A DNA stretch of 59,861 bases, taken from positions 1 to 59,861 of the forward strand of contig JACPKP010000001.1 of NCBI GenBank assembly GCA_016186955.1. The letters are read 5' to 3'. Position numbers and translations under genes: made by a program. Of the stretch, positions 1-59,861 are shown piece after piece (position 1 is the first letter of the stretch; every line of letters begins with the position of its first letter). The DNA is from Candidatus Daviesbacteria bacterium. Its GTDB lineage: Bacteria; Patescibacteriota; Microgenomatia; Daviesbacterales; UBA10151. The notes below the pieces were generated by a model. It made no database searches, was not told the DNA's origin, and saw only the letters and a list, made by a program, of their open reading frames with translations.

Positions 1-126
1 GATGCTTACATTATAGCATAAAGCACTTTAATGTATCAACTACTTTCCTTATTAATCTTACTCGATACTCATATCCTTCATCAGGGAAAGAGTCTGCGAA
101 ATTCGACTCCAGGGCAGAAGCCCATA

Positions 127-155
127 TTGACTTAGAGCCCGGGGAGAATAATAAT
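127..155 (+). promoter_or_regulatory. sigma-70-type promoter placed for a leaderless mRNA of the 163..798 gene
   Basis: TTGACT (127-132), 17-nt spacer, AATAAT (150-155), then 7 nt to the ATG at 163. No purine-rich SD in between. Confidence 0.45.
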
Positions 156-162
156 TAAATTA

Positions 163-798
163 ATGCCCAAAAGTTTAAACCAAAAAGGTGTAATAAGCCC
201 GCTTTTAATAATAGTTATTGTTATCTTCTGCCTTGTAGGAATATGGTTTTTCTTTGGCCAGGCAAAATTTAGCTCCGATAAATCTACTGTAAAACAAACC
301 AATGTTAATACTCCGCAAGTGGATAAAAAAGATAAAGATTGGATGTATAAATACTGCCAAGAGGAAGTTTTAAAGCTACCTGAAGCTCCCTTTAAATATA
401 AATCCAAAGAAGGCCCTACCAGAAGTGGAGCAATGGTTTGGATCAGCAAGATGTTTCCTGAGGGGACAAGGTTTGACCATCAGGTGGGATGTAGCATAGG
501 CTATAAGTATAATGAAGCAGAAGCATATGCCTCAGTGGGAGTAGAGCACAAATTTGATATAAAATATGCAAATGAATTTAGTAAAAGCGTTGATGAACTT
601 TTAACAGCAAAAATTGATTCTTCCTGGGAAAAAATATCCCCTTTGGATAAAAAGGTAAGTAGTGAGCCGGGCTATTCCTATGGAGGTTTCCCAATGGTGT
701 TTAAAAGGGAAAATAAAGAATTAGGAACAGTTGAATATATAGATATCTTTTTTGGAGCTAGTATTTTATATATTAAAGTTGAATTATACACAAAATGA
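163..798 (+). CDS. membrane-anchored hypothetical protein, paralog family A
   Basis: 211-aa ORF with N-terminal MPKSLNQKGVISPLLIIVIVIF anchor. Shares the blocks DKKD..W..KYC.EE..K.P.APFKYK.KEG, EAYASVGV..KFDI, DSSW.KISP and GFPMVF.REN with 11936..12610(-), and more distantly with 8061..8732. Stop overlaps the next start (ATGA at 795-798). Confidence 0.8.
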   Translation: MPKSLNQKGVISPLLIIVIVIFCLVGIWFFFGQAKFSSDKSTVKQTNVNTPQVDKKDKDWMYKYCQEEVLKLPEAPFKYKSKEGPTRSGAMVWISKMFPEGTRFDHQVGCSIGYKYNEAEAYASVGVEHKFDIKYANEFSKSVDELLTAKIDSSWEKISPLDKKVSSEPGYSYGGFPMVFKRENKELGTVEYIDIFFGASILYIKVELYTK

Positions 799-1880
799 AA
801 AAATTCATCCTATCTATATTTAAAAACCAAAAAGTCGTCTTTTCCTCAATCATTGTTGCTATCTTATTCTTCCCGCTAACTGTCTTGGCGCAACCTTCCC
901 ATGATAGCTGCACATACAAAGCCTATGATGAGTGTAAGAAAGCTGGCCAAGAATGTGGTGATTCCTGCCTGAAAGTTAAAGAGGATTACGTGGCATGGAC
1001 TAGTTGTCAGGATGGTTGTTATGAAAAAACGAAGAATTGTAATGACGAGACTTATGAAAGATGTATGAAAGGAGACGGAGCTCTCCCAGAAAGTAGTAAA
1101 CCCTCCCCCGAGGATCTGCCTAAGGAAGAAGCGTCCAGAATCACACCTTCTGAACCTTGGAAGCCAATCAAATTTGGGGACCCAAAAAAGATAAATGATT
1201 GGATTATTTCCAATGGTTTAGATTTGAATATTGAAAAAATTGAAACTGGCGCTCAACTGGAAAGGACGCCAAATATTACTCAGGAAGATAAAGAAGCAGC
1301 AAAAAAAGCAGGTGCAAAAAATAAGTTTTATTTAGGTATGAGTTTTTCCGAGACAGGACTGATTAAATTACCGGGTTCATCGGAATTTATTAAGATAGAC
1401 AAGGCACGTTTGTGGGATTTTCCATCAGGATCGACAATTAAAGCCATTGATGAGTCAGTCAAGTTGTTCTCTGGAGATGGCTCTGTCATTATCATTACAC
1501 CTGGTTCAGAAGCGATTCTGCCGGAAACCGGTCCCATGAATATTTTAAACGGTACTGTTGAACTGGAGGGACAACATGATGCAAGTACAGAATTTATAGA
1601 CCTTTTTATTATTGGTACTCATTATTGGATAACTCACGAACCAGGAAAAGAGACAATAGTGGGGGTTTATGAAGGGCAGGTGGAGGTTAAAACAAAGGAT
1701 GGCAAAACCGCAAAAGTTTCCCCCAGCGGTGATAAGCCAGGAGTGGTGGTAGTTTCTCAAAAATTGTCACCTGTTAAACTTTCTATTGTTGGTGGGGTAT
1801 TGGCAGCAGTAGTTGTGGGCACTATATTAATTCTAAAAAGAAAATTTGCTCCAAAAGGACTAAGTAAAAGGAGTAAATGA
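795..1880 (+). CDS. secreted Cys-rich protein with FecR-like beta-sandwich region and C-terminal TM anchor (family B)
   Basis: 361-aa ORF. Signal-like N-terminus (..PLTVLA/QP), then a segment with more than 10 Cys. The C-terminal half is collinear with 6240..7496 (PSPEDL..., GTHYW..., VGVYEG.VEVKTK, KPGVVVVSQKLS, hydrophobic helix, Lys/Arg tail). The GTxxxV...VxVxEGxVxV pattern resembles FecR domains. Confidence 0.75.
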   Translation: MKKFILSIFKNQKVVFSSIIVAILFFPLTVLAQPSHDSCTYKAYDECKKAGQECGDSCLKVKEDYVAWTSCQDGCYEKTKNCNDETYERCMKGDGALPESSKPSPEDLPKEEASRITPSEPWKPIKFGDPKKINDWIISNGLDLNIEKIETGAQLERTPNITQEDKEAAKKAGAKNKFYLGMSFSETGLIKLPGSSEFIKIDKARLWDFPSGSTIKAIDESVKLFSGDGSVIIITPGSEAILPETGPMNILNGTVELEGQHDASTEFIDLFIIGTHYWITHEPGKETIVGVYEGQVEVKTKDGKTAKVSPSGDKPGVVVVSQKLSPVKLSIVGGVLAAVVVGTILILKRKFAPKGLSKRSK

Positions 1881-1948
1881 AAAAATTAACCTGTCTGTAT
1901 CATATAAGTTGACAACCAGGTAAGAAACCATGTTATTATAAATAGTAG

Positions 1949-2479
1949 ATGCAAAAAGGTTTTGCCCAACCTGTTATCCTAATTATTGGTGTAATTTTAG
2001 CTGCCATAATTGCCGGGTTTCTTTTAAGCCAAAATAAGCTCCCCTTTTCTAATAGTTCAAAAGAGCAGCCAAAAGAACAAATTTCTCCGCAAAAAAAAGT
2101 TACAATAACCCCTAAACCGGATCAACCATCAAGCACTTCAAGCAGTCCTAAGGGTGTAGTAATTGTCCAAAAGCCTACCAAAGGAGAAAAAATTACTTCG
2201 CCTTTAACCATATCAGGTTTTGTTTATGGAAATAATGGAACTTTAACGATTAAGTTAAAACAAAGGATAGGTGGTTCTTATGTTACAGAAGACAAGATAG
2301 TAAAAATACAGGGAAAGTCAGATAATATCAGTTTTGCCGAGGCCATCCAATTTGGATTACCGGTAGAGCCCCAAACCGGAATATTGGAAGTTATTTTTAA
2401 GGATAATTCAGGGAAAAGTTTGGATGATAAAGTAGAGATAGAGGTTGAGTTCCCCTCGGATTTAGGTAAAGGTGACTAA
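1949..2479 (+). CDS. membrane-anchored protein with possible Gmad2-type Ig-like domain
   Basis: 176-aa ORF with N-terminal MQKGFAQPVILIIGVILAAI anchor and a Ser/Pro/Lys linker. ITSPLTISGFVYGNNGTLTIKLKQ resembles the Gmad2 Ig-like fold signature. The domain call is tentative. Confidence 0.6.
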   Translation: MQKGFAQPVILIIGVILAAIIAGFLLSQNKLPFSNSSKEQPKEQISPQKKVTITPKPDQPSSTSSSPKGVVIVQKPTKGEKITSPLTISGFVYGNNGTLTIKLKQRIGGSYVTEDKIVKIQGKSDNISFAEAIQFGLPVEPQTGILEVIFKDNSGKSLDDKVEIEVEFPSDLGKGD

Positions 2480-2488
2480 TCTTAAAAA

Positions 2489-4351
2489 ATGCCCAAACTT
2501 ATCCTCTTAGCAGTTGTAGCTATCATAGCTGGGTTTTTTGGCTATAATCAATTACTTGGTAAAACTTATATAGATGCTGATAAAACTGTCAAAGGGGACT
2601 TTCAAGTCGGCCAGGGTAAAACTGCCACATTAAGAAATGGCGCTAAATTAACTGTTGAGGGTAATGTAAGTTTAAATGGTGAGGTGGATTGTCAAAATGG
2701 CCCAATTTATATAGAAGTTAAAGGTAACTTAACGGTTGGTGGAACTATCAAGTGTGAAAGGACAGAAGCAGAAATTCAATCAGGTAGATTAGGAATGGGG
2801 ATGGTTTTTGTAGTCTCTGGCTCTACCACTCTTAGTAAAAATTCTATCTTAATTACTAATGGTAATTTGCAATTTGTTGATAAAGAAGAGAATATTGCCA
2901 AGACCCAAGAAGATATTGAAAAAATCTTTGACGAAGTTGAATCTAGTTCTCCCTCAAATAACACAACACTAGGGCCCCTTGTTCCCAATGGCTTAACTCA
3001 AAAAGATCAAACCTTTAATCTAGTAAAACCTGTTTATGCAGATTCCCACAAGTTTGTCTCGCAAGGGACAATTGTAATTGGGAGCCCCAAAGAAAAACTA
3101 CCTAAAGACTTAAGTATTGCCACTCCACCCAGAGGTATCAGGCATATCATCATCAACTATAATTTACCAGGGGCTGATTTAGAGCTGAAAGACCAAACAA
3201 TTATTGGACCAGATGGGCTAGATGGATTATCAATCAGTGATGAATGTGACATCAACATCCCAGCTAAGGAATCTGAAGTTGATAAAAAAGCTAAAGATGC
3301 GCTGCGTTTTAATGCTAAAGCTCGAAATATTTTTATCAATAATTTTGAGCTTTGGTTAGGCAGTGGTGGCCAAGGTGGTACAGCCCAAACAAAAGTTGAC
3401 TGTTATCCCAAAGCTACAGCCATTGCTGGAGATGGGGGTAAAGCTGGTAATTTCCGCTTCCAAGCCAATAGTGGGATTTATGTCCAGGGCTCTTTTAATA
3501 TCCACCCCGGAATATCAGGATCTGGTGGTGATGCTATAGCTACAGCTGGAGGTGGAGGTAATGGGGTAGATTACCAAGATGGAGAAAAAGGTGGCAGTGC
3601 TTTTGCTAAGGGAGGTAACGGGGCTGATAATATTAAAGATTTATCCTGGTTGGGGGTGGTTAAAGGGGTAGAAAATATTAGCATAGATTCAGTCATTGCT
3701 GGTGCTGGGGGAAATGCAGGAGCCAAAGCTGGTTCTGGGGGAACAGGTGGTTGTGGGGCAAAAGGTGGTCAACCAGGCCAGGCAGAAGCTAAGGGAGGTA
3801 AAGGGGGAAAATACCAACTTAAGATCCCCCAACAAGTTAAAAGAATGGCTGAAGTAAATGATTCTGACGGGCCAGAAGGTAGACCAATAACGGAGTTTGG
3901 GCAAAAAGGCAAAGATGGTTTACCTTGTTCTGATAAAGCAGGCTACATCCCTAAAACCACTAAGCCTGAGGGCTATGCTTATCAAGCTGCACCAGTTTCC
4001 CAAGCAGGAAGTGTGTTTCTATTTAGAGTTTGGCCTAGAGGTTACCATACTCCAACTATGGCTTTAGCTAAAGGACCTATTTATCTTGATATACATCTGT
4101 CTTTACAAGATCCTCAGACAATTAAAGACTACCTACCCATTAGGGTAGTGATGTTTACCAATGGAAATCAATTTTGGGAAGGAACTATGAAGAATGGTAA
4201 TGTTAGCTGTTGGGCTAATGATAGCCTAGATGATTGTGCTTCTATTGCTGGTCCAACCATCTCAGATGATTGGTACATCAGGGGAGAAACCAAACTAACC
4301 TTTAAACTATATGATAAAGAAGGTAAAGAGTTACCTCAGAGGCAAAATTAA
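2489..4351 (+). CDS. large membrane-anchored glycine-rich repeat protein (family C, copy 1)
   Basis: 620-aa ORF with MPKLILLAVVAIIAGFF anchor. The N-terminal segment has alternating G/V/T and looks beta-helix-like. The central block has GGxGG-type repeats (GSGGQGGTA, GDGGKAGN, SGSGGDAIA, AGAGGNAGA, GSGGTGGCGAKGG). Collinear with 4414..6249 except for the C-terminal ~150 aa. Confidence 0.85.
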   Translation: MPKLILLAVVAIIAGFFGYNQLLGKTYIDADKTVKGDFQVGQGKTATLRNGAKLTVEGNVSLNGEVDCQNGPIYIEVKGNLTVGGTIKCERTEAEIQSGRLGMGMVFVVSGSTTLSKNSILITNGNLQFVDKEENIAKTQEDIEKIFDEVESSSPSNNTTLGPLVPNGLTQKDQTFNLVKPVYADSHKFVSQGTIVIGSPKEKLPKDLSIATPPRGIRHIIINYNLPGADLELKDQTIIGPDGLDGLSISDECDINIPAKESEVDKKAKDALRFNAKARNIFINNFELWLGSGGQGGTAQTKVDCYPKATAIAGDGGKAGNFRFQANSGIYVQGSFNIHPGISGSGGDAIATAGGGGNGVDYQDGEKGGSAFAKGGNGADNIKDLSWLGVVKGVENISIDSVIAGAGGNAGAKAGSGGTGGCGAKGGQPGQAEAKGGKGGKYQLKIPQQVKRMAEVNDSDGPEGRPITEFGQKGKDGLPCSDKAGYIPKTTKPEGYAYQAAPVSQAGSVFLFRVWPRGYHTPTMALAKGPIYLDIHLSLQDPQTIKDYLPIRVVMFTNGNQFWEGTMKNGNVSCWANDSLDDCASIAGPTISDDWYIRGETKLTFKLYDKEGKELPQRQN

Positions 4352-4377
4352 ACATGGGTGAAAAAGACATGACATCG

Positions 4378-4405
4378 TTGACTTTTTGAAAGTAGAGGAT
4401 AATAC
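4378..4405 (+). promoter_or_regulatory. candidate promoter just upstream of the 4414 start
   Basis: TTGACT (4378-4383), 16-nt spacer, TAATAC (4400-4405), 8 nt to the ATG at 4414. It has the same TTAAATTAATGCCCAA start context as genes 163 and 16588(-). Confidence 0.35.
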
Positions 4406-4413
4406 TTAAATTA

Positions 4414-6249
4414 ATGCCCAAAATTATTTTAATTAGCTTGGCCGTAATATTAGCAGCATTTTTAGGCTATCAAAACTTTAACTCCAGCTCATCCATTGAT
4501 AAAGATACTGTTATCAGCGGGGATTACAAAATCGGCAAAGATAAAACTATAGTCGTCAGGAACGGTTCAAAGGTTGTGGTTAAGGGTAAAACCGAAATAG
4601 CAGGCAGTTTAAGGTGTGAAAATGGGGCAATCAAGCTTGAAACCCAAGGGGACCTAAAGGTTACAGGAGCAATAGTTTGCAACAGGGATAAAGGTGATAA
4701 GAAACCCTCAGGTGATGAGCAGGGCATAAATATTATTGCCAAAGGAGATTTTGATTTTGAAAAAGATTCGGTTTTGGCAAGCAACGCCCATATCCAGATT
4801 GTTGAAAGCGAAGACCTGCTACTTCAAACTCAAGAAGATTTCAAAAATGCTTTTAATGAAACCGCTCAAGATTCAGGTGAAGGTTTTAGGATCGGCCCGC
4901 TTTTTAACAATATTCCCAAACAGACCACATTTGACAATCTGCCCCAACTACAGATTACACCTCAAACGGATACTAACCTACCTGCTGTTTCATTGATCAA
5001 GACAGTCCAGGCAGATAATAGTAAAAGAGGAGCTTTTAGGGGGAAAATTGGCCAGTCTTGGGGTAATCCGAATGACAAATTGCCGGGATGGGTGGATCTA
5101 AAAGATATCCCGAGATATTTAGACTATCTTCTGTTTTGGGTTAATATGCCCAACAGGACTTTAGAGCTTTATGATTCTGTGATATTTACTCCAAACGGCC
5201 ATGATGCCAAAGATATACTGGGAGGATGTGATATCAACGCCCCTGACGCAGAAAAAATCAAGGATGAAAATGACGATACGGATGCTGTCAAAAAAAACGC
5301 CATGAGAATGAGAGCCAGAGCCAAGGTCATTAAAGTTAAAAATTTCCATTTGTTTTTAGGTGATGGCGGAAAGGGTGGAGATGCTGTGACTGATAAAAAC
5401 TGCAGGCCGGGAAAAGCAATAGCAGGGCATGGGGGGAATGCAGCTAACTTTAAGTGGACAGCCCAGGAAAATATCGACATAGTCGGCAGCTTTTTCATCT
5501 ATCCTGGTAAGGGTGGAGATGGCGGTAAGGCTATAGCTTATGGAGATAAAGGAGATCCGGGATGCCCGGGCAAAACAGGTTTTAACGCTACAGCCAAAGG
5601 AGGATGGGGAGCCCCCAACCATCGGGTTTTGTCAGCCACAGGCGATGTCGGGGGTTTACAAAATATTTACATTGACCAAATGGTTGGAGGAAATGGCGGG
5701 GATGCCGAAGTTTATCCGGGTGAGGGTGGTGATGCTGATAAGTGTGATTGTAAAGGAGGCAAACCCGGTACAGGTTATGCCACACCCGGAAAAGGCGGGG
5801 ATGTGTCTTTGAAATATCCGCCCGGAGTACAAAGAGGGGTGGGTGTAAAGGATGTCAAGGGTGAAGATGGTAAGGCAGTAGGACAAAAAGGATTACTTGG
5901 TAAAGACGGGTCGGCATGTGGCGGAGACAAATCTGTAACGGCAAAACCTTCCCCTTCACCAAAAAAGGTAGATACAACCAGCCAAAATTTCGGTGACCAG
6001 AACCCTGGACAAGCGTCGATAGAGGTGCTGGTAATCAATGGGCAAAATTTCCCGTCCAAACAATTTCGCGTAGCTTCTCCGGATGAGTGCGGGGCTTTGC
6101 ACTATCATGCTGATCTGGAAGTTTCCTCAGTTGATTTAAAAACCCATATGAATGATCCTAACCCCAGCGGATGCGGCTTTGGTAAAGTAGCTGAAATTGT
6201 CAAAAAAACAATCTCAATATCGCAAGAGCAAGCTTACGTATGGCAATGA
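4414..6249 (+). CDS. large membrane-anchored glycine-rich repeat protein (family C, copy 2)
   Basis: 611-aa ORF, paralog of 2489..4351 (MPKIILISLAVILAAF, ..VRNGSKVVVKG.., TQEDFKNAFNE, NFHLFLGDGGKGGDA..). Some units, such as GGKGGDAVT, fit the RTX-like GGxGxDxUx pattern. It has its own C-terminal domain. Stop TGA 6247-6249 overlaps an ATG of the next gene. Confidence 0.85.
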   Translation: MPKIILISLAVILAAFLGYQNFNSSSSIDKDTVISGDYKIGKDKTIVVRNGSKVVVKGKTEIAGSLRCENGAIKLETQGDLKVTGAIVCNRDKGDKKPSGDEQGINIIAKGDFDFEKDSVLASNAHIQIVESEDLLLQTQEDFKNAFNETAQDSGEGFRIGPLFNNIPKQTTFDNLPQLQITPQTDTNLPAVSLIKTVQADNSKRGAFRGKIGQSWGNPNDKLPGWVDLKDIPRYLDYLLFWVNMPNRTLELYDSVIFTPNGHDAKDILGGCDINAPDAEKIKDENDDTDAVKKNAMRMRARAKVIKVKNFHLFLGDGGKGGDAVTDKNCRPGKAIAGHGGNAANFKWTAQENIDIVGSFFIYPGKGGDGGKAIAYGDKGDPGCPGKTGFNATAKGGWGAPNHRVLSATGDVGGLQNIYIDQMVGGNGGDAEVYPGEGGDADKCDCKGGKPGTGYATPGKGGDVSLKYPPGVQRGVGVKDVKGEDGKAVGQKGLLGKDGSACGGDKSVTAKPSPSPKKVDTTSQNFGDQNPGQASIEVLVINGQNFPSKQFRVASPDECGALHYHADLEVSSVDLKTHMNDPNPSGCGFGKVAEIVKKTISISQEQAYVWQ

Positions 6250-7496
6250 GCAAGCTCTTTTCTGCGAAAATGAGCAAGCTCTTTTCTGCGAAAATGAGCA
6301 AGCTCTTTTCTGCGAAAATGAACAAGCTCTTTTCTGCGAAAATGAACAAGCTCTTTTCTGCGAAAATGAACAAGTTCACCCTCCCCATACCCTTCTTGAT
6401 TATCCATCTCTTTTTGTTTTTTGCTTCCAATATTTTTGCCCAAACAATAAATCTGGACGGCACTTGGACAAGCGAATTGGGATACTCTTTTAAAGCTGAA
6501 AAGTCCGGCGACTCTATTTCCCTTATTGTCGAGGCTGGGAAAAATCCTAAACTAATTGGTACAGTTGGATTAACCGGTACTATCAAAGGAAACTCCTTTG
6601 TTGGCAAAGTTTACGAAACCGCTGATGATTGTCCTAATCTAGGTACGTATATTCCTACCACCGGTATTGTCTCTGAAAATACAATTGAACTCACTTACGA
6701 TGCCCCTAAATATTATCCGGAGAGATGTGTCTATTCCGGAAATTATGAAACAATACACGCTGTTCTTACCCGTGTACCTAAACCCTCCCCAGAGGATCTG
6801 TCTCAGGGAGAAGCATTCGGAATCACACCTACTGAATCTTGGATGTCAGTCAAGTTTAGAGATCCAAAAAAGGTGAATGACTGGATTATGGAAAACCTTG
6901 GGGATTATGAAATAAAGCCGGCTCCAATCAGTGAGACTCAGGCTCGGGATCGGATACCACAGATTCAACAGGGTCAACCATCTTCCAATTCAAAAGCCCG
7001 CCAGGTAACTGAAAGCCACTTAATCCCCGGAGCGGTAATCAAAAACTATCAAGAAGGTGTAATGATTGAAATCTCAAAAGGCGGCTGGGTTTATATAGAT
7101 CCATCAGGCGCGGTAAATTACGGTACAGATAGGTGGAGAAATTACTTTGATATTTTAATGGGGACGGTAGAGGTAGAAACGGAAAAAAATACAATTGATA
7201 TAAAAACACCCAACACTAATGTTAAATCTAAAGGTACCCATTATTGGGTTTCCTATGACCCGAAAAAGAAAGAAACAACAGTTGGGGTTTATGAAGGGGA
7301 AGTTGAAGTGAAAACTAAAGGAAGAAATGAATCTGTGCTTGTCTCTCCGGACGGTGGCAAACCTGGAGTGGTGGTAGTTTCTCAAAAACTTTCAGTTATA
7401 AAACTTGCCATTTTAGGTGTGGTACTGGTAGCGGTTGCTGGCGGGGTAATCTGGTTTGTTAAGGGAAGAAAACTAAAGCTTTCCAAAAAAAGATGA
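6240..7496 (+). CDS. secreted protein with FecR-like region and C-terminal TM anchor (family B, copy 2); start codon ambiguous within the repeat
   Basis: 418-aa maximal ORF. After the repeat comes a signal-like MNKFTLPIPFLIIHLFLFFASNIFA/QT. The head domain is unique and the C-terminal ~230 aa are collinear with 795..1880. 24 nt (7365-7388) are identical to 1740-1763. Confidence 0.8.
   Translation: MAMSKLFSAKMSKLFSAKMSKLFSAKMNKLFSAKMNKLFSAKMNKFTLPIPFLIIHLFLFFASNIFAQTINLDGTWTSELGYSFKAEKSGDSISLIVEAGKNPKLIGTVGLTGTIKGNSFVGKVYETADDCPNLGTYIPTTGIVSENTIELTYDAPKYYPERCVYSGNYETIHAVLTRVPKPSPEDLSQGEAFGITPTESWMSVKFRDPKKVNDWIMENLGDYEIKPAPISETQARDRIPQIQQGQPSSNSKARQVTESHLIPGAVIKNYQEGVMIEISKGGWVYIDPSGAVNYGTDRWRNYFDILMGTVEVETEKNTIDIKTPNTNVKSKGTHYWVSYDPKKKETTVGVYEGEVEVKTKGRNESVLVSPDGGKPGVVVVSQKLSVIKLAILGVVLVAVAGGVIWFVKGRKLKLSKKR
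6246..6374 (+). repeat. 24-bp coding tandem repeat, five full units plus a partial sixth
   Basis: ATGAGCAAGCTCTTTTCTGCGAAA x3, then ATGAACAAGCTCTTTTCTGCGAAA x2, then ATGAACAAG.. . Each unit encodes M(S/N)KLFSAK and carries an in-frame ATG. Confidence 0.95.
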
Positions 7497-7987
7497 GCTC
7501 AACACAATTTTGGGTCGGAGCATTGGTACCGCCACTTGTTAAGTGGGCAAATCCATACCTTAAAAAATTTTTCAAGTTAAATGAATTCGACAGCGAGACA
7601 CGGATAAGGGTTTCCACCAAACAATACCCAATTTATTTTGGTTTTCTGTATGGCCTTTGGGTTACGGCACTGCTTAGCAGTGGATTTGCAGTGCTTATTT
7701 GGTTTATGATTTCCGGCCCAGCTTTTTTCTCGGGCAAAAGTTATGCAATCCCGGTCTTTCTTGGGCTTATCAATATGATAGGGGCCTGGTTTATACTTGG
7801 AGCTTTGCTTGATTTTATATTCTGGCAAATATCTTCAGAAAACTTTAGGGACTATATAAAGTTGAAACTGATTAAATCCGGTTGGGGATATGATATAAAG
7901 CAGCAAATAGTGACACTTTTTAAAATTGGTTTTATATATTACCTTCTGACAGCCCCGATAATACTATATTTGCTCTATTTCCTCTAA
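7493..7987 (+). CDS. polytopic membrane protein (about 4 TM), family D
   Basis: 164-aa ORF. Start overlaps the upstream stop (ATGA 7493-7496). Several long hydrophobic segments. A truncated paralog lies at 8821..9033. Confidence 0.7.
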   Translation: MSSTQFWVGALVPPLVKWANPYLKKFFKLNEFDSETRIRVSTKQYPIYFGFLYGLWVTALLSSGFAVLIWFMISGPAFFSGKSYAIPVFLGLINMIGAWFILGALLDFIFWQISSENFRDYIKLKLIKSGWGYDIKQQIVTLFKIGFIYYLLTAPIILYLLYFL

Positions 7988-8025
7988 AACAATTATTACT
8001 ATTAGTATCAAACAGGTTTTACCTC

Positions 8026-8054
8026 TTGCCAAAGTTTTATCCTTGGTTTACTCT
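8026..8054 (+). promoter_or_regulatory. candidate promoter placed for a leaderless mRNA of the 8061 gene
   Basis: TTGCCA (8026-8031), 17-nt spacer, TACTCT (8049-8054), 6 nt to the ATG at 8061. No SD. Confidence 0.35.
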
Positions 8055-8060
8055 TAAATT

Positions 8061-8732
8061 ATGCCTGCCTGCTCCAAAAACCAAGAGGGGATTGCCCCAT
8101 TATTTATAGTATTATTAATTTGTTTTTTCTTTCTTAGCTTCATTTTATGGAATAGGAATATCCCCGGACTTAAAATTCTAAATGATATAAAACCAACACC
8201 TTCCCAAAGTGCAAAGCCAGTCAGCACACAAACCAACTCTCCGTCTGCCTCACCTCAAAAAATGTCTTTGAAAGAAGCCTGTTTGTCTGAAGCAAAGAGT
8301 GTGCCAAAACCACCATTTAGGTACCAACTGGAAGATGGTCCGGTCGGTACCCTCCAGCCCAACTATAAAAAAGATCGGTTTAGTGGAGCTAAAAATATCT
8401 ATTCCTGTTATACAAGCTATATGTATAACAGGGTAATGGTGGAAGCTTTTGCTGATATGGGAGTCACCTACTATACAATAACTAAAACCGGCAGTAAATA
8501 TGTCTTACCAGAAACAATCAAAACATTTGAAAAAAGGGTAGATGAAGCACTTTCTAACAGTTTTGAAAAAGCAGGCTGGGCAAGGCAAACCCAGTATGGT
8601 GAAACCAATGGACGGGTACCAGTAATGCTTCTTACAAAAACCAAAGACGGCAAGCAGTATTTTATGGATATAAGTTACCCAGGTGCCACAGGGGTTGCTT
8701 TTTCTTATATATTAACAGTAATGGAAAAATAG
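8061..8732 (+). CDS. membrane-anchored hypothetical protein, divergent member of family A
   Basis: 223-aa ORF with MPACSKNQEGIAPLFIVLLICFFF anchor. KEACLSEAKSVPKPPFRYQLEDGPVGTL aligns with the KYC.EE..K.P.APFKYK.KEG block of 163..798 and 11936..12610. Confidence 0.75.
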   Translation: MPACSKNQEGIAPLFIVLLICFFFLSFILWNRNIPGLKILNDIKPTPSQSAKPVSTQTNSPSASPQKMSLKEACLSEAKSVPKPPFRYQLEDGPVGTLQPNYKKDRFSGAKNIYSCYTSYMYNRVMVEAFADMGVTYYTITKTGSKYVLPETIKTFEKRVDEALSNSFEKAGWARQTQYGETNGRVPVMLLTKTKDGKQYFMDISYPGATGVAFSYILTVMEK

Positions 8733-8820
8733 TCTACTTCTTGTAAGTAATGAATATTGATTTCAGTTACAATAAGTACAACCATAAATATAGGTAAAAA
8801 AAGGAACATCTGGAGGGTAG

Positions 8821-9033
8821 ATTAGGTTTGCACCCTTTCTTTTTGGAGCAATTTTGGATTCAATATTTTGGCAATTATCCCCGGAAAATTTCAGGGATTA
8901 TGTAAAATTCCGCCAGCTCAAATCAGGATGGGGTTATGATATAAAACAGCAAATCATTACCCTCTTTAAAATTGGATTTATTTATTACCTAGTGACAATT
9001 CCTATAATGCTTTTACTCCTCATACCAAACTAA
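8821..9033 (+). pseudogene. 5'-truncated remnant of a family D membrane-protein gene
   Basis: The open frame starts right after a TAG at 8818-8820 and has no start codon. It translates to ..FGAILDSIFWQLSPENFRDYVKFRQLKSGWGYDIKQQIITLFKIGFIYYLVTIPIMLLLLIPN*. This matches the C-terminus of 7493..7987 (LGALLDFIFWQISSENFRDYIKLKLIKSGWGYDIKQQIVTLFKIGFIYYLLTAPI..). Confidence 0.75.
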
Positions 9034-9126
9034 TAACGGCCGTGTATACTTTGGTTAACATAACCATAATTTCATCACCACAACACTAGCTTGACAAATC
9101 AGTCCAAAGAAGCTATATTCAGCAAA

Positions 9127-9720
9127 ATGTTACCGGAAAGAGAAAAGATTAAAAATGTTTTAAGGTGTGTGGCAGTTGCAGGATTAGCTATGACAACCGG
9201 CTGTGCGCCCACAGCACCCAATGTAGTGGAAACTTCAGATTATACAATCAATCGTGATCTTGGAAATACATGGTTATTGACAGGTAAAGGGAATTGGTCG
9301 TGGGAGCGTCCAGAAAACGCAAAAAAGGGCTTATTTGACCTTAATGAAGAATGTCAAGTTTCAGAGTTGAGGGTTGTATATGGTGGAATTTACAGAGTGG
9401 TTTTGGATCCGGGTTGTAACATCAGAGATCTTAATAAAAGAGCCCATAATCCCCCAAAAAGATATCTCAGAGAATACCCCAACTTTGGTATCATTCAAAT
9501 ATCCAAAAATGTAGTAGAGGTAAAGGGTAAATGGGTGATAAACCCGTGGAATGGAGGAAACCATGCAAAACAAGGGTTGTCGGAAGTGATCAGGGAATGT
9601 TTGTCTAATACCGGCGGATCTATCTCTGAAGCGGCATATGATTCATATTTTGTAGCTACCCCGGAATCGGATTGTGTTTTAAAACTAATTCAAAGCAATA
9701 AAGCGCCTCTTAAATTTTGA
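9127..9720 (+). CDS. putative lipoprotein with an internal duplication
   Basis: The ORF opens at TTG 9091; the ATG at 9127 gives MLPEREKIKNVLRCVAVAGLAMTTGC, a basic-hydrophobic signal ending in a lipobox-like TTGC. Two W...AK(K/Q)GL...EC segments. An lgt-like gene is present at 57270. Confidence 0.6.
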   Translation: MLPEREKIKNVLRCVAVAGLAMTTGCAPTAPNVVETSDYTINRDLGNTWLLTGKGNWSWERPENAKKGLFDLNEECQVSELRVVYGGIYRVVLDPGCNIRDLNKRAHNPPKRYLREYPNFGIIQISKNVVEVKGKWVINPWNGGNHAKQGLSEVIRECLSNTGGSISEAAYDSYFVATPESDCVLKLIQSNKAPLKF

Positions 9721-9738
9721 ACGCTGTACCTGTTGCTG

Positions 9739-9788
9739 TTGATATAGTTTGTTGCTAAAATGGACGATCGCACACCATATTGTCACTG
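9739..9788 (+). repeat. 50-bp intergenic direct repeat, copy 1
   Basis: TTGATATAGTTTGTTGCTAAAATGGACGATCGCACACCATATTGTCACTG. Nearly identical to 9870-9919, with 3 substitutions by eye. Contains the CGATCG palindrome. Confidence 0.9.
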
Positions 9789-9869
9789 TGGGCAAATATT
9801 TTCAAAGATAATCCACCTTCCACTTGAACTAGCTTGGCACCCCCCTTTTTTTTTACTAACTTTCAAAAA

Positions 9870-9919
9870 TTGATATAGTTTGTTATTAAAGTGGACGATC
9901 GCACACCATATTGTCACTG
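9870..9919 (+). repeat. 50-bp intergenic direct repeat, copy 2, upstream of the 9956 gene
   Basis: TTGATATAGTTTGTTATTAAAGTGGACGATCGCACACCATATTGTCACTG. A C6/T10 run (9840-9855) lies between the two copies. Confidence 0.9.
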
Positions 9920-9955
9920 CTGACTCACCACTATAGAAAGTTCTAGAATCAGCTA

Positions 9956-10342
9956 GTGCGGTTGGTAATTGTCTTCATTCTAAATCTGCCTTTTACTTTA
10001 ACTGGTATTATTCCTGTGATTTTGTCTGGTCCATATCATGTTAAGCTGGTTAGAAATCCATATGCTTTTGTATTTAAGATAAAAAGTTTTTGGTGGGCAT
10101 TTGGATTTTTTAAAAAAGCGCGGGCAATCACAATTGGACAGATCATTTTACTTGGTCCCAGATTATTAAAAAATGATCTTGAGCATGAAATTATCCATGT
10201 TGAGCAATGTGATAGATATCCTGTCATTTTCCCGATATTGTATCTATATGAAAGAATTAGAAAAGGCTACCGTCAAAACCGCTTCGAAGACGAAGCCTAC
10301 ACTTTATCAAACAGTGTCTATGAGGAAGTAAACAATAAATAA
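9956..10342 (+). CDS. small membrane protein with HExxH metallopeptidase-like motif
   Basis: 128-aa ORF with GTG start. Hydrophobic N-terminal half, then LEHEIIHVEQCDRYP. Confidence 0.55.
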   Translation: MRLVIVFILNLPFTLTGIIPVILSGPYHVKLVRNPYAFVFKIKSFWWAFGFFKKARAITIGQIILLGPRLLKNDLEHEIIHVEQCDRYPVIFPILYLYERIRKGYRQNRFEDEAYTLSNSVYEEVNNK

Positions 10343-10401
10343 ACTAAACTTGTTGTCCTGAGTTTGCAGATTCCACCTGAAAATGCTAGAATTATCATTT
10401 G

Positions 10402-10935
10402 ATGGTTTCCAGAGAACAATTTATTGAGGTAAATCGTGACAGATATGGAGAAAAGACCCTCAGAGTTTATACTGCGGATGCTGTTTTAGAGCAGTACTTG
10501 AAAGACCATACCTGGATGGATGATCCTAAGTCTCACTGTGTATCTTGTAGCCGTATTGTGGATAAATCAGGAGGGTGGTTTTCTAAAAAGATGTGTCGAG
10601 AAAACGTTCAGCAAGGCTTTTCTTGTAGAAGAGAGACTTTGAGGAATCATTTTTTGCCCTTTGTTAGAAATGCACTGGAGGGACGTTACCCCGATCAAGA
10701 GGAATGGCACGAAATAATCCATAGGGTTGGTCCTTATTATGACGGTACTGGTAAAATGGAGTGGAGTTTGTCGTATTCGTATGCGCATGAACTAGGAGAA
10801 ACAGTTGCACGGATGACAGGTTCAGAGGAGGTCTCTTTAGAGGAGAGAGCTTCATTTTGCAAAAGAGTACAAGAGCAAGTTATGCTCGAGATGGATTTTG
10901 CAAGTTTCAGTAGACAGGGTGTATATGGACTCTAA
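10402..10935 (+). CDS. hypothetical soluble protein containing an HEIIH motif
   Basis: The ORF opens at TTG 10399, with an ATG at 10402. No TM segment. Contains EEWHEIIHRVG, CVSC and several other Cys. No family recognised. Confidence 0.55.
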   Translation: MVSREQFIEVNRDRYGEKTLRVYTADAVLEQYLKDHTWMDDPKSHCVSCSRIVDKSGGWFSKKMCRENVQQGFSCRRETLRNHFLPFVRNALEGRYPDQEEWHEIIHRVGPYYDGTGKMEWSLSYSYAHELGETVARMTGSEEVSLEERASFCKRVQEQVMLEMDFASFSRQGVYGL

Positions 10936-10948
10936 GGTTTAAAATGTC

Positions 10949-11875
10949 TTACTGTTTTTTCTCTTCTGGAGGCTTATAATCAGGGTTAAAATACTGGTAG
11001 AATTTTTCAACTTCACTGAAAACCTTTTTCGATTCCGCCACATTTGCATTGTATTGCCCAACCAGGCTGTTATATTGTCCAACTAAACTATTGAATTTAT
11101 CTATGTCTCCGGAATTTTTTAACAAAACCAGCTGGTTGTCCATCGCGGTAAGTTTGGGGTTTAAAGCGCCAAGTTCGCTGTTTATCTGGTCAAGCCTTCT
11201 AACCCGGCTGTTAAATCCGCCTTTCTGGAAAAGCTCTACCACCTTGCTTCTGTCCGTGAAATATTGTTTATAGTATTTTTCTAACTCTGGTGAAAGTTCT
11301 TTATATTCCACTGCAAATTTGGAATGTAATTCTTCCTGGATAGTTTTAATGTTGCTGTTTTTTCTTTTCTTAAGTATTTCAAGCGGGCCGGTTAAATGGG
11401 GATCATCCTGATATTTATCAAGTTCAGTTTCCAGAAGTGCATTAATGCGTTTTTTCTCATCTGAGCTTAACCTGTTATATGCGGAGTGCAACATTTCATG
11501 GATAGCAGCGGAGTACTTATGGTCGGAAAATTTAGGATCATCAATTTTTAGCAAAAATATTTTTCGTCCTCCGAAAGGACCGCCACCGGGTTTTGGCGCG
11601 TTACACCCCAGTGCCTCAACTCCGTTAGCAAAACAGTATTTTCTAAAAACATCTCCTTCAACTATTTCCGGGTCAGCCCGGTAGAAAGTCGCCTTGCCTT
11701 TTGTTGTAAGAGTATTCTTTTCAGCTATTTCGACAATTTCAGCTGCTGGTTTATAGGATTTCAATACATCCTCATCTGAAGTGCGTTGTCCGGCTGTACC
11801 GATAAATACAAATAAGAGTCCTGCGAGTATAAGCAAAAAAGGTAAAGCAAGGAGGATTAAGATTATTTCAAACAA
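10949..11875 (-). CDS. membrane-anchored protein with HExxH motif and coiled-coil tail
   Basis: 308-aa ORF with TTG start. N-terminal hydrophobic helix, AAIHEMLHSAY motif, and a C-terminal heptad-like region with a duplicated LVGQYNS. Confidence 0.65.
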   Translation of the reverse strand: MFEIILILLALPFLLILAGLLFVFIGTAGQRTSDEDVLKSYKPAAEIVEIAEKNTLTTKGKATFYRADPEIVEGDVFRKYCFANGVEALGCNAPKPGGGPFGGRKIFLLKIDDPKFSDHKYSAAIHEMLHSAYNRLSSDEKKRINALLETELDKYQDDPHLTGPLEILKKRKNSNIKTIQEELHSKFAVEYKELSPELEKYYKQYFTDRSKVVELFQKGGFNSRVRRLDQINSELGALNPKLTAMDNQLVLLKNSGDIDKFNSLVGQYNSLVGQYNANVAESKKVFSEVEKFYQYFNPDYKPPEEKKQ

Positions 11876-11935
11876 CCAAAGCCCTTTTTACCATTAGGGG
11901 ATTTTTCCGATTTTTTTGTTAATTTTGGAGCAGTG

Positions 11936-12610
11936 TTATTTTTCATAAGTTGAAAAAGTGGCAAAAAGGGATTTGGCGCCCCAGTTAAAATCAACATAAT
12001 CAACAGTACCCTTTGCAGGATTTTCCCTGGTAAAAACCATAGGGAATCCTTTGTAACTATAAAAAGGCCTACCGCCTTCCTTATTGCTCACCGGGGAGAT
12101 TTTTTTCCAGGAAGAATCCATCTTTGAGGTGATAAGCTTATCAACAGCCTCTTCAAACTGGTTTCTGAACCTGATGTCAAATTTATATGCCACCCCAACG
12201 GAAGCATAGGCCTCTCTCTCCTCATAGTTATAATCTATTACACAGGATTTTCCTTTATACTTTTTATCCTTGGGGAACTTATCTAAAATAAGAGGGTCGC
12301 CCAAAGTGCCAACAATGCCCTCCTTATCCTTATATTTAAATGGGGCGTCCGGAATTTTAACCAGTTCTTCCTTACAATATTTCTCCAGCCATTTAGGGTC
12401 TTTTTTATCAACAGTTTTATCGGCAACAGGCTTGGTTTGAATGGGGGATTGGTTAGCGGTTTGAGTAGGCTGGGGTTTTTGGTACTGGAAAAAGAAGTTT
12501 GGTTTTCTAAAAAATATCCACGAACCTATGGCAAAGCCAAAAAGAATAATCAGTGTTAAAAATAAATTTAGGACACCTAATTGGTTTACTTTCACAGGCA
12601 GTTTATACAC
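11936..12610 (-). CDS. membrane-anchored hypothetical protein, family A (closest paralog of 163..798)
   Basis: The maximal ORF reaches TTG 12646, but that TTG is the TTGACA of a near-consensus promoter. GTG 12610 or GTG 12595 gives ..KVNQLGVLNLFLTLIILF, matching the other family N-termini. Strong block identity to 163..798. Confidence 0.75.
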   Translation of the reverse strand: MYKLPVKVNQLGVLNLFLTLIILFGFAIGSWIFFRKPNFFFQYQKPQPTQTANQSPIQTKPVADKTVDKKDPKWLEKYCKEELVKIPDAPFKYKDKEGIVGTLGDPLILDKFPKDKKYKGKSCVIDYNYEEREAYASVGVAYKFDIRFRNQFEEAVDKLITSKMDSSWKKISPVSNKEGGRPFYSYKGFPMVFTRENPAKGTVDYVDFNWGAKSLFATFSTYEK

Positions 12611-12616
12611 AAATTT

Positions 12617-12646
12617 ATTATATGCATTACTTTTTATTAATGTCAA
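12617..12646 (-). promoter_or_regulatory. near-consensus sigma-70 promoter for the family A gene
   Basis: Minus strand: TTGACA (12646-12641), 18-nt spacer, TATAAT (12622-12617), 6 nt, GTG (12610). Confidence 0.5.
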
Positions 12647-13000
12647 AAGCTAAAATTGTACAAGTAAAACACGCATCAAGGTTTTAGACTAACTTTAAAA
12701 AAGAGGTAAAAGATTCTTAACTCCTAAGAAAAAACCTCCAGGTAACTTTCTCTTCACTTTGAGCATGCGACAGCTTAAAAATCGGCAGGTGTCAACCTAA
12801 TCCACCCCGGGGATGGAAGTTCACCGCATTCGACGACAAGCATAGAGATTGACTAGTAACCAACTTCATTCCAATTTATACCAAAATTTCACAATTGTGA
12901 AGAAATGGTATAAACACAAAAAGGTTGGGATTACACACCAGGTGTGTAAGTACAAAGGATACAAAGGTGTGAACTTAAGTCAAATGAAAGGTGTCCTTGA

Positions 13001-13381
13001 TTATTTAGTAAATAGGAATATTGATAAATTAACTAATAAAAGAACACCAATAATAATATAAAAGCGCCATTTTGAGGGTATTTTTTGCATCAACTGCTCA
13101 AATTTTAGAAACCCAGAGATTGATGTTATTATTTTATAAAGGATAAACGCATTAAAAAAGATGCTTATGATTGGAAATAATATAGCTACCATAGGGATAC
13201 TATATAGTTTTGTATGAGCAATGAGAGTGAACCAGGGAAACCCCATAAAAGCTAGTAGGAAGCCACATCCCAGACATTCTGGAGTCCAAATTGGTTTGAT
13301 GTATGCCCATATAGCTATTAATAAATAGAAAGTTGTAAAGAGTAAACCAAATTTGGATACTTTAGCCTTAAAAAACTTCAT
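13001..13381 (-). CDS. small polytopic membrane protein
   Basis: 126-aa ORF, almost entirely hydrophobic segments. No recognisable family. Confidence 0.6.
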   Translation of the reverse strand: MKFFKAKVSKFGLLFTTFYLLIAIWAYIKPIWTPECLGCGFLLAFMGFPWFTLIAHTKLYSIPMVAILFPIISIFFNAFILYKIITSISGFLKFEQLMQKIPSKWRFYIIIGVLLLVNLSIFLFTK

Positions 13382-13386
13382 ATAAA

Positions 13387-14109
13387 TTAAAACTTAGGGG
13401 CGTTTGAGTCTTTATAGTAAAAATCACACAGGTCATAGCCTGGAACTGTTTGGCCAACCTTGACAGATGCTTTTCTAAGTACTCTTGGCTTTGTGTCCCC
13501 GCAACTTTCCTCCATCCCTGTTGGGCAAACAGTAGTTGAATAGCCTATGAATTGTTTAGAAATAACATATTTTAAATAATAATCGCCTTCCTCAAGTTCA
13601 AAAGCGTAAGTTGATTTGCCGCCATTCATACTTCCGGGGTATTCTTGAACAAATATACTGCTGTCAGACACCCTTTTGGCTTCAATCAACCCTTTGGGCA
13701 AAACTTCAGATGGATAACAAAGTTTGCCGGTAACAGTGCCTTTGGGGGCTTCGGATTCCTTCTCGGGCGTAATTTCAAATTGAGGGGTGATCTCACCACT
13801 TTTAATGCTTACCCTGTACCAATTAAAGGTAGCAGTATGCCCGTTTTTTATCTCATAAACATGGACATTATACTGCCCCTCTGATTCATTATCCACCTCA
13901 ACAATCCCTCCCGGAACATCCTTCAGAAACTGTTGGACCTCAGGCAGTTTTTTGACATTTTCTAAAGCCAGTTCTTTGGAAATTTTGGTAGGGGCAATTT
14001 CCTCCAGTTTATTCTGGACAACAGGTTGTTCAATAAGCCACGGAGCTATTTTTGGGAAGGCAAAAAATCCTATCAGGGCTAAAGCAATTATAATAATTAA
14101 ATATTTCAT
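13387..14109 (-). CDS. membrane-anchored protein with PepSY-like N-terminal domain
   Basis: 240-aa ORF with an N-terminal anchor. ALENVKKLPEVQQFLKDVPGG..YNVHVYEI..ATFNWYRVSIKSGEI resembles PepSY-type domains. The Cys-containing C-terminal beta-rich domain is unassigned. Confidence 0.6.
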   Translation of the reverse strand: MKYLIIIIALALIGFFAFPKIAPWLIEQPVVQNKLEEIAPTKISKELALENVKKLPEVQQFLKDVPGGIVEVDNESEGQYNVHVYEIKNGHTATFNWYRVSIKSGEITPQFEITPEKESEAPKGTVTGKLCYPSEVLPKGLIEAKRVSDSSIFVQEYPGSMNGGKSTYAFELEEGDYYLKYVISKQFIGYSTTVCPTGMEESCGDTKPRVLRKASVKVGQTVPGYDLCDFYYKDSNAPKF

Positions 14110-14582
14110 GTAATATATTTTCTAAACAAATTCCTGTCCTTGTTTATCCATACTAAACCAGCGACATTGCCCAAAAGCACGGCAAAAACAGCAAGCACAC
14201 TGGCAAAGCTTACTGCCTGGAATCCCAAAATATTGCTCAACCTGATCATTCCTGCAAAAATTATGATGCTGCCAGCAAAATTCAACACTACAACCAGTGT
14301 ACTAAAAGATTTACTAATTAGCAAAAGAATAATTTGGACTGCAACCACTATAAAAAATAACCCCAGCAAAGAATTGGGATAAGAGAATGAAAGTTCAAAA
14401 CCGTTCCTGCCAAATCCTGTAAATGATTCCCAATCAAAAAAGCCTAAAACAAGCTGCATTATCAGGATTGATAAAAAAATAGTTTTGGTCTTGAGTTTGG
14501 TTTTCTTGTCTTGTTTCGAGGCAAAACGCAATACAAACGGACTGATTAGTAAAACTGCAGCTAAGATAAAAATATATTCCAT
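14106..14582 (-). CDS. polytopic membrane protein
   Basis: 158-aa ORF with about 5 hydrophobic helices. Its stop overlaps the downstream start (14106-14109). Confidence 0.65.
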   Translation of the reverse strand: MEYIFILAAVLLISPFVLRFASKQDKKTKLKTKTIFLSILIMQLVLGFFDWESFTGFGRNGFELSFSYPNSLLGLFFIVVAVQIILLLISKSFSTLVVVLNFAGSIIIFAGMIRLSNILGFQAVSFASVLAVFAVLLGNVAGLVWINKDRNLFRKYIT

Positions 14583-14696
14583 TATCCTTACTCCAATTTG
14601 AATGAATCAATAAATTTATTAATATTCTCCTGATAAATATCCCAATTTCTAGATGAAGAAGCTACTGAGATGAGAATTTCAAAACCGTTTTTGTAG

Positions 14697-15827
14697 CTAT
14701 GCTGAATCATAGATAAATTTATCGATAACAGCTTTATAATTAGTTTGGGAATCTTCTTTTAATTCAACATAAAGCTGTATATCCGGGTCTTTCGAGAATT
14801 CATAGGTTGTTGTGTGGCTTCTGCCCGAATCAAAGTTTTTGGTTTTTTTCCATCCAGAAGATTGGGTAAAACTATAATTTGGAACAGTAGCCCAACCTGA
14901 AGATACAACCGATGATGATGTTACAGATGGGGAAGAAGGGGACTGGACGGTTTTTGAATTATCATCTAAAAACTTAAATGAATTGAGTGAAGCCTCAATT
15001 ACAGGGCCTCTTTTATCCCAGGCAGAATTTAAGGCTGTCCCGCCAACTCCAATATCATACCCGTCTTTTAGGAGAACAAAGCCCACACCCCTCACCTTTC
15101 CTTCCCTAATCAGATCCTTGACATCCTGGACCGAACTTTTATTGCCGGCTTTTTTTAATTCCGCTTCAATTTGGGTATCATTCAAGTCTGTCATGCTAAC
15201 TGACGCCTCATAGCGGATCGCGTCATATCCTGCAAAAGTTGTTTTTTGTTCATTTGAAAATTCAATCTTAGCTGAATAATTATCAGCCTCCTTCTTTAAT
15301 TTAGCCATAATTTCATCCAGGCTCTTGGCGCTACTTTTTTCCGAGGTAACTTCAATATTGGCGGTTGATCTTGTTGTGCTGTTGCCAAACACCTTTTTAT
15401 CTTCCTGGGAGGCTTCAAAAAATAGTTTAACTTTGCCTTCTTTATTTACTTTAATCCAGCCCGCTGGCGGGGTGATAGAAAATTTGGGTTCACCTGTATC
15501 CGGTTTAAACTCTGCAGAATTTTGGGAAAGTTCTGCTTTTTTAGGAATGGGGGAATTGTTAGAAGAAGTGTTTTTAGAAGATGGAGTCGTATCTTTATAT
15601 ATATCTTTGGGTTTATTCGCAGAGAGCTTTAGCTCATTTGCATTAAAAACAATCTGCCCGTTTTTGGTAGTGACTAAATTATTTTTAACAGCATAAGCGC
15701 CTCCTCCAACCAGCGCCACCCCAATTGCAACTAACAAAAACAGTGGGAAAACCCCCGCTTCGCTCGCGAAGCGAGGCGAGCCATGCTGGTTCAAAAATTG
15801 TCCTTTAATTTTAGGGAAGTTCAACAT
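14697..15827 (-). CDS. membrane-anchored PsbP/DcrB-like protein with Ser-rich C-terminal extension (family E)
   Basis: 376-aa ORF. The core (PKFSITPPAGWIKV..KLFFEASQED..) is collinear with 15827..16588 and 16692..17372. The N-terminus carries a 27-nt palindromic insertion. Confidence 0.75.
   Translation of the reverse strand: MLNFPKIKGQFLNQHGSPRFASEAGVFPLFLLVAIGVALVGGGAYAVKNNLVTTKNGQIVFNANELKLSANKPKDIYKDTTPSSKNTSSNNSPIPKKAELSQNSAEFKPDTGEPKFSITPPAGWIKVNKEGKVKLFFEASQEDKKVFGNSTTRSTANIEVTSEKSSAKSLDEIMAKLKKEADNYSAKIEFSNEQKTTFAGYDAIRYEASVSMTDLNDTQIEAELKKAGNKSSVQDVKDLIREGKVRGVGFVLLKDGYDIGVGGTALNSAWDKRGPVIEASLNSFKFLDDNSKTVQSPSSPSVTSSSVVSSGWATVPNYSFTQSSGWKKTKNFDSGRSHTTTYEFSKDPDIQLYVELKEDSQTNYKAVIDKFIYDSA
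15753..15776. repeat. short GC-rich palindrome inserted in frame in the signal-anchor region
   Basis: CGCTTCG-CTCG-CGAAGCG hairpin core (15756-15773). It encodes SPRFASEAG between the NQHG and VFPLFLL residues. The paralog at 16588 reads NSQKGILPLFFL without it. Confidence 0.7.
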
Positions 15828-16588
15828 TAATCAGATAGCTTAAAAGAGTTGAGGGAACTATAAATTTCCGGTTCTCTTTTATCCCAGGCAGATTTTAAAG
15901 CTCCTCCATAAATAACTATTCCATATTTGCCTTTCACCAGCACGTAAGATAATGTTCTAAAGCTTACTCCTTTTTTGAAAGCATCTATCTCTAATTTATA
16001 AGCATCTTGCCCGGAAAGCTTAGATTTACTTTTAGAATTAACTGTTAGTTTTTCCCACTCCGCCCCTGATGATTTTACGTAATAGTCCACCAATGATTCT
16101 AAAGAGCCTTGACTATTGCCTTTAATCATATTCACTTGTACCTTAGCTTTATTGGTTGCCTGCAAATCTTCTCCGGCAACTTCCTGATCTTCCTCGGGAG
16201 CTTCAAATTTGACTTTAATAACATTATCTGATTGGCCAGACCTGCCCCAGTCTGATGGCGCATTTATACTGAAAGAGGGTTCTCTATCCTCTGGAACAAC
16301 AGTTGTTGAACTTGTAGGTGGTTTGTAGACAAAAGCACCATATTGGATGTCAGTCTTTGGTGCAGGTGTTAAGGAAGGCAGTGGATTAGTGTTACCTATT
16401 TGCTTTTGAACTTTTACCTTATCTACCTCTGCTTTGCCTGATTTACCGGTTTTAACAAACTCATTCCTAATAAGGTAAGTTCCTCCAACAACTACTGCTA
16501 CGCCTATAGCAATTAGAAAAAATAGAGGTAGGATACCCTTCTGACTATTAACCACGAACCTTAAGCTATGAATTTTTTCCTTGGGCAT
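15827..16588 (-). CDS. membrane-anchored PsbP/DcrB-like protein (family E)
   Basis: The maximal ORF reaches 16606. The ATG at 16588 gives MPKEKIHSLRFVVNSQKGILPLFFLIAIGV and has the TTAAATTAATGCCCAA context seen at 163 and 4414. Confidence 0.75.
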   Translation of the reverse strand: MPKEKIHSLRFVVNSQKGILPLFFLIAIGVAVVVGGTYLIRNEFVKTGKSGKAEVDKVKVQKQIGNTNPLPSLTPAPKTDIQYGAFVYKPPTSSTTVVPEDREPSFSINAPSDWGRSGQSDNVIKVKFEAPEEDQEVAGEDLQATNKAKVQVNMIKGNSQGSLESLVDYYVKSSGAEWEKLTVNSKSKSKLSGQDAYKLEIDAFKKGVSFRTLSYVLVKGKYGIVIYGGALKSAWDKREPEIYSSLNSFKLSD

Positions 16589-16595
16589 TAATTTA

Positions 16596-16625
16596 ATAGT
16601 AAACAAAAAGATAATAGGTTGTCAA
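16596..16625 (-). promoter_or_regulatory. candidate promoter placed for a leaderless mRNA of the 16588 gene
   Basis: Minus strand: TTGACA (16625-16620), 18-nt spacer, TACTAT (16601-16596), 7 nt, ATG (16588). Confidence 0.45.
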
Positions 16626-16654
16626 ATTAAATTTGTATGGATTAAAACTGACCC

Positions 16655-16684
16655 TTGACAAGTTATGATATTGTATCCAATAAT
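16655..16684 (+). promoter_or_regulatory. candidate divergent promoter placed for a leaderless mRNA of the 16692 gene
   Basis: TTGACA (16655-16660), 18-nt spacer, AATAAT (16679-16684), 7 nt, ATG (16692). Confidence 0.45.
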
Positions 16685-16691
16685 TAGATTA

Positions 16692-17372
16692 ATGAAAGGT
16701 TTTTCTGCCCGAACCAAATCAGCAGGTTTTGTTGCCAGCCCGCCTCTGGTAATTGGCGGTGTGATTGCGGTAATTATCATCATACTTATTGCTTCAGGCA
16801 GTCTTAAATTCTCAGGATACGTCAAAGTAGATGATTCCAAAAAACCCCAGGGTGACCAAACGGTAACCCAAACCGAGAAACCCGCTCCAACAGACACACC
16901 GAAACCTGCAGTTAAATTAAATTCTGAAAGTTACTCTGATACAAAATATGGCTTTTCTATAAGTTATCCTGAGGGGTGGAAAGTTAAAGAACAAACCAAT
17001 AATGTGAACTTTTTTAAGCCCTCAGCGACAAAAGGGGGTGACCAGGCGGATGCATTAGTTAGTGTGGTAGCAGATGATTTGAAGGATAATAGAGATATGA
17101 AGCTTGCCACAATTGCGGATTTACACAAGACATTCCTTAAAAAGCAATTTAGTAACGCTGAGGTTACTGCAGAAAAAGAGATTAAAATCGGTGAGTTGGA
17201 CGGGTATGAGCTTGAATTTACCGGGATGATTGGAAGTGACAAAATGCAGGGAAGATACATTGTTATAAAAGGTGAAAAATACCTGGTTGCTCTTATCGGG
17301 ATGGCCAATATGGAATTTTGGGATAGTGAAAAAGCCAACATTGATGCTTCCATCCAAACCTTCAAGCTTTAA
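16692..17372 (+). CDS. membrane-anchored PsbP/DcrB-like protein (family E)
   Basis: The maximal ORF starts at 16665. The ATG at 16692 gives MKGFSARTKSAGFVASPPLVIGGVIAV. GFSISYPEGWKVKEQ..VNFFKPS aligns with the two minus-strand paralogs. Confidence 0.7.
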   Translation: MKGFSARTKSAGFVASPPLVIGGVIAVIIIILIASGSLKFSGYVKVDDSKKPQGDQTVTQTEKPAPTDTPKPAVKLNSESYSDTKYGFSISYPEGWKVKEQTNNVNFFKPSATKGGDQADALVSVVADDLKDNRDMKLATIADLHKTFLKKQFSNAEVTAEKEIKIGELDGYELEFTGMIGSDKMQGRYIVIKGEKYLVALIGMANMEFWDSEKANIDASIQTFKL

Positions 17373-17499
17373 TGAGCGCCATCTGTTAAATTGCCATTAA
17401 TCTACCTAATTATCCTGACCTGTTGGTAAATTTCCCTAAAAAAGTTGACAGGAGTATTGCGTTTGAGCAATAAGACTACTGCTGTGTTGCCTAGGAGGG

Positions 17500-18045
17500 T
17501 TAGGTGTAGTTTAGGCCTTCATCGCCGCGGATGACATTTTCCATCTCATCTAGATCAGGATTAATTGTTTCAAGGATCTCCAGAAACTGCATGGGGCTGT
17601 GGATTAAATACAGTTCTAAAAATTTTATCCGCCTGGCATCATACAATGATAAAGTACCATAATTGAATAATTTTCCCAGCATATCCTGTTTGACTTCTGC
17701 AAATTTCATGTGTTCTATGGAATATTTTTCTACTTTCCTCCAAATGATTCCCCGCTTGTGCACAAATTCCTTTCTGTAAAGTTCATAATACTCATTGACC
17801 CATTGGAGAATAGCAAATACTGTCAGGTACAGATAGAATATGAAAGCCGCAACCAAAATAATTAAACCAGCTATTGAGTGTAGAAACACGTTTGCAGCCG
17901 CTCCATAATTTAAGATTAGTAAGTATCCTGCGATGATAAAAATGAATGTTATAATTTGGACAAAAAGTAATTGAAATAAAACCAGGAAAATACTGGTTCT
18001 GATATTTACATGAGTGACATGGATCCTGTCACCAGTGGTATTCAT
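17500..18045 (-). CDS. membrane protein with bacterial PH (bPH_2/YdbT-like) domain
   Basis: 181-aa ORF with two N-terminal TM helices. YYELYRKEFVHKRGIIWRKVEKYSIEHMKFAEVKQDMLGKLFNYGTLSL is typical of membrane-flanked bPH domains. Confidence 0.65.
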   Translation of the reverse strand: MNTTGDRIHVTHVNIRTSIFLVLFQLLFVQIITFIFIIAGYLLILNYGAAANVFLHSIAGLIILVAAFIFYLYLTVFAILQWVNEYYELYRKEFVHKRGIIWRKVEKYSIEHMKFAEVKQDMLGKLFNYGTLSLYDARRIKFLELYLIHSPMQFLEILETINPDLDEMENVIRGDEGLNYT

Positions 18046-18195
18046 ACCTGAGGCGAACTATAGTACTTTCATCTAATAAAAGCAAGTCCTAATAGCCAGA
18101 CAATATTTCCCATGATTCGGTTACTTCGACTGTGCTCAGTACTATACTTGACACATTCATACGATACTGCATTAGAAAGTCTCATTTAATTTTAA

Positions 18196-18204
18196 TGGTA
18201 TACT
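18196..18204 (+). promoter_or_regulatory. extended -10 element placed for a leaderless tspO mRNA
   Basis: TGgTATACT (18196-18204), then 6 nt (AAAGGT) to the ATG at 18211. Confidence 0.4.
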
Positions 18205-18210
18205 AAAGGT

Positions 18211-18666
18211 ATGCCCAAGAAAATCCCACTGCTTATTCTTTCCATTAGCCTTTGTTTAGGAGCGGGGATAATGGGATCATTTTTTACCATTTCCGCAATA
18301 CCGTCGTGGTATGCAACTTTAAGCAAACCCTTCTTTTCACCACCAAACTGGATTTTCGGACCAGTCTGGACGATTCTTTATATTTTAATGGGAGTTTCAT
18401 TGTATTTGGTCTGGTTAAAAAAGAAAGTCCCAACTGTTTTTTGGGTTCAACTTATTTTAAATGCTGTTTGGTCCATCATATTTTTCGGCATAAAAAATCC
18501 TGCCTTAGCTTTAGTGGATATTGCGGCTTTTTGGATAGCAATTGTTTTAACAATTAAAACTTTTTATAAAATAAACAAAGTAGCTGGAAACTTACTCATT
18601 CCTTATCTTCTCTGGGTCAGTTTTGCTGCATTTTTAAACTACAATATTTGGATTTTAAATAAATAA
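18211..18666 (+). CDS. tspO: TspO/MBR family tryptophan-rich sensory protein
   Basis: 151-aa, 5-TM ORF. FFSPPNWIFGPVWTILYILMG, NAVWSIIFFG and IPYLLWVSFAAFLNYNIW match TspO signature regions. Confidence 0.8.
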   Translation: MPKKIPLLILSISLCLGAGIMGSFFTISAIPSWYATLSKPFFSPPNWIFGPVWTILYILMGVSLYLVWLKKKVPTVFWVQLILNAVWSIIFFGIKNPALALVDIAAFWIAIVLTIKTFYKINKVAGNLLIPYLLWVSFAAFLNYNIWILNK

Positions 18667-18695
18667 TTTTTCCAAGAAATGTTACAGTTAGGATA

Positions 18696-19595
18696 ATGCT
18701 CCAAAAAGGATTTACCGGACTTCGTATTATTCTAAATATATTTCTTGTGCCATTTACCCTTTTAATATTGGTTAACCTGATTAGCCAGATAGTTTCTGAT
18801 AAGCCACCGAGCGATTTTTTAATCACCAAAAACTTTGTAGATATTACTCAAGTAGATGGTCTCTCTAAACTCAGAAGTTGTGAGGGGCACAGAAATATGC
18901 CCCAATATACCGATGAACCAAACAGCAGCTTCAAACACTATCTGTATTTTAAGGATAAAAGGATTCCTGGCAATAATCAGCAGGTGAAAATTTTTGCCCC
19001 TTTTGACGGGTATATTGTTCATCCTTTGAGCCAGGGAGTAACTATGGTTCCTCTATCTACCCGTTTTCCCTGGTGGCCATTGAACCAGTGGAGATTCAAT
19101 GTAGAGCCAGTTCACACCTTGCCGCAATTTGGTGGAATTATTAACAAGGTTAAAGCTGGAGAGCTGATTGGTTATTTTAATGATGACCGTTTTGGTAACG
19201 CTGAAAAAGAAGCGCCAATTACCTTGGATCTTATTGCAGGTGTTACTGCGATTCCTCCGCAATTTAAAGACGGCAATGGGGAACCATGGAAAAAAATGGA
19301 CTCTGTTTTTAATTACATGTCAGATGCTGTATTTGAAGAATATAAGTCCGCAATTCCTGGTTTGGTGAATCGTGATGATCTAATTATTTCAAGAGAATGG
19401 AGGGAAACACATCCTTGTAAATACCGAGCTGAAGGAGGCCCGTATTTTGATAATGGCAGACCGGGAGACAGAATAATTGAGGAGCAAAATGTCTATTTGG
19501 GGATTGGGATAAAAGATCTGGATAAAATAAAAAAGAAACTAATGGGTTGTTACTCAGAAGATGTTTTACAAAAACCAGTTGAGTGTTCAAAATGA
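18696..19595 (+). CDS. membrane-anchored hypothetical protein
   Basis: 299-aa ORF with MLQKGFTGLRIILNIFLVPFTLLIL anchor. IFAPFDGYIV and KAGELIGYF are reminiscent of barrel-sandwich/M23-like folds, but no catalytic motif is seen. Confidence 0.65.
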   Translation: MLQKGFTGLRIILNIFLVPFTLLILVNLISQIVSDKPPSDFLITKNFVDITQVDGLSKLRSCEGHRNMPQYTDEPNSSFKHYLYFKDKRIPGNNQQVKIFAPFDGYIVHPLSQGVTMVPLSTRFPWWPLNQWRFNVEPVHTLPQFGGIINKVKAGELIGYFNDDRFGNAEKEAPITLDLIAGVTAIPPQFKDGNGEPWKKMDSVFNYMSDAVFEEYKSAIPGLVNRDDLIISREWRETHPCKYRAEGGPYFDNGRPGDRIIEEQNVYLGIGIKDLDKIKKKLMGCYSEDVLQKPVECSK

Positions 19596-20965
19596 ACAAG
19601 CTCTTTTCTTCGAAAACGAAACAAACAGGATCTGCCTGCCGGCAGGCAGGATTTGCAAATATCTTAATAATTCTAATAGGAGTTGGTTTAGCTATCTTTG
19701 CTGGATTTTTTCTTTGGGCAAATTTTAAAAATGACAATATTGGATTTAATCCAACAAATCAAAAAGCGGGGGATCAAAAGAAAAAATCCACAGATAAAAT
19801 TGATAAGGCAAAGAATACCAATGAACATGGGCAAGAAGAAACAGTTCAGGCAACTGAAATTTATGATAATTCACACGTTCAAAACCTACCTCTTTGCCAA
19901 GGTAGTCATTTGCTGGTCTCCTCACCAATGGATTTGGATAAAATACCCATTATTATACCCAGAGGTGGGATATCACCTCTCGGACATGTTCTTCCCAGTG
20001 ATCATGGAGGTATTATGTATCCTAGGGCTTGGGGGCAAAATCTATACATTGAAGAGACTGAAATTAAAGCCCCGGGGGATGGGCATATCTTTAGGATAGA
20101 AAGGACCCTTTATTCCAGAAATGGCAAAAAGGAAAAGGAAGATTATGATATTGCCTTTTCACCTTGCAGAGAGTTTGTTGTTTATATGGGCCATGTCAGT
20201 ACTATTTCTAAATCTCTTCAAAAAATAATTGATCTGCCAAAAGAGTACTGTGATACTCATAAGGAGAATGATTTAGAATATACTTTTTGTACTTATCCGA
20301 AGGTTGATTATCTTACTCACTCTGGTGAAGTAATCGGTATTGTAAAAAGTGATGGTATCCGTGTTTCAGGTATGGATTTTGGCGCTTTTGATACTAGAAC
20401 TGCAGAACTTAAATTTTTAGGAAATTTTTACCCGGAAGCACGGAAGCTGCAAACCCTGCACAATGTCTGTCCTTGGGATTATTACTCCTCTCCGCTTAAA
20501 GAACAACTTTTTGATAAATTAGCCGCCAAATCAGAGCCAAAATGTGGATCATTTATGCAGGATAAAGATGGTACCATTGCCGGCAACTGGCAAGTTAAAG
20601 ACTATCAACATCAATCAAGCGACTCAGGTGATTGGGGTCAGCAGTTTGCTGTTGTGCATGATCATATCAATCCTGAAATTGGTATAATTGCTTTTGGGGG
20701 AATGATTCATGAACCGGGAATGTTAGGTTTTGAACCTACCCATACAGGAGTGATAAATCGTGAGCCAACAGAAGTGACTGCTGATGGGAAAATTTATTGT
20801 TATGCAATGGGTGAAGGTGGTAGCTTATCTAATCAAAAATCCTCTATCCGCTCAGGCAAAATACTTATTCAGTTACTAGGCAGAACAACTCTGAAAGCAG
20901 AATTTCAACAAGGAAGCTGTGACACAATCTTTAAGTTTAACTCACCAACTATCTATGAAAGATAA
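19592..20965 (+). CDS. membrane-anchored hypothetical protein
   Basis: The ATG at 19592 overlaps the upstream stop (ATGA). N-terminus MNKLFSSKTKQTG[SACRQAG]FANILIILIGVGLA. IKAPGDGHIF and HSGEVIGIV are barrel-sandwich-like. No family assigned. Confidence 0.7.
   Translation: MNKLFSSKTKQTGSACRQAGFANILIILIGVGLAIFAGFFLWANFKNDNIGFNPTNQKAGDQKKKSTDKIDKAKNTNEHGQEETVQATEIYDNSHVQNLPLCQGSHLLVSSPMDLDKIPIIIPRGGISPLGHVLPSDHGGIMYPRAWGQNLYIEETEIKAPGDGHIFRIERTLYSRNGKKEKEDYDIAFSPCREFVVYMGHVSTISKSLQKIIDLPKEYCDTHKENDLEYTFCTYPKVDYLTHSGEVIGIVKSDGIRVSGMDFGAFDTRTAELKFLGNFYPEARKLQTLHNVCPWDYYSSPLKEQLFDKLAAKSEPKCGSFMQDKDGTIAGNWQVKDYQHQSSDSGDWGQQFAVVHDHINPEIGIIAFGGMIHEPGMLGFEPTHTGVINREPTEVTADGKIYCYAMGEGGSLSNQKSSIRSGKILIQLLGRTTLKAEFQQGSCDTIFKFNSPTIYER
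19632..19649. repeat. 18-bp perfect palindrome CTGCCTGCCGGCAGGCAG inside a coding N-terminus
   Basis: Same core as the 20-bp palindrome in rpsF (27381-27400). Here it adds the in-frame residues SACRQAG inside the ..TG/FANIL.. anchor motif. Confidence 0.85.
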
Positions 20966-20973
20966 ACAAGGAT

Positions 20974-21831
20974 TTGCAAAATAGTGACCAAAAAAAATGT
21001 ATAATCAGACAAATGGTTGAGAATAATTTTGACCGCGGCGGAATGAAAAAAATAATATTGGCCGGCGGTTTAAACAGCAAAAGCGGGGATGTAACCGCAA
21101 GCCTCCGGGGGTTTTTAGGTTACTGCCGCAGGGAATTGGGGTTTTGCAGCAGTGATTTTTTTGAATTAAGCTACAACGGGCGGTTTGGAAGGGAATTGTG
21201 GGAGCCTGTCCTATACGGCCCGAAAGATACTCAAGCGCCTATTAAAACCGGCATAAATACCTTTATCAGAAATATCAACTATTACAACAGTTTTTTGCCC
21301 CGGGGCGCCCAGATGCATTTTGTCGGGGAAAGCCTGGGAGGGTTTTTGATGTTTCAGGCGCTATCCGCGATATCCAGGCAAAGCATGTACCTTTTTGGCG
21401 ATAGGTATGCGACACTGTCTACCCTGGGCAGCCCTCATTTCGGGTCGGACCTTGGGGAATGCAATAACCCCTTGGAGTTGGGGCTTCGTATATTAATTGA
21501 GCCCGGCATCCCGCAATGCCCCGCTGTAGCAGATCTTCAGGAGTTCGGCAAGAGCTTGGTTTATCGTCTGAGTGTCATGTCGCAGGCGGATCTTTTAAGG
21601 GAGTACGGATTGGGGCTTTTAACTTTGGCAGGCGAATATGATGTTATTGTCACGCCGGATGAGAGTGTGATCGCTGGTGGCAGCGAAAGACAAAAATTTG
21701 TCCTGGATACCTCGCCCTCAAGGTTGATGGGGACCAAGGACAGGGATTTTCTAGGGCATGGCAAACTTGCCGATACTTTCGCTGCGTGGAAGATGATGGG
21801 CAGCCTTATCGGCTGCCAGGTTCCATTTTAA
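20974..21831 (+). CDS. alpha/beta-hydrolase (esterase/lipase-like), visibly more GC-rich than its neighbours
   Basis: The ORF opens at TTG 20974, with in-frame ATGs at 21013 and 21043 (MKKIILAGG). GxSxG nucleophile elbow HFVGESLGG. Candidate Asp (EYDVIVTPD) and His (LGHGKL). Confidence 0.65.
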   Translation: MQNSDQKKCIIRQMVENNFDRGGMKKIILAGGLNSKSGDVTASLRGFLGYCRRELGFCSSDFFELSYNGRFGRELWEPVLYGPKDTQAPIKTGINTFIRNINYYNSFLPRGAQMHFVGESLGGFLMFQALSAISRQSMYLFGDRYATLSTLGSPHFGSDLGECNNPLELGLRILIEPGIPQCPAVADLQEFGKSLVYRLSVMSQADLLREYGLGLLTLAGEYDVIVTPDESVIAGGSERQKFVLDTSPSRLMGTKDRDFLGHGKLADTFAAWKMMGSLIGCQVPF

Positions 21832-21874
21832 CCATTTAAAATACTCCATGTAATTGTTAAAATTAAGCTCAGCA

Positions 21875-22378
21875 ATGAAAACATATGCATTCATTGACAG
21901 CCAAAATTTAAATTTGGGAGTTCAGTCTCTTGGTTGGAAACTTGACTGGCGTAAATTTAGGCAATATTTGCGTAATAAATACAACGTTTCAGAAGCGTAT
22001 ACTTTTATTGGATATAAAGCCGGTAATGAAGCTTTGTATACCAAAATGCAACAGATGGGCTATATTGTTGTGCTTAAACCAACGATGGAATTACCAGATA
22101 AAACTGTTAAGGGAAATGTTGATGCAGAATTAGTGCTGCATTCAATGATTCACTATAAAGAATATAACAAATCAATAATTGTTTCAGGAGATGGAGATTT
22201 TCATTGTCTGGTTGAATACCTAGATCAGCAAGAAAAACTCTTGCACATTTTGGCTCCAAATAGACATTATTCTGGATTGCTTCGTAAATATAACCGTTAC
22301 ATAATTAGAGTAGATCTACTAAGGAACTCTTTAGAAGCTCAAAAAAAGACCGAGATCAACGGTCGGTCGAAACCTTAG
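21875..22378 (+). CDS. NYN (LabA-like) domain protein, putative RNase
   Basis: The ATG at 21875 gives MKTYAFIDSQNLNLG.. . WKLDWRKFRQYL, KGNVDAELV and VSGDGDFHCLVEYL match the NYN/PIN-like acidic motifs. Confidence 0.7.
   Translation: MKTYAFIDSQNLNLGVQSLGWKLDWRKFRQYLRNKYNVSEAYTFIGYKAGNEALYTKMQQMGYIVVLKPTMELPDKTVKGNVDAELVLHSMIHYKEYNKSIIVSGDGDFHCLVEYLDQQEKLLHILAPNRHYSGLLRKYNRYIIRVDLLRNSLEAQKKTEINGRSKP
22341..22368 (-). terminator. intrinsic terminator for minus-strand transcription, embedded in the 3' end of the NYN gene
   Basis: Minus strand reads GACCGA-ccgttgatc-TCGGTC followed by TTTTTTT (the plus-strand A-run at 22341-22347). It lies downstream of the convergent gene 22654..23241. Confidence 0.5.
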
Positions 22379-22653
22379 GCTGCTTAGCTCGGTCATCGTG
22401 ATATGAATATACTACCACAAAAAAGTAAAAGATTCAAGGAGAAAATTTAGGTATGAATTTAAAAGTAAGCGGAGCTTGCCTTCTATGAAGGTAGGGAATT
22501 ACATTACACTATTCCATCGTTAAAATTCAGATTCTCGTTTATTGCCGAAAGACGAAGAGAAAAGAGATTATTTATAAGAGGGATGCTTTCAAGAGAGTTG
22601 TACACTCCGTCAAGAGCATATCATTTATGAGGCTAGTAAGTAGGGTAAATTCA

Positions 22654-23241
22654 CTACAGCGTATACGAATTAAGTTCTGTCCAGCATCTTATAAAATTTG
22701 ATTGCAATTTTGGGTCTTTTTTAAGTTGATCGTAGTACATATTCTTGTCAAAGATAGCTTTTTTTAAATCATTTATGAAATTTTCTACTCCCAAGTGAAG
22801 CCAGTTATATTTTCCAACTTTATCTATTTCAAGATAAGCCTTCGGTTTTAAAGAAGGGGATATGCTCATTAGATATATATTTCCAGTGGACGGATCCAAT
22901 AGCTGCCTTGCTTCGCTCGTGTGCATTAGCTTGTGCCGATACATTTGTACGAGAATTTTACTTTTTCCCGTAGGATAATTAGTAAAAGCGCTGAGAAAAT
23001 CAATCATCCTTTCTGTTTGAGATCGTGTATCTGATCCTCTATGTTTAGAGTCACTCCATCCTGACCATAGGCTGGAGAAAAGATCTAACGCTGCCATTGT
23101 ATACATAACTATTGGAAAAGGACTAGGTGCTATTTCCGGATTTTCAGGAATATTTATATAAGCTCTCTGAAAGTCGTTTTCTAGTGATTTTAACCTTTCG
23201 GTCAATTCTAATTTAACAGCTTTTAATTGATCCCGATTCAT
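22654..23241 (-). CDS. hypothetical protein with an Rx4H (HEPN-like) motif
   Basis: 195-aa ORF, soluble, with a coiled-coil N-terminus. MYRHKLMHT contains R-x4-H. The family assignment is speculative. Confidence 0.55.
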   Translation of the reverse strand: MNRDQLKAVKLELTERLKSLENDFQRAYINIPENPEIAPSPFPIVMYTMAALDLFSSLWSGWSDSKHRGSDTRSQTERMIDFLSAFTNYPTGKSKILVQMYRHKLMHTSEARQLLDPSTGNIYLMSISPSLKPKAYLEIDKVGKYNWLHLGVENFINDLKKAIFDKNMYYDQLKKDPKLQSNFIRCWTELNSYTL

Positions 23242-23381
23242 TGGTTTATCTTAACACAATCAATTTTTAGAAAGTCAAGTGATTCTGAAGCTGAAACTTT
23301 AAATGCTTCTGCTATTTTATAAGGTGTTCTAATAGTTATATTTCTTTCACTCTATTGTATTTGAGATTATAATGAAATTAA

Positions 23382-24353
23382 ATGAAAAAATCCCCGCGAA
23401 ATATTCCTAAAAAAGCATTTTTCATTACTTGGTTATCATCAGTTGGATTATTTATCTTTGGGATAGCTTTATTTGGAAGCGTAGATAAAATGCCTGTTTC
23501 GGTAGCTGTAATAACCCTCATAGATATTTTAGTTGGAATTCTTGCATTTATGTTGTTGGTTATTTCAATAATTATAGATTTGCTCAAAAAGATCCGAGTA
23601 ACTAGATCGAAAATAATTTGGTTTATCATACTAGTTTTAGTTACGGCAGTTCTCTTGCGAGGCCTATTAGGTAATAGACCTATCTCAAGTCTGCTACCTT
23701 TTCCAACTCCAGCGCCTACGCTTTCTCCAGCAGAAGTTAAACAAGAAATTATTACCTTAGTTAATGCAGAAAGAATTAAAAACGGACTAAATCCATTAAA
23801 AGAGAATGTCTTGCTTGATAAATCAGCTGAGTTAAAAGCTAAGGATATGCTTGAAAGAGGTTATTGGTCTCATAATTCTCCTGAAGGTGTTGAAACTTGG
23901 GTATTTTTTAAAAAAGTCGGCTATCCATATACCGAAGCGGGAGAGAATCAAGCGAAGAATTTTTATAGTGTAAATAGTATTATTAGTGGTTGGATGTTTA
24001 GTCCTACTCATAAAGAGAATATCTTAAAGAGTGTATATGAAGAAACAGGAGTAGGGGTAGTTTATCCTACAATAAATACAAATCTATTCAACATAGGCGA
24101 ACCAGTTGTGGTGCAACATTTTGGGACACAAATGAAGTCATATACTGATGGTTTGGTTAGAACATACAAAGCAAACAATCAACCCCCTTCGAGAACTGGA
24201 GAAATAATAAAGTATCATGATTGGTGCAACAATAAAGATATAAGCGTATACCAATATGAAATCATAGTTAAAAAATCTTCGGATGGAAATACATACGGAA
24301 TGACAAAAGACGACTGGGAGTGTTATGAAACTGCTCTTAGGAATAGGCATTGA
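23382..24353 (+). CDS. membrane-anchored CAP/SCP (YkwD-like) domain protein
   Basis: 323-aa ORF with three N-terminal TM helices. LVNAERIKNGLNPL, GYWSHNSPEG, AGENQAKNF and GWMFSPTHKENIL..ETGVGV match the CAP superfamily. The extra C-terminal ~90 aa are unassigned. Confidence 0.7.
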   Translation: MKKSPRNIPKKAFFITWLSSVGLFIFGIALFGSVDKMPVSVAVITLIDILVGILAFMLLVISIIIDLLKKIRVTRSKIIWFIILVLVTAVLLRGLLGNRPISSLLPFPTPAPTLSPAEVKQEIITLVNAERIKNGLNPLKENVLLDKSAELKAKDMLERGYWSHNSPEGVETWVFFKKVGYPYTEAGENQAKNFYSVNSIISGWMFSPTHKENILKSVYEETGVGVVYPTINTNLFNIGEPVVVQHFGTQMKSYTDGLVRTYKANNQPPSRTGEIIKYHDWCNNKDISVYQYEIIVKKSSDGNTYGMTKDDWECYETALRNRH

Positions 24354-24471
24354 ATTCCTGATATAATTTCTCCATGAATATTTTTGTAGTGGATACGCAT
24401 CTTACTATCCCTTTGTTGCGATTTAGGTTCATTTGCATGTTACCTAACTTGCGTAAAAGGAGACATGAGAT

Positions 24472-25470
24472 ATGAAAAATAAGATAAAAATATTTTTTGC
24501 AATACCTTGCGGTGAATTTTATAAAATTCAAACTGAAATAATTAGAAACGTTTGTAATGCCCTGGATATAGAGCCAATAATAATTGAAGACGATACAAGC
24601 ACTAAAGATCTATGGAAGAAAATAACAGATGCAATTGATGAAGCCGATTATTTTGTAGCGGACATTATTTCTGATTCAAAAAATATAACTCTTGAGCTAG
24701 GTTACGTAATTAGAGAAAAGAAAATAAAATATTACGGAATTTTTACCCCCCGTTCTATACCAGTTCCTTCTGATTTGAGAGGATTCACGATACAGATGTA
24801 CAGTGGTTTTAAAGATTTTCAAAATAAATTATTAAAATGGATTTATGATAATATATCTGAATCGCTGCGAACGATACTTGTCCCTGAAACTGAGTATTCT
24901 GAACATGAGACTTTTCAAGATCTAGATAAATTTATTAGATTATGGTCAACTTCTCCTCAAGGATCCTTTAGATTGACAGACGAAGGACTTAGATTTACAA
25001 ATGCTAATTTCCCAATTATGACAAATTATTTAGGAATTCTGAAAAATTATGAATTTGAGTTTAAAGCCAAAATTATTCGTGGAGCGGTAGGATGGATTGT
25101 TAAGGGGACAAAACCATTCGATAGTTTTATACCGCCATTTTTCATAATGTTTAATATAAATTTAAAAAATGAATTTTCTCCGCATATTTTCAATATAAAT
25201 ATGCCCCTGGAAGCCGAAATCTATCATAGGTTTTCAACTATTAATGTAGATACAAAGATCACTCCTGAAAAATGGTTTACAGTAATTACCAGAGTTGAGG
25301 GTGACATTATTACTGTGATAGTTGATGGGAAGAAGGTTTTTTCGGAAAATTTTAATAAAGAACCGTATAAAAGTTATTATAATTTCCAAGATAAACAGGG
25401 AGATGTCGGATTCAGATGTCACCCTTCGGAAGAAGCAGTTATTCGGTATATTAAATTGAAGGAAATATGA
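24472..25470 (+). CDS. two-domain protein: TIR-like/nucleoside-2-deoxyribosyltransferase-like N-terminus plus DUF1080/ConA-like C-terminus
   Basis: 332-aa ORF. The IFFAIPCG...ADYFVADIISDSKNITLELGYVI pattern resembles TIR-like/NDT-like domains. The C-terminal WFTVITRVEGDIITVIVDGKKVF...GDVGFRCHPSEEAVIRYIKLKEI resembles DUF1080. Confidence 0.5.
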   Translation: MKNKIKIFFAIPCGEFYKIQTEIIRNVCNALDIEPIIIEDDTSTKDLWKKITDAIDEADYFVADIISDSKNITLELGYVIREKKIKYYGIFTPRSIPVPSDLRGFTIQMYSGFKDFQNKLLKWIYDNISESLRTILVPETEYSEHETFQDLDKFIRLWSTSPQGSFRLTDEGLRFTNANFPIMTNYLGILKNYEFEFKAKIIRGAVGWIVKGTKPFDSFIPPFFIMFNINLKNEFSPHIFNINMPLEAEIYHRFSTINVDTKITPEKWFTVITRVEGDIITVIVDGKKVFSENFNKEPYKSYYNFQDKQGDVGFRCHPSEEAVIRYIKLKEI

Positions 25471-25486
25471 AAGGAGAACATGGCAT

Positions 25487-26686
25487 ATGGGACTACAGAT
25501 AGGAATTATTGGAATGCCTAATGTCGGGAAGTCTACCCTTTTTAATGCGCTTTTGAAAAAAAGGGTGGCACTTTCTGCCAATTACCCCTTTGCCACCATT
25601 GAGCCTAATACCGGAGTGGTGGCGGTGCCTGATAAAAGGCTAAGTAAATTGGCTGAGCTTGTAAAATCTGAAGAAAAAATGGACCAACTCCCCCCGATTG
25701 TTCCGGCTGTGGTGGAGTTTGTAGATATTGCCGGGCTGGTGAAAGGCGCTTCAACCGGCGCCGGATTAGGCAATCAGTTTTTGAGCCATATCAGAGAGGT
25801 TGATGCCATAATCCATGTTTTGCGCGATTTTGAGGACCCTTCGACAAACTCAGGGCAAGCGCCAATTATTAGGGAGGGGAGTACTGACCCTGAAAATGAC
25901 CGGGAAACCGTGGAAACAGAACTAGCCCTCTCTGACTTACAAATAATTGAAAAGTTAATTGATAATGTTCAAAAAGAAACTAAATCTATACCAAATGTTC
26001 ACAATGGTGAAAAAATGGTACAAATTTTAGAGTCAATTAAACAAAATCTGGAGCAGGGAAAAATAATTGGCAACTATGAAATAGGGGATGAAGCTTTAAA
26101 AAAATGGTTTTTCACCTTGCCTCTTTTAACAGTAAAACCCATACTGTATATTTTTAATGTAGGTGAGGATAGATATGCAACGTCATTGCGAGACCACGAA
26201 GTTGCGAAGCAATCCAACGAACAAAGATCCTCTTCGGGTGAGATTGCCACGGGCTCTTTGAGCCCTCGCAATGACGGAGTGATATCGAGTGACTTAGCAA
26301 TTTGTGCCAAGCTTGAGGAGGAGTTAGCTGATCTGTCTGAAAAAGAAAGGTTGAAATACTTAAAAGAGATGGGGATTGCTGAGACAGGTCTGGAGAGGCT
26401 AATCAAAAAAGCCTATCACCTTTTAGGCCTGGTCTCATTTTTAACCGCCGGCAAAAAAGAGGTCCGCGCCTGGACTATCAAATCCGGCTCCAAAGCCCCT
26501 CAGGCTGCGGGGGTTATCCACACAGATTTTGAAAAGGGATTTATTAGGGCTCAGGTTATAGAATATGAAAAATTAATTGAGGCTGGATCATATGCAGGAG
26601 CTAAACAAAAAGGTTGGATCAGGACTGAAGGAAAAGAGTATGTTATAAAAGATGGTGATGTAGTTGAATTTTTGGTATCTGCTTGA
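25487..26686 (+). CDS. ychF: ribosome-binding ATPase YchF, carrying two in-frame repeat-derived insertions
   Basis: GIIGMPNVGKSTLFNAL, FATIEPNTGVV, FVDIAGLVKGAS, TAGKKEVRAWTI, GVIHTDFEKGFIRA and a C-terminal TGS-like KDGDVVEF. AAGGAG sits 10 nt upstream of the ATG. At 399 aa it is longer than the ~363-aa E. coli protein. Confidence 0.95.
   Translation: MGLQIGIIGMPNVGKSTLFNALLKKRVALSANYPFATIEPNTGVVAVPDKRLSKLAELVKSEEKMDQLPPIVPAVVEFVDIAGLVKGASTGAGLGNQFLSHIREVDAIIHVLRDFEDPSTNSGQAPIIREGSTDPENDRETVETELALSDLQIIEKLIDNVQKETKSIPNVHNGEKMVQILESIKQNLEQGKIIGNYEIGDEALKKWFFTLPLLTVKPILYIFNVGEDRYATSLRDHEVAKQSNEQRSSSGEIATGSLSPRNDGVISSDLAICAKLEEELADLSEKERLKYLKEMGIAETGLERLIKKAYHLLGLVSFLTAGKKEVRAWTIKSGSKAPQAAGVIHTDFEKGFIRAQVIEYEKLIEAGSYAGAKQKGWIRTEGKEYVIKDGDVVEFLVSA
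25837..25863. repeat. short repeat-like insertion inside ychF
   Basis: CCTTCGACAAACTCAGGGCAAGCGCC encodes PSTNSGQAP, in a position where E. coli YchF as I recall it (..RCFENDNIIH..) has no equivalent residues. Confidence 0.45.
26181..26276. mobile_element. 96-bp MITE-like element with perfect 12-bp terminal inverted repeats, in frame inside ychF
   Basis: CGTCATTGCGAG (26181-26192) ... CTCGCAATGACG (26265-26276). 96 bp is 32 codons, encoding ..SLRDHEVAKQSNEQRSSSGEIATGSLSPRNDG.. . A related element lies at 29650-29760. Confidence 0.7.
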
Positions 26687-26723
26687 CATCAAGCTGTAAT
26701 TTAAGATAAGTTCAAGATTAAAG

Positions 26724-27242
26724 ATGGAGCGGTTACAGACAGATTCAATTGCCCGTGAAATTGACTATTTAAGGATTGCATATTATTTAGCATCAAAAGA
26801 AAGTCCTGATTTGAGTATTCAAAATGCTGCTTTGCTGGTAGATCCGGAAAGCGGTCAAATTTTAGCTTATGGTGTTAACACATTCCCCAGAGGAGTTAAT
26901 CTGACGCATGAAAGGTTAAGCCGGAAGCCTGATAAGTATTTATTTACTGAGCATGCTGAAAGAAACGCCATTTATGATGCTGCCAAAAGAGGCATTAAAA
27001 CAGCAGGGTTGACAATGTATTGCCCCTGGTCCGCTTGCGCAGATTGTGGCAGAGCAATTATTCAATCGGGGGTTGCTTTACTCGTAATCCATAAAATACC
27101 CGAGCATGACAGACCGGATTGGCAGGCATCAATCAAAGTAGCCTTTGATATGTTTGATGAAGCGCATGTTCCATACAGATTTATTACAGATAAAATAGGC
27201 GGGGTGGAAATTAGGTTTGGCGCCAGGTTGCTCAAACCTTAG
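26724..27242 (+). CDS. dCMP/cytidine deaminase family protein (ComEB-like)
   Basis: HAERNAI zinc-ligand motif and PWSACADCGRAII (the PCxxC-type second motif). 172 aa. Confidence 0.8.
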   Translation: MERLQTDSIAREIDYLRIAYYLASKESPDLSIQNAALLVDPESGQILAYGVNTFPRGVNLTHERLSRKPDKYLFTEHAERNAIYDAAKRGIKTAGLTMYCPWSACADCGRAIIQSGVALLVIHKIPEHDRPDWQASIKVAFDMFDEAHVPYRFITDKIGGVEIRFGARLLKP

Positions 27243-27245
27243 CTG

Positions 27246-27274
27246 TTGTATTTTTAGCCTCCATTTAGTAAAAT
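27246..27274 (+). promoter_or_regulatory. candidate promoter of the rpsF-ssb-rpsR operon
   Basis: TTGTAT (27246-27251), 17-nt spacer, TAAAAT (27269-27274), 8 nt to the ATG at 27283. No SD. Confidence 0.4.
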
Positions 27275-27282
27275 TATCAAAT

Positions 27283-27582
27283 ATGCCGGTATATACACTG
27301 ACAATGCTTTTAAAAAATGACCTTGATGATAAAAAACGCCAGGAAGTTTTGGACGGAATAAAAGGGAAACTGAGTGATGGCCTGCCTGCCGGCAGGCAGG
27401 GGGAAATTTTTAAGGAAGATTTATGGGGCAGTAAAAATCTAGCTTACAAAATTCAACATCAAGACAAAGCTTACTTTGTCCACCTGGAATTTGAAACAGA
27501 ACCGGCCAGCATCTCATCCCTTGACAAAATGGTTAAATTAAACGAAGATATCATCCGTTATCTGTTGTTGAGAAAGGATTAA
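27283..27582 (+). CDS. rpsF: 30S ribosomal protein S6
   Basis: MPVYTLTMLLKND..., EDLWGSKNLAYKIQHQDKAYFVHLEFE matches the S6 core, and the rpsF-ssb-rpsR gene order is conserved. The maximal ORF from 27217 overlaps the upstream gene and is less likely. Confidence 0.9.
   Translation: MPVYTLTMLLKNDLDDKKRQEVLDGIKGKLSDGLPAGRQGEIFKEDLWGSKNLAYKIQHQDKAYFVHLEFETEPASISSLDKMVKLNEDIIRYLLLRKD
27381..27400. repeat. 20-bp perfect palindrome CCTGCCTGCCGGCAGGCAGG inside rpsF
   Basis: Encodes GLPAGRQG in a loop where E. coli S6 as I recall it (..AEGKIHRLEDWG..) is shorter. The same core occurs at 19632-19649. Confidence 0.85.
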
Positions 27583-27585
27583 TAA

Positions 27586-28107
27586 GTGGCAAGCAGAAGC
27601 TGGAATAAAGTTGAGTTAATAGGTAATTTAACCAGGGATCCGGAAATGCGTTTTACCCCCTCAGGCGCTGCTGTGGCAACATTCACGATTGCAACCAACA
27701 GAACCTATGTGACAGATGGTGAGAGAAAAGAAGAGGCTGATTTCCACCGCTGTGTAGCCTGGAATAAATTGGCAGAACTGTGCAGCCAACTGCTCAAAAA
27801 GGGCAACAGGGTATTTGTTTCAGGCAGGCTGCAAAACCGTTCTTGGGAAGGCCAGGATGGCCAATCGCGTAATGTCACGGAAATTGTGATCGAGGACATG
27901 ATTCTGCTCACTGCCAAAAATGGTGCACCTGAAGCGGATTATACGGAATCAAAACCCGCTGTTCAAGCCAAACCGGCCGAAGCGCCGGCAGTAAAACCCG
28001 AAGAGCCTAAAAATGAACCTGTTGAAAAGGCGCCGGACATACCTGCAGAAGATACCCAAACTCCCAAGAAAGAAGACCCCGGTGATTTAGACGACCTGCC
28101 ATTTTAA
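27586..28107 (+). CDS. ssb: single-stranded DNA-binding protein
   Basis: GTG start. NKVELIGNLTRDPEMRFTPSGAAVATFTIATNR OB-fold signature, a Pro/Ala/Glu-rich linker and the acidic tip DLDDLPF. Confidence 0.95.
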   Translation: MASRSWNKVELIGNLTRDPEMRFTPSGAAVATFTIATNRTYVTDGERKEEADFHRCVAWNKLAELCSQLLKKGNRVFVSGRLQNRSWEGQDGQSRNVTEIVIEDMILLTAKNGAPEADYTESKPAVQAKPAEAPAVKPEEPKNEPVEKAPDIPAEDTQTPKKEDPGDLDDLPF

Positions 28108-28163
28108 TCGGTTACTATCCAAGTTGTTGCTAGTTGCTTCTTTATAAGGTAAAATGCTATATC

Positions 28164-28481
28164 ATGTCTGTAAAAACTAAAATAACTAAGAAAACAGATA
28201 CCCCAAAAGAGAAACTTGTTGTAGAAACCAAACAGGAGGAAGTTTTGGATGAAAAAACAATATCTGCGCCTGTCAGGGCAAAAAAAGGTTGTCTTTTCTG
28301 CCACAATAAAAAAGAGCCTGAATTTACGGATTCTGTGACGTTGCGCAGGTTTATCTCAGACCGCTCCAGGATTCAGCCCAAGCTGAGGACAGGGGTTTGC
28401 AGCAAACACCAGCGCCGTTTAACCCGCCAGATAAAATACGCCCGTCACCTGGCCCTGTTACCTTTTATTCCCAGCGTATAG
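28164..28481 (+). CDS. rpsR: 30S ribosomal protein S18 with N-terminal Lys-rich extension
   Basis: FTDSVTLRRFISDRSRIQPKLRTGVCSKHQRRLTRQIKYARHLALLPF matches the S18 core. The ATG at 28164 is preferred over the TTG at 28134. Confidence 0.9.
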   Translation: MSVKTKITKKTDTPKEKLVVETKQEEVLDEKTISAPVRAKKGCLFCHNKKEPEFTDSVTLRRFISDRSRIQPKLRTGVCSKHQRRLTRQIKYARHLALLPFIPSV

Positions 28482-29698
28482 TGAAGTCTAAGCTTTGTAA
28501 ATATTGTTTACCTACAAACAGGACAAGCCATTTCAGCCTCCATTTGGAATTTTATTTGGAAAAATTTCCCAAAATCCGTTTAAGCCTTCCCTTGATAGAT
28601 AATTGGGTTCTGGAATTTCTTGCCTTGGTGGGGATTGTCAAGTTTGAAAAGGATATCGTAAGAAGCTTATTTTATAACAGGAGCCTGATTTTTTGGGATG
28701 AGGCAAAAAAAAGGGGTTTGGATTTATCAGCAATACAACTTTTGGGAAAGCCAACACATGAATTCAGGCTAATTTACCGGGGGAAGAAGCACTATTTTGA
28801 GGGTACGCCTTTAAATATATTTTCCGGACAAGAGTCTTTAGATGATAAAAGTAAAACCAAAGAGATTCTTTTGAAAAAAGGTATTCCAACAGCATTGGGC
28901 AAGAAATTTACATCAATAAAACAGGCGGAAAAATTTGCAAAAAATTTAGGTTTTCCGTTGGTTGTAAAACCGAATATGGGGTCGCTGAGCCACCATCTCT
29001 CAACAAATATAAATTCCATGCAAGCGTTAAAAGAAGCAATTTCCGTAGCAAAATCCTACAGGCCTGATTTTATTGTAGAAAAGTTTGTCGCGGGCAATCT
29101 CTATCGGATAACAGTGGTCGGAAAAAAATATATTTTTGTCTGCAGGAAAAATTTAGCCAATGTCATAGGAGACGGGTTTTCAACTGTCAAAGAACTTATC
29201 TTTGAAAAAAACAGCGATCCGAAAAGAGGAGAACAGGGGGCGCTGAATACAACTTTGCATAAAATACCCATAAACAGTGCCACATTACTGAAGTTAAAAT
29301 CCCAGGGTTTGACTTTTAAATCAATACCTGCCAAAAACCAGCAGGTTTACTTACAAGAGAAATTTATTTTATCAACCGGTTGTGATGTGATAGACTGCAG
29401 TGCAAAAACGCATCCTGGAAATAAAAGATTATTTATTGAACTTGCCGGGTTTTTTAAAACGCAGCTGATAGGGATTGATTTTATATGTGAGGATATAAGT
29501 AAAAGTTATAAAAGACAATCTTGTGCTGTTTTGGAAACCAACAGCCTGCCATATCTGGACATGCATCAATTTCCTTCCTCCGGTAAAAAATTTGATATTG
29601 CCAAAACAGGCTGGGATGTAGTGTTGGGGAAACTTTCAACTAGTGCCCATTTCAAAACCCGATGTCATTGCGAGAAACGAGCGCAGCGAGTGACGTAG
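28481..29698 (+). CDS. stand-alone ATP-grasp enzyme resembling the N-terminal ATP-grasp module of cyanophycin synthetase
   Basis: GTG at 28481 overlaps the rpsR stop (TAGTG). DDKSKTKEILLKKGIPT, FPLVVKPNMGS, VEKFVAGNLYRITVVG, NVIGDGFSTVKELI..N.DPKRG, ILSTGCDVIDCS..HP, IGIDFICEDIS, VLETNSLPYLDMH. No Mur-ligase-like second half. The last ~11 codons and the stop lie in a palindromic element. Confidence 0.7.
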   Translation: MKSKLCKYCLPTNRTSHFSLHLEFYLEKFPKIRLSLPLIDNWVLEFLALVGIVKFEKDIVRSLFYNRSLIFWDEAKKRGLDLSAIQLLGKPTHEFRLIYRGKKHYFEGTPLNIFSGQESLDDKSKTKEILLKKGIPTALGKKFTSIKQAEKFAKNLGFPLVVKPNMGSLSHHLSTNINSMQALKEAISVAKSYRPDFIVEKFVAGNLYRITVVGKKYIFVCRKNLANVIGDGFSTVKELIFEKNSDPKRGEQGALNTTLHKIPINSATLLKLKSQGLTFKSIPAKNQQVYLQEKFILSTGCDVIDCSAKTHPGNKRLFIELAGFFKTQLIGIDFICEDISKSYKRQSCAVLETNSLPYLDMHQFPSSGKKFDIAKTGWDVVLGKLSTSAHFKTRCHCEKRAQRVT

Positions 29699-29760
29699 CA
29701 ATCTGATTGAAGTAAGATCGCTACGCTCCCTCCGGTCGCTCGCGATGACGTTTTGAAATA
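29650..29760. mobile_element. MITE-like palindromic element overlapping the 3' end of the ATP-grasp gene
   Basis: TTTCAAAAC..TGTCATTGCGAG (29664-29675) ... CTCGCGATGACG (29739-29750)..GTTTTGAAA. Same terminal motif family as 26181-26276. Confidence 0.65.
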
Positions 29761-29821
29761 GCTTCTAGCGCATAAACTAAAGATTCTGGTAAGATTAAAT
29801 AACAGGAGGTTTACTTTAAGG

Positions 29822-30430
29822 ATGTCAAAATTAACAGGAGTTTTTGAACAGTTTAAAAATCCGGATCAGATACCGCTTCAGGATATAACCAGATGGGTAA
29901 AACATGCCAAAGACCCAAAAGCCATAGAAAATTTTATCGGTAATAGGATTCTCTATCCGCAGACAGTAGCTTTAAATGAATCAGACCTGGGGATAGATTA
30001 TGCAATTATGAGAGAAAGTATCAGGCGAAACCAGCGGTTATATCTTAATCCTATTGGTAACAAAATTTCACTTGAACAAAGTTTTATTGCAAGATTCCCC
30101 CCTGCTGCAAAATTTATCAACATAATTGTACAATCACTTGATCTTCCTGAACTGACAACAATTCTTGTGAAAAATAATGTCGGCATGATTGTTTCCGGGA
30201 GTGTAATTAATATCAGGAAGTTGCCAAATTTTGACAAATTAAAAGAACAGGAAATGTTGGAATTATTTATAGACGGAACCCCTACCAAAATTAGGCTTGG
30301 CGGTATTAGTATATTGTCGCTAAAAGACCATCATATCAAACTCAAAATTGACGGCTTAAATGGAATGATGGTTGCAGGTGGAACTTTTGGGTTGGTTTTG
30401 GATTTTAGGTTAGAACCGGTGAGTCTTTAA
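29822..30430 (+). CDS. hypothetical protein, first gene of a four-gene cluster ending in CtpA and HtrA
   Basis: 202-aa ORF with GGAGG 8 nt upstream. No TM segment and no recognisable motif. Confidence 0.65.
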   Translation: MSKLTGVFEQFKNPDQIPLQDITRWVKHAKDPKAIENFIGNRILYPQTVALNESDLGIDYAIMRESIRRNQRLYLNPIGNKISLEQSFIARFPPAAKFINIIVQSLDLPELTTILVKNNVGMIVSGSVINIRKLPNFDKLKEQEMLELFIDGTPTKIRLGGISILSLKDHHIKLKIDGLNGMMVAGGTFGLVLDFRLEPVSL

Positions 30431-30431
30431 A

Positions 30432-31559
30432 ATGAATTTAATAGCTAATGTGCGTACCAGGATTTGGGCAAACCGTGTCAGCCATGTTAAAAGATATATG
30501 GCTGGTAAGGTCCAATTAAATGTCAAGATTGGTGAAGAAGTGCAGCCTCAGGATGTCCTTGGTACAGCCTTAATCAGCGCAGGTTTTTCTTCAGTAAATA
30601 TTGCAAAAATGCTTGGCGTCCCGCCCTCTGAAGGAGGAAAATACCTGCAAAGGGCTTTGGGTAAAATAATTTATAAAGGTGAACTGCTAGCTTTTAAAAA
30701 AGGGATGTTTGGTGAAAAAGCAATTAAGGCGCCAACAGACGGTCTGGTAGAGTTTTATGATGATAAAACAGGCGAGCTTAGGCTGCAACTTATGCCAAAA
30801 ACTGTTTCTTTAATAGCAGGAGTATTCGGGATTATTGATGATGTTAACTATGACAAAAATGAAGTAACCATTAAGACTATGGTAACAGAGGTTTTTGGAA
30901 TTCTTGGTTCTGGTAAGGAAAGGGGAGGCATTCTTGATATTATAGGCAACCAGGGCGGGTTGGTAAACCAGTCACAAATTAAGGTTACAATGCACCAGCA
31001 TGTATTGGTTGCCGGAAGTTTAGTTGATGGAAGTGTATTAAAAAGCGCAGCCGGTTTTGGACTTTCAGGAATTATTTGCGGGGGGTTGAATGTCAATGAT
31101 TATAAGGCTATTACCGGAGGTGTTGACCCTGGCACAAGGTTTGGTACGGATATCGGTATTTCAGTGATGGCTACGGAAGGTTTTGGGTTGCTTCCCATGG
31201 GGGATGATATCTTTTCCTTGATTGAGCCCTTCAATAATAAGTTTGTTTTTATTCATGGCAATGCCCGTAAACTTTTATTGCCAACAGCAACTTCAGATAG
31301 TATACTTACAATGCGGAAAATTGACCTGGCTCTCAACAAATCCCCTGATATTACGCCTGAAGTTGAAATGGGGGAGATATCAATAGGCAACAAAGTTAGA
31401 ATTGTCTGGCCGCCGTTTATGGGTTTGCAGGGCCAGGTGCTAGCTATAGACCAGACCCCGACAGTTTTAGATTCGGGGATTTCGACAATTTTGCTCACCA
31501 TAGAGACATTAAAACAAAAACTTAGGGTGCCTTTTGTTAATATAGAGATTATAAAATGA
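30432..31559 (+). CDS. hypothetical protein with barrel-sandwich (lipoyl-like) motifs
   Basis: 375-aa ORF starting 1 nt after the upstream stop. KIGEEVQPQDVLG and IKAPTDGLVEF resemble hybrid-barrel motifs. The KOW-like GNKVRIVWPPFMGLQGQVLAID lies near the C-terminus. Confidence 0.6.
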   Translation: MNLIANVRTRIWANRVSHVKRYMAGKVQLNVKIGEEVQPQDVLGTALISAGFSSVNIAKMLGVPPSEGGKYLQRALGKIIYKGELLAFKKGMFGEKAIKAPTDGLVEFYDDKTGELRLQLMPKTVSLIAGVFGIIDDVNYDKNEVTIKTMVTEVFGILGSGKERGGILDIIGNQGGLVNQSQIKVTMHQHVLVAGSLVDGSVLKSAAGFGLSGIICGGLNVNDYKAITGGVDPGTRFGTDIGISVMATEGFGLLPMGDDIFSLIEPFNNKFVFIHGNARKLLLPTATSDSILTMRKIDLALNKSPDITPEVEMGEISIGNKVRIVWPPFMGLQGQVLAIDQTPTVLDSGISTILLTIETLKQKLRVPFVNIEIIK

Positions 31560-32791
31560 ATTTCCTTAGAAAAATCAATCTTACAGCGGTTACCATTTAC
31601 TTGCTTATATTTTATGCAGGGTGGCAGCTTGGGCATTATGACATCAAATACCAGCTGGAACATTACAAGCCAACATTAGATGTTAAAAATCTGACCCCTC
31701 CGCAAAATAAACAAAACCTGGATTTTAAACTCTTTTGGGATACTTGGGATAAAGTTTCCCGGGAGTATGTGGACAAAAAAGCTGTAGATCCCCAAAAAAT
31801 GTATTATGGCGCAATCCAGGGAATGGTGGCAGCTTTGGGTGACCCATACACTTTTTTTCTTCCGCCGGATATCCAAAAATCTACCAAAGAAGTTTTGGGA
31901 GGAAGTTTTGAGGGTGTAGGCATTCAGTTGGGGTTTAATAAAGACAAAAGGTTGGTTGTCATAGCCCCTTTGAAAGATACCCCGGCAGCCAGAAACGGTA
32001 TTAAAGCAGGTGATTTTATCTTAAAGGTAGGTGACAAAGATACCACTAATATGACTCTTCAGGAAGCTGTTTCCCTGATAAGAGGGCCAAAAGGCACAAA
32101 AATTGCACTTGAGGTTTTCCATGAAGGTGATTCTAAGACTACTGTAATTTCCCTGACCAGGGATACAATTATAGTCAAAAGCGTTGAATATGAATCTAAA
32201 GTAACCCCTAAAGGTAAGAAAATTGCCTATATTAAATTATCAAGCTTTGGTGAGAGGACACCAAAAGAATGGGACGGCGCTATAAGCGATGCACTTGCGG
32301 ATGCTCCTGCCGGAGTCATATTGGATCTACGCAATAACCCGGGTGGTTTTTTGGAGGAAGCAGTATTTATCGCTTCAGAATTCATAGCCAGAGGTGATAT
32401 TGTCATACAGGAAGATGGGCAGGGTGACCAAAAAGCATTAAAAGTTGAAAAGACCGGTAAACTTCTAAACCAGCCTTTAGTGGCGCTTATTAATAAGGGT
32501 TCTGCTTCTGCTGCAGAAATAGTGGCCGGGGCAATACAGGATTATAAAAGAGGAAAACTGGTTGGGGAACAATCGTTTGGTAAAGGTACAATCCAATCGT
32601 CACAGGATTTAGAAGGTGGGACCGGTATACATATCACCACTGCTAAATGGCTTACACCAAATGAAAGATGGATACACAACATTGGTCTTACACCTGACAT
32701 TAAAATTGACATGCCTGCCAGTATTGGCCAGGACCAAAAGGACCAAAAAGATCCCCAGCTTGAAAAAGCGCTTGAATTATTAGACCAATGA
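31556..32791 (+). CDS. C-terminal processing peptidase, family S41
   Basis: N-terminal anchor. FEGVGIQL, a PDZ segment (TPAARNGIKAGDFILKV), LDLRNNPGGFL, INKGSASAAEI, GEQSFGKGT. ATGA overlap with the upstream gene. Confidence 0.9.
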   Translation: MNFLRKINLTAVTIYLLIFYAGWQLGHYDIKYQLEHYKPTLDVKNLTPPQNKQNLDFKLFWDTWDKVSREYVDKKAVDPQKMYYGAIQGMVAALGDPYTFFLPPDIQKSTKEVLGGSFEGVGIQLGFNKDKRLVVIAPLKDTPAARNGIKAGDFILKVGDKDTTNMTLQEAVSLIRGPKGTKIALEVFHEGDSKTTVISLTRDTIIVKSVEYESKVTPKGKKIAYIKLSSFGERTPKEWDGAISDALADAPAGVILDLRNNPGGFLEEAVFIASEFIARGDIVIQEDGQGDQKALKVEKTGKLLNQPLVALINKGSASAAEIVAGAIQDYKRGKLVGEQSFGKGTIQSSQDLEGGTGIHITTAKWLTPNERWIHNIGLTPDIKIDMPASIGQDQKDQKDPQLEKALELLDQ

Positions 32792-33906
32792 GTGACAAGA
32801 TAAAACTATTTTTGATAGCTGCAGTTGTGGGGGTATTGGCGGGAGTGACTACTTTCAGGTTGGTTGTTTTGGGCAAACTTCCGTTTAAAATAACTTCTGA
32901 TACCGGGCAGCTCCAGGTTCAAAATACCCAGACGCGGACTATCGTCCAGGAAGAGAATGCAATAATCTCAACTGTTGAGAAAACTTCACCTTCGGTGGTG
33001 GCAATAGGCATCAACCAGCGCATTGTGAATCCTTTTGACCCCTTTTCCGTCCCCAAAAACCAGCAGTCCACAATAGGTACGGGGTTTGTAGTGTCTGACA
33101 AAGGGATTATTGTAACCAACCGTCATGTAGTTGCAGATACAGGCGCTAAGTATTCTGTTGTGACAAAAGACGGCAAAAAACTGGAAATTACCAGGATTTA
33201 CAGGGATCCCAATTTAGACCTGGCGCTGGTGCAGGTTGCCAGTGTTGACGGGCTTAAAGCGTTAGAGCTGGGTGATTCAGCAAAACTAAAAGTTGGGCAG
33301 ACCGTGATAGCAATAGGCAATGCTTTAGGCAGGTTTGATAATACTGTTACAACAGGGGTGGTTTCCGGTTTAGGCCGTTCGGTTTCAGCCGGGGATCCTT
33401 TCGGAGGCGATACGGAGAGGTTGGATGACCTGATACAAACAGATGCCGCCATCAACCCGGGTAATTCAGGCGGCCCGCTTTTAAATTCAGCAGGGCAGGT
33501 GATAGGGGTGAATGTAGCCACTACAGAAGGGGCGCAAAACATTGGTTTTACTATCCCCATCAACTCGGTTAAATCACTGGTTGATGAATTTCATCAAAAC
33601 GGGACCATCTCCCGGGCATTTTTGGGTATAAGATACCGCTTGATGACACGTGATATAGCCCTTTTAAATGAAGTTCCTCAGGGAGCATATATACAAGAGG
33701 TAGTTACGGGTTCACCCGCAGAAAAAGTAGGGGTCAATGCCGGTGATATTGTCACCAAAATAGACGGTCAGACAATAAATGAGGAGAACAAAATCTCAAA
33801 AATTATTCAAAGTAAAAAAATAGGGCAAACAGTTTCTTTGGAGGTTTGGACAGACGGTAAAACCAGAACAGTGACAGCCACTTTGGCAGAATCCCCAAAT
33901 CAATAG
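32788..33906 (+). CDS. htrA: HtrA/DegP-family serine protease with one PDZ domain
   Basis: N-terminal anchor. Catalytic His (VTNRHVV), Asp (DLALVQV), Ser (GNSGGPLL). C-terminal PDZ (GSPAEKVGVNAGDIVTKIDGQ). Confidence 0.9.
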   Translation: MSDKIKLFLIAAVVGVLAGVTTFRLVVLGKLPFKITSDTGQLQVQNTQTRTIVQEENAIISTVEKTSPSVVAIGINQRIVNPFDPFSVPKNQQSTIGTGFVVSDKGIIVTNRHVVADTGAKYSVVTKDGKKLEITRIYRDPNLDLALVQVASVDGLKALELGDSAKLKVGQTVIAIGNALGRFDNTVTTGVVSGLGRSVSAGDPFGGDTERLDDLIQTDAAINPGNSGGPLLNSAGQVIGVNVATTEGAQNIGFTIPINSVKSLVDEFHQNGTISRAFLGIRYRLMTRDIALLNEVPQGAYIQEVVTGSPAEKVGVNAGDIVTKIDGQTINEENKISKIIQSKKIGQTVSLEVWTDGKTRTVTATLAESPNQ

Positions 33907-33907
33907 T

Positions 33908-34816
33908 TTAAAATTTAACAATTAAAATCCTCTGTTTTTTGGCAAGGTCCAATTTAATTTCAGGTTTTGCCTGCGGGAAAAACCTGAAAGTTTCCAGCAC
34001 AGCTGTTTCTGACTGGGCATAGTCAATTTCAGCGATCAGGTATTTTGGGATAATATTGAACTTTTTCATTTGGGCAAACATTCTCCTGTAAAGCTGGAAG
34101 CCGTCTTTGTCCCCATCCAGGGCAATTTTGGGTTCCCAATCAGTTACCATCGGGTCGATATACATCAGCCTGGCTGTGGGGATATAGGGTAGGTTGGCGA
34201 CAATAATGTCTAATTTCCGGAAAGACTCGGAATGACTCGGAGATTCAGAGTTCCGGTGAATCTGATTATCTGACTCAATGATCTTCTGAGTTGTTCTGAC
34301 CTCCGAAGGAGGGGTGTACTGTTGTTCTGAAAATATGTCCAGCAGATCACTTTCCAGAAAAAAGATTTTGTTATAGACTTTGTGGAATTTGGCATTTTTT
34401 TGAGCCACTTCAAGGGCTTTTTTGGAAACATCAGTAGCAATGATCTTGGAATTTGGCAAGTTTTTGGCAATTGCTATGGCGATGCAGCCGGAGCCAGTAC
34501 CCACGTCTAGGATGGAAATAATGTCATTCCCGCGAAAGCGGGAATCCATCTTCAAAATGGATCCCCCATAAGCAGAGCTTGTCATTTGCTGACGCAAAAG
34601 GTCAGGTTGGGGATGACAAAGAGAGAACACGACATCCACTAAAAGCTCTGTCTCTGGTCTGGGGATTAAAACATCCCTGGTGAGATAGAATTTTAATTTG
34701 TAAAATTCAGTCCAACCCTGTGCATACTGTTTAGGTTGTTCCGACACACTCTGGATTCTTTGGATTTCTGATTTTAAAGTTGTACCTTTTTTCATAATAT
34801 TCCAAAACTTCACCAT
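33908..34816 (-). CDS. prmC: release-factor glutamine methyltransferase PrmC with two repeat-derived insertions
   Basis: LIPRPETELLVD, SAM motif LDVGTGSGCIAIAIAK, and the catalytic tetrapeptide as NLPY (IVANLPYIP). Located directly downstream of prfA. Confidence 0.85.
   Translation of the reverse strand: MVKFWNIMKKGTTLKSEIQRIQSVSEQPKQYAQGWTEFYKLKFYLTRDVLIPRPETELLVDVVFSLCHPQPDLLRQQMTSSAYGGSILKMDSRFRGNDIISILDVGTGSGCIAIAIAKNLPNSKIIATDVSKKALEVAQKNAKFHKVYNKIFFLESDLLDIFSEQQYTPPSEVRTTQKIIESDNQIHRNSESPSHSESFRKLDIIVANLPYIPTARLMYIDPMVTDWEPKIALDGDKDGFQLYRRMFAQMKKFNIIPKYLIAEIDYAQSETAVLETFRFFPQAKPEIKLDLAKKQRILIVKF
34216..34262. repeat. TCGGA-rich repeat inside prmC
   Basis: TCCGGAAAGACTCGGAATGACTCGGAGATTCAGAGTTCCGG contains a direct GACTCGGA duplication and resembles the arms of the 41455-41529 hairpin element. 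On the minus strand it encodes ..HRNSESPSHSESFRK.. just before the NLPY motif. Confidence 0.5.
34522..34618. mobile_element. MITE-like element with TGTCAT(T/C)CCC terminal inverted repeats inside prmC
   Basis: TGTCATTCCC (34522-34531) ... GGGGATGACA (34609-34618). Inner hairpin ATTCCCGC-GAAA-GCGGGAAT (34526-34545). It encodes ..HPQPDLLRQQMTSSAYGGSILKMDSRFRGNDI.. immediately before the SAM-binding motif. Confidence 0.65.
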
Positions 34817-34836
34817 TGTGAAATAATGGTATAGAT

Positions 34837-35778
34837 TTAGGCAGGTTTGTCAAGGTTATCCTGGAGAGTTCGGATTACCGGTTCTAGATTGCCTTCTAAA
34901 ATATCTTCCAAATTATGCCACGACTTTCCAATCCTGTGGTCTGTAACCCTGTTTTGGGGGAAGTTGTAAGTCCTGATTTTCTCACTTCGCTCTCCCGTTC
35001 CCACCATGGCGGATCTTGCTCCTGAAACCTCCTGTGCTTTTTGCGCCTGTTCTATCTCCCAAAGCTTGGCCCGAAGCAGCGCCATGGCATTTTCCCTGTT
35101 TTGCAGCTGGCTTCTCTCGGTTTGGGCTGTGACCACAATACCACTGGGTTTGTGTTTTACTCTCACAGCAGTTGAGACCTTGTTCACATTTTGCCCGCCT
35201 GCTCCGCCTGAACGGAAAGCCTCAAATTCTATATCAGCAGAGTTTATGTAAACCTCACTCTCTTTGACCTCTGGTAGTACTGCCACTGTTGCGGTTGAGG
35301 TATGAATCCTTCCTGAGCTTTCGGTCTTTGGGACCCTTTGGATCCGGTGCACACCTGCTTCAAACTTTAAGTTTGGATAAACATCCCTGCCATGAATTTT
35401 TAAAACAACCTGTTTTAATTGTCCGATCCCACCCTCGGATCTATCCAGTTCCTCAACAATCCAGCCTTGTTTTTCCGCAAACTTTAAATACATCCGCAAA
35501 AGGTCAGATGCAAAAAGCCCTGCCTCGTCTCCACCCGCAGCAGAACGGATCTCCAAAATTGCAACATTAGGGTTATACGATTTATGGGACGTATCAGATT
35601 CATACGGCGTTGTAGTAATTGGTTGGGAAGCGGAGGTTTTTAGTTCTTCTTTCTGTTTTTCCAACTCTTCAATCTCTGCCCGGGCAAGTTGGGCCATTTC
35701 AGGATCCCCCAATAAGGGAGTTACCTCAGCGATTCTGTTATCAATATCTGCCAACTGCTGTTTTATATAGTTGTCCAT
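34837..35778 (-). CDS. prfA: peptide chain release factor 1
   Basis: GGQ motif (SGGAGGQNVNKVSTAVR), RF1-type PxT tripeptide as PKT (RIQRVPKTESSGRIHTS), and the downstream prmC context. 313 aa, with a short N-terminal domain. Confidence 0.9.
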   Translation of the reverse strand: MDNYIKQQLADIDNRIAEVTPLLGDPEMAQLARAEIEELEKQKEELKTSASQPITTTPYESDTSHKSYNPNVAILEIRSAAGGDEAGLFASDLLRMYLKFAEKQGWIVEELDRSEGGIGQLKQVVLKIHGRDVYPNLKFEAGVHRIQRVPKTESSGRIHTSTATVAVLPEVKESEVYINSADIEFEAFRSGGAGGQNVNKVSTAVRVKHKPSGIVVTAQTERSQLQNRENAMALLRAKLWEIEQAQKAQEVSGARSAMVGTGERSEKIRTYNFPQNRVTDHRIGKSWHNLEDILEGNLEPVIRTLQDNLDKPA

Positions 35779-35784
35779 AGATTA

Positions 35785-35813
35785 ATTCTAAATTTTTAAT
35801 TTTTAATTTTCAA
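35785..35813 (-). promoter_or_regulatory. candidate promoter placed for a leaderless prfA mRNA
   Basis: Minus strand: TTGAAA (35813-35808), 17-nt spacer, TAGAAT (35790-35785), 6 nt, ATG (35778). Confidence 0.45.
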
Positions 35814-35887
35814 TCAATTTTAAATTTTCAAACATTAACACATTGAAAATTCAATAAAAATTACAAATTGGTAATTGAAAATTATTG

Positions 35888-36214
35888 CTAGCTGTGGAGA
35901 TCCTTGCGGGCCTGCATTAATAAGTCTTTGAGGGTTGGTTTATCGATAGTCTGTTTTTGGGTTTTAGCTGCCCTCGCTTGCAGGATCTGTTTCTTGAGTT
36001 CAGATCTTTCTTCTGATTTTTTAACTTTCTGGGAAAACTTCTCAACCTGGCCTAAAGTATCAACAAACTTTTGCGACCCTGTAAAAAGGGGGTGGCATTT
36101 GGAACAAATTTCCACACGGATCTCTGCCAGTGTTGAACCGGTTATAAAACTATTACCACAGGCACAAGTAACTTTGGTCTCTCTAAACCAGTTTGGATGT
36201 ATACCCTGTTTCAT
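35888..36214 (-). CDS. rpmE: 50S ribosomal protein L31 with C-terminal Lys-rich extension
   Basis: MKQGIHPNW.., CxC...[10 protein letters not shown] zinc-ribbon signature. 108 aa, with ~40 residues beyond the usual core. Confidence 0.9.
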
Positions 36215-36268
36215 TACTGTATTATAGCAGGGTATTAAACCAGGATCAAGTTTGGCTATCTGAAGATG

Positions 36269-36730
36269 CTACTTTTGCTGGAATTGGTTAAACCATTCAA
36301 CCCTTTCCTGGTAGCATTCCTGTAAGCTTTTAGGTTGCAGGATCCCTTTGAGGGCATTTAAGCTGTTCTCATTCTTGCAGTCTCCTGCCAGGTTTTGAGC
36401 AAAAGCCATGACAATCTGGTTTAAAGCAGCATCAGTTTGTTCGGCTACGTTCACCAGGTTAGATGTTAGATCAGAACTATCTTCATTAAGCCGTTTCTCC
36501 AGGGCTTCCAGTTTAGCAATACTTGCACTCTCATCCCTTAAAGCGCTTACTCTTGTATCTACAACTTCAACATCCTTGGCTATTTTTTGTTCAACCCTTG
36601 CTAGGTCTGTCTTTGTTGCCTTGTTTGGGTTGTCAGCCCTGTTGATTATGGATTCCACTGTTGCATATCCACCCAGCAAAATTGCCGTAACAAGCCCGAC
36701 TCTTTCTACTGTATTTGCCATATTTTTCAC
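36269..36730 (-). CDS. membrane-anchored coiled-coil protein
   Basis: 153-aa ORF with one N-terminal hydrophobic helix, then heptad-like Ala/Leu/Glu-rich sequence. Confidence 0.6.
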   Translation of the reverse strand: MKNMANTVERVGLVTAILLGGYATVESIINRADNPNKATKTDLARVEQKIAKDVEVVDTRVSALRDESASIAKLEALEKRLNEDSSDLTSNLVNVAEQTDAALNQIVMAFAQNLAGDCKNENSLNALKGILQPKSLQECYQERVEWFNQFQQK

Positions 36731-36741
36731 CCCCTTCCTTT

Positions 36742-37227
36742 TTAAGATAATGCTTGTTTAAAAATTTCCCCGCTTCTTGTTACCACAAACCCCAACCCCA
36801 AGGTCATTAAAATTGCCAACTCAACAGTCGGCAGGATAATTTCATTTTGGCGGGATATTGTAAATTCCTCTTTCATTTTGATCCTTGACTGAAGATCTTT
36901 ATAATAAGATAATTTTTCTTGGATTTCCGGAGGTTGTGGGGTAGGGATGTAAAAAACTTCCATTGCCGGGTACTCAGGTTTACTGTTTTGTTTAATATAT
37001 TCTGTAGCTTCTGGCAATTGTTCAGGAGAAATTCCAGGGAAGGTTAGATTAGCATCTAGGTTTATTACATCACCCTCCCTGATGATATATCCTGTGCCGA
37101 ACCCAACACCAAACACAACCCCCAACGCTGCCAGGTTTAAACAAATGTCTTTAGGAAGCAATCTTTCCTTTATTGTAGCCATATGATTAGCGTAAGAGTA
37201 ATGTAAGAGTTGTGCTTTGTCAAGCAC
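36742..37227 (-). CDS. hypothetical membrane protein
   Basis: 161-aa ORF with GTG start; an alternative ATG at 37182 gives MATIKERL. Two hydrophobic helices, one near each end. Confidence 0.55.
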   Translation of the reverse strand: MLDKAQLLHYSYANHMATIKERLLPKDICLNLAALGVVFGVGFGTGYIIREGDVINLDANLTFPGISPEQLPEATEYIKQNSKPEYPAMEVFYIPTPQPPEIQEKLSYYKDLQSRIKMKEEFTISRQNEIILPTVELAILMTLGLGFVVTRSGEIFKQALS

Positions 37228-37230
37228 GTG

Positions 37231-38175
37231 TTATGTCCGATGGTGCTTATGTTCTGTGTGATGATGGTGGGGTTTACCCATGGTTCCCCAATAAACACCT
37301 AAAACTACCAGACATGTCCCGATAATGAAAGAAAAAGAGATGCGCTCCCCCAAAAATGGGACAGCCAATGTTGCTGCAACTGCAGGTTCAATATAAGTAA
37401 AAAGGTTGGCTCGGGTTATATCGATTTTTGTAAACCCCCATTCCATAAAAAACATCGCTGAGATTGAAGAAAGGATTACTATAAATAAAAAACCCAGCAG
37501 GCCCAAAATACTGATATGAGAAAACCAGTTTGGGTTATTAAAGTAATCAAGGAGGGCAGGGATAGAGAACGTTGCCGCCCCGACAGCAAACATAACTGCC
37601 AAAACAAGCAGGGGAGGATAGGTTTTTAAAACTTCTTTAGAAAGTATTGCGCCAACTACAAAAGATATGGATGACAGTATAATCAACAGGTTGCCGATTA
37701 AGCCCTGTGTTGAGAAATTACCCAAAAAAAACAGAGGTAGGCCTATTACGAATAGGGCGCCTGATAGGCCCAAAGTGATCCCCAACAAATTTATCCAATA
37801 GATTTTTTCTTTTAAAAACCACCACCCGCCCAAAACAGACAGGATTGGTATAATCAGTGTTAAAACCGAGGAGTCAATAGCAGAGGTCCTTTTTAAACCC
37901 TCATAAAAAAGGGCGATATTAATGGTTATTAAAAACAGTCCGACAGACAAAAGTTTAGGTAAGTGTTTTACCTCAATCTTCCGCTTTTTTGGTTCAATCT
38001 CAAGAAGAAATGGTGTGATCAATATTATAGCCATAAAGAATCTGAGAAAAGCCAGGCTCATGACAGGGAACTCCTGCAAAGTTATTTTGGCTACCACAAA
38101 ATTTGCCCCCCAGATAACGTGTGCTGTAAAAAGGGCAAGGTAGGGGAGACCCGCTTTCCATATTTTTAGTTTCAT
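37231..38175 (-). CDS. EamA/DMT-superfamily transporter with His-rich C-terminal tail
   Basis: 314 aa, about 10 TM helices in two halves. HVIWGANFVVAK is an EamA-like start. Ends in GKPHHHHTEHKHHRT. Confidence 0.75.
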   Translation of the reverse strand: MKLKIWKAGLPYLALFTAHVIWGANFVVAKITLQEFPVMSLAFLRFFMAIILITPFLLEIEPKKRKIEVKHLPKLLSVGLFLITINIALFYEGLKRTSAIDSSVLTLIIPILSVLGGWWFLKEKIYWINLLGITLGLSGALFVIGLPLFFLGNFSTQGLIGNLLIILSSISFVVGAILSKEVLKTYPPLLVLAVMFAVGAATFSIPALLDYFNNPNWFSHISILGLLGFLFIVILSSISAMFFMEWGFTKIDITRANLFTYIEPAVAATLAVPFLGERISFSFIIGTCLVVLGVYWGTMGKPHHHHTEHKHHRT

Positions 38176-38221
38176 TCGTTGTGTCTAAATTGTAAGGTAT
38201 TGGTGTAAAGAAGTCGAGCTT

Positions 38222-40180
38222 TTAAGGGTTTGATAATTCTTTTACCAGATTGTCAAGCGTGAGTGTATCCTGGGTTTTGTTTGTTAAATCCTTCAGTGTA
38301 ACCTGGTTTGCAGCCTGCTCATCAGGCCCGATGATTACAGCATACGGTATCCCTTTTTGGTCGGCATATTTTAACTGTTTTTCAAGCTTAGATGCGGGAT
38401 CTAACCAAACTTCAGCATTAATATTGTTTAAGCGTAAGCGGGAACTAATTTCCAGGGATTTTTCCAATAGCTCAGGGTTGAAAACTGTTACTAAAACTTT
38501 TGTTTCGGTTGGTTTGTTTTCCAATTTACCTGCCTCATCCAATGCTTCTATGGTTCTGTCCAGCCCGATTGCAAACCCGACTGCAGGCAGGTCTAAACCG
38601 GTAAATTTACCGATCATCTTATCCCACCTGCCTCCTCCGAGCAGGGATGAAGAGTTGGGGTTTGATTTTAAAACCACTTCAAAAATCAGCCCGGTATAGT
38701 AATCTAAACCGCGTACCATGGTGGGTTCAAAAACCAAAGAATCTTTTGGGTAACCCAGCTTTTCGTATAAAGCCATAATTTTTTTTAAATTCCCAGTAGG
38801 ATTGAGGGCTTGGATTTTTTGTAGCGTTGCAGCAGCGTCATTTTTAGACAGGCCTTTTTGCTCAAGCTCCATCAAAACCCTTTCTTCACCGATTTTTGAG
38901 AGCTTATCTATGGCTGCTAAATATTTTGGCTCCACATCCCAAAACAATGTACGATCGCACATTTTTATGACAACTTCAAGCCCCAAGTTTTTATAAATTT
39001 CATAAACCAAACCCAAAATTTCAGCATCTGCCAGGGGAGTGGTGACCCCAACTATATCCGCATCAGCTTGGGTAAACTCCCGGTACCTGCCTTTTTGGGG
39101 GTTTTCCCCGCGGAAGTTAGGCTGGATCTGGTAGCGTTTAAACGGGATAGGCAGGAGCTGTTGGCCACCTGGCCCATATTGGGCTATCACTCTCGCCAGA
39201 GGCACAGTCTGGTCATACCTTAAAGCCACCTCGTCACCGCCTTTTGTTTTAAATTCATAGATCAATTTTTCCTCCTCACCATATTTTCCCTTTAACATGT
39301 CAGCATACTCTAGGGTGGGAGTCTCCAGCGGGTCAAAGCCAAATTTTTGGAAGACTAAGATAATTTTGCCCAAAACAGCCTGCCGCTTGATTGCATCAGC
39401 GGGCAAGAAGTCCCTAAAACCTTTTGGTGTCTGCATTTTTACTTTGTCCATTTCTTCTCCTTTAGTATATATGCATCTTTGCCCGGTGTCGACCCCGGTA
39501 TTAAACCTTTGACAACCCCTACAAACCTCGACCTTTGGGCCTAAAACCTGTTGCATACCAAACCTTTGGGCAACAGCAACCATAGGTGATCCCATGTTAG
39601 TTCTCATCACAACCGGTTGTTTCAGTTGGATTGCTTTAGATACTAACTTTTCAACTAACTTATTACTGAGACCTTTGCCTCTGTAAGGCTCCCTAACCCC
39701 TACCTCTGAAATGTAAAAAAACTGATCTTCTATACCGTTTAAGTTCAAAACGGTTTCGATGTTTTCCTGCATTAAACCAGTTTTATATTTTTCCAGAATA
39801 AACTCAGAAGTATCAAAAACAAAACCCAAACCAAAGCCTACAAATCTGCCTAAATAATCAGGCAGATTCCGGTATGCAATCTTAGGATCCCTTAAGATAA
39901 CTGTTAAACTATCCAATCTTTGGCAGTCAAGTGTTAGATAATTTTTAGTTTCCTGATAAGGATAGGCTTCAACCAAACTACCAGAGCACTCTTTCGGGCA
40001 AATGTCACCCTTTTTTGTATCCAGTCCATAAAATGATTCACATTCTAAGCACTTAGTTTTTTCATTCCAGGGCGGGCCGGCAAAAACTTCCTGGTATGCT
40101 AAAACCAGTTCGGTTGTATCTACTTCCGGTCTGAATTTATACATATTAATCATTTCCATGTTCCTCCTCACCCCCTCCAA
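38222..40180 (-). CDS. hisS: histidine--tRNA ligase fused to a ~235-aa N-terminal GNAT-like domain
   Basis: The C-terminal ~415 aa carry PKGFRDFLP, FRGENPQKGRYREFTQ (motif 2), GGGRWD, GFAIGLDR (motif 3) and an anticodon-binding tail. The N-terminal part has a GNAT motif A (VREPYRGKGLSNKLVEKL) and a CxxC..CxxxC cluster. There is no in-frame stop between the two parts. Confidence 0.85.
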   Translation of the reverse strand: MEGVRRNMEMINMYKFRPEVDTTELVLAYQEVFAGPPWNEKTKCLECESFYGLDTKKGDICPKECSGSLVEAYPYQETKNYLTLDCQRLDSLTVILRDPKIAYRNLPDYLGRFVGFGLGFVFDTSEFILEKYKTGLMQENIETVLNLNGIEDQFFYISEVGVREPYRGKGLSNKLVEKLVSKAIQLKQPVVMRTNMGSPMVAVAQRFGMQQVLGPKVEVCRGCQRFNTGVDTGQRCIYTKGEEMDKVKMQTPKGFRDFLPADAIKRQAVLGKIILVFQKFGFDPLETPTLEYADMLKGKYGEEEKLIYEFKTKGGDEVALRYDQTVPLARVIAQYGPGGQQLLPIPFKRYQIQPNFRGENPQKGRYREFTQADADIVGVTTPLADAEILGLVYEIYKNLGLEVVIKMCDRTLFWDVEPKYLAAIDKLSKIGEERVLMELEQKGLSKNDAAATLQKIQALNPTGNLKKIMALYEKLGYPKDSLVFEPTMVRGLDYYTGLIFEVVLKSNPNSSSLLGGGRWDKMIGKFTGLDLPAVGFAIGLDRTIEALDEAGKLENKPTETKVLVTVFNPELLEKSLEISSRLRLNNINAEVWLDPASKLEKQLKYADQKGIPYAVIIGPDEQAANQVTLKDLTNKTQDTLTLDNLVKELSNP

Positions 40181-41276
40181 AGCTGTGGATTAAGGCAGAA
40201 TATTTGCCTTCAGCTTTCAAAAGGTTTGGTATAAAAACATACTCATTCTCTTTGTGGGCCATCTCCAAATTACCGGCGCCGAATGTTATACTCGGTACTT
40301 TATTGAAAACCTGCCACAGCATTTGAGTATCTATAAACCCGAAGGACCCGAGGCCTAAGTAATTTTTACCTGTAATTTTCTCAACCTTTTTTAGCTTGTT
40401 TTTTGGCGTCATCCATAATCCAAAATCATGCCTAATTTTATAATTTATTAGTTTTAACCCTTCTTTTTCAATCAAACTTTTAAATATTTCAACCACCCTT
40501 TTTGCATTTAATTTTGGGTCAGCAGGCCTAATATCCAAAACAAATTCAGCTATATCTGCAACATTATTTCCCTCCCTGCCTATTCCTTTGCCTAAATCCA
40601 AACCGCCTTGAATATAAGCTAAATTACAGCTGGTTTTCCCAAGCATATTGTCCCGGTACTTTTCTATAATATTTTTTAGTTCGTTTATGGCATTTATACT
40701 ACCCAGGATGGCATTTTTACCATTTTGGGGTTTAGAAGCATGCGCTGTCTTTCCTTTGACTTGAAAATTTATTTCAATTAAGCCCCTGCAACCATTGCCA
40801 ATGCTAAGGTTATATCCATCTGCAGATATAATCAGTTTTGGATTAATTTTACTTCTGTACTCATCAATAAATTTTTTCATCCCCAAAAAATCATATTCTT
40901 CATCAACATATAAAAGCAGCATTAAACCTTTGGTTTTTTGAACTTTTCCTAAAGCACAAATTAAGGCTGCCAAAGAGCCTTTCATGTCTGTTGATCCAAG
41001 CCCAAAAAGTTTTTCACCCCTAACCCGGGGTTTTAATGCATTATTGCCTTTTGGTTGTACAGTATCTATGTGCGCACAAATAAGTAGTTTCGTCGGGTAT
41101 TTATCTTTTAAAATAATATTAAACCGGTTATTTTCTACAGGTTGTTTAATAACTGCAAAGTTTTTCAAACTTTTCAGGAATTTATATAAAAACTCGCCAA
41201 TTTTTTGTTCGTCAAAACCCTGCCCCACAAAAGAGGGGATTGAAACAAGCTTCTTTGTTAAATTTGTTACATTCAT
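40146..41276 (-). CDS. M20-family metallopeptidase (ArgE/DapE-like)
   Basis: The ATG at 41276 (MNVTNLTKK) is preceded by GGAAAGG. ICAHIDTVQP, GLGSTDMKGSLAA, YVDEEYDFLG and HKENEY match M20 metal-ligand regions. The 3' end overlaps the hisS ORF by 35 nt. Confidence 0.8.
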   Translation of the reverse strand: MNVTNLTKKLVSIPSFVGQGFDEQKIGEFLYKFLKSLKNFAVIKQPVENNRFNIILKDKYPTKLLICAHIDTVQPKGNNALKPRVRGEKLFGLGSTDMKGSLAALICALGKVQKTKGLMLLLYVDEEYDFLGMKKFIDEYRSKINPKLIISADGYNLSIGNGCRGLIEINFQVKGKTAHASKPQNGKNAILGSINAINELKNIIEKYRDNMLGKTSCNLAYIQGGLDLGKGIGREGNNVADIAEFVLDIRPADPKLNAKRVVEIFKSLIEKEGLKLINYKIRHDFGLWMTPKNKLKKVEKITGKNYLGLGSFGFIDTQMLWQVFNKVPSITFGAGNLEMAHKENEYVFIPNLLKAEGKYSALIHSFGGGEEEHGND

Positions 41277-41303
41277 ATAAAACCTTTCCGTTTCCAAAAA
41301 CAC

Positions 41304-41329
41304 CACGATCGTAGTATTAATGTCAACAG
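41304..41329 (-). repeat. 26-bp motif CTGTTGACATTAATACTACGATCGTG (read on the minus strand) upstream of the M20 gene
   Basis: Exact reverse complement of 53649-53674. It ends 27 nt before the M20 ATG and contains TTGACA and the CGATCG palindrome. Confidence 0.9.
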
Positions 41330-41454
41330 TTTAACCTTCCACCTCCGAGGTGCCAGGCTACGACCACCAAAAAACCTCCCGTTCTTTGCCCACCATGTTT
41401 TTCTGCCCCGAATGAACGGGGGACATGATAAGCAAGGAACGAGAGGCTAGTTCG

Positions 41455-41529
41455 GATATCAGAAGTCAGATTTCGGATTTCAGATAAAAATACAAATTAT
41501 CTGATTTCCGACTTCCGACCTCCGATATC
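41455..41529 (-). repeat. 75-bp long-hairpin (MITE-like) element
   Basis: Arms bounded by GATATC (41455-41460 and 41524-41529). The three A/G differences between the arms are G-U pairs only in the minus-strand RNA. Confidence 0.7.
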
Positions 41530-41531
41530 TG

Positions 41532-41554
41532 AAAAAGGGACCTCCCGCGGTCCC
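41532..41554 (-). terminator. intrinsic terminator (minus strand)
   Basis: Minus strand: GGGACC-GCGGGA-GGTCCC followed by TTTTT. Confidence 0.6.
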
Positions 41555-41714
41555 ATCCTTGGTACCTGAAAGTATTACTACTTTCAAGCTCTCAGTGGCG
41601 ACTCCGGGTATTCCGACATCGTCTGCTTTATTTTACAGTTAAGCTTCTGTAGGGTATTTGGCCCTCAGCATCCCGGGTCGTGACTCCGGTCAGGCGCTTG
41701 TAATATTAAATTGT
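41555..41714 (-). ncRNA. candidate structured leader or small RNA between the promoter at 41721-41748 and the terminator at 41532-41554
   Basis: About 180 nt in total. Contains an 8-bp hairpin UGAAAGUA-GUAA-UACUUUCA, a twice-repeated CCGGAGUC..CUGAG(G/A)G motif, and AAGGAUGGGACCGCGG resembling the T-box core. No ORF. Confidence 0.35.
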
Positions 41715-41720
41715 CAATAC

Positions 41721-41748
41721 ATTATACCACATTTTAATCTGTTGTCAA
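41721..41748 (-). promoter_or_regulatory. near-consensus extended -10 promoter immediately after the sigma-factor stop codon
   Basis: Minus strand: TTGACA (41748-41743), 16-nt spacer ending in TGG, TATAAT (41726-41721). Confidence 0.55.
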
Positions 41749-41760
41749 CTATAGGATTAA

Positions 41761-43554
41761 TTAATTTGCAGATAGCATCCGTTTTAGTTTATCCAGTCCT
41801 TGTTGTTCTGCCCTATGGATTGACTTCTGGCTGGATTGCAATGCTTTACTTATTTCTAAATATGTCCAAGGCCGGTTTCCTGTATAACCGTACCTTAATT
41901 TGAATATCTCATTTTCTTGTTCAGTCAGGCCTGCCTTATTCAACATTTCCAGGAAGTGACTATCCTCATTGCCCTCTTCTTCCCCTGAAAGCCTACAATC
42001 CACCTCATATTCAAAATTTTCCGGATCAGCTATCAGATCCGCTATTGTCAATCCGTCTTCATTCAAAGGTTTAGATAGAGGGAGGTAATGATAGATTATT
42101 GCTTGGGTTGATCTAACCTTGCTTACTCTCCAGCTTAAAGTTTTAGCAAGCTCCTCATCTGTAGCTTCCCTGCTGAGTTGTCCTAATAATTCATCTTTAC
42201 ATCTGTTTAAAAAAACTATGTTTTGGTTAATATTAGTGGGGATTCTAATAGTTCTGGCTTGATTTGAAATAGTTCTTGTTATAGCTTGTCTGATCCACCA
42301 GGAAGCATAAGTGGAAAATTGATAGCCTTTCTCAGTATCAAATCTTTCCATTGCTTTCAACAGCCCAATGCAGCCTTCTTGGGTTAGATCCAACAGCTGC
42401 ATATTATTGTTAGCATGTTTTTGGGCAATTGATAACACTAATTTAAGGTTTCTCTTTACTATCTGATCTGTAGCGCCTTGTATTTTTAAGGCCTTATTTC
42501 TAAAATGCCGATATTCCGGGCTTGAAGAGGGATATTTTGACATCTGCTGTTTAGCCAGAATACCGTCCTGGTAGGTTTTAATCAAACTAATCGTTTGTTT
42601 GTAGGATAAAAGAGGTATATTTTTAATCTCATCCATATAAATATCATAAGCATCTATACTTGGCTCAGATTCATTTTTAGGCAAAATTCTTAAATCATAA
42701 TTGTCTTTTTGCCGGTTAGTTATAGTTCCGCCCGAAGATATAATTTTTTGATGCATTAAAGATTTTAGGTATCTTCCCTGGCACTGTTTTGAACACCAAG
42801 TTTGAGGTTGTTTATAACCGTTCTTTTTAATAAGAATTTCTCCACAATATAAACAATCATCCCTTTGGTGGGTTAATCTTCCCAAAGCTACCAGATCAGG
42901 ATGTAAGTTTTTGCCATGCCATGTTGGCGCTAAAGGTGTTTTGCCATCCCATTCAACCACCCAAATCCCTTTAATTTTGGCAGCCCTGATCCCTTTCAAT
43001 TTTCCCAGCCTTATATAGCGGTGTAAAGTTTTTTCAGCAATTCCACTTTTCTCAACAAGCTCTTTTATGGTGAATGTATTTGCAGGATTAAAATCTTTTC
43101 CATCAGTTTCAAAACTAGGAGTTTTTGAATGATTGATTCTTTGTTGGTTTAATTTTTTTACATACTGACCCCTGCATTTAGTTGAACAATACAGTTGTCT
43201 TACTTGCCCTCTTTTTTTAGGCATGTGTTGGTTACAGTTTAAGCAATAAAATTCTTGGTTTATTTTAGTTACTCCAAGGGCTTCCTGAAGTAGGTGTTTA
43301 CCATTCCACGAAGGCAATAATGAAGTTTTACCATCCCAATCTATTGCCCAATACCTTCCCTGTCTGGCTATTTTGACTCCCTCCAGCTTACCAAGGTTTA
43401 CATATTCACAAAGCCTTCTTGGAGGGATACCTATTTTTCTTGCAAGTTCGGCTACTGTATATCTGCCGGGCATATCCAAGACTTTTACGCCCGGTAATAT
43501 ATCTTGATTTGATTTTTGTGTAATTTGTCTATTTTCCTGCAACAGCTCCGTCAT
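41761..43554 (-). CDS. RpoD-like sigma-70 factor with duplicated HTH/zinc-ribbon N-terminal modules
   Basis: C-terminal regions 2-4: DLTQEGCIGLLKAMERFDTEKGYQFSTYASWWIRQAITR, TIRIPTN, LTEQENEIFKLRYG...ISKALQSSQKSIHRAEQQGLDKLK. The N-terminal 270 aa hold two ~105-aa repeats. Confidence 0.85.
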   Translation of the reverse strand: MTELLQENRQITQKSNQDILPGVKVLDMPGRYTVAELARKIGIPPRRLCEYVNLGKLEGVKIARQGRYWAIDWDGKTSLLPSWNGKHLLQEALGVTKINQEFYCLNCNQHMPKKRGQVRQLYCSTKCRGQYVKKLNQQRINHSKTPSFETDGKDFNPANTFTIKELVEKSGIAEKTLHRYIRLGKLKGIRAAKIKGIWVVEWDGKTPLAPTWHGKNLHPDLVALGRLTHQRDDCLYCGEILIKKNGYKQPQTWCSKQCQGRYLKSLMHQKIISSGGTITNRQKDNYDLRILPKNESEPSIDAYDIYMDEIKNIPLLSYKQTISLIKTYQDGILAKQQMSKYPSSSPEYRHFRNKALKIQGATDQIVKRNLKLVLSIAQKHANNNMQLLDLTQEGCIGLLKAMERFDTEKGYQFSTYASWWIRQAITRTISNQARTIRIPTNINQNIVFLNRCKDELLGQLSREATDEELAKTLSWRVSKVRSTQAIIYHYLPLSKPLNEDGLTIADLIADPENFEYEVDCRLSGEEEGNEDSHFLEMLNKAGLTEQENEIFKLRYGYTGNRPWTYLEISKALQSSQKSIHRAEQQGLDKLKRMLSAN

Positions 43555-43638
43555 TGTATTATCCTATAGCCATTTTGTGTATTTTAAACTCAAAAAGGTG
43601 ACTTGTCAACTGCTTATGGTATTGTATAATCATTTTTG

Positions 43639-44346
43639 ATGATCCAAACTGCAATTATCCTCGCAGGCGGAAAAGGGGAGAGATTGAGGCCCTATACTGA
43701 TGACAAGCCTAAAGTTATGGTTGAAATAGCAGGTAAGCCAATCCTGCTTTGGCAAATTAATTGGTTAAAATCCCACGGTATATGCAAATTTATCATAACC
43801 CTTAGTTATAAGTATGAGGTGGTTCAGGATTTTTTTAGGAGCGGTAAAAAATTTGGGATTGAGATTGATTACTCAATAGAGGAGCAGCCTTTAGGCAGGG
43901 GCGGAGCAATTAAAAAGGCCTTTGGCAGCCCTCTTGCCAAAAACGAGGAAAATGTTGTGGTTACAAACGGTGACATTATCACCAAAATGAATCTTTTAAA
44001 AATGATGAATTTCCACGAAAAAAACCAGGCGTTGGTGACGCAACTGGTCATACCGTATCTCTCAAGATGGGGGATAGTGGAAATTGACCCTGATGACCAT
44101 GTTACAGGTTTTAAAGAAAAACCCCAGCTGCCGTATTGGATTAACGGGGGAATCTATGTTTTTAACAAAGATACCGAGCCGCTTTTACCGAAAAAGGGAG
44201 ATCACGAACAAAAGACTTTTCCTAAGCTGAAAAAAGAAAGATATTTTGCATTTAAAGATATGGGGTTTTGGCGGGCAGTTGATGTGGTCAAAGACAAAAC
44301 TGAAGCGGAAGAATTTCTGTTGAAAGGTAAATCAAAATTAAGTTAA
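43639..44346 (+). CDS. sugar-1-phosphate nucleotidyltransferase family protein
   Basis: AIILAGGKGERLRPYTDDKPKVMVEIAGKPIL is the NTP-transferase signature. 235 aa, with TTG at 43636 just upstream of the ATG. Confidence 0.8.
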   Translation: MIQTAIILAGGKGERLRPYTDDKPKVMVEIAGKPILLWQINWLKSHGICKFIITLSYKYEVVQDFFRSGKKFGIEIDYSIEEQPLGRGGAIKKAFGSPLAKNEENVVVTNGDIITKMNLLKMMNFHEKNQALVTQLVIPYLSRWGIVEIDPDDHVTGFKEKPQLPYWINGGIYVFNKDTEPLLPKKGDHEQKTFPKLKKERYFAFKDMGFWRAVDVVKDKTEAEEFLLKGKSKLS

Positions 44347-44350
44347 AAAA

Positions 44351-44381
44351 AGGGCGCCTGGGATTTCTCCCGAAGCGCCCT
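44351..44381. terminator. bidirectional hairpin terminator between convergent genes
   Basis: AAAAAAA-AGGGCGCCTGGGA-TTTC-TCCCGAAGCGCCCT-GTTT. The GC-rich stem has one internal bulge. Confidence 0.6.
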
Positions 44382-44419
44382 GTTTATTCACAAACTGTGA
44401 GGTTGGTTTGGCCCGCAGG

Positions 44420-45061
44420 CTACAAGTTCTCCGCCAGCGGGACCACAATGTCCATGTAGAGTAAGGTCGGCACCTTGAATGCACTTTTCAGGGTGAACTC
44501 AAAAGCCATTCCCTTTATCCACTTACGGATGATGTAGCCCAGCAGTGCAATGCTGAGCGTCCAGTCCCATGGGGTGAGCGGCCAGGTTGAGCCCCTTAGG
44601 TTTAGACCTGCCAAAATCGCCAGGATTGCCCAGCTCACTGACAGCAGCCAGGGCCACTGTATCCTGGGGACAGTAGTCCAGAATCCCACTGTCAGGACTA
44701 GAGTAGTAAGCCCGGCCAGGGTGAGTACCCTGACCAGGTTGGTGTGTTCAGCAATAGCCACAGCCAGCGGCGCTGCCATCATTCCTGCTGATGCGGCAGT
44801 AAACAGCAGACCAAAAAACAGGCTGATGCTGCTTGTCGGTCTGAGACCTGAACCTTCATACGACGAAATGAAACCCATTAATAGGAGTATTGCTCCTAGG
44901 ACTTCAGCCCCTATAATTAAGCCAGGTTCCAAGCTGGCACTAACACTGATGTTCGAAAAAAAGATGACTCCGGCTGCAAGAAGCAGCCAAGAGCCTGTCA
45001 AAAGCCTCACCCAAAGGACATAGATGCTGTCCCTCAGGATTTTCTTTTCTGGCGTCTCCAC
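44420..45061 (-). CDS. polytopic membrane protein in a visibly GC-rich segment
   Basis: 213-aa ORF with GTG start, preceded by a strong AAGGAGGAAAG SD. About 6 hydrophobic helices. The antisense ORF 44550..45023 is Arg/Ser/Pro-rich and is treated as spurious. Confidence 0.65.
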   Translation of the reverse strand: METPEKKILRDSIYVLWVRLLTGSWLLLAAGVIFFSNISVSASLEPGLIIGAEVLGAILLLMGFISSYEGSGLRPTSSISLFFGLLFTAASAGMMAAPLAVAIAEHTNLVRVLTLAGLTTLVLTVGFWTTVPRIQWPWLLSVSWAILAILAGLNLRGSTWPLTPWDWTLSIALLGYIIRKWIKGMAFEFTLKSAFKVPTLLYMDIVVPLAENL

Positions 45062-45244
45062 CTTTCCTCCTTGTTCCGTTTACACTTGCAAGGCGTCCCC
45101 TTGCGAGGCTAAATCTCCTTTCACAGTTTGTAAATGTGCTGTTGCATATTAGACAAGCAGCCAACCTCAAACGGTTAGCGCTGGCCTTAATTGCACCGGT
45201 AATCTTAACATAATACCTGTTTTAAGTCAAACTATAAGTTGGTT

Positions 45245-45991
45245 TTAGTTACCTTTGGTTTTAGGAGAAGCAGATGGTGTAGCGGATTTTTCTTTGCCTG
45301 CTTTCATGGTATTTGGGGGGATTTGGTAAATTAATCTGGCGCGGAGCACTCCCTCATTTGTTGCACCCAGCGCCACCAATAGGTTATTTATGCTGATATC
45401 TGCCATAGTGATCTCGTCAGCGTCCCTGCGGAGGGCTGTTTGGTTGTTTAATCCAATATTGGTTTGTTCACCTGTTTTATTTTTTAGGGTTATACTGGAT
45501 GGAGTAACAGATATTACCTTGCCCCAAACTATCATCAGTGTGTTTTTCTCAGGGAGAGTTGATTTAATAATTTTTTTGGCTATCAGCGCCTGTTTATCAT
45601 CCACATCACCAAGTACCAATATATAGTCATCAACTGCAAAGTCCTTTAAACTGATCTTACTTTTTCTGACGCCTTTTTTTGAAACTATATTATTTTGGTA
45701 GAGTGTATACTCATTTGTGGTGGCAGTTTTTGTGCCATTTTTTGTGTTGATGGTAATTCTATTTTCATCAAGGCCGGTTATCTGGCCGGTCATCAGCTTG
45801 TTTGTTAATTTTTTATTAAGATCAAGTTTTAAGGAGGCTGCTTTTGAGGCGATCTCTTTTTTCAGTGTATTAAGCTTTTCCAAAAGCGATGCTGAAGCAG
45901 TGGCCGGTTCTAGAGCAAAGATGGTGGAAAATGAAAAATGAAAGATGAAAAGCAATAGCAAGAAAGCAATTAAAAAATTTGAAATTTTCAT
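45245..45991 (-). CDS. secreted protein with repeated beta-rich (DUF5666-like) segments
   Basis: 248-aa ORF with a signal-like N-terminus (..FSFSTIFA/LEP). Two similar segments (GQITGLDENRITINTKNG.. and GKVISVTPSSITLKNKTG..). Confidence 0.6.
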   Translation of the reverse strand: MKISNFLIAFLLLLFIFHFSFSTIFALEPATASASLLEKLNTLKKEIASKAASLKLDLNKKLTNKLMTGQITGLDENRITINTKNGTKTATTNEYTLYQNNIVSKKGVRKSKISLKDFAVDDYILVLGDVDDKQALIAKKIIKSTLPEKNTLMIVWGKVISVTPSSITLKNKTGEQTNIGLNNQTALRRDADEITMADISINNLLVALGATNEGVLRARLIYQIPPNTMKAGKEKSATPSASPKTKGN

Positions 45992-46443
45992 TACAGTTTC
46001 TCCTCGGAATAATATATAGTCCTCACCTCTGTTTTGCTATTGCCTGATGGATCAAACGCAGTAATTGTCAGGGTATTTAAACCACCAGTAAGGTCAATGA
46101 CTTTGGAAAATTCACCCTTGTTGTTGGCCTGAAGTCCGGTACCGTTGTCATTTACTGAAATGATGACCGTCGAATTAGGCGCTGTTTTCCCGGAAACCGA
46201 GATGGTGTTTTCAAAAATGACAATATCATCATCAGGGTTGTTTATTTCCAGGTTGAAACTTACAGGAAGAGTTGTCACAGGGCCTTGCAGGGCCCACTTT
46301 GTTTGGGCGGGATTTTTTTGGCAGCACGGCAGTTTTCCGTCATTTAGGATAAGGTGCATCCCTCCTAAAAAGGCCAGGCCGGCAATAAATATAATTGTAT
46401 GGGAGATTAGGAATTGTTTGGCGGACAACTGTCTGTTTGTCAT
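45991..46443 (-). CDS. membrane-anchored protein with Ig-like domain
   Basis: 150-aa ORF with an N-terminal anchor. The beta-rich ISVSGKTAPNSTVIISVNDNGTGLQANNKGEFSKVIDLTGGLNTLTITAFD is typical of bacterial Ig-like repeats. Confidence 0.6.
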   Translation of the reverse strand: MTNRQLSAKQFLISHTIIFIAGLAFLGGMHLILNDGKLPCCQKNPAQTKWALQGPVTTLPVSFNLEINNPDDDIVIFENTISVSGKTAPNSTVIISVNDNGTGLQANNKGEFSKVIDLTGGLNTLTITAFDPSGNSKTEVRTIYYSEEKL

Positions 46444-46517
46444 TACTTGTTATGTTAATTATACTAAAAGATATCTTGTTACTTTAGCAAGACCTATGCT
46501 AGTATAATCTGAGATTT

Positions 46518-47156
46518 ATGGATATATACTGGTATGGACAGGCTTGTTTCAAAATTAAGGGTAAAAATGCAACAATTTTTATTGACCCTTTTAAACCTGA
46601 TTTTACCGGGCTTAAACTTCCGAAAGATATGGAGGCAGACATTGCACTTTCAACACATGACCATGATGACCATAATAACCTCGAAGCTGTATTATCAAAC
46701 CCTGTAAAAATAAGCGGCCCCGGAGAATATGAAGCTAAAGGTGTTTCTATAATTGGGATTCAAGTGGCCCATGATGGGACAGGCGGTTTGGACCGGGGAA
46801 AAAACACTGTTTATAATATCATGGTTGATGGCCTAAATATTGTCCACCTGGGTGATTTGGGCCATAAGCTGAGCGAAGATCAGGTACAGGAAATAGGCTC
46901 AACAGATATATTAATGGCGCCGGTAGGAGGTATATATACAGTAGGTGCAAAAGAAGCAGAAGAGATTATTGTCCAGCTTGAACCGAAGATTATTATCCCG
47001 ATGCATTATTTGATACCGGGTTTGAAGTTTGAATTGGAAGGGGTAGAACATTTTCTTAAAGACATGGGGGAGGGTTCTGAGCCTTTGCCCAAGCTCTCTA
47101 TTACTAAAGATAAACTTCCAGAAGAACCAAAAGTGGTAGTCTTAAATAAAAGTTGA
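46518..47156 (+). CDS. metallo-beta-lactamase-fold hydrolase (UPF0173-like)
   Basis: MDIYWYGQACFKIKGKNATIFIDPF, LSTHDHDDHNN, HLGDLGH. 212 aa. Confidence 0.75.
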   Translation: MDIYWYGQACFKIKGKNATIFIDPFKPDFTGLKLPKDMEADIALSTHDHDDHNNLEAVLSNPVKISGPGEYEAKGVSIIGIQVAHDGTGGLDRGKNTVYNIMVDGLNIVHLGDLGHKLSEDQVQEIGSTDILMAPVGGIYTVGAKEAEEIIVQLEPKIIIPMHYLIPGLKFELEGVEHFLKDMGEGSEPLPKLSITKDKLPEEPKVVVLNKS

Positions 47157-47203
47157 AGAATAATTCAAATTTGATTTTTGACCTTTGAATTTTGATTTAA
47201 TTT

Positions 47204-48607
47204 ATGGCAGGAATTCCGGCAAAAGGCCAAATCTCCAATTTTAACAGTGTGCCACAAGCCTATACTAATCTTGTGACTAAACTGCCTCCACAAAATATTG
47301 AAGCTGAACAATCCCTTTTGGGGGCGCTTCTTATTGATAAAGATGCTGTGGTCAATATTGTGGAAACCCTGCGGCCAGACCATTTTTATAAATCCGAACA
47401 ACACGGCCAGATCTTTAATGCCATAATAGAGCTGTTTGAAAAAAGGGAACCTGTTGACCTGATTACTGTTACAGAAAGGCTCAAACAAAACGGGGCGCTG
47501 GACTTTGTGGGCGGTTCTGCTTATTTAGCTGAATTGGTCAATATGGTTCCGACTGCCGCCCATGTGCAGTCTTATGCCAGGATTATTAAGGAACATGCCT
47601 TAAGGCGTTCTCTGATCAGACACTCCACTAAATTTATTGATGGCGCTTATGATGAGGGTAGGGATATCAATGAGGTGATGGAATCTTGTGAGCAGGCGAT
47701 CTTCTCACTGGCCCAGCAGCATATCAAAAGGGATTTTATCCAGCTGAAGGATGCTTTAGCTGAGAGTTTTGACAGGCTTGATGATATCCAGAAATCCTCA
47801 GGCAAACTGCGCGGTGTGCCGACAGGTTTTAAGGATTTGGACAATAAATTGGCAGGTCTTCAGGATTCCAACCTGATTATATTTGCGGCACGCCCGGGTC
47901 AGGGTAAGACCAGCTTTGTGTTAAATGTGGCCCAATATGTAGCGGTAAATACCAATTTGCCGGTGGGGATTTTCTCGCTGGAGATGAGCCAGGAAGAACT
48001 TGTGGATAGGTTACTGGTTAACCAGGCGGATATTGATGCATGGAAACTGAAGACAGGCAGGTTGGATGAAAAGGATTTTGACAGGCTTTCGCATGCCATG
48101 GGCCAGCTGGCAGAAGCCCCGCTTTTTATAGATGATACCCCGGGGTCATCCATCTCTGAAATAAGGACCAAAGCGCGCAGGCTTCAGGCAGAGCATGGGT
48201 TAAGGTTGGTGATAGTTGATTACCTGCAGCTTATCCATGGCAGGAATTTAGATAACAGGGTACAGGAGGTGTCGGAAATTTCCCAGGGATTAAAGAATTT
48301 AGCAAGGGAACTTAAGGTGCCTGTTTTGGCTGTTTCCCAGCTTTCCAGGGCAGTTGAATCACGGGGGACCCGCCGGCCCCAGCTGGCAGATCTTCGGGAC
48401 TCAGGTGCGATAGAGCAGGATGCGGATGTAGTGATGTTTATCTGGCGTGAGGATCCTGAAAAAATGGAACAGGTGAAACTGGATGTGCAAAAACACCGGA
48501 ATGGTCCGACAGGGGATATAGATATGATATTCAGGCCGGATCGGGTCAAATTTTACGGGATGGAAAAAACCCGAAAAACTATTGTTAAAGAAGAACCTGC
48601 AAAATGA
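47204..48607 (+). CDS. dnaB: replicative DNA helicase DnaB
   Basis: PPQNIEAEQSLLGALL, Walker A AARPGQGKTSF, FSLEMS, VDYLQL, LSQLSRAVE, IEQDADVV. 467 aa with no intein-sized insertion. Confidence 0.95.
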   Translation: MAGIPAKGQISNFNSVPQAYTNLVTKLPPQNIEAEQSLLGALLIDKDAVVNIVETLRPDHFYKSEQHGQIFNAIIELFEKREPVDLITVTERLKQNGALDFVGGSAYLAELVNMVPTAAHVQSYARIIKEHALRRSLIRHSTKFIDGAYDEGRDINEVMESCEQAIFSLAQQHIKRDFIQLKDALAESFDRLDDIQKSSGKLRGVPTGFKDLDNKLAGLQDSNLIIFAARPGQGKTSFVLNVAQYVAVNTNLPVGIFSLEMSQEELVDRLLVNQADIDAWKLKTGRLDEKDFDRLSHAMGQLAEAPLFIDDTPGSSISEIRTKARRLQAEHGLRLVIVDYLQLIHGRNLDNRVQEVSEISQGLKNLARELKVPVLAVSQLSRAVESRGTRRPQLADLRDSGAIEQDADVVMFIWREDPEKMEQVKLDVQKHRNGPTGDIDMIFRPDRVKFYGMEKTRKTIVKEEPAK

Positions 48608-48616
48608 TAATTTTTC

Positions 48617-49012
48617 CTACTTCCAACTTATAAATAACAAGTATCCCCAATTTTTATGAACTTCACAATTTCCGCAACTATCACACCTCTGTATACCTGG
48701 ATTCAGCCCTTTTTGTTCAAAATAGTCATAAAGTTTACTGGCAAGACCCCTTAATTGAGTAGGTTCTACAAAATATGGATTTTCGGGATTTACCTCATAA
48801 TCATCTCTATCTAGAGATCCTATTAATACCGCGTTACCACCTTCTATAGCTGAAGCTTTGGTCCGTATCCAGGCATCTTTTAAAAACTCCTTTAAGAATT
48901 TTTCCCCGTCCTCATTTTGTAAGGCCATTAGGGTATTGCGATGGATTAAGGCTTGTTCGTAGTTTTTGACTCCATTTTGAGTTAATGCACGTAATTTTTC
49001 AACACTAAACAT
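48617..49012 (-). CDS. hypothetical protein
   Basis: 131-aa ORF, soluble, with a CDSCGNCE cluster near the C-terminus. GGAGG lies 6-7 nt upstream of the ATG. Confidence 0.55.
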   Translation of the reverse strand: MFSVEKLRALTQNGVKNYEQALIHRNTLMALQNEDGEKFLKEFLKDAWIRTKASAIEGGNAVLIGSLDRDDYEVNPENPYFVEPTQLRGLASKLYDYFEQKGLNPGIQRCDSCGNCEVHKNWGYLLFISWK

Positions 49013-49024
49013 AATCTCACCTCC

Positions 49025-49420
49025 TTATTTTAAAGCATGGGCAACAACTGGGATTTGTTCCACTCTTTTAAGCCTTTTATCAACATTTTCCAACTCCTCG
49101 TTACTATTATCAACATATTCAAGTATCCCATCCGCCTTTTCGTCTAATAAATCTAACTTTCTATAAACATTCTTAAAATGGTATTGGACAACTTCTTTAA
49201 CATGATTTAAGTCTTCTTTGACACCCTGGAGATCTTCCTTGACACCTTGGAGATCTTCCTTTGTTGCCAACCCCACCAAGTCTTCCTTTGTTGCCAACCC
49301 CACCAAGTCTTCCTTTGTTGCCAACCCCACCAAGTCTTCCTTTGTTGCCAACCCCACCAAGTCTTCCTTTATTGGGAAAACCTTGAGCATTTTTGTAATA
49401 ATATCATCATCAGCAACCAT
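49025..49420 (-). CDS. coiled-coil protein with KEDL tandem repeats (DUF1640-like)
   Basis: The ATG at 49420 gives MVADDDIITKML; the maximal ORF opens at TTG 49450. It has four KEDLVGLAT units and two KEDLQGV units, followed by a coiled-coil tail. Confidence 0.65.
   Translation of the reverse strand: MVADDDIITKMLKVFPIKEDLVGLATKEDLVGLATKEDLVGLATKEDLVGLATKEDLQGVKEDLQGVKEDLNHVKEVVQYHFKNVYRKLDLLDEKADGILEYVDNSNEELENVDKRLKRVEQIPVVAHALK
49218..49367. repeat. coding tandem repeats: 2 x 21 bp followed by 4 x 27 bp
   Basis: TTGACACC(C/T)TGGAGATCTTCC x2 (49218-49259), then TTTGTTGCCAACCCCACCAAGTCTTCC x4, identical copies (49260-49367). Confidence 0.95.
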
Positions 49421-49500
49421 CTTATTCCATACTCTACCACAAATTCTCAAAATTTTTCAACAGTTTACATTTACACCTTTGTTTTGTAAACTCCTATTGA

Positions 49501-50130
49501 ATGGAAAGAGATAAAAGAAGAACAATTGGTGTAGACAAAGATGATGTGTTAGTGGATTTAAATACATCCCTACAGAGATTCCATAATGAGCAGTATGGTA
49601 CAAGCTTTGTGTTGGATGATGTCTACTCCTTTAACTTATGGGAGATTTGGCAGTGTAGCTATGAAGAAGCAGTTGGAAGGGTAATTGCTTATTATAAATC
49701 AGGAGAGATGAAACGGGTTTTGCCAATGGAAGGTGCAGTAGAGGCAATGGAGATATTAAAACAAAAGTTTGATTTAGTAATCATTACTTCAAGACCGAAA
49801 GAATTTACTGCCGAAACATTATACACTACTGAAAAATATTTTCCGGATTGCTTTTCAGCCATCTATCACACAAATTTATTGGTAGCAGACTGGAAGACTA
49901 AGAGAAAAAAATCAGAGATTTGTTTGGAGCAGGGTGTGGATACTTTAATTGATGATTCATTGGATAATGTGAGGGATTGTGCATTGGTTGGGATCAAGAC
50001 GCTGCTTTACCGACGTCCCTGGAACTTATCAGCCCCTGATGAGCTGCTCATGCAGGAGGGGATAATGCCTGTCAAATCCTGGCAGGAGATAGTAGACTGT
50101 TTACTTTCCAAAGGTTTTTTTGTAAATTGA
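49501..50130 (+). CDS. HAD-superfamily 5'(3')-deoxyribonucleotidase-like protein
   Basis: IGVDKDDVLVDL is a DxDxV/T-type HAD motif I. VIITSRP is motif II-like and LIDDSLDN is motif IV-like. 209 aa. Confidence 0.55.
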   Translation: MERDKRRTIGVDKDDVLVDLNTSLQRFHNEQYGTSFVLDDVYSFNLWEIWQCSYEEAVGRVIAYYKSGEMKRVLPMEGAVEAMEILKQKFDLVIITSRPKEFTAETLYTTEKYFPDCFSAIYHTNLLVADWKTKRKKSEICLEQGVDTLIDDSLDNVRDCALVGIKTLLYRRPWNLSAPDELLMQEGIMPVKSWQEIVDCLLSKGFFVN

Positions 50131-50136
50131 TTTTGC

Positions 50137-50847
50137 ATGGGAAAAGAAAAAATTCCGCATTTTAACCTTGCAGAAGGTGTGGATGAAGCAATTAGATTGG
50201 CAAAATTGCTTGATGCCAGTTTTGAGAGCCCAAAAATTATTGCTGTGGCAGGCCCAACCTCATCAGGGAAAACTACCCAGGTAACGGATAAGCTGATAGC
50301 AGCGCTTTCAATAAATTTTAATGCAGAGCAAAAGACTGAAGGGTTCATTGTCAATCAACTTCAGCAGGACCAATTCCTTACAGGCAGAAGGCCTTGGGAC
50401 CATCCTAAAAACATGGATTTTGAGTTACAGGTAAAACTGTTTCAAGTTTGTAAGGCCGGTAAGTCTGGTTGGAAATCAAATTACATTTATGAAAATGGAG
50501 GCCAAAGAACAGGTTATTCAATTTTCTGCCCTGGACAAATTGTGATTTTGGATGGTTTTTTAGCGCTGCATCCTAAAATTGAGCAGTTTGCTGATTTAAA
50601 AATTTATGTAGATTGTAAGTCTTACATAATGCTGATGAGAAGGCTTTTGCGGGACTGCGGGCCAGAGGGTAGGACAAAGCAGTCCCACAAAGAAGTGCTC
50701 CGGATTTTTCTGGAAGAAGTTTTGCCTCTGAGCAGAAAGTATGTTGAGCCAACCAGGAAAAATGCCGACCTTATAATTGTAAATAATTTCAGCCCGGAAG
50801 AACTAAATCGGTTAGATAAACTGGAGATTGAATTAAGGTCTGTTTAG
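50137..50847 (+). CDS. uridine kinase/phosphoribulokinase-family P-loop kinase
   Basis: IIAVAGPTSSGKTT P-loop, IVILDGFLAL, DLKIYVDC. 236 aa. Confidence 0.6.
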   Translation: MGKEKIPHFNLAEGVDEAIRLAKLLDASFESPKIIAVAGPTSSGKTTQVTDKLIAALSINFNAEQKTEGFIVNQLQQDQFLTGRRPWDHPKNMDFELQVKLFQVCKAGKSGWKSNYIYENGGQRTGYSIFCPGQIVILDGFLALHPKIEQFADLKIYVDCKSYIMLMRRLLRDCGPEGRTKQSHKEVLRIFLEEVLPLSRKYVEPTRKNADLIIVNNFSPEELNRLDKLEIELRSV

Positions 50848-51405
50848 AAATTTATCATAAAATCTTTGAACCTGTTGTTTAAATTGCTCCAGGGTAGTCC
50901 CGTTTATTATTTTAAAGTCCGCACCGGTGCCAATTTTGGGGATTAATATCTCGTTTTCGGTTTGTTCTTCCTTCATGAATTGTTCATAAGGGATATTCAG
51001 CTCCCCTTCTTTTTCTTTTCTGGATCTGATCCTGTCGTAGCGGATTGCTACAGGCGCAGTTACATAAACCAGGTAGTTTTTCGGGAAACCCCGCACTAAA
51101 TCAACATCACTTTGCCACCTGACCCCGTCCAAAATTACAATATCCGCCGGGTTTGATAAAACCCTCATATAAACAGCATGGGAAAGTACCGGACCGAAGT
51201 TATTTTTCATTATGACAGCCAGGTTTTGCAGATTGCTGCGGGTTAGGGGGATGCCCCAAATTTTTAAAGTATCTGATAAAACATCGGAGAACCTGATTTT
51301 GGAAATTTTTAAGTTGGGAGCGGTTTGCATTAACAGGTCAACAAAGGTGCCTTTGCCTGAACCGATCTCACCTATTAAGCCGATAATAACTTTTTTTGGG
51401 CCCAT
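50833..51405 (-). CDS. P-loop nucleoside/nucleotide kinase-like protein
   Basis: IIGLIGEIGSGKGTF P-loop, VILDGVRW, RIRSRKEKEGE. 190 aa. Its 3' end overlaps the convergent gene by 15 nt. Confidence 0.55.
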   Translation of the reverse strand: MGPKKVIIGLIGEIGSGKGTFVDLLMQTAPNLKISKIRFSDVLSDTLKIWGIPLTRSNLQNLAVIMKNNFGPVLSHAVYMRVLSNPADIVILDGVRWQSDVDLVRGFPKNYLVYVTAPVAIRYDRIRSRKEKEGELNIPYEQFMKEEQTENEILIPKIGTGADFKIINGTTLEQFKQQVQRFYDKFLNRP

Positions 51406-51494
51406 GACATGAGCAATAATATCATGGTAAGGGTGATTTTTCCAGAGGGTGGTTGCGGCCTTTTCCAGAACTTGTATGGTATGATAAACCAGGA

Positions 51495-53318
51495 ATGAAG
51501 CTTTTCAATCTAAATACAATACCTTTTTCGCGGTATGTTCAAGAAGCAACAAACAAAAAAGCGCAGATTCTGGTGCTGGCTCTTATTTCTTTGGGGGTTA
51601 TACTTGTTGGCACACTGACTATTATTGAAGGTTCCCAGCTTTATTTTCAGAATACAAGCTATTCCCTTGATTCACAAAAAGCAGTGATCCTGGCAGAGGC
51701 AGGGATAGATAAAGCGATAGCATCCCTTAATAAATCAGGGAACAGCTTTATTGGAGAATCGGAGACAAAACTTGGGGATGGGGCATACTCGGTGGCAATT
51801 ATTGATAAAAACCCTTCAACTAAATTAATAGAAAGTACGGGTTATATCCCAAATAAAACAAATCCAAGAGTAAAAAGGACTGTCAAGGTGCAGGCAAGCA
51901 ACGGAGTGGGCACTGCTTTTAATTATGCTATGCAGGTGGGTGAGGGGGGGTTGGAAAGTGCAAAGAATGCCCTAATTAAGGGATCCATATATTCCAACGG
52001 CAGTATTGACTTGTCCCAAGACAGCAGGATTACTGGTGATGTTTATGTTGCAACCGGGATAAATATTGACCAGGCAACAGAGTGCCAGGGGGTAAACTGC
52101 ACTGATTTTATATTTGGGAAAAATGTCAACGGGGAAGACAAGCTTGATGTAGCGCAAAGCTTCAAACCCTCATCTACCCAGGTTATCAGTCAGGTTGCAC
52201 TGAAGCTTAAAAAGTTCGGCAGCCCGCCCAATGTGCGTGTCCGCATTTTGGGGGACGAAAACGGCAAGCCGGACAAAAACCAAGTTCTGGCCGATGGTAC
52301 TTTGTCATCATCTCTGGTGACAACTTCGTATAATTTTGTAAACGTGGCATTAGACCACAACGTTACGCTTAATGCGAATGCTACCTATTGGATTATGATA
52401 GATACCTCTTTGAACACTTCAAACTACTGGAGTTGGTCGGCGGATAGTGTCCAAAGTTATCAAAGGGGTATAAGTACCTGGTCGCCTAAATGGGAGAGCA
52501 GTCGTTCTGACTGGCACAGTACCAGCTTGGATTTAGGGTTTAAGACTTTTATGGGCGGCGCACAAACATACATCGAGGGGGATCATGATTTAGGCGGGGT
52601 TGTTATTGAAGGGAATGCTCATGCTAATACGCTGAAGGATTTAACTATTCGCCAGGGCGCATATTACCAGATTTCAGACCGCATCAATGCGGCAAGCTAT
52701 TTTCCCGGTTCAAGCGACCCACTGCCTAAAGCTTTTCCCATTTCGGGTGGGAACATTTCGGATTGGAAAGAAGATGCTGAAAGTGTCGGTGTTTACACCG
52801 GGGATGTAAATAGTTGTCCGTCCAATCTGGCAGGAAAATATGTAGGTTCGGTTCGTCTGACCAGCCATTGTCTCGTAAATGTGACGGCCCCTGTTTGGAT
52901 CACAGGGAATTTGGATATGCAGGAAGATGTCATATTAAGGCTTGATCCAAGTTTCGGTTCATCAAGCGGGGTGGTAATAGCGGATGGGTTTATAGAGCTT
53001 GACAAAGACGGGAAAGCCCTGGGAAGCGGTACCCAAGGAAGTTATTTGATTTTAATATCCAATTTTAACAGTAAAGACGATCCCGGCAGGAGGGATGCCA
53101 TAAAGATTAAGCGGGAGGGCAATACAGGAGTTTTATATTCCGGTCTCGGTAAAATCAGTCTTTCCAAGGAAAACCATATCACCTCCATTACAGCCTGGAA
53201 GGTTAAAATCAGCAAGGATGCAGTCATTGAATACGACCAGGGGTTGGCAGGGACTTTCTTCTCATTCGGGCCTTCGGGTTCCTTTTCGATAGTGAAGGGT
53301 ACATACCAGATTAAGTGA
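51495..53318 (+). CDS. PilX-N-like (type IV pilus minor-pilin-like) large secreted protein
   Basis: The ATG at 51495 is preferred; the ORF opens at TTG 51453. KKAQILVLALISLGVILVGTL..QKAVILAEAGIDKAIASL resembles the PilX N-terminal domain. A long beta-rich C-terminal region follows. Confidence 0.6.
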   Translation: MKLFNLNTIPFSRYVQEATNKKAQILVLALISLGVILVGTLTIIEGSQLYFQNTSYSLDSQKAVILAEAGIDKAIASLNKSGNSFIGESETKLGDGAYSVAIIDKNPSTKLIESTGYIPNKTNPRVKRTVKVQASNGVGTAFNYAMQVGEGGLESAKNALIKGSIYSNGSIDLSQDSRITGDVYVATGINIDQATECQGVNCTDFIFGKNVNGEDKLDVAQSFKPSSTQVISQVALKLKKFGSPPNVRVRILGDENGKPDKNQVLADGTLSSSLVTTSYNFVNVALDHNVTLNANATYWIMIDTSLNTSNYWSWSADSVQSYQRGISTWSPKWESSRSDWHSTSLDLGFKTFMGGAQTYIEGDHDLGGVVIEGNAHANTLKDLTIRQGAYYQISDRINAASYFPGSSDPLPKAFPISGGNISDWKEDAESVGVYTGDVNSCPSNLAGKYVGSVRLTSHCLVNVTAPVWITGNLDMQEDVILRLDPSFGSSSGVVIADGFIELDKDGKALGSGTQGSYLILISNFNSKDDPGRRDAIKIKREGNTGVLYSGLGKISLSKENHITSITAWKVKISKDAVIEYDQGLAGTFFSFGPSGSFSIVKGTYQIK

Positions 53319-53328
53319 GAGCATTTAG

Positions 53329-53411
53329 TGCCGAAGGTGGGAGTCGAACCCACATGACCTTGCGATCACAGGTTTTTGAGACCTGCGTGTCTACCATTCC
53401 ACCACTTCGGC
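53329..53411 (-). tRNA. tRNA-Leu (anticodon CAA)
   Basis: Minus strand: GCCGAAG acceptor pairs with CTTCGGC. Anticodon stem CAGGT/ACCTG with loop CTCAAAA. Long variable arm (TGATCGCAAGGTCATG). T arm GTGGG-TTCGACT-CCCAC. Discriminator A. CCA is not encoded. Confidence 0.93.
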
Positions 53412-53648
53412 TATACTATATTTTACCAGAAACTTAGTGTTTCTAGTATAATTTGCAAAAAAGCTCTCTTTAAAAAATTTCTTTTAAAGCCTTCTTTCTG
53501 AAACACAGTAGATGGTAGATTGTAGGTAACTATGGAGTATTTACCGGTGAATTTGTCATTTTGGAGCGTAGCGAAAGTCTAGACTGATTTTGAGATTCTT
53601 CACTTTTGGAGTCATTTAGACTCCCGTTCGCATTATTTACGGTTGTAG

Positions 53649-53674
53649 CTGTTGACATTAATACTACGATCGTG
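53649..53674 (+). repeat. 26-bp motif CTGTTGACATTAATACTACGATCGTG upstream of the PaaX-like regulator gene
   Basis: Identical to the reverse complement of 41304-41329. Here it is also part of a 10-bp inverted repeat, GTTGACATTA (53651-53660) / TAATGTCAAC (53679-53688). Confidence 0.9.
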
Positions 53675-53680
53675 ATAATA
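53652..53680 (+). promoter_or_regulatory. consensus-like promoter upstream of the PaaX-like gene
   Basis: TTGACA (53652-53657), 17-nt spacer, ATAATA (53675-53680). About 70 nt to the ATG at 53751. Confidence 0.5.
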
Positions 53681-53750
53681 ATGTCAACAAGTCACTGTAC
53701 TGTTATCGTACTGTTGTCGTATTGTAAAGTTTACGAAGATACAGAAAATC

Positions 53751-54245
53751 ATGAATACAAATAAAAAACTTGGAGATTTTATTCTGTTGGGATTAGAGAA
53801 AGCGGTTGATGGATATGTTAGCTTTGAAGATTTTGCAACCAATTATTATAAATATCTTTATGGGTATCCCAGATTGGTTAAGAAATCAGCGCTTTCCAAA
53901 GCCCTAAAAAGATTGAGGGAAAATGGTTTGATTGATTTTATAGATGATGAAAAATTAGCATTTAAGTTAACAGATAGCGGTCGGGATCAGGTAATTTGGG
54001 CCAGCATCCGCAACGAACAACAAAAATGGGATGGAAGATGGAGGCTGGTAATTTTTGATATCCCGGAAAAGAGGAGACAGGCAAGAGATTTGTTAAGGTC
54101 AAAGCTTAAGCAATGGGGTTTTGTACACTGGCAAAAAAGCGTTTGGGCAAGCAAAAAAAATTGTACGAAACCGATGCGGGATTTTATTAATCAGGTAGGG
54201 ATAAAAGATTGGGTAAAAGTAATTGAATCAGATAATGTTGGGTAA
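53751..54245 (+). CDS. PaaX-like transcriptional regulator
   Basis: 164 aa. N-terminal winged-helix-like segment. WDGRWRLVIFDIPEKRRQARDLLRSKLKQWGFVHWQKSVWAS is the characteristic PaaX-family C-terminal signature. Confidence 0.6.
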   Translation: MNTNKKLGDFILLGLEKAVDGYVSFEDFATNYYKYLYGYPRLVKKSALSKALKRLRENGLIDFIDDEKLAFKLTDSGRDQVIWASIRNEQQKWDGRWRLVIFDIPEKRRQARDLLRSKLKQWGFVHWQKSVWASKKNCTKPMRDFINQVGIKDWVKVIESDNVG

Positions 54246-54284
54246 AAGTTGCAATTGTATTGAGGCTAGTTTACACTTAACAGC

Positions 54285-55247
54285 ATGACACTTCAGGAAA
54301 TTTATGACTTGGCAATCAAGATGGGGATTGAAGCTGACCCTAGAGGCGGGAAAAGAGTTAAGCAATTGCTCCAAAAAAGGCAAGAAGAATTTAAAGACCT
54401 TACAGGAAAAAAGAAAATCTTTTTTGATACAGAGTCTTTAATAAACCCATATTCGGACTCAAGGATCTTAAACGGCAACCCTAAAACTGCAATTAGAAAG
54501 CTTTTGGTAGGTATTGATGCTGAAGCATCAGAAGTCTTGCTTTTTGACCGCTTAAACCAGGCAGGTGCGAAGATAGACCTTTTGGTTTCCCACCACCCTT
54601 CAGGGCATGCTTTAGCTTCCCTGCATGAGGTTATGGAAGTTCAGGTAGATATGTTTGCAGAAGCACAGGTTCCGGTAAATGTAGCTCATTCCCTGTTCCA
54701 AACTAGGATTGGAGAAGTCCAAAGGCGTTTTTCTCCGCTAAATCATGGGCATACTATAGATGCGGCTAAACTTTTAAGCGTACCGCTTTTGTCGATCCAT
54801 ACTGTTTGGGATAATATGGGACATAAATTTGTTGTAGGTTACCTGAACAATAAAGAATTTGCAAATCTGGAAGAATTATATGATGAGATTTTAAAGATAC
54901 CTGAGTTTACAGAAGCTGCGAAAGGGAAAAACCCTCCCATTATAGTGTCAGGCAGCGAGAAATCCAGGGTGGGTAGGATAGCGGTGGGTTATACAGGTGG
55001 TACTTCCCCTTCAAAAGAGCTATATATTGAGCTTGCCAAAGCCGGAGTCGGGACAATTGTGGAAATGCATATGCCGGAAGAGTCAGTGCAGGAGTTAAAA
55101 AAAATGCATGTTAATGTAATAGATTGCGGGCATATGGCTGCAGATTCAATAGGGGCAAACTTATTTTTGGATGCACTGGAGAAAAAGGGGGTTGAAGTTG
55201 TACCTTGTTCGGGATTGATAAGGATTAGAAGGCAAAAGTATGCTTAA
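54285..55247 (+). CDS. NIF3-family (GTP cyclohydrolase 1 type 2-like) metal-binding protein
   Basis: DLLVSHHP motif, later HTVWD and CGHMAADS candidate metal ligands. 320 aa. Confidence 0.55.
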   Translation: MTLQEIYDLAIKMGIEADPRGGKRVKQLLQKRQEEFKDLTGKKKIFFDTESLINPYSDSRILNGNPKTAIRKLLVGIDAEASEVLLFDRLNQAGAKIDLLVSHHPSGHALASLHEVMEVQVDMFAEAQVPVNVAHSLFQTRIGEVQRRFSPLNHGHTIDAAKLLSVPLLSIHTVWDNMGHKFVVGYLNNKEFANLEELYDEILKIPEFTEAAKGKNPPIIVSGSEKSRVGRIAVGYTGGTSPSKELYIELAKAGVGTIVEMHMPEESVQELKKMHVNVIDCGHMAADSIGANLFLDALEKKGVEVVPCSGLIRIRRQKYA

Positions 55248-55800
55248 CGTTACAGAACTCAGAAATGGGGCGGTTTTCAAAGATTCAGGCCAGCTGCTGC
55301 AGGTGATCTCATATGAGCATACTAAAATGGGCAGGGGGTCTGGCACTATCAAAGTCAAAGTTAAAAATTTGAGGACAGGTTCTGTAACTGAAAAATCTTT
55401 CATTACCGGCGCCAGGGTTGATGAGGCAGATGTTGAAAAGAAAAAGGCCCAGTTTTTATATAAGAATGAGGGTAGCTTCAACTTTATGGACCCTGAGGGT
55501 TTTGAGCAGTTTTCCGTAGAAGAAAATGTTTTAGGTGATCAGGCGAAATACTTAAAAGAAGGGCTTGAAGTAAGTTTGATTGTTTCCGGCGCTGAGGCGC
55601 TGGGGATAGAACTTCCCTTAAGTTTAATTTATACCATTTCAGAGACCGGCCCAAGTGAAAAAGGCAATACAGTATCAAATGTGTACAAAGAAGCTACTTT
55701 GGATAACGGTTTGGCGGTAAAGGTGCCGATGTTTATGAGGGTTGGTGAAAAAGTAAAAATTGACACCAGAAGCGGGGAGTATGTGGAGAGAGTAAAATGA
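55240..55800 (+). CDS. efp: elongation factor P
   Basis: LRNGAVFKDSGQLLQVISYEHTKMGRGSGTIKVKVKNLRTG, FLYKNEGSFNFMDPEGFEQ, and C-terminal GEKVKIDTRSGEYVERV. 186 aa. Confidence 0.93.
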   Translation: MLNVTELRNGAVFKDSGQLLQVISYEHTKMGRGSGTIKVKVKNLRTGSVTEKSFITGARVDEADVEKKKAQFLYKNEGSFNFMDPEGFEQFSVEENVLGDQAKYLKEGLEVSLIVSGAEALGIELPLSLIYTISETGPSEKGNTVSNVYKEATLDNGLAVKVPMFMRVGEKVKIDTRSGEYVERVK

Positions 55801-55856
55801 CGAGATCCCTCGACGCCCACGTTCATAGAAATGAACGCGGTCGCTCGGGATGACAA
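55797..55856. repeat. degenerate GC-rich palindromic element directly after efp
   Basis: ATGACGAGATCCCTCGACG..ACGTTCAT-AGAA-ATGAACG..GTCGCTCGGGATGAC. The efp stop TGA (55798-55800) lies in its first bases. Confidence 0.5.
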
Positions 55857-55886
55857 AGTGAGTTTGGAAATTTTACTCACTTTGTC
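55852..55886. repeat. perfect 11-bp inverted repeat upstream of galU
   Basis: GACAAAGTGAG (55852-55862), 13-nt loop, CTCACTTTGTC (55876-55886). No U-run follows, so it may be an operator or an RNA hairpin. Confidence 0.6.
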
Positions 55887-55907
55887 AAATGTGCTAACCT
55901 TAGAATA

Positions 55908-56792
55908 ATGAAAAAGATCCGTAAGGCGTTAATCCCCGCTGCAGGGTTTGGGACCAGGTTTTTGCCCCAGACTAAAGCCATGCCCAAAGAGATGATGCCT
56001 TTGGTGGATAAACCTATTATCCAGCGGGTGGTGGAGGAACTGGTAGATGTGGGTATTGAGACTATAGTGATTGTGACTGGTTGGAATAAAAGAAGTATTG
56101 AGGACCATTTTGACAACAACTTTGAACTGGAAGAAAAACTGGCCCGGGCAGGCAAAGAAAAAGAGCTGGAAATTGTGCGTAAAATTTCATCTTTGGCTGA
56201 ATTTGTATACCTTAGGCAAAAAGGGCCTCTTGGTAATGCTACACCGATCTTAAATGCAAAACATATCATGGGTGATGATCCGTTTATGGTTTTCTGGGGC
56301 GACGACTTTGTGGATGCAGCCCCCTCAAGGGCCAGGCAGCTTTTGGCAGCTTATGAAAAATATGATGCCGCGATCCTTGGAGCTCTCCGGGCGCGCACTG
56401 AAAATGACTACAAAAAATACGGTTTTGTTGGAGGTGAGGAGGTTGAAAAAGGGGTATTTAAAATAAGTAAGATTTTAGAAAAACCCGGCAGCAGCGAAAA
56501 TTCACCCTCAGATTTGGCAGTAGTCTCAGGGATAATCGTCACGCCGGGGATTTATGAACCGCTTGAAATGGCAAAGTCGGGATTGGGTTCTGGCCAGGAG
56601 CTGGTTTATACCCATGGAATTCAGGGGATGGTTGATAAAAATCTGCCTGTGTATGCCGTAGAAATCCGGAATGCCAAATACAGGGATACAGGCAATAAGT
56701 TGGATTATTTAAAAGCTGTGGTGGAATATGGGCTGGATCATCCCGAGATTGGCAAGGATTTTGCAGAGTATCTAAAAACCCTTAAAAATTAA
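55908..56792 (+). CDS. galU: UTP--glucose-1-phosphate uridylyltransferase
   Basis: KALIPAAGFGTRFLPQTKAMPKEMMPLVDKPIIQ, LRQKGPLGNA, VFWGDD. 294 aa. Confidence 0.9.
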   Translation: MKKIRKALIPAAGFGTRFLPQTKAMPKEMMPLVDKPIIQRVVEELVDVGIETIVIVTGWNKRSIEDHFDNNFELEEKLARAGKEKELEIVRKISSLAEFVYLRQKGPLGNATPILNAKHIMGDDPFMVFWGDDFVDAAPSRARQLLAAYEKYDAAILGALRARTENDYKKYGFVGGEEVEKGVFKISKILEKPGSSENSPSDLAVVSGIIVTPGIYEPLEMAKSGLGSGQELVYTHGIQGMVDKNLPVYAVEIRNAKYRDTGNKLDYLKAVVEYGLDHPEIGKDFAEYLKTLKN

Positions 56793-57215
56793 AACAATAA
56801 TCACCACAGCTGCCACTTGGGTTAATATCCCCCAAGGCAATTTTAGTTTTCCCTGCATCCTTGATTGGACATTGTAGATCCAGGAAAATGGCGGGAAGCG
56901 CCAGTTTAAAAACCAATAGGGCGCTTCCATAATATCCCAGACCTCTGAGGCAAAAACACAGGCTGTAAAATACCAGAAACTGATATTTTGCCCAAACAGC
57001 AGGTAAGCCAACGTAAAACCCAACACCAGGTCAAATAAAGCCTGTAAAAAAAGCGTTACCTTATTTTTTTTCTTCCAGCCCCAGCCAAAATCCCAATGAG
57101 GGATCATGTCCAGGAATGGGTGGGTTGCAGCAGACAGGGTGATGCCTAAAGCAGGGTCTTTGACTGAGGCTGCGATCGCTCCTCCGACCAGTGCATGTGC
57201 AGTAGCTGTCATCAC
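56772..57215 (-). CDS. membrane-bound metal-dependent hydrolase-like protein (YdjM/DUF457-like)
   Basis: 147-aa ORF. HALVGGAIA and HPFLDMIPHWD His-rich motifs in a 4-TM protein. Its 3' end overlaps galU by 21 nt. Confidence 0.45.
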   Translation of the reverse strand: MMTATAHALVGGAIAASVKDPALGITLSAATHPFLDMIPHWDFGWGWKKKNKVTLFLQALFDLVLGFTLAYLLFGQNISFWYFTACVFASEVWDIMEAPYWFLNWRFPPFSWIYNVQSRMQGKLKLPWGILTQVAAVVIIVLIFKGF

Positions 57216-57269
57216 ATTGAGTATACCTTAATTGGTCAAACTTTAACAATTCTGGTAATATAAGTGGGT

Positions 57270-58181
57270 ATGAAGCCGGTGCTTTTTTCTGTCGGCGCTT
57301 TATCAATTTCTTCATTTGGTTTCTTTTTGCTTATTGCATGTGGTGTTGGGGTGTACATTATATGGAGGATCGTCAGGGTTTATGATTTAGACGAAGAGAA
57401 GTCCCTTGACCTGATCATCCTTACTATCGCAGGAGGGTTGATAGTATCAAGGTTATATTTTGTCCTTTTCCACATTGAGCAATTTGATAGCGTCATTAAA
57501 ATTATTTTAGTAAACCGTTATCCAGGATTTTCATTTTGGGGTGCATTTTTTGGGGCTTTTGGAATATTCAGAGTGCTTTGCGCCCGTTTTAAATTAAACT
57601 TTTGGCAAATGGCAGATTTGGTGATGCCCGGAGTATTTTTAGGCATATCAGTGGCCACTCTGGGTTGTCTTTTAGGCAGCTGTGAGTATGGTTTGGTGAC
57701 AAATGCCCCGTTTGCCATAATACAGGCAGGTTTAGTAGATAAGAGGTTTCCGGTGCAGGTTGTAGAATCCCTGCTTTTTTTTCTTGGGTTTTTATATCTT
57801 TGGAAAGGGGCTTTAAGGTTTCATCGTTTTGGCGCGATAACAGCAGAAGGCCTGATGCTGATTGGTATTTTCAAATTCATGCTGGAATTTTTCTATGGAA
57901 GCAGACAACAGTTTGGTGTTTTTTCAGCAGGGTTGGTTTACTCCGTTTTACTCATCATTAGCGCTCTGTGGGTTTATTATTTTACTAATAAGCGCTCGCC
58001 ACTGGCTGATTTGAAGATGCTGAAAGTTTTAGCCCAACGGTCTGATAAAAGACATGAACTAGTTTCCAAGATTGGTAAAAACTGGTATAATCTGAAAGTA
58101 GATTTTAAAGTGACATTTCAAAAAGCAAAAAAAGGCTTGTTGAAGTTACTTAATGTGCGGGCTAACCCGCAGAAATTCTAA
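57270..58181 (+). CDS. lgt: prolipoprotein diacylglyceryl transferase-like protein
   Basis: Polytopic membrane protein. FSFWGAFFGAFG, LGCLLGSCEYG (in place of the GRxGN/CxxxGCCYG loop) and RFPVQVVESLLF (compare HPTQLYES) resemble Lgt. GTG 57264 is an alternative start. Confidence 0.55.
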   Translation: MKPVLFSVGALSISSFGFFLLIACGVGVYIIWRIVRVYDLDEEKSLDLIILTIAGGLIVSRLYFVLFHIEQFDSVIKIILVNRYPGFSFWGAFFGAFGIFRVLCARFKLNFWQMADLVMPGVFLGISVATLGCLLGSCEYGLVTNAPFAIIQAGLVDKRFPVQVVESLLFFLGFLYLWKGALRFHRFGAITAEGLMLIGIFKFMLEFFYGSRQQFGVFSAGLVYSVLLIISALWVYYFTNKRSPLADLKMLKVLAQRSDKRHELVSKIGKNWYNLKVDFKVTFQKAKKGLLKLLNVRANPQKF

Positions 58182-58182
58182 T

Positions 58183-58548
58183 ATGAATACTTTTGAAAAG
58201 ATCAGGAAACTACTTCTAAGGCAACAAAAAAAAGTTGAAGAGAACTTAAAAGCCATGGAAAAAGAAGACCCTGTGATGAATGGTGGGCCGGCGGAAAGCA
58301 GCGAACCCGGTACAGACTCATGGCTTGCAGATGTACATTCAAGGGTTGTGGCGATTAAAATAAGCCTGCAGGATATACTTATCAATACCAAAAAAGCCTT
58401 AGAGAAGATGCGGTCAGGTAAATATGGCAAATGTGAGAACTGTAGGCGTATGATAGAACCGCAAAGGTTGGAAGCAATGCCCACTGCTACCCTTTGTATC
58501 TCCTGCTCCCAAAAAAGCCCCAAAGCGGGCAGCGCCCGGAAACAATAG
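58183..58548 (+). CDS. DksA/TraR-family C4 zinc-finger protein
   Basis: The ATG at 58183 gives MNTFEKIRKLL. It has a coiled-coil region and then GKYGKCENCRRMIEPQRLEAMPTATLCISC. Confidence 0.75.
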   Translation: MNTFEKIRKLLLRQQKKVEENLKAMEKEDPVMNGGPAESSEPGTDSWLADVHSRVVAIKISLQDILINTKKALEKMRSGKYGKCENCRRMIEPQRLEAMPTATLCISCSQKSPKAGSARKQ

Positions 58549-58573
58549 ATTCCGGGATTGATTTTCATTAAAT

Positions 58574-59386
58574 ATGGAAACTGATTCATTTGGTAGTTTT
58601 AAAACAAAAAATTTATTTTCGGAATGCAATTTATCCCTGCCGTTGAGGCAACTCTATCTTGATCTTGTAAGTCCACTGGAAGGGATGGAAGAATTATGTT
58701 TGAGTAAAAGAAATATAACGATAAAGATTCCAAAGCCCGGCGCTAAATACTGGGAACAGGCAGCATCCATGGTAAACTTTGGATATAATAGGCTTTATCT
58801 TAAGGGTTCAGATTCTACTGTTGATTTAGAAGGGGAGGGTTCTGACCGGTCAGATTTAAACTTGACTGTGGTAGCTATTGATAAGTTTGGAGATAAAGAG
58901 ATCGTAGTTGGCACACACCGTTTGGTTTTTAGCAATAACTTGGAGGTTTTCCGTCTTTTCGAGGCAGCTCCGGGTAATAAATGGTTGCATGAGCAAAGGG
59001 GCGGGACGGGTATGATGGCGGAATACACCAGATTGGCCTTTCATCCGTTAATTGATGCTTTAATAAAAAACTTGCCGGCTGAACAGAAACAAACTGTTTA
59101 TGACTACAGAAAATGGATTATGAAAAACTTATGGGTATTTAGCCAGGGTGCAATGAAAGGATTGGGTGTTGAAGTAGCATATCTGATTTTGGCTCCCAAT
59201 GTAAACAGGTTTTTGAGAAGATCGAACCTCTTCTCAACAGAATTATCTGGGGTTGTTCCCAGCAGGAATGAATATTCCCGGGAGATTAGGGAGAAATTTA
59301 AGGAGTACTGGAAGCCGGATGCAGAACCTCAGGATCGGCCTAAGGTTTATCTAGCGCCGCGGGTATTTTCCGATGACAAAGATTAA
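58574..59386 (+). CDS. hypothetical protein, possibly GNAT-fold N-acyl amino-acid synthase-like
   Basis: 270-aa ORF. GTHRLVF...MMAEYTRLAFHP is reminiscent of the FeeM/autoinducer-synthase-like GNAT families. Weak call. Confidence 0.4.
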   Translation: METDSFGSFKTKNLFSECNLSLPLRQLYLDLVSPLEGMEELCLSKRNITIKIPKPGAKYWEQAASMVNFGYNRLYLKGSDSTVDLEGEGSDRSDLNLTVVAIDKFGDKEIVVGTHRLVFSNNLEVFRLFEAAPGNKWLHEQRGGTGMMAEYTRLAFHPLIDALIKNLPAEQKQTVYDYRKWIMKNLWVFSQGAMKGLGVEVAYLILAPNVNRFLRRSNLFSTELSGVVPSRNEYSREIREKFKEYWKPDAEPQDRPKVYLAPRVFSDDKD

Positions 59387-59861
59387 AAAAAACAATCCTT
59401 TTCTTGGTTACCCAACCGCACCGTTAATTTATCAGGCGGAAAAAGCATTTAAACAAGCTACATTAAAATTACAGGGTAAAAACATCTTGTTCAGGCCTCC
59501 TAAGGCAGATGTCAAAATACTGGGTTTTAAAAAAAAATTAATTAGGCCATATAACCTTTATTTATCACTTTCCCAGGAGATGGAAGGATTGAATGAAGCC
59601 CTTGAGGATGCTGAAGCAGGGAGAGGTTTAAGAAGGGTTTTTGATCCAGAATGGGAAAAATTTAGACAGTTAAGGGAAATAAACAAAGAACATCTATACG
59701 GTGTCTATGTTTTTTATCCTGCCAAAGGGGATCTAGTGCAATTTGCGCCGGAATACCTTCATAGGTTAAACCTGGTCACAAGCAACGCAACCCTATACCA
59801 AGATCCGGAATATAAAATGGGTTGGGATAAGGTGCGGGAAATTTATGACGATCTGGTTATA
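59373..59861 (+). CDS. hypothetical protein, 3'-truncated by the window end
   Basis: The ATG at 59373 overlaps the upstream gene by 14 nt. The frame stays open for 163 codons to the last base (MTKIKKNNPFLGYPTAPLIYQAEK...). It is absent from the ORF track because no stop is reached. Confidence 0.55.
   Translation, partial: MTKIKKNNPFLGYPTAPLIYQAEKAFKQATLKLQGKNILFRPPKADVKILGFKKKLIRPYNLYLSLSQEMEGLNEALEDAEAGRGLRRVFDPEWEKFRQLREINKEHLYGVYVFYPAKGDLVQFAPEYLHRLNLVTSNATLYQDPEYKMGWDKVREIYDDLVI

What the first reader, a model, noticed from the sequence alone, without database searches (positions are those of the whole stretch)
127..17372. 17-kb island of duplicated secreted or membrane-anchored protein modules
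About 20 consecutive genes encode proteins with an N-terminal anchor or signal, or a polytopic membrane topology. They fall into paralog families that recur within the island. Family A is at 163, 8061 and 11936(-). Family B (FecR-like, C-terminally anchored) is at 795 and 6240. Family C (glycine-rich, ~600 aa) is at 2489 and 4414. Family D (4-TM) is at 7493, with a truncated copy at 8821. Family E (PsbP/DcrB-like) is at 14697(-), 15827(-) and 16692. Several junctions are ATGA stop/start overlaps (795-798, 6246-6249, 7493-7496), which implies co-translation. Apart from three HExxH proteins, I recognise no enzyme, transporter or housekeeping function. In a reduced genome that depends on other cells, this concentration of duplicated surface proteins is a plausible candidate for an uncharacterised cell-surface or attachment apparatus.
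Basis: partly seen in the sequence, partly recalled or inferred. Interest (0 to 1): 0.75.

Follow-up and report, generated by a model that had tools for sequence, protein, structure and literature searches.

The report
Conserved surface-protein gene neighbourhood in Daviesbacteria
A tiny uncultured groundwater-type bacterium (Candidatus Daviesbacteria, candidate phyla radiation) keeps a linked, fast-changing set of membrane-anchored surface proteins of unknown function; it may be how the cell touches other cells, but no experiment shows this yet.

Summary
Window 127-17372 carries 19 ORFs plus one gene fragment, and 17 of the 19 have a hydrophobic anchor or are polytopic, against 16 of 44 in the rest of the window (Fisher p=1e-4). 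Paralog families A, B, C and E and the truncated D copy are all real. One of the three ATGA junctions (6246-6249) is probably not a real start.

The genes are linked in relatives, not scattered. In Ca. Daviesbacteria and Levybacteria contigs, the tail-anchored FecR-domain protein B sits directly before the 4-TM protein D (often with an ATGA overlap) or directly beside the HExxH protein g12. The genes g15, g16, E, TspO and g22 recur nearby. B-C-B-D, B-D-A and A-B are each found elsewhere. The full A-B-C-B-D-A order is not conserved.

The large exposed protein is swappable: the C beta-helix, SLH proteins, an RTX beta-helix or a 518-aa protein fill that slot. Domains are shuffled between these proteins.

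All families are rare, unnamed and restricted to Patescibacteria, and no characterised system matches. C is a confidently modelled membrane-anchored beta-solenoid with no conserved catalytic residue.

Best reading: a lineage-specific platform that displays variable surface proteins. A role in attachment is inferred only.

The parts
127..155 (+). Promoter-like site upstream of g01. The 46-nt leader 127-172 is repeated (78%) at 4378-4423 upstream of g05.
   Evidence: This is a consensus match only; the promoter count in the region is not above shuffles.
163..798 (+). g01, family A: N-terminal anchor (..NQKG|VISPLL..) plus a ~150-aa exposed alpha/beta domain with two invariant Cys.
   Evidence: The A-B adjacency with overlap also occurs in L047.
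795..1880 (+). g02, family B: signal peptide, Cys-rich module, FecR-like domain, conserved KPGVVVVSQKLS motif, C-terminal TM and basic tail. ATGA overlap with g01.
1949..2479 (+). g03: N-anchored Gmad2 Ig-like domain protein. Its orthologs sit directly upstream of C in L002 and L008.
2489..4351 (+). g04, family C: N-terminal TM helix, then a glycine-rich beta-solenoid (GGxGGxA rungs) and a small C-terminal beta domain.
4414..6249 (+). g05, family C: an old paralog of g04 (37% id), closer (43%) to the C of Daviesbacteria MAG JACPEW010000019.
6245..6374 (+). 24-bp tandem repeat (5.4 copies). Each unit carries an in-frame ATG (MSKLFSAK/MNKLFSAK), just upstream of the likely start of g06.
   Evidence: Homolog alignment.
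6366..7496 (+). g06, family B (ORF opens at 6240; likely start 6366): signal peptide, N-domain, FecR domain (Pfam 30.4 bits), C-terminal TM.
7493..7987 (+). g07, family D: small 3-4-TM protein, with an ATGA overlap with g06. It is the best conserved core member (76% id to the Daviesbacteria MAG). There are only 20 representative clusters among 1.84 billion.
8061..8732 (+). g08, family A (divergent copy). The B-D-A order also occurs in L026.
8836..9033 (+). Truncated copy of D (C-terminal ~60 residues), a probable remnant of an older D gene.
9091..9720 (+). g09: Cys-rich protein with a lipoprotein-like signal (..AGLAMTTGC). No homolog in any fetched locus.
9956..10342 (+). g10: small membrane protein with HEIIH. 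Not found in relatives' loci.
10399..10935 (+). g11: soluble protein with HEIIH and no TM. Not found in relatives' loci.
10949..11875 (-). g12: N-anchored HExxH protein (invariant H126, E127, H130, C81, C91, H184). In about 10 loci its ortholog lies directly next to a B gene.
11936..12646 (-). g13, family A (likely start later; the gene call is 224 aa). 85% identical to a protein of Daviesbacteria MAG JACOXF010000008.
13001..13381 (-). g14: 4-TM protein with no homolog in fetched loci.
13387..14109 (-). g15: N-anchored protein with a weak PepSY match. Its orthologs (E 1e-96) recur near B in many loci.
14106..14582 (-). g16: 5-TM protein, with a 4-nt overlap with g15. Orthologs recur together with g15 and E.
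14697..15827 (-). g17, family E (PsbP/DcrB-like, assigned by paralogy to g18), N-anchored.
15827..16606 (-). g18, family E (PsbP 23.2 bits, borderline), N-anchored.
16692..17372 (+). g19, family E (PsbP_2 44.6 bits), N-anchored. The ORF opens at 16665; the likely start is 16692.
17500..20965 (.). TspO and g22 orthologs recur next to the cluster in relatives.

Best explanation
The stretch is part of a conserved but fast-changing cell-envelope gene neighbourhood. It is specific to Microgenomates-type candidate-phyla-radiation bacteria (Ca. Daviesbacteria and Levybacteria) and lies beside a stable housekeeping block (YchF-S6-SSB-S18-...-CtpA).

It has constant parts and variable parts.
- Constant parts: B, the small polytopic protein D, g12, and the g15/g16/E group. 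B has a signal peptide, a FecR-like beta domain and a C-terminal TM anchor. D is translated right after B. g12 is an anchored HExxH protein that in many genomes sits right next to B.
- Variable parts: the large exposed proteins placed between or beside the B genes. Here these are two N-anchored glycine-rich beta-solenoids (C) with an Ig-like partner (g03). Elsewhere they are SLH-domain proteins, an RTX beta-helix or an unrelated 518-aa protein.

Proposed mechanism (inferred): B and D form a membrane-embedded platform that holds or organises the large exposed proteins on a wall-bounded, outer-membrane-less cell. g12 may process them. The exposed set is diversified by cassette insertion, old paralogy and domain shuffling, as expected for molecules that contact other cells or are targeted by phages.

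What is shown: the paralogy, the topology pattern, the fold class of C, the family rarity, and the linkage in relatives. What is inferred: the physical B-D-C interaction, the surface display, and the role in attachment.
For: Linkage:
- B-C-B-D occurs in Daviesbacteria JACPEW010000019 (L010), with D 76% identical. B-C-B occurs in L007 and G-C-B-B in L002.
- B is followed directly by D in L017, L018, L026, L036, L038 and L043; in L014 and L015 another gene (518 or 582 aa) lies between the last B and D.
- The ATGA overlap at the D start is kept in the window, L010, L014 and L017.
- g12 lies directly beside B in L016, L022, L031-L034, L041 and L045.
- L047 repeats g22-TspO-A-B...g15-E-g16-E-E.
- 21 of 31 B-anchored metagenome loci hold another island family.

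Swappable cargo and shuffling:
- The slot is filled by a 518-aa protein, SLH proteins or an RTX beta-helix.
- The C-terminal domain of C is 72% identical to the end of an SLH-like protein. The Cys-rich module of B is 86% identical to the end of another.

Surface location:
- Anchors are enriched in the island.
- C and A carry conserved Cys pairs.
- SLH-bearing relatives of B exist.

C as a structural protein:
- The AF2 model has pLDDT 79, with 341 residues at 90 or above, and shows a beta-solenoid after a TM helix.
- Among 21 homologs, no D, E, K, R or H is invariant or near-invariant.

Rarity: C has 21 proteins, B 63 and A 45 among 5.8 billion (word-limited search). D has 20 clusters among 1.84 billion. 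All are unnamed or 'FecR domain-containing', and all are from Patescibacteria.
Against: - No direct evidence of any protein-protein contact, of expression, or of localisation.
- More distant C homologs stand alone without B or D.
- One 20-kb locus holds B alone (L030).
- A is absent from several relatives' clusters.
- g09, g10, g11 and g14 have no counterpart in any fetched locus, so part of the island may be unrelated filler.
- All linked examples come from one clade, so shared ancestry inflates the apparent conservation.
- TM calls rest on a simple hydropathy scan, not on a trained predictor.
Confidence: 0.55

Rival explanations
1. There is no functional coupling. The region is simply a recombination-permissive spot where genes for lineage-specific envelope proteins accumulate, duplicate and decay. 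Apparent synteny is left over from recent common ancestry.
For: - Content differs sharply even in the closest relative. In L017, g15 abuts YchF, whereas the window has ~11 kb between them.
- There is a truncated D copy and signs of cassette insertion.
- g09, g10, g11 and g14 are unique to the window.
- Solo C homologs exist.
Against: - The B-D and g12-B adjacencies, with 4-nt overlaps, persist in loci whose other content is scrambled, and across Daviesbacteria and Levybacteria.
- The paralogs are old and maintained (37-43% id), not decaying recent copies.
- D and g12 are much better conserved (76% and ~65%) than their neighbours.
Confidence: 0.2
2. It is a fibre or pilus system. The anchored proteins A, E, g03 and g22, which share the N-terminal module [QE][KA]G|[FVI]xxP plus a hydrophobic helix, would be pilin-like subunits cut by a prepilin-type peptidase. 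Alternatively, B would act like the C-tail-anchored chaperones of the Pam pili recently described in candidate-phyla-radiation bacteria.
For: - The shared N-terminal module occurs in A, E, g03, g22, the 19583 ORF and many neighbours in relatives.
- hhalign aligns A and E only over this module, at 96% probability.
- g03 is Ig-like.
- Pam pili use Sec signals plus C-terminal TM chaperones and occur in Microgenomatia (bioRxiv 10.64898/2026.03.03.709456).
Against: - There is no Glu at +5.
- There is no Pfam N_methyl match; only sub-threshold archaeal Pilin_N and Class III matches for g03 (E 0.054 and 0.72).
- The window has no PilB, PilC or PilD and no PapD-like match.
- The reported Pam neighbourhood includes ATP synthase genes, which are absent here.
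- The globular domains are PsbP-like, not pilin-like.
Confidence: 0.1
3. C is an enzyme: a beta-helix polysaccharide lyase or hydrolase that attacks the wall or capsule of a host cell. The neighbours would be its accessory factors.
For: The best, though non-significant, Foldseek matches of the C model are beta-helix carbohydrate enzymes and tailspikes: PL6 alginate lyase, iota-carrageenase, polygalacturonase and GH87.
Against: - No match reaches E 1e-3, and TM-scores are 0.1-0.2.
- There is no Pfam Beta_helix or lyase match.
- No acidic or basic residue is conserved across the family; the invariant positions are Gly, Ala, Cys, Asn, Pro, Leu and the initiator Met.
- Equally weak matches go to adhesin secretion domains (EtpA, HMW1, HxuA).
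Confidence: 0.08
4. B is a FecR-type trans-membrane signalling protein (an anti-sigma factor), and the cluster is a regulatory unit.
For: - Pfam FecR domain in g06 and many homologs.
- A weak PDB profile match to a putative anti-sigma factor (E 0.19).
- An HExxH protein next to B recalls protease-controlled anti-sigma factors.
Against: - B has a signal peptide where FecR has its cytoplasmic anti-sigma domain, and its TM is at the extreme C-terminus followed by only ~10 basic residues.
- There is no ECF sigma gene in the island or in any relative's locus map.
- The only sigma factor gene is an RpoD-type gene 24 kb away.
- These bacteria are not known to have an outer membrane or TonB-dependent transducers (established knowledge; Meheust et al. 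2019).
Confidence: 0.05

Closest known systems
FecR / PupR-type sigma regulators (Pfam PF04773 domain)
   Same: The exposed part of B contains a domain that passes the Pfam FecR threshold. It is a membrane-tethered beta-rich domain outside the cytoplasm.
   Different: The topology is reversed: signal peptide plus C-terminal anchor instead of an N-terminal cytoplasmic anti-sigma domain plus a central TM. There is no ECF sigma partner and no TonB-dependent transducer. B carries extra Cys-rich or lipocalin-like N-modules and a family-specific KPGVVVVSQKLS juxtamembrane motif.
Beta-helix surface adhesins and passenger domains (EtpA/HMW1/HxuA two-partner secretion domains, chlamydial Pmp, PfbA)
   Same: C is a long beta-solenoid built of glycine-rich rungs, is predicted to be exposed, and lacks conserved catalytic residues. 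This is the usual design of fibre-like adhesins.
   Different: C has no detectable sequence or significant structural match. It is held by an N-terminal TM helix rather than an outer-membrane transporter or sortase. Its repeat motif is GGxGGxA, not GGA[ILV]/FxxN.
Pam pili of candidate-phyla-radiation bacteria (bioRxiv 10.64898/2026.03.03.709456)
   Same: Both are clade-restricted operons of Sec-exported Ig/beta-rich proteins, with accessory proteins kept at the membrane by a C-terminal TM helix. Pam pili are reported in Saccharimonadia and Microgenomatia and are proposed to establish host contact.
   Different: No homology could be tested, because the Pam sequences were not at hand. There is no PapD-like or pilin-like match, and the ATP synthase neighbourhood is absent. 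The proteins here are beta-helix, FecR-like and PsbP-like rather than donor-strand Ig pilins.
PsbP / DcrB / Mog1-fold envelope proteins (DcrB, MTC28, LpqN, TiME)
   Same: Family E matches PsbP_2, PsbP and DcrB. The family A model resembles the same fold class weakly. Both are anchored outside the membrane, like DcrB and the mycobacterial envelope proteins.
   Different: There is an N-terminal TM anchor instead of a lipid anchor or free secretion. The function of this fold in non-photosynthetic bacteria is itself poorly defined. The family A similarity is not significant (best E 7e-3).

Membership tests
FecR-type anti-sigma regulator | FecR (PF04773) domain | tested here: met
   g06 scores 30.4 bits against a cut-off of 24. 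Many B homologs carry a precomputed PF04773 assignment. g02 qualifies only by paralogy.
FecR-type anti-sigma regulator | N-terminal cytoplasmic anti-sigma domain followed by a single central TM | tested here: not met
   B starts with a signal peptide (MKKFILPI...A|Q) and has its TM at the extreme C-terminus.
FecR-type anti-sigma regulator | Adjacent ECF sigma factor gene | tested here: not met
   There are no Sigma70_r2/r4 hits in island genes or in the gene tables of relatives' loci. The only sigma gene is RpoD-like, at 41761-43554.
PsbP / DcrB (Mog1-PsbP fold) family | Profile match to PsbP_2, PsbP or DcrB over the whole domain | tested here: met
   g19 matches PsbP_2 at 44.6 bits (cut-off 27) and PsbP at 33.7 bits. 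g18 matches PsbP at 23.2 bits against a cut-off of 23.5. g17 qualifies by paralogy, E 7e-25. The family profile hits the PsbP-like PNSL1 in PDB at E 0.002.
PsbP / DcrB (Mog1-PsbP fold) family, for family A | Structural match to the fold | tested here: inconclusive
   The AF2 model has pLDDT 81.5. The top Foldseek hits are all of this fold class (MTC28, EagT6, SciW, DcrB, PsbP, Mog1), but the best E is 7e-3 and TM is 0.2-0.35. hhalign aligns A and E only over the N-terminal anchor.
Right-handed beta-helix carbohydrate enzymes (pectate-lyase-like) | Significant fold or profile match | tested here: not met
   There is no Pfam hit. Best Foldseek E is 0.024 against PDB and 0.009 against BFVD, with TM below 0.2. 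The PDB profile search returned nothing.
Right-handed beta-helix carbohydrate enzymes (pectate-lyase-like) | Conserved catalytic acidic/basic residues | tested here: not met
   Among 21 sequences the invariant or near-invariant columns are Gly, Ala, Cys, Asn, Pro, Leu, Gln, Thr, Phe and Val, plus the initiator Met.
Type IV pilin-like (class III signal) proteins | Short basic leader ending in Gly, then a hydrophobic helix | tested here: met
   The motif [QE][KA]G|[FVI] plus a hydrophobic stretch is found in g01, g03, g08, g13, g17-g19, g22 and neighbours in relatives.
Type IV pilin-like (class III signal) proteins | Glu at +5 / N_methyl profile match | tested here: not met
   Position +5 is hydrophobic or Pro. 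There is no PF07963 hit, and only sub-threshold archaeal Pilin_N and Class III hits for g03.
Type IV pilin-like (class III signal) proteins | Prepilin peptidase and assembly ATPase in the genome | not testable with these tools
   None is in the 60-kb window. The rest of the genome is not available.
Pam pilus system of CPR bacteria | Homology to PamA/PamB pilins or PamC/PamD chaperones | not testable with these tools
   The sequences and structures of the preprint were not available here. PDB sequence searches of A, B, C, E, g12 and g15 gave no such hit.
Pam pilus system of CPR bacteria | Accessory proteins with a Sec signal plus a C-terminal TM helix | tested here: met
   B has this topology. 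This is a resemblance in design only.
Zinc metallopeptidase (zincin) for g12 | Invariant HExxH plus a third ligand | tested here: inconclusive
   H126, E127 and H130 are invariant in 8 homologs, and H184, E190, E197 and E199 are invariant candidates for the third ligand. There is no Pfam, NCBIfam or PDB match.

The most novel reading that the evidence does not exclude
B, D and g12 form a previously undescribed envelope machine restricted to Microgenomatia. It would mount, and perhaps proteolytically mature, interchangeable large beta-helix or SLH 'contact' proteins on the surface of an outer-membrane-less, host-dependent cell. The shared N-terminal [QE][KA]G|[FVI]xxP module would mark its clients. 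This would be a new route for surface display and host attachment in candidate-phyla-radiation bacteria.
Probability: 0.25. Interest if true: 0.8.

Novelty: new variant of a known kind. Interest (0 to 1): 0.58.

Why it matters
Candidate-phyla-radiation bacteria make up a large share of bacterial diversity and appear to live attached to other cells. Apart from type IV pili and the newly reported Pam pili, the molecules on their surface are unknown.

This locus gives a concrete, testable set for one large class, Microgenomatia:
- two well conserved small membrane or anchored proteins (D and g12);
- a tail-anchored FecR-domain protein (B);
- a confidently modelled beta-solenoid (C).

All four are unnamed in databases. 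Their linkage now rests on dozens of independent contigs.

The locus also shows how such surfaces diversify, by cassette swapping and domain shuffling next to a fixed housekeeping block. That matters for host range and for phage evasion in these organisms.

Tried and rejected
1. The search for related loci with the full or 7-sequence C alignment failed for lack of a conserved stretch. A single-protein scan of genome contigs and a C-alignment scan of metagenome contigs found nothing. A 6-sequence alignment then gave 4 genome loci.
2. NCBIfam on ten island proteins gave nothing usable.
3. PDB sequence searches of C, g12, g15, A, B and E gave nothing significant.
4. Foldseek of the C model against PDB and BFVD gave no match at E <= 1e-3.
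5. The pilin idea was tested with Pfam on N-terminal 40-mers at E <= 10. There was no N_methyl match.
6. A-E homology was tested with hhalign. Only the anchor module aligns.
7. The promoter and terminator scan was not above shuffles (52 vs 45 +/- 7, and 15 vs 17 +/- 5), so operon boundaries are not claimed from it.
8. Literature searches for FecR plus Patescibacteria, and for beta-helix surface proteins in CPR, found no paper on these families.
9. A prophage or mobile-element origin was considered and dropped. There are no integrase, transposase or phage genes, the GC content is even, and the flanks are colinear with a relative's chromosome.

Full report
**What is in the sequence**

Window 127-17372 holds 19 substantial ORFs (g01-g19) plus one gene fragment.

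- Family A: g01, g08 and g13. g01 vs g13 is 43% id, E 9e-62. g08 is a divergent member at E 1e-8 to 1e-11.
- Family B: g02 and g06, 39% over 262 aa, E 7e-37.
- Family C: g04 and g05, 37% over ~500 aa, E 2e-92.
- Family E: g17, g18 and g19. g17 vs g18 is E 7e-25; g18 vs g19 is E 2e-9.

The truncated D copy is real. ORF 8854-9033 hits the D profile at E 1.6e-29, and its DNA is 74% identical to the 3' part of g07.

- g06 matches FecR at 30.4 bits (cut-off 24).
- g19 matches PsbP_2 at 44.6 bits, plus PsbP and weakly DcrB.
- g18 matches PsbP at 23.2 bits, just under the cut-off.
- g03 matches Gmad2, an Ig-like domain.

A hydropathy scan finds at least one hydrophobic segment in 17 of the 19 proteins. 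B has one at each end. D has 3-4. HExxH is present in g10, g11 and g12.

The rest of the window is ordinary chromosome: YchF, S6, SSB, HisRS, RpoD, RF1, DnaB, EF-P, Lgt and a tRNA-Leu. There only 16 of 44 proteins have a hydrophobic segment (Fisher p = 1e-4).

Two refinements apply.
- First, the ATGA at 6246-6249 is in the sequence, but every B homolog starts at MKKFILPI and the database gene call for g06 is 376 aa. The real start is therefore probably 6366, and this junction is not a coupling site. The other two ATGA junctions (795-798 and 7493-7496) hold, and g16/g15 also overlap by 4 nt.
- Second, the membrane-protein stretch runs on to about 21 kb. It includes a bPH_2 protein, TspO, g22 and a 460-aa anchored ORF.

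**Whose genome**

The closest relatives of the island proteins are from Ca. Daviesbacteria MAGs:
- The A ortholog is 85% identical.
- The D ortholog is 76% identical.
- The B relatives are named Daviesbacteria, Levybacteria or Microgenomates.

In MAG contig JACOXF010000008 the block YchF-S6-SSB-S18-...-CtpA is colinear with window 25.5-32.8 kb. The lineage is Patescibacteria group, Microgenomates group.

**Are the genes linked in relatives?**

Yes, but as sub-modules, not as A-B-C-B-D-A. I built profiles of each family and mapped them on 47 fetched loci.

Loci from genomes and long contigs:
- Daviesbacteria JACPEW010000019 has B-C-B-D, with a g22 ortholog 3 kb upstream.
- L007 has B-C-B, cut at the contig end.
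- L002 has G-C-B-B.
- L008 has B ... E-G-C.
- JAUYKM010000011 (L014) has TspO ... B-B-[518 aa]-D-E ... g15-g16-E.
- JACQIW010000013 (L015) has [SLH-like 610 aa]-B-[SLH 582 aa]-D ... g15-E-g16 ... E-YchF.
- Levybacteria JACPAR010000015 (L016) has g12-B-[395 aa]-B.
- JACOXF010000008 (L017) has B-D-[205 aa]-A-[RTX beta-helix 527 aa]-[B-like 365 aa]-g15-YchF.

A scan of JGI metagenomes anchored on B gave 31 more loci:
- B is followed at once by D in five of them. These include B-D-A, the window's g06-g07-g08 order, and B-D-E.
- g12 abuts B in about nine of them, including g12-B-C.
- A 156-kb contig (L047) repeats g22-TspO ... A-B ... g15-E-g16-E-E.
- 21 of the 31 loci hold at least one other island family. 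Most of the rest are short contigs.

The start of D overlaps the stop of the upstream gene (ATGA) in the window, L010, L014 and L017. Genes in L014-L016 are packed with 4-nt overlaps.

Against a simple 'system' reading:
- More distant C homologs are solo.
- One 20-kb locus has B alone.
- g09, g10, g11 and g14 have no counterpart anywhere.

**Constant and variable parts**

D (76% id) and g12 (mean 65% id over 8 homologs) are far better conserved than B and C (30-50%). In g12, H126, E127, H130, C81, C91 and H184 are invariant.

The slot beside B is filled by different large exposed proteins in different genomes: the C beta-solenoid, SLH proteins, an RTX beta-helix or a 518-aa protein.

Modules move between these proteins:
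- The last 137 residues of a 610-aa SLH-like protein are 72% identical to the C-terminal domain of a C protein.
- The last ~80 residues of a 582-aa SLH protein are 86% identical to the Cys-rich N-module of a B protein.

The window's paralogs are old. g05 is nearer to another genome's C (43%) than to g04 (37%). g13 is 85% identical to a foreign ortholog but only 43% to g01.

The truncated D copy resembles the D of L017 and L010 more than g07 does (by eye). This suggests that a B-D-A cassette was inserted into an older B-D ... A arrangement like that of L017.

**What the proteins look like**

Family C:
- It has only 21 members in the 5.8-billion-protein search, all unnamed.
- The AF2 model is good: pLDDT 79, pTM 0.70, 341 residues at 90 or above. 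It shows a TM helix followed by beta-solenoid segments whose rungs carry GGxGGxA turns, then a small beta domain.
- Foldseek finds nothing at E <= 1e-3 in PDB or BFVD. The weak top hits are all right-handed beta-helices: lyases, polygalacturonases, tailspikes and the EtpA/HMW1/HxuA adhesin domains.
- No D, E, K, R or H is conserved across the family, while four Cys are. This favours a structural or binding role outside the cell over catalysis.

Family B has 63 proteins, named 'FecR domain-containing' or hypothetical. Its parts, in order, are a cleavable-looking signal peptide, a variable N-module, the FecR-like domain, an invariant KPGVVVV[ST]QKLS motif, a TM segment and a short basic tail. 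That topology is the reverse of FecR, and no ECF sigma gene is nearby. Some relatives carry SLH domains, which tie proteins to Gram-positive-type walls.

Family A has 45 proteins. Its model is good (pLDDT 81.5). The weak matches all belong to the Mog1/PsbP/DcrB fold class (MTC28, EagT6, SciW, DcrB, PsbP; best E 7e-3), so A may be a remote cousin of E. This is not established.

Family D has only 20 representative clusters among 1.84 billion.

A shared N-terminal module, [QE][KA]G|[FVI]xxP followed by a hydrophobic helix, occurs in A, E, g03, g22 and many neighbours in relatives. It is the only part that aligns between A and E (hhalign 96%). It looks like a class III (pilin-type) signal, but it lacks Glu+5 and does not match the N_methyl profile.

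**Mechanism**

The best-supported reading (confidence 0.55) is a lineage-specific envelope module.
- B, tail-anchored in the membrane, and D, translated right after it, form a membrane platform.
- In many genomes the anchored HExxH protein g12 is coupled to B.
- The platform serves large exposed proteins that are swapped and reshuffled. In this genome these are two beta-solenoids with an Ig-like partner.
- The anchored PsbP-like proteins (E, perhaps A) and g15/g16 are regular companions.

The linkage, topology pattern, fold class and rarity are shown. Contacts between the proteins, exposure at the surface and a role in attachment are inferred.

Rivals:
- Plastic region without functional coupling (0.2).
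- A fibre or pilus system, either pilin-like or Pam-like (0.1).
- C as a wall- or capsule-degrading enzyme (0.08).
- FecR-type signalling (0.05).

**Comparison with known systems**

No characterised system matches. The nearest in design is the Pam pilus operon just described in candidate-phyla-radiation bacteria. It has Sec-exported beta-rich proteins with C-tail-anchored accessory proteins and is also present in Microgenomatia (bioRxiv 10.64898/2026.03.03.709456). I could not test homology to it. The neighbourhood it reports (ATP synthase) is absent here, and the folds here are different.

I rate the finding a new variant of a known kind: a clade-specific surface-protein cluster built from known fold classes. 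Its components are all uncharacterised. Interest is moderate to high for people working on these bacteria.

Noticed in passing
window 6245-6374 and 19589-19620: There is a near-perfect 24-bp tandem repeat (5.4 copies, 99% match). Each unit has its own in-frame ATG (MSKLFSAK/MNKLFSAK), directly upstream of the likely start of g06. A single copy of the same unit (94%) forms the N-terminus of the 460-aa ORF at 19583. Copy-number change would add or remove 8-residue blocks, or alternative starts, before the signal peptide. This could be a switch for expression or export.
   Followed up: partly
window 9739-9788 and 9870-9919: A 50-nt direct repeat (94% identical) lies in the intergenic region between g09 and g10. 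No function was found.
   Followed up: no
window 127-172 and 4378-4423: g01 and g05 share a 46-nt leader (78% identical) that holds a promoter-like TTGACT-17-AATAAT/AATACT and the start TTAAATTAATGCCCAAAA (MPK...). g08 has a similar start context and g04 shares the ATGCCCAAA start. Paralogous genes seem to carry their own copied promoter and leader.
   Followed up: partly
window 12646-12617 (minus), 9091-9119, 16655-16684: Strong sigma-70 consensus sites (12/12, 11/12, 11/12) cover the mechanical TTG/ATG 'starts' of ORFs g13, g09 and g19, so the real starts are further in. For g09 this exposes a lipoprotein-like signal (MLPEREKIKNVLRCVAVAGLAMTTGC).
   Followed up: partly
window 8836-9033: The truncated D copy is closer in protein sequence to the D of other Daviesbacteria (..SPENFRDYVKFRQLKSGW..) than the intact g07 is. 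It is probably the remnant of the original D, displaced when a B-D-A cassette was inserted.
   Followed up: partly
L015 (JACQIW010000013) 7899-9731 and 11248-12996; L010 8617-11860: Domain shuffling between surface proteins of different MAGs. The C-terminal domain of C (72% id over 137 aa) and the Cys-rich module of B (86% id over 79 aa) are each attached to unrelated SLH-like bodies.
   Followed up: yes
window g01, g03, g08, g13, g17-g19, g22, ORF 19583; many ORFs in L008, L010, L014, L015: A shared N-terminal module, [QE][KA]G|[FVI]xxP followed by a ~20-residue hydrophobic helix, looks like a pilin-type signal. It lacks Glu+5 and has no N_methyl profile match. It is the only region that aligns between families A and E.
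   Followed up: partly
window 10949-11875 (minus) and L016, L022, L031-L034, L041, L045: The g12 family is a well conserved (about 65% identity) anchored HExxH protein with invariant H126, E127, H130, C81, C91 and H184 and a C-terminal coiled-coil-like tail. It has no Pfam, NCBIfam or PDB match. It may be an undescribed zincin family.
   Followed up: partly
window 23382-24353, 24472-25470, 45245-46443: Further secreted or anchored proteins lie outside the island: a CAP-domain protein with three TM segments, a 3-keto-disaccharide-hydrolase-like protein, and a pair with DUF5666 and glucodextranase-B/Ig-like domains.
   Followed up: no
window 53751-54245: A 164-aa protein matches the PaaX central Cas2-like domain (E 1.4e-23) and weakly matches CRISPR Cas2. 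No CRISPR array or other cas gene was seen in the window.
   Followed up: no
L013 (JAJRXD010000032, labelled Deltaproteobacteria MAG) 7721-10198: A C-family homolog occurs in a contig binned as Deltaproteobacteria, apparently split into two ORFs. This is either a binning error or a rare case outside Patescibacteria.
   Followed up: no
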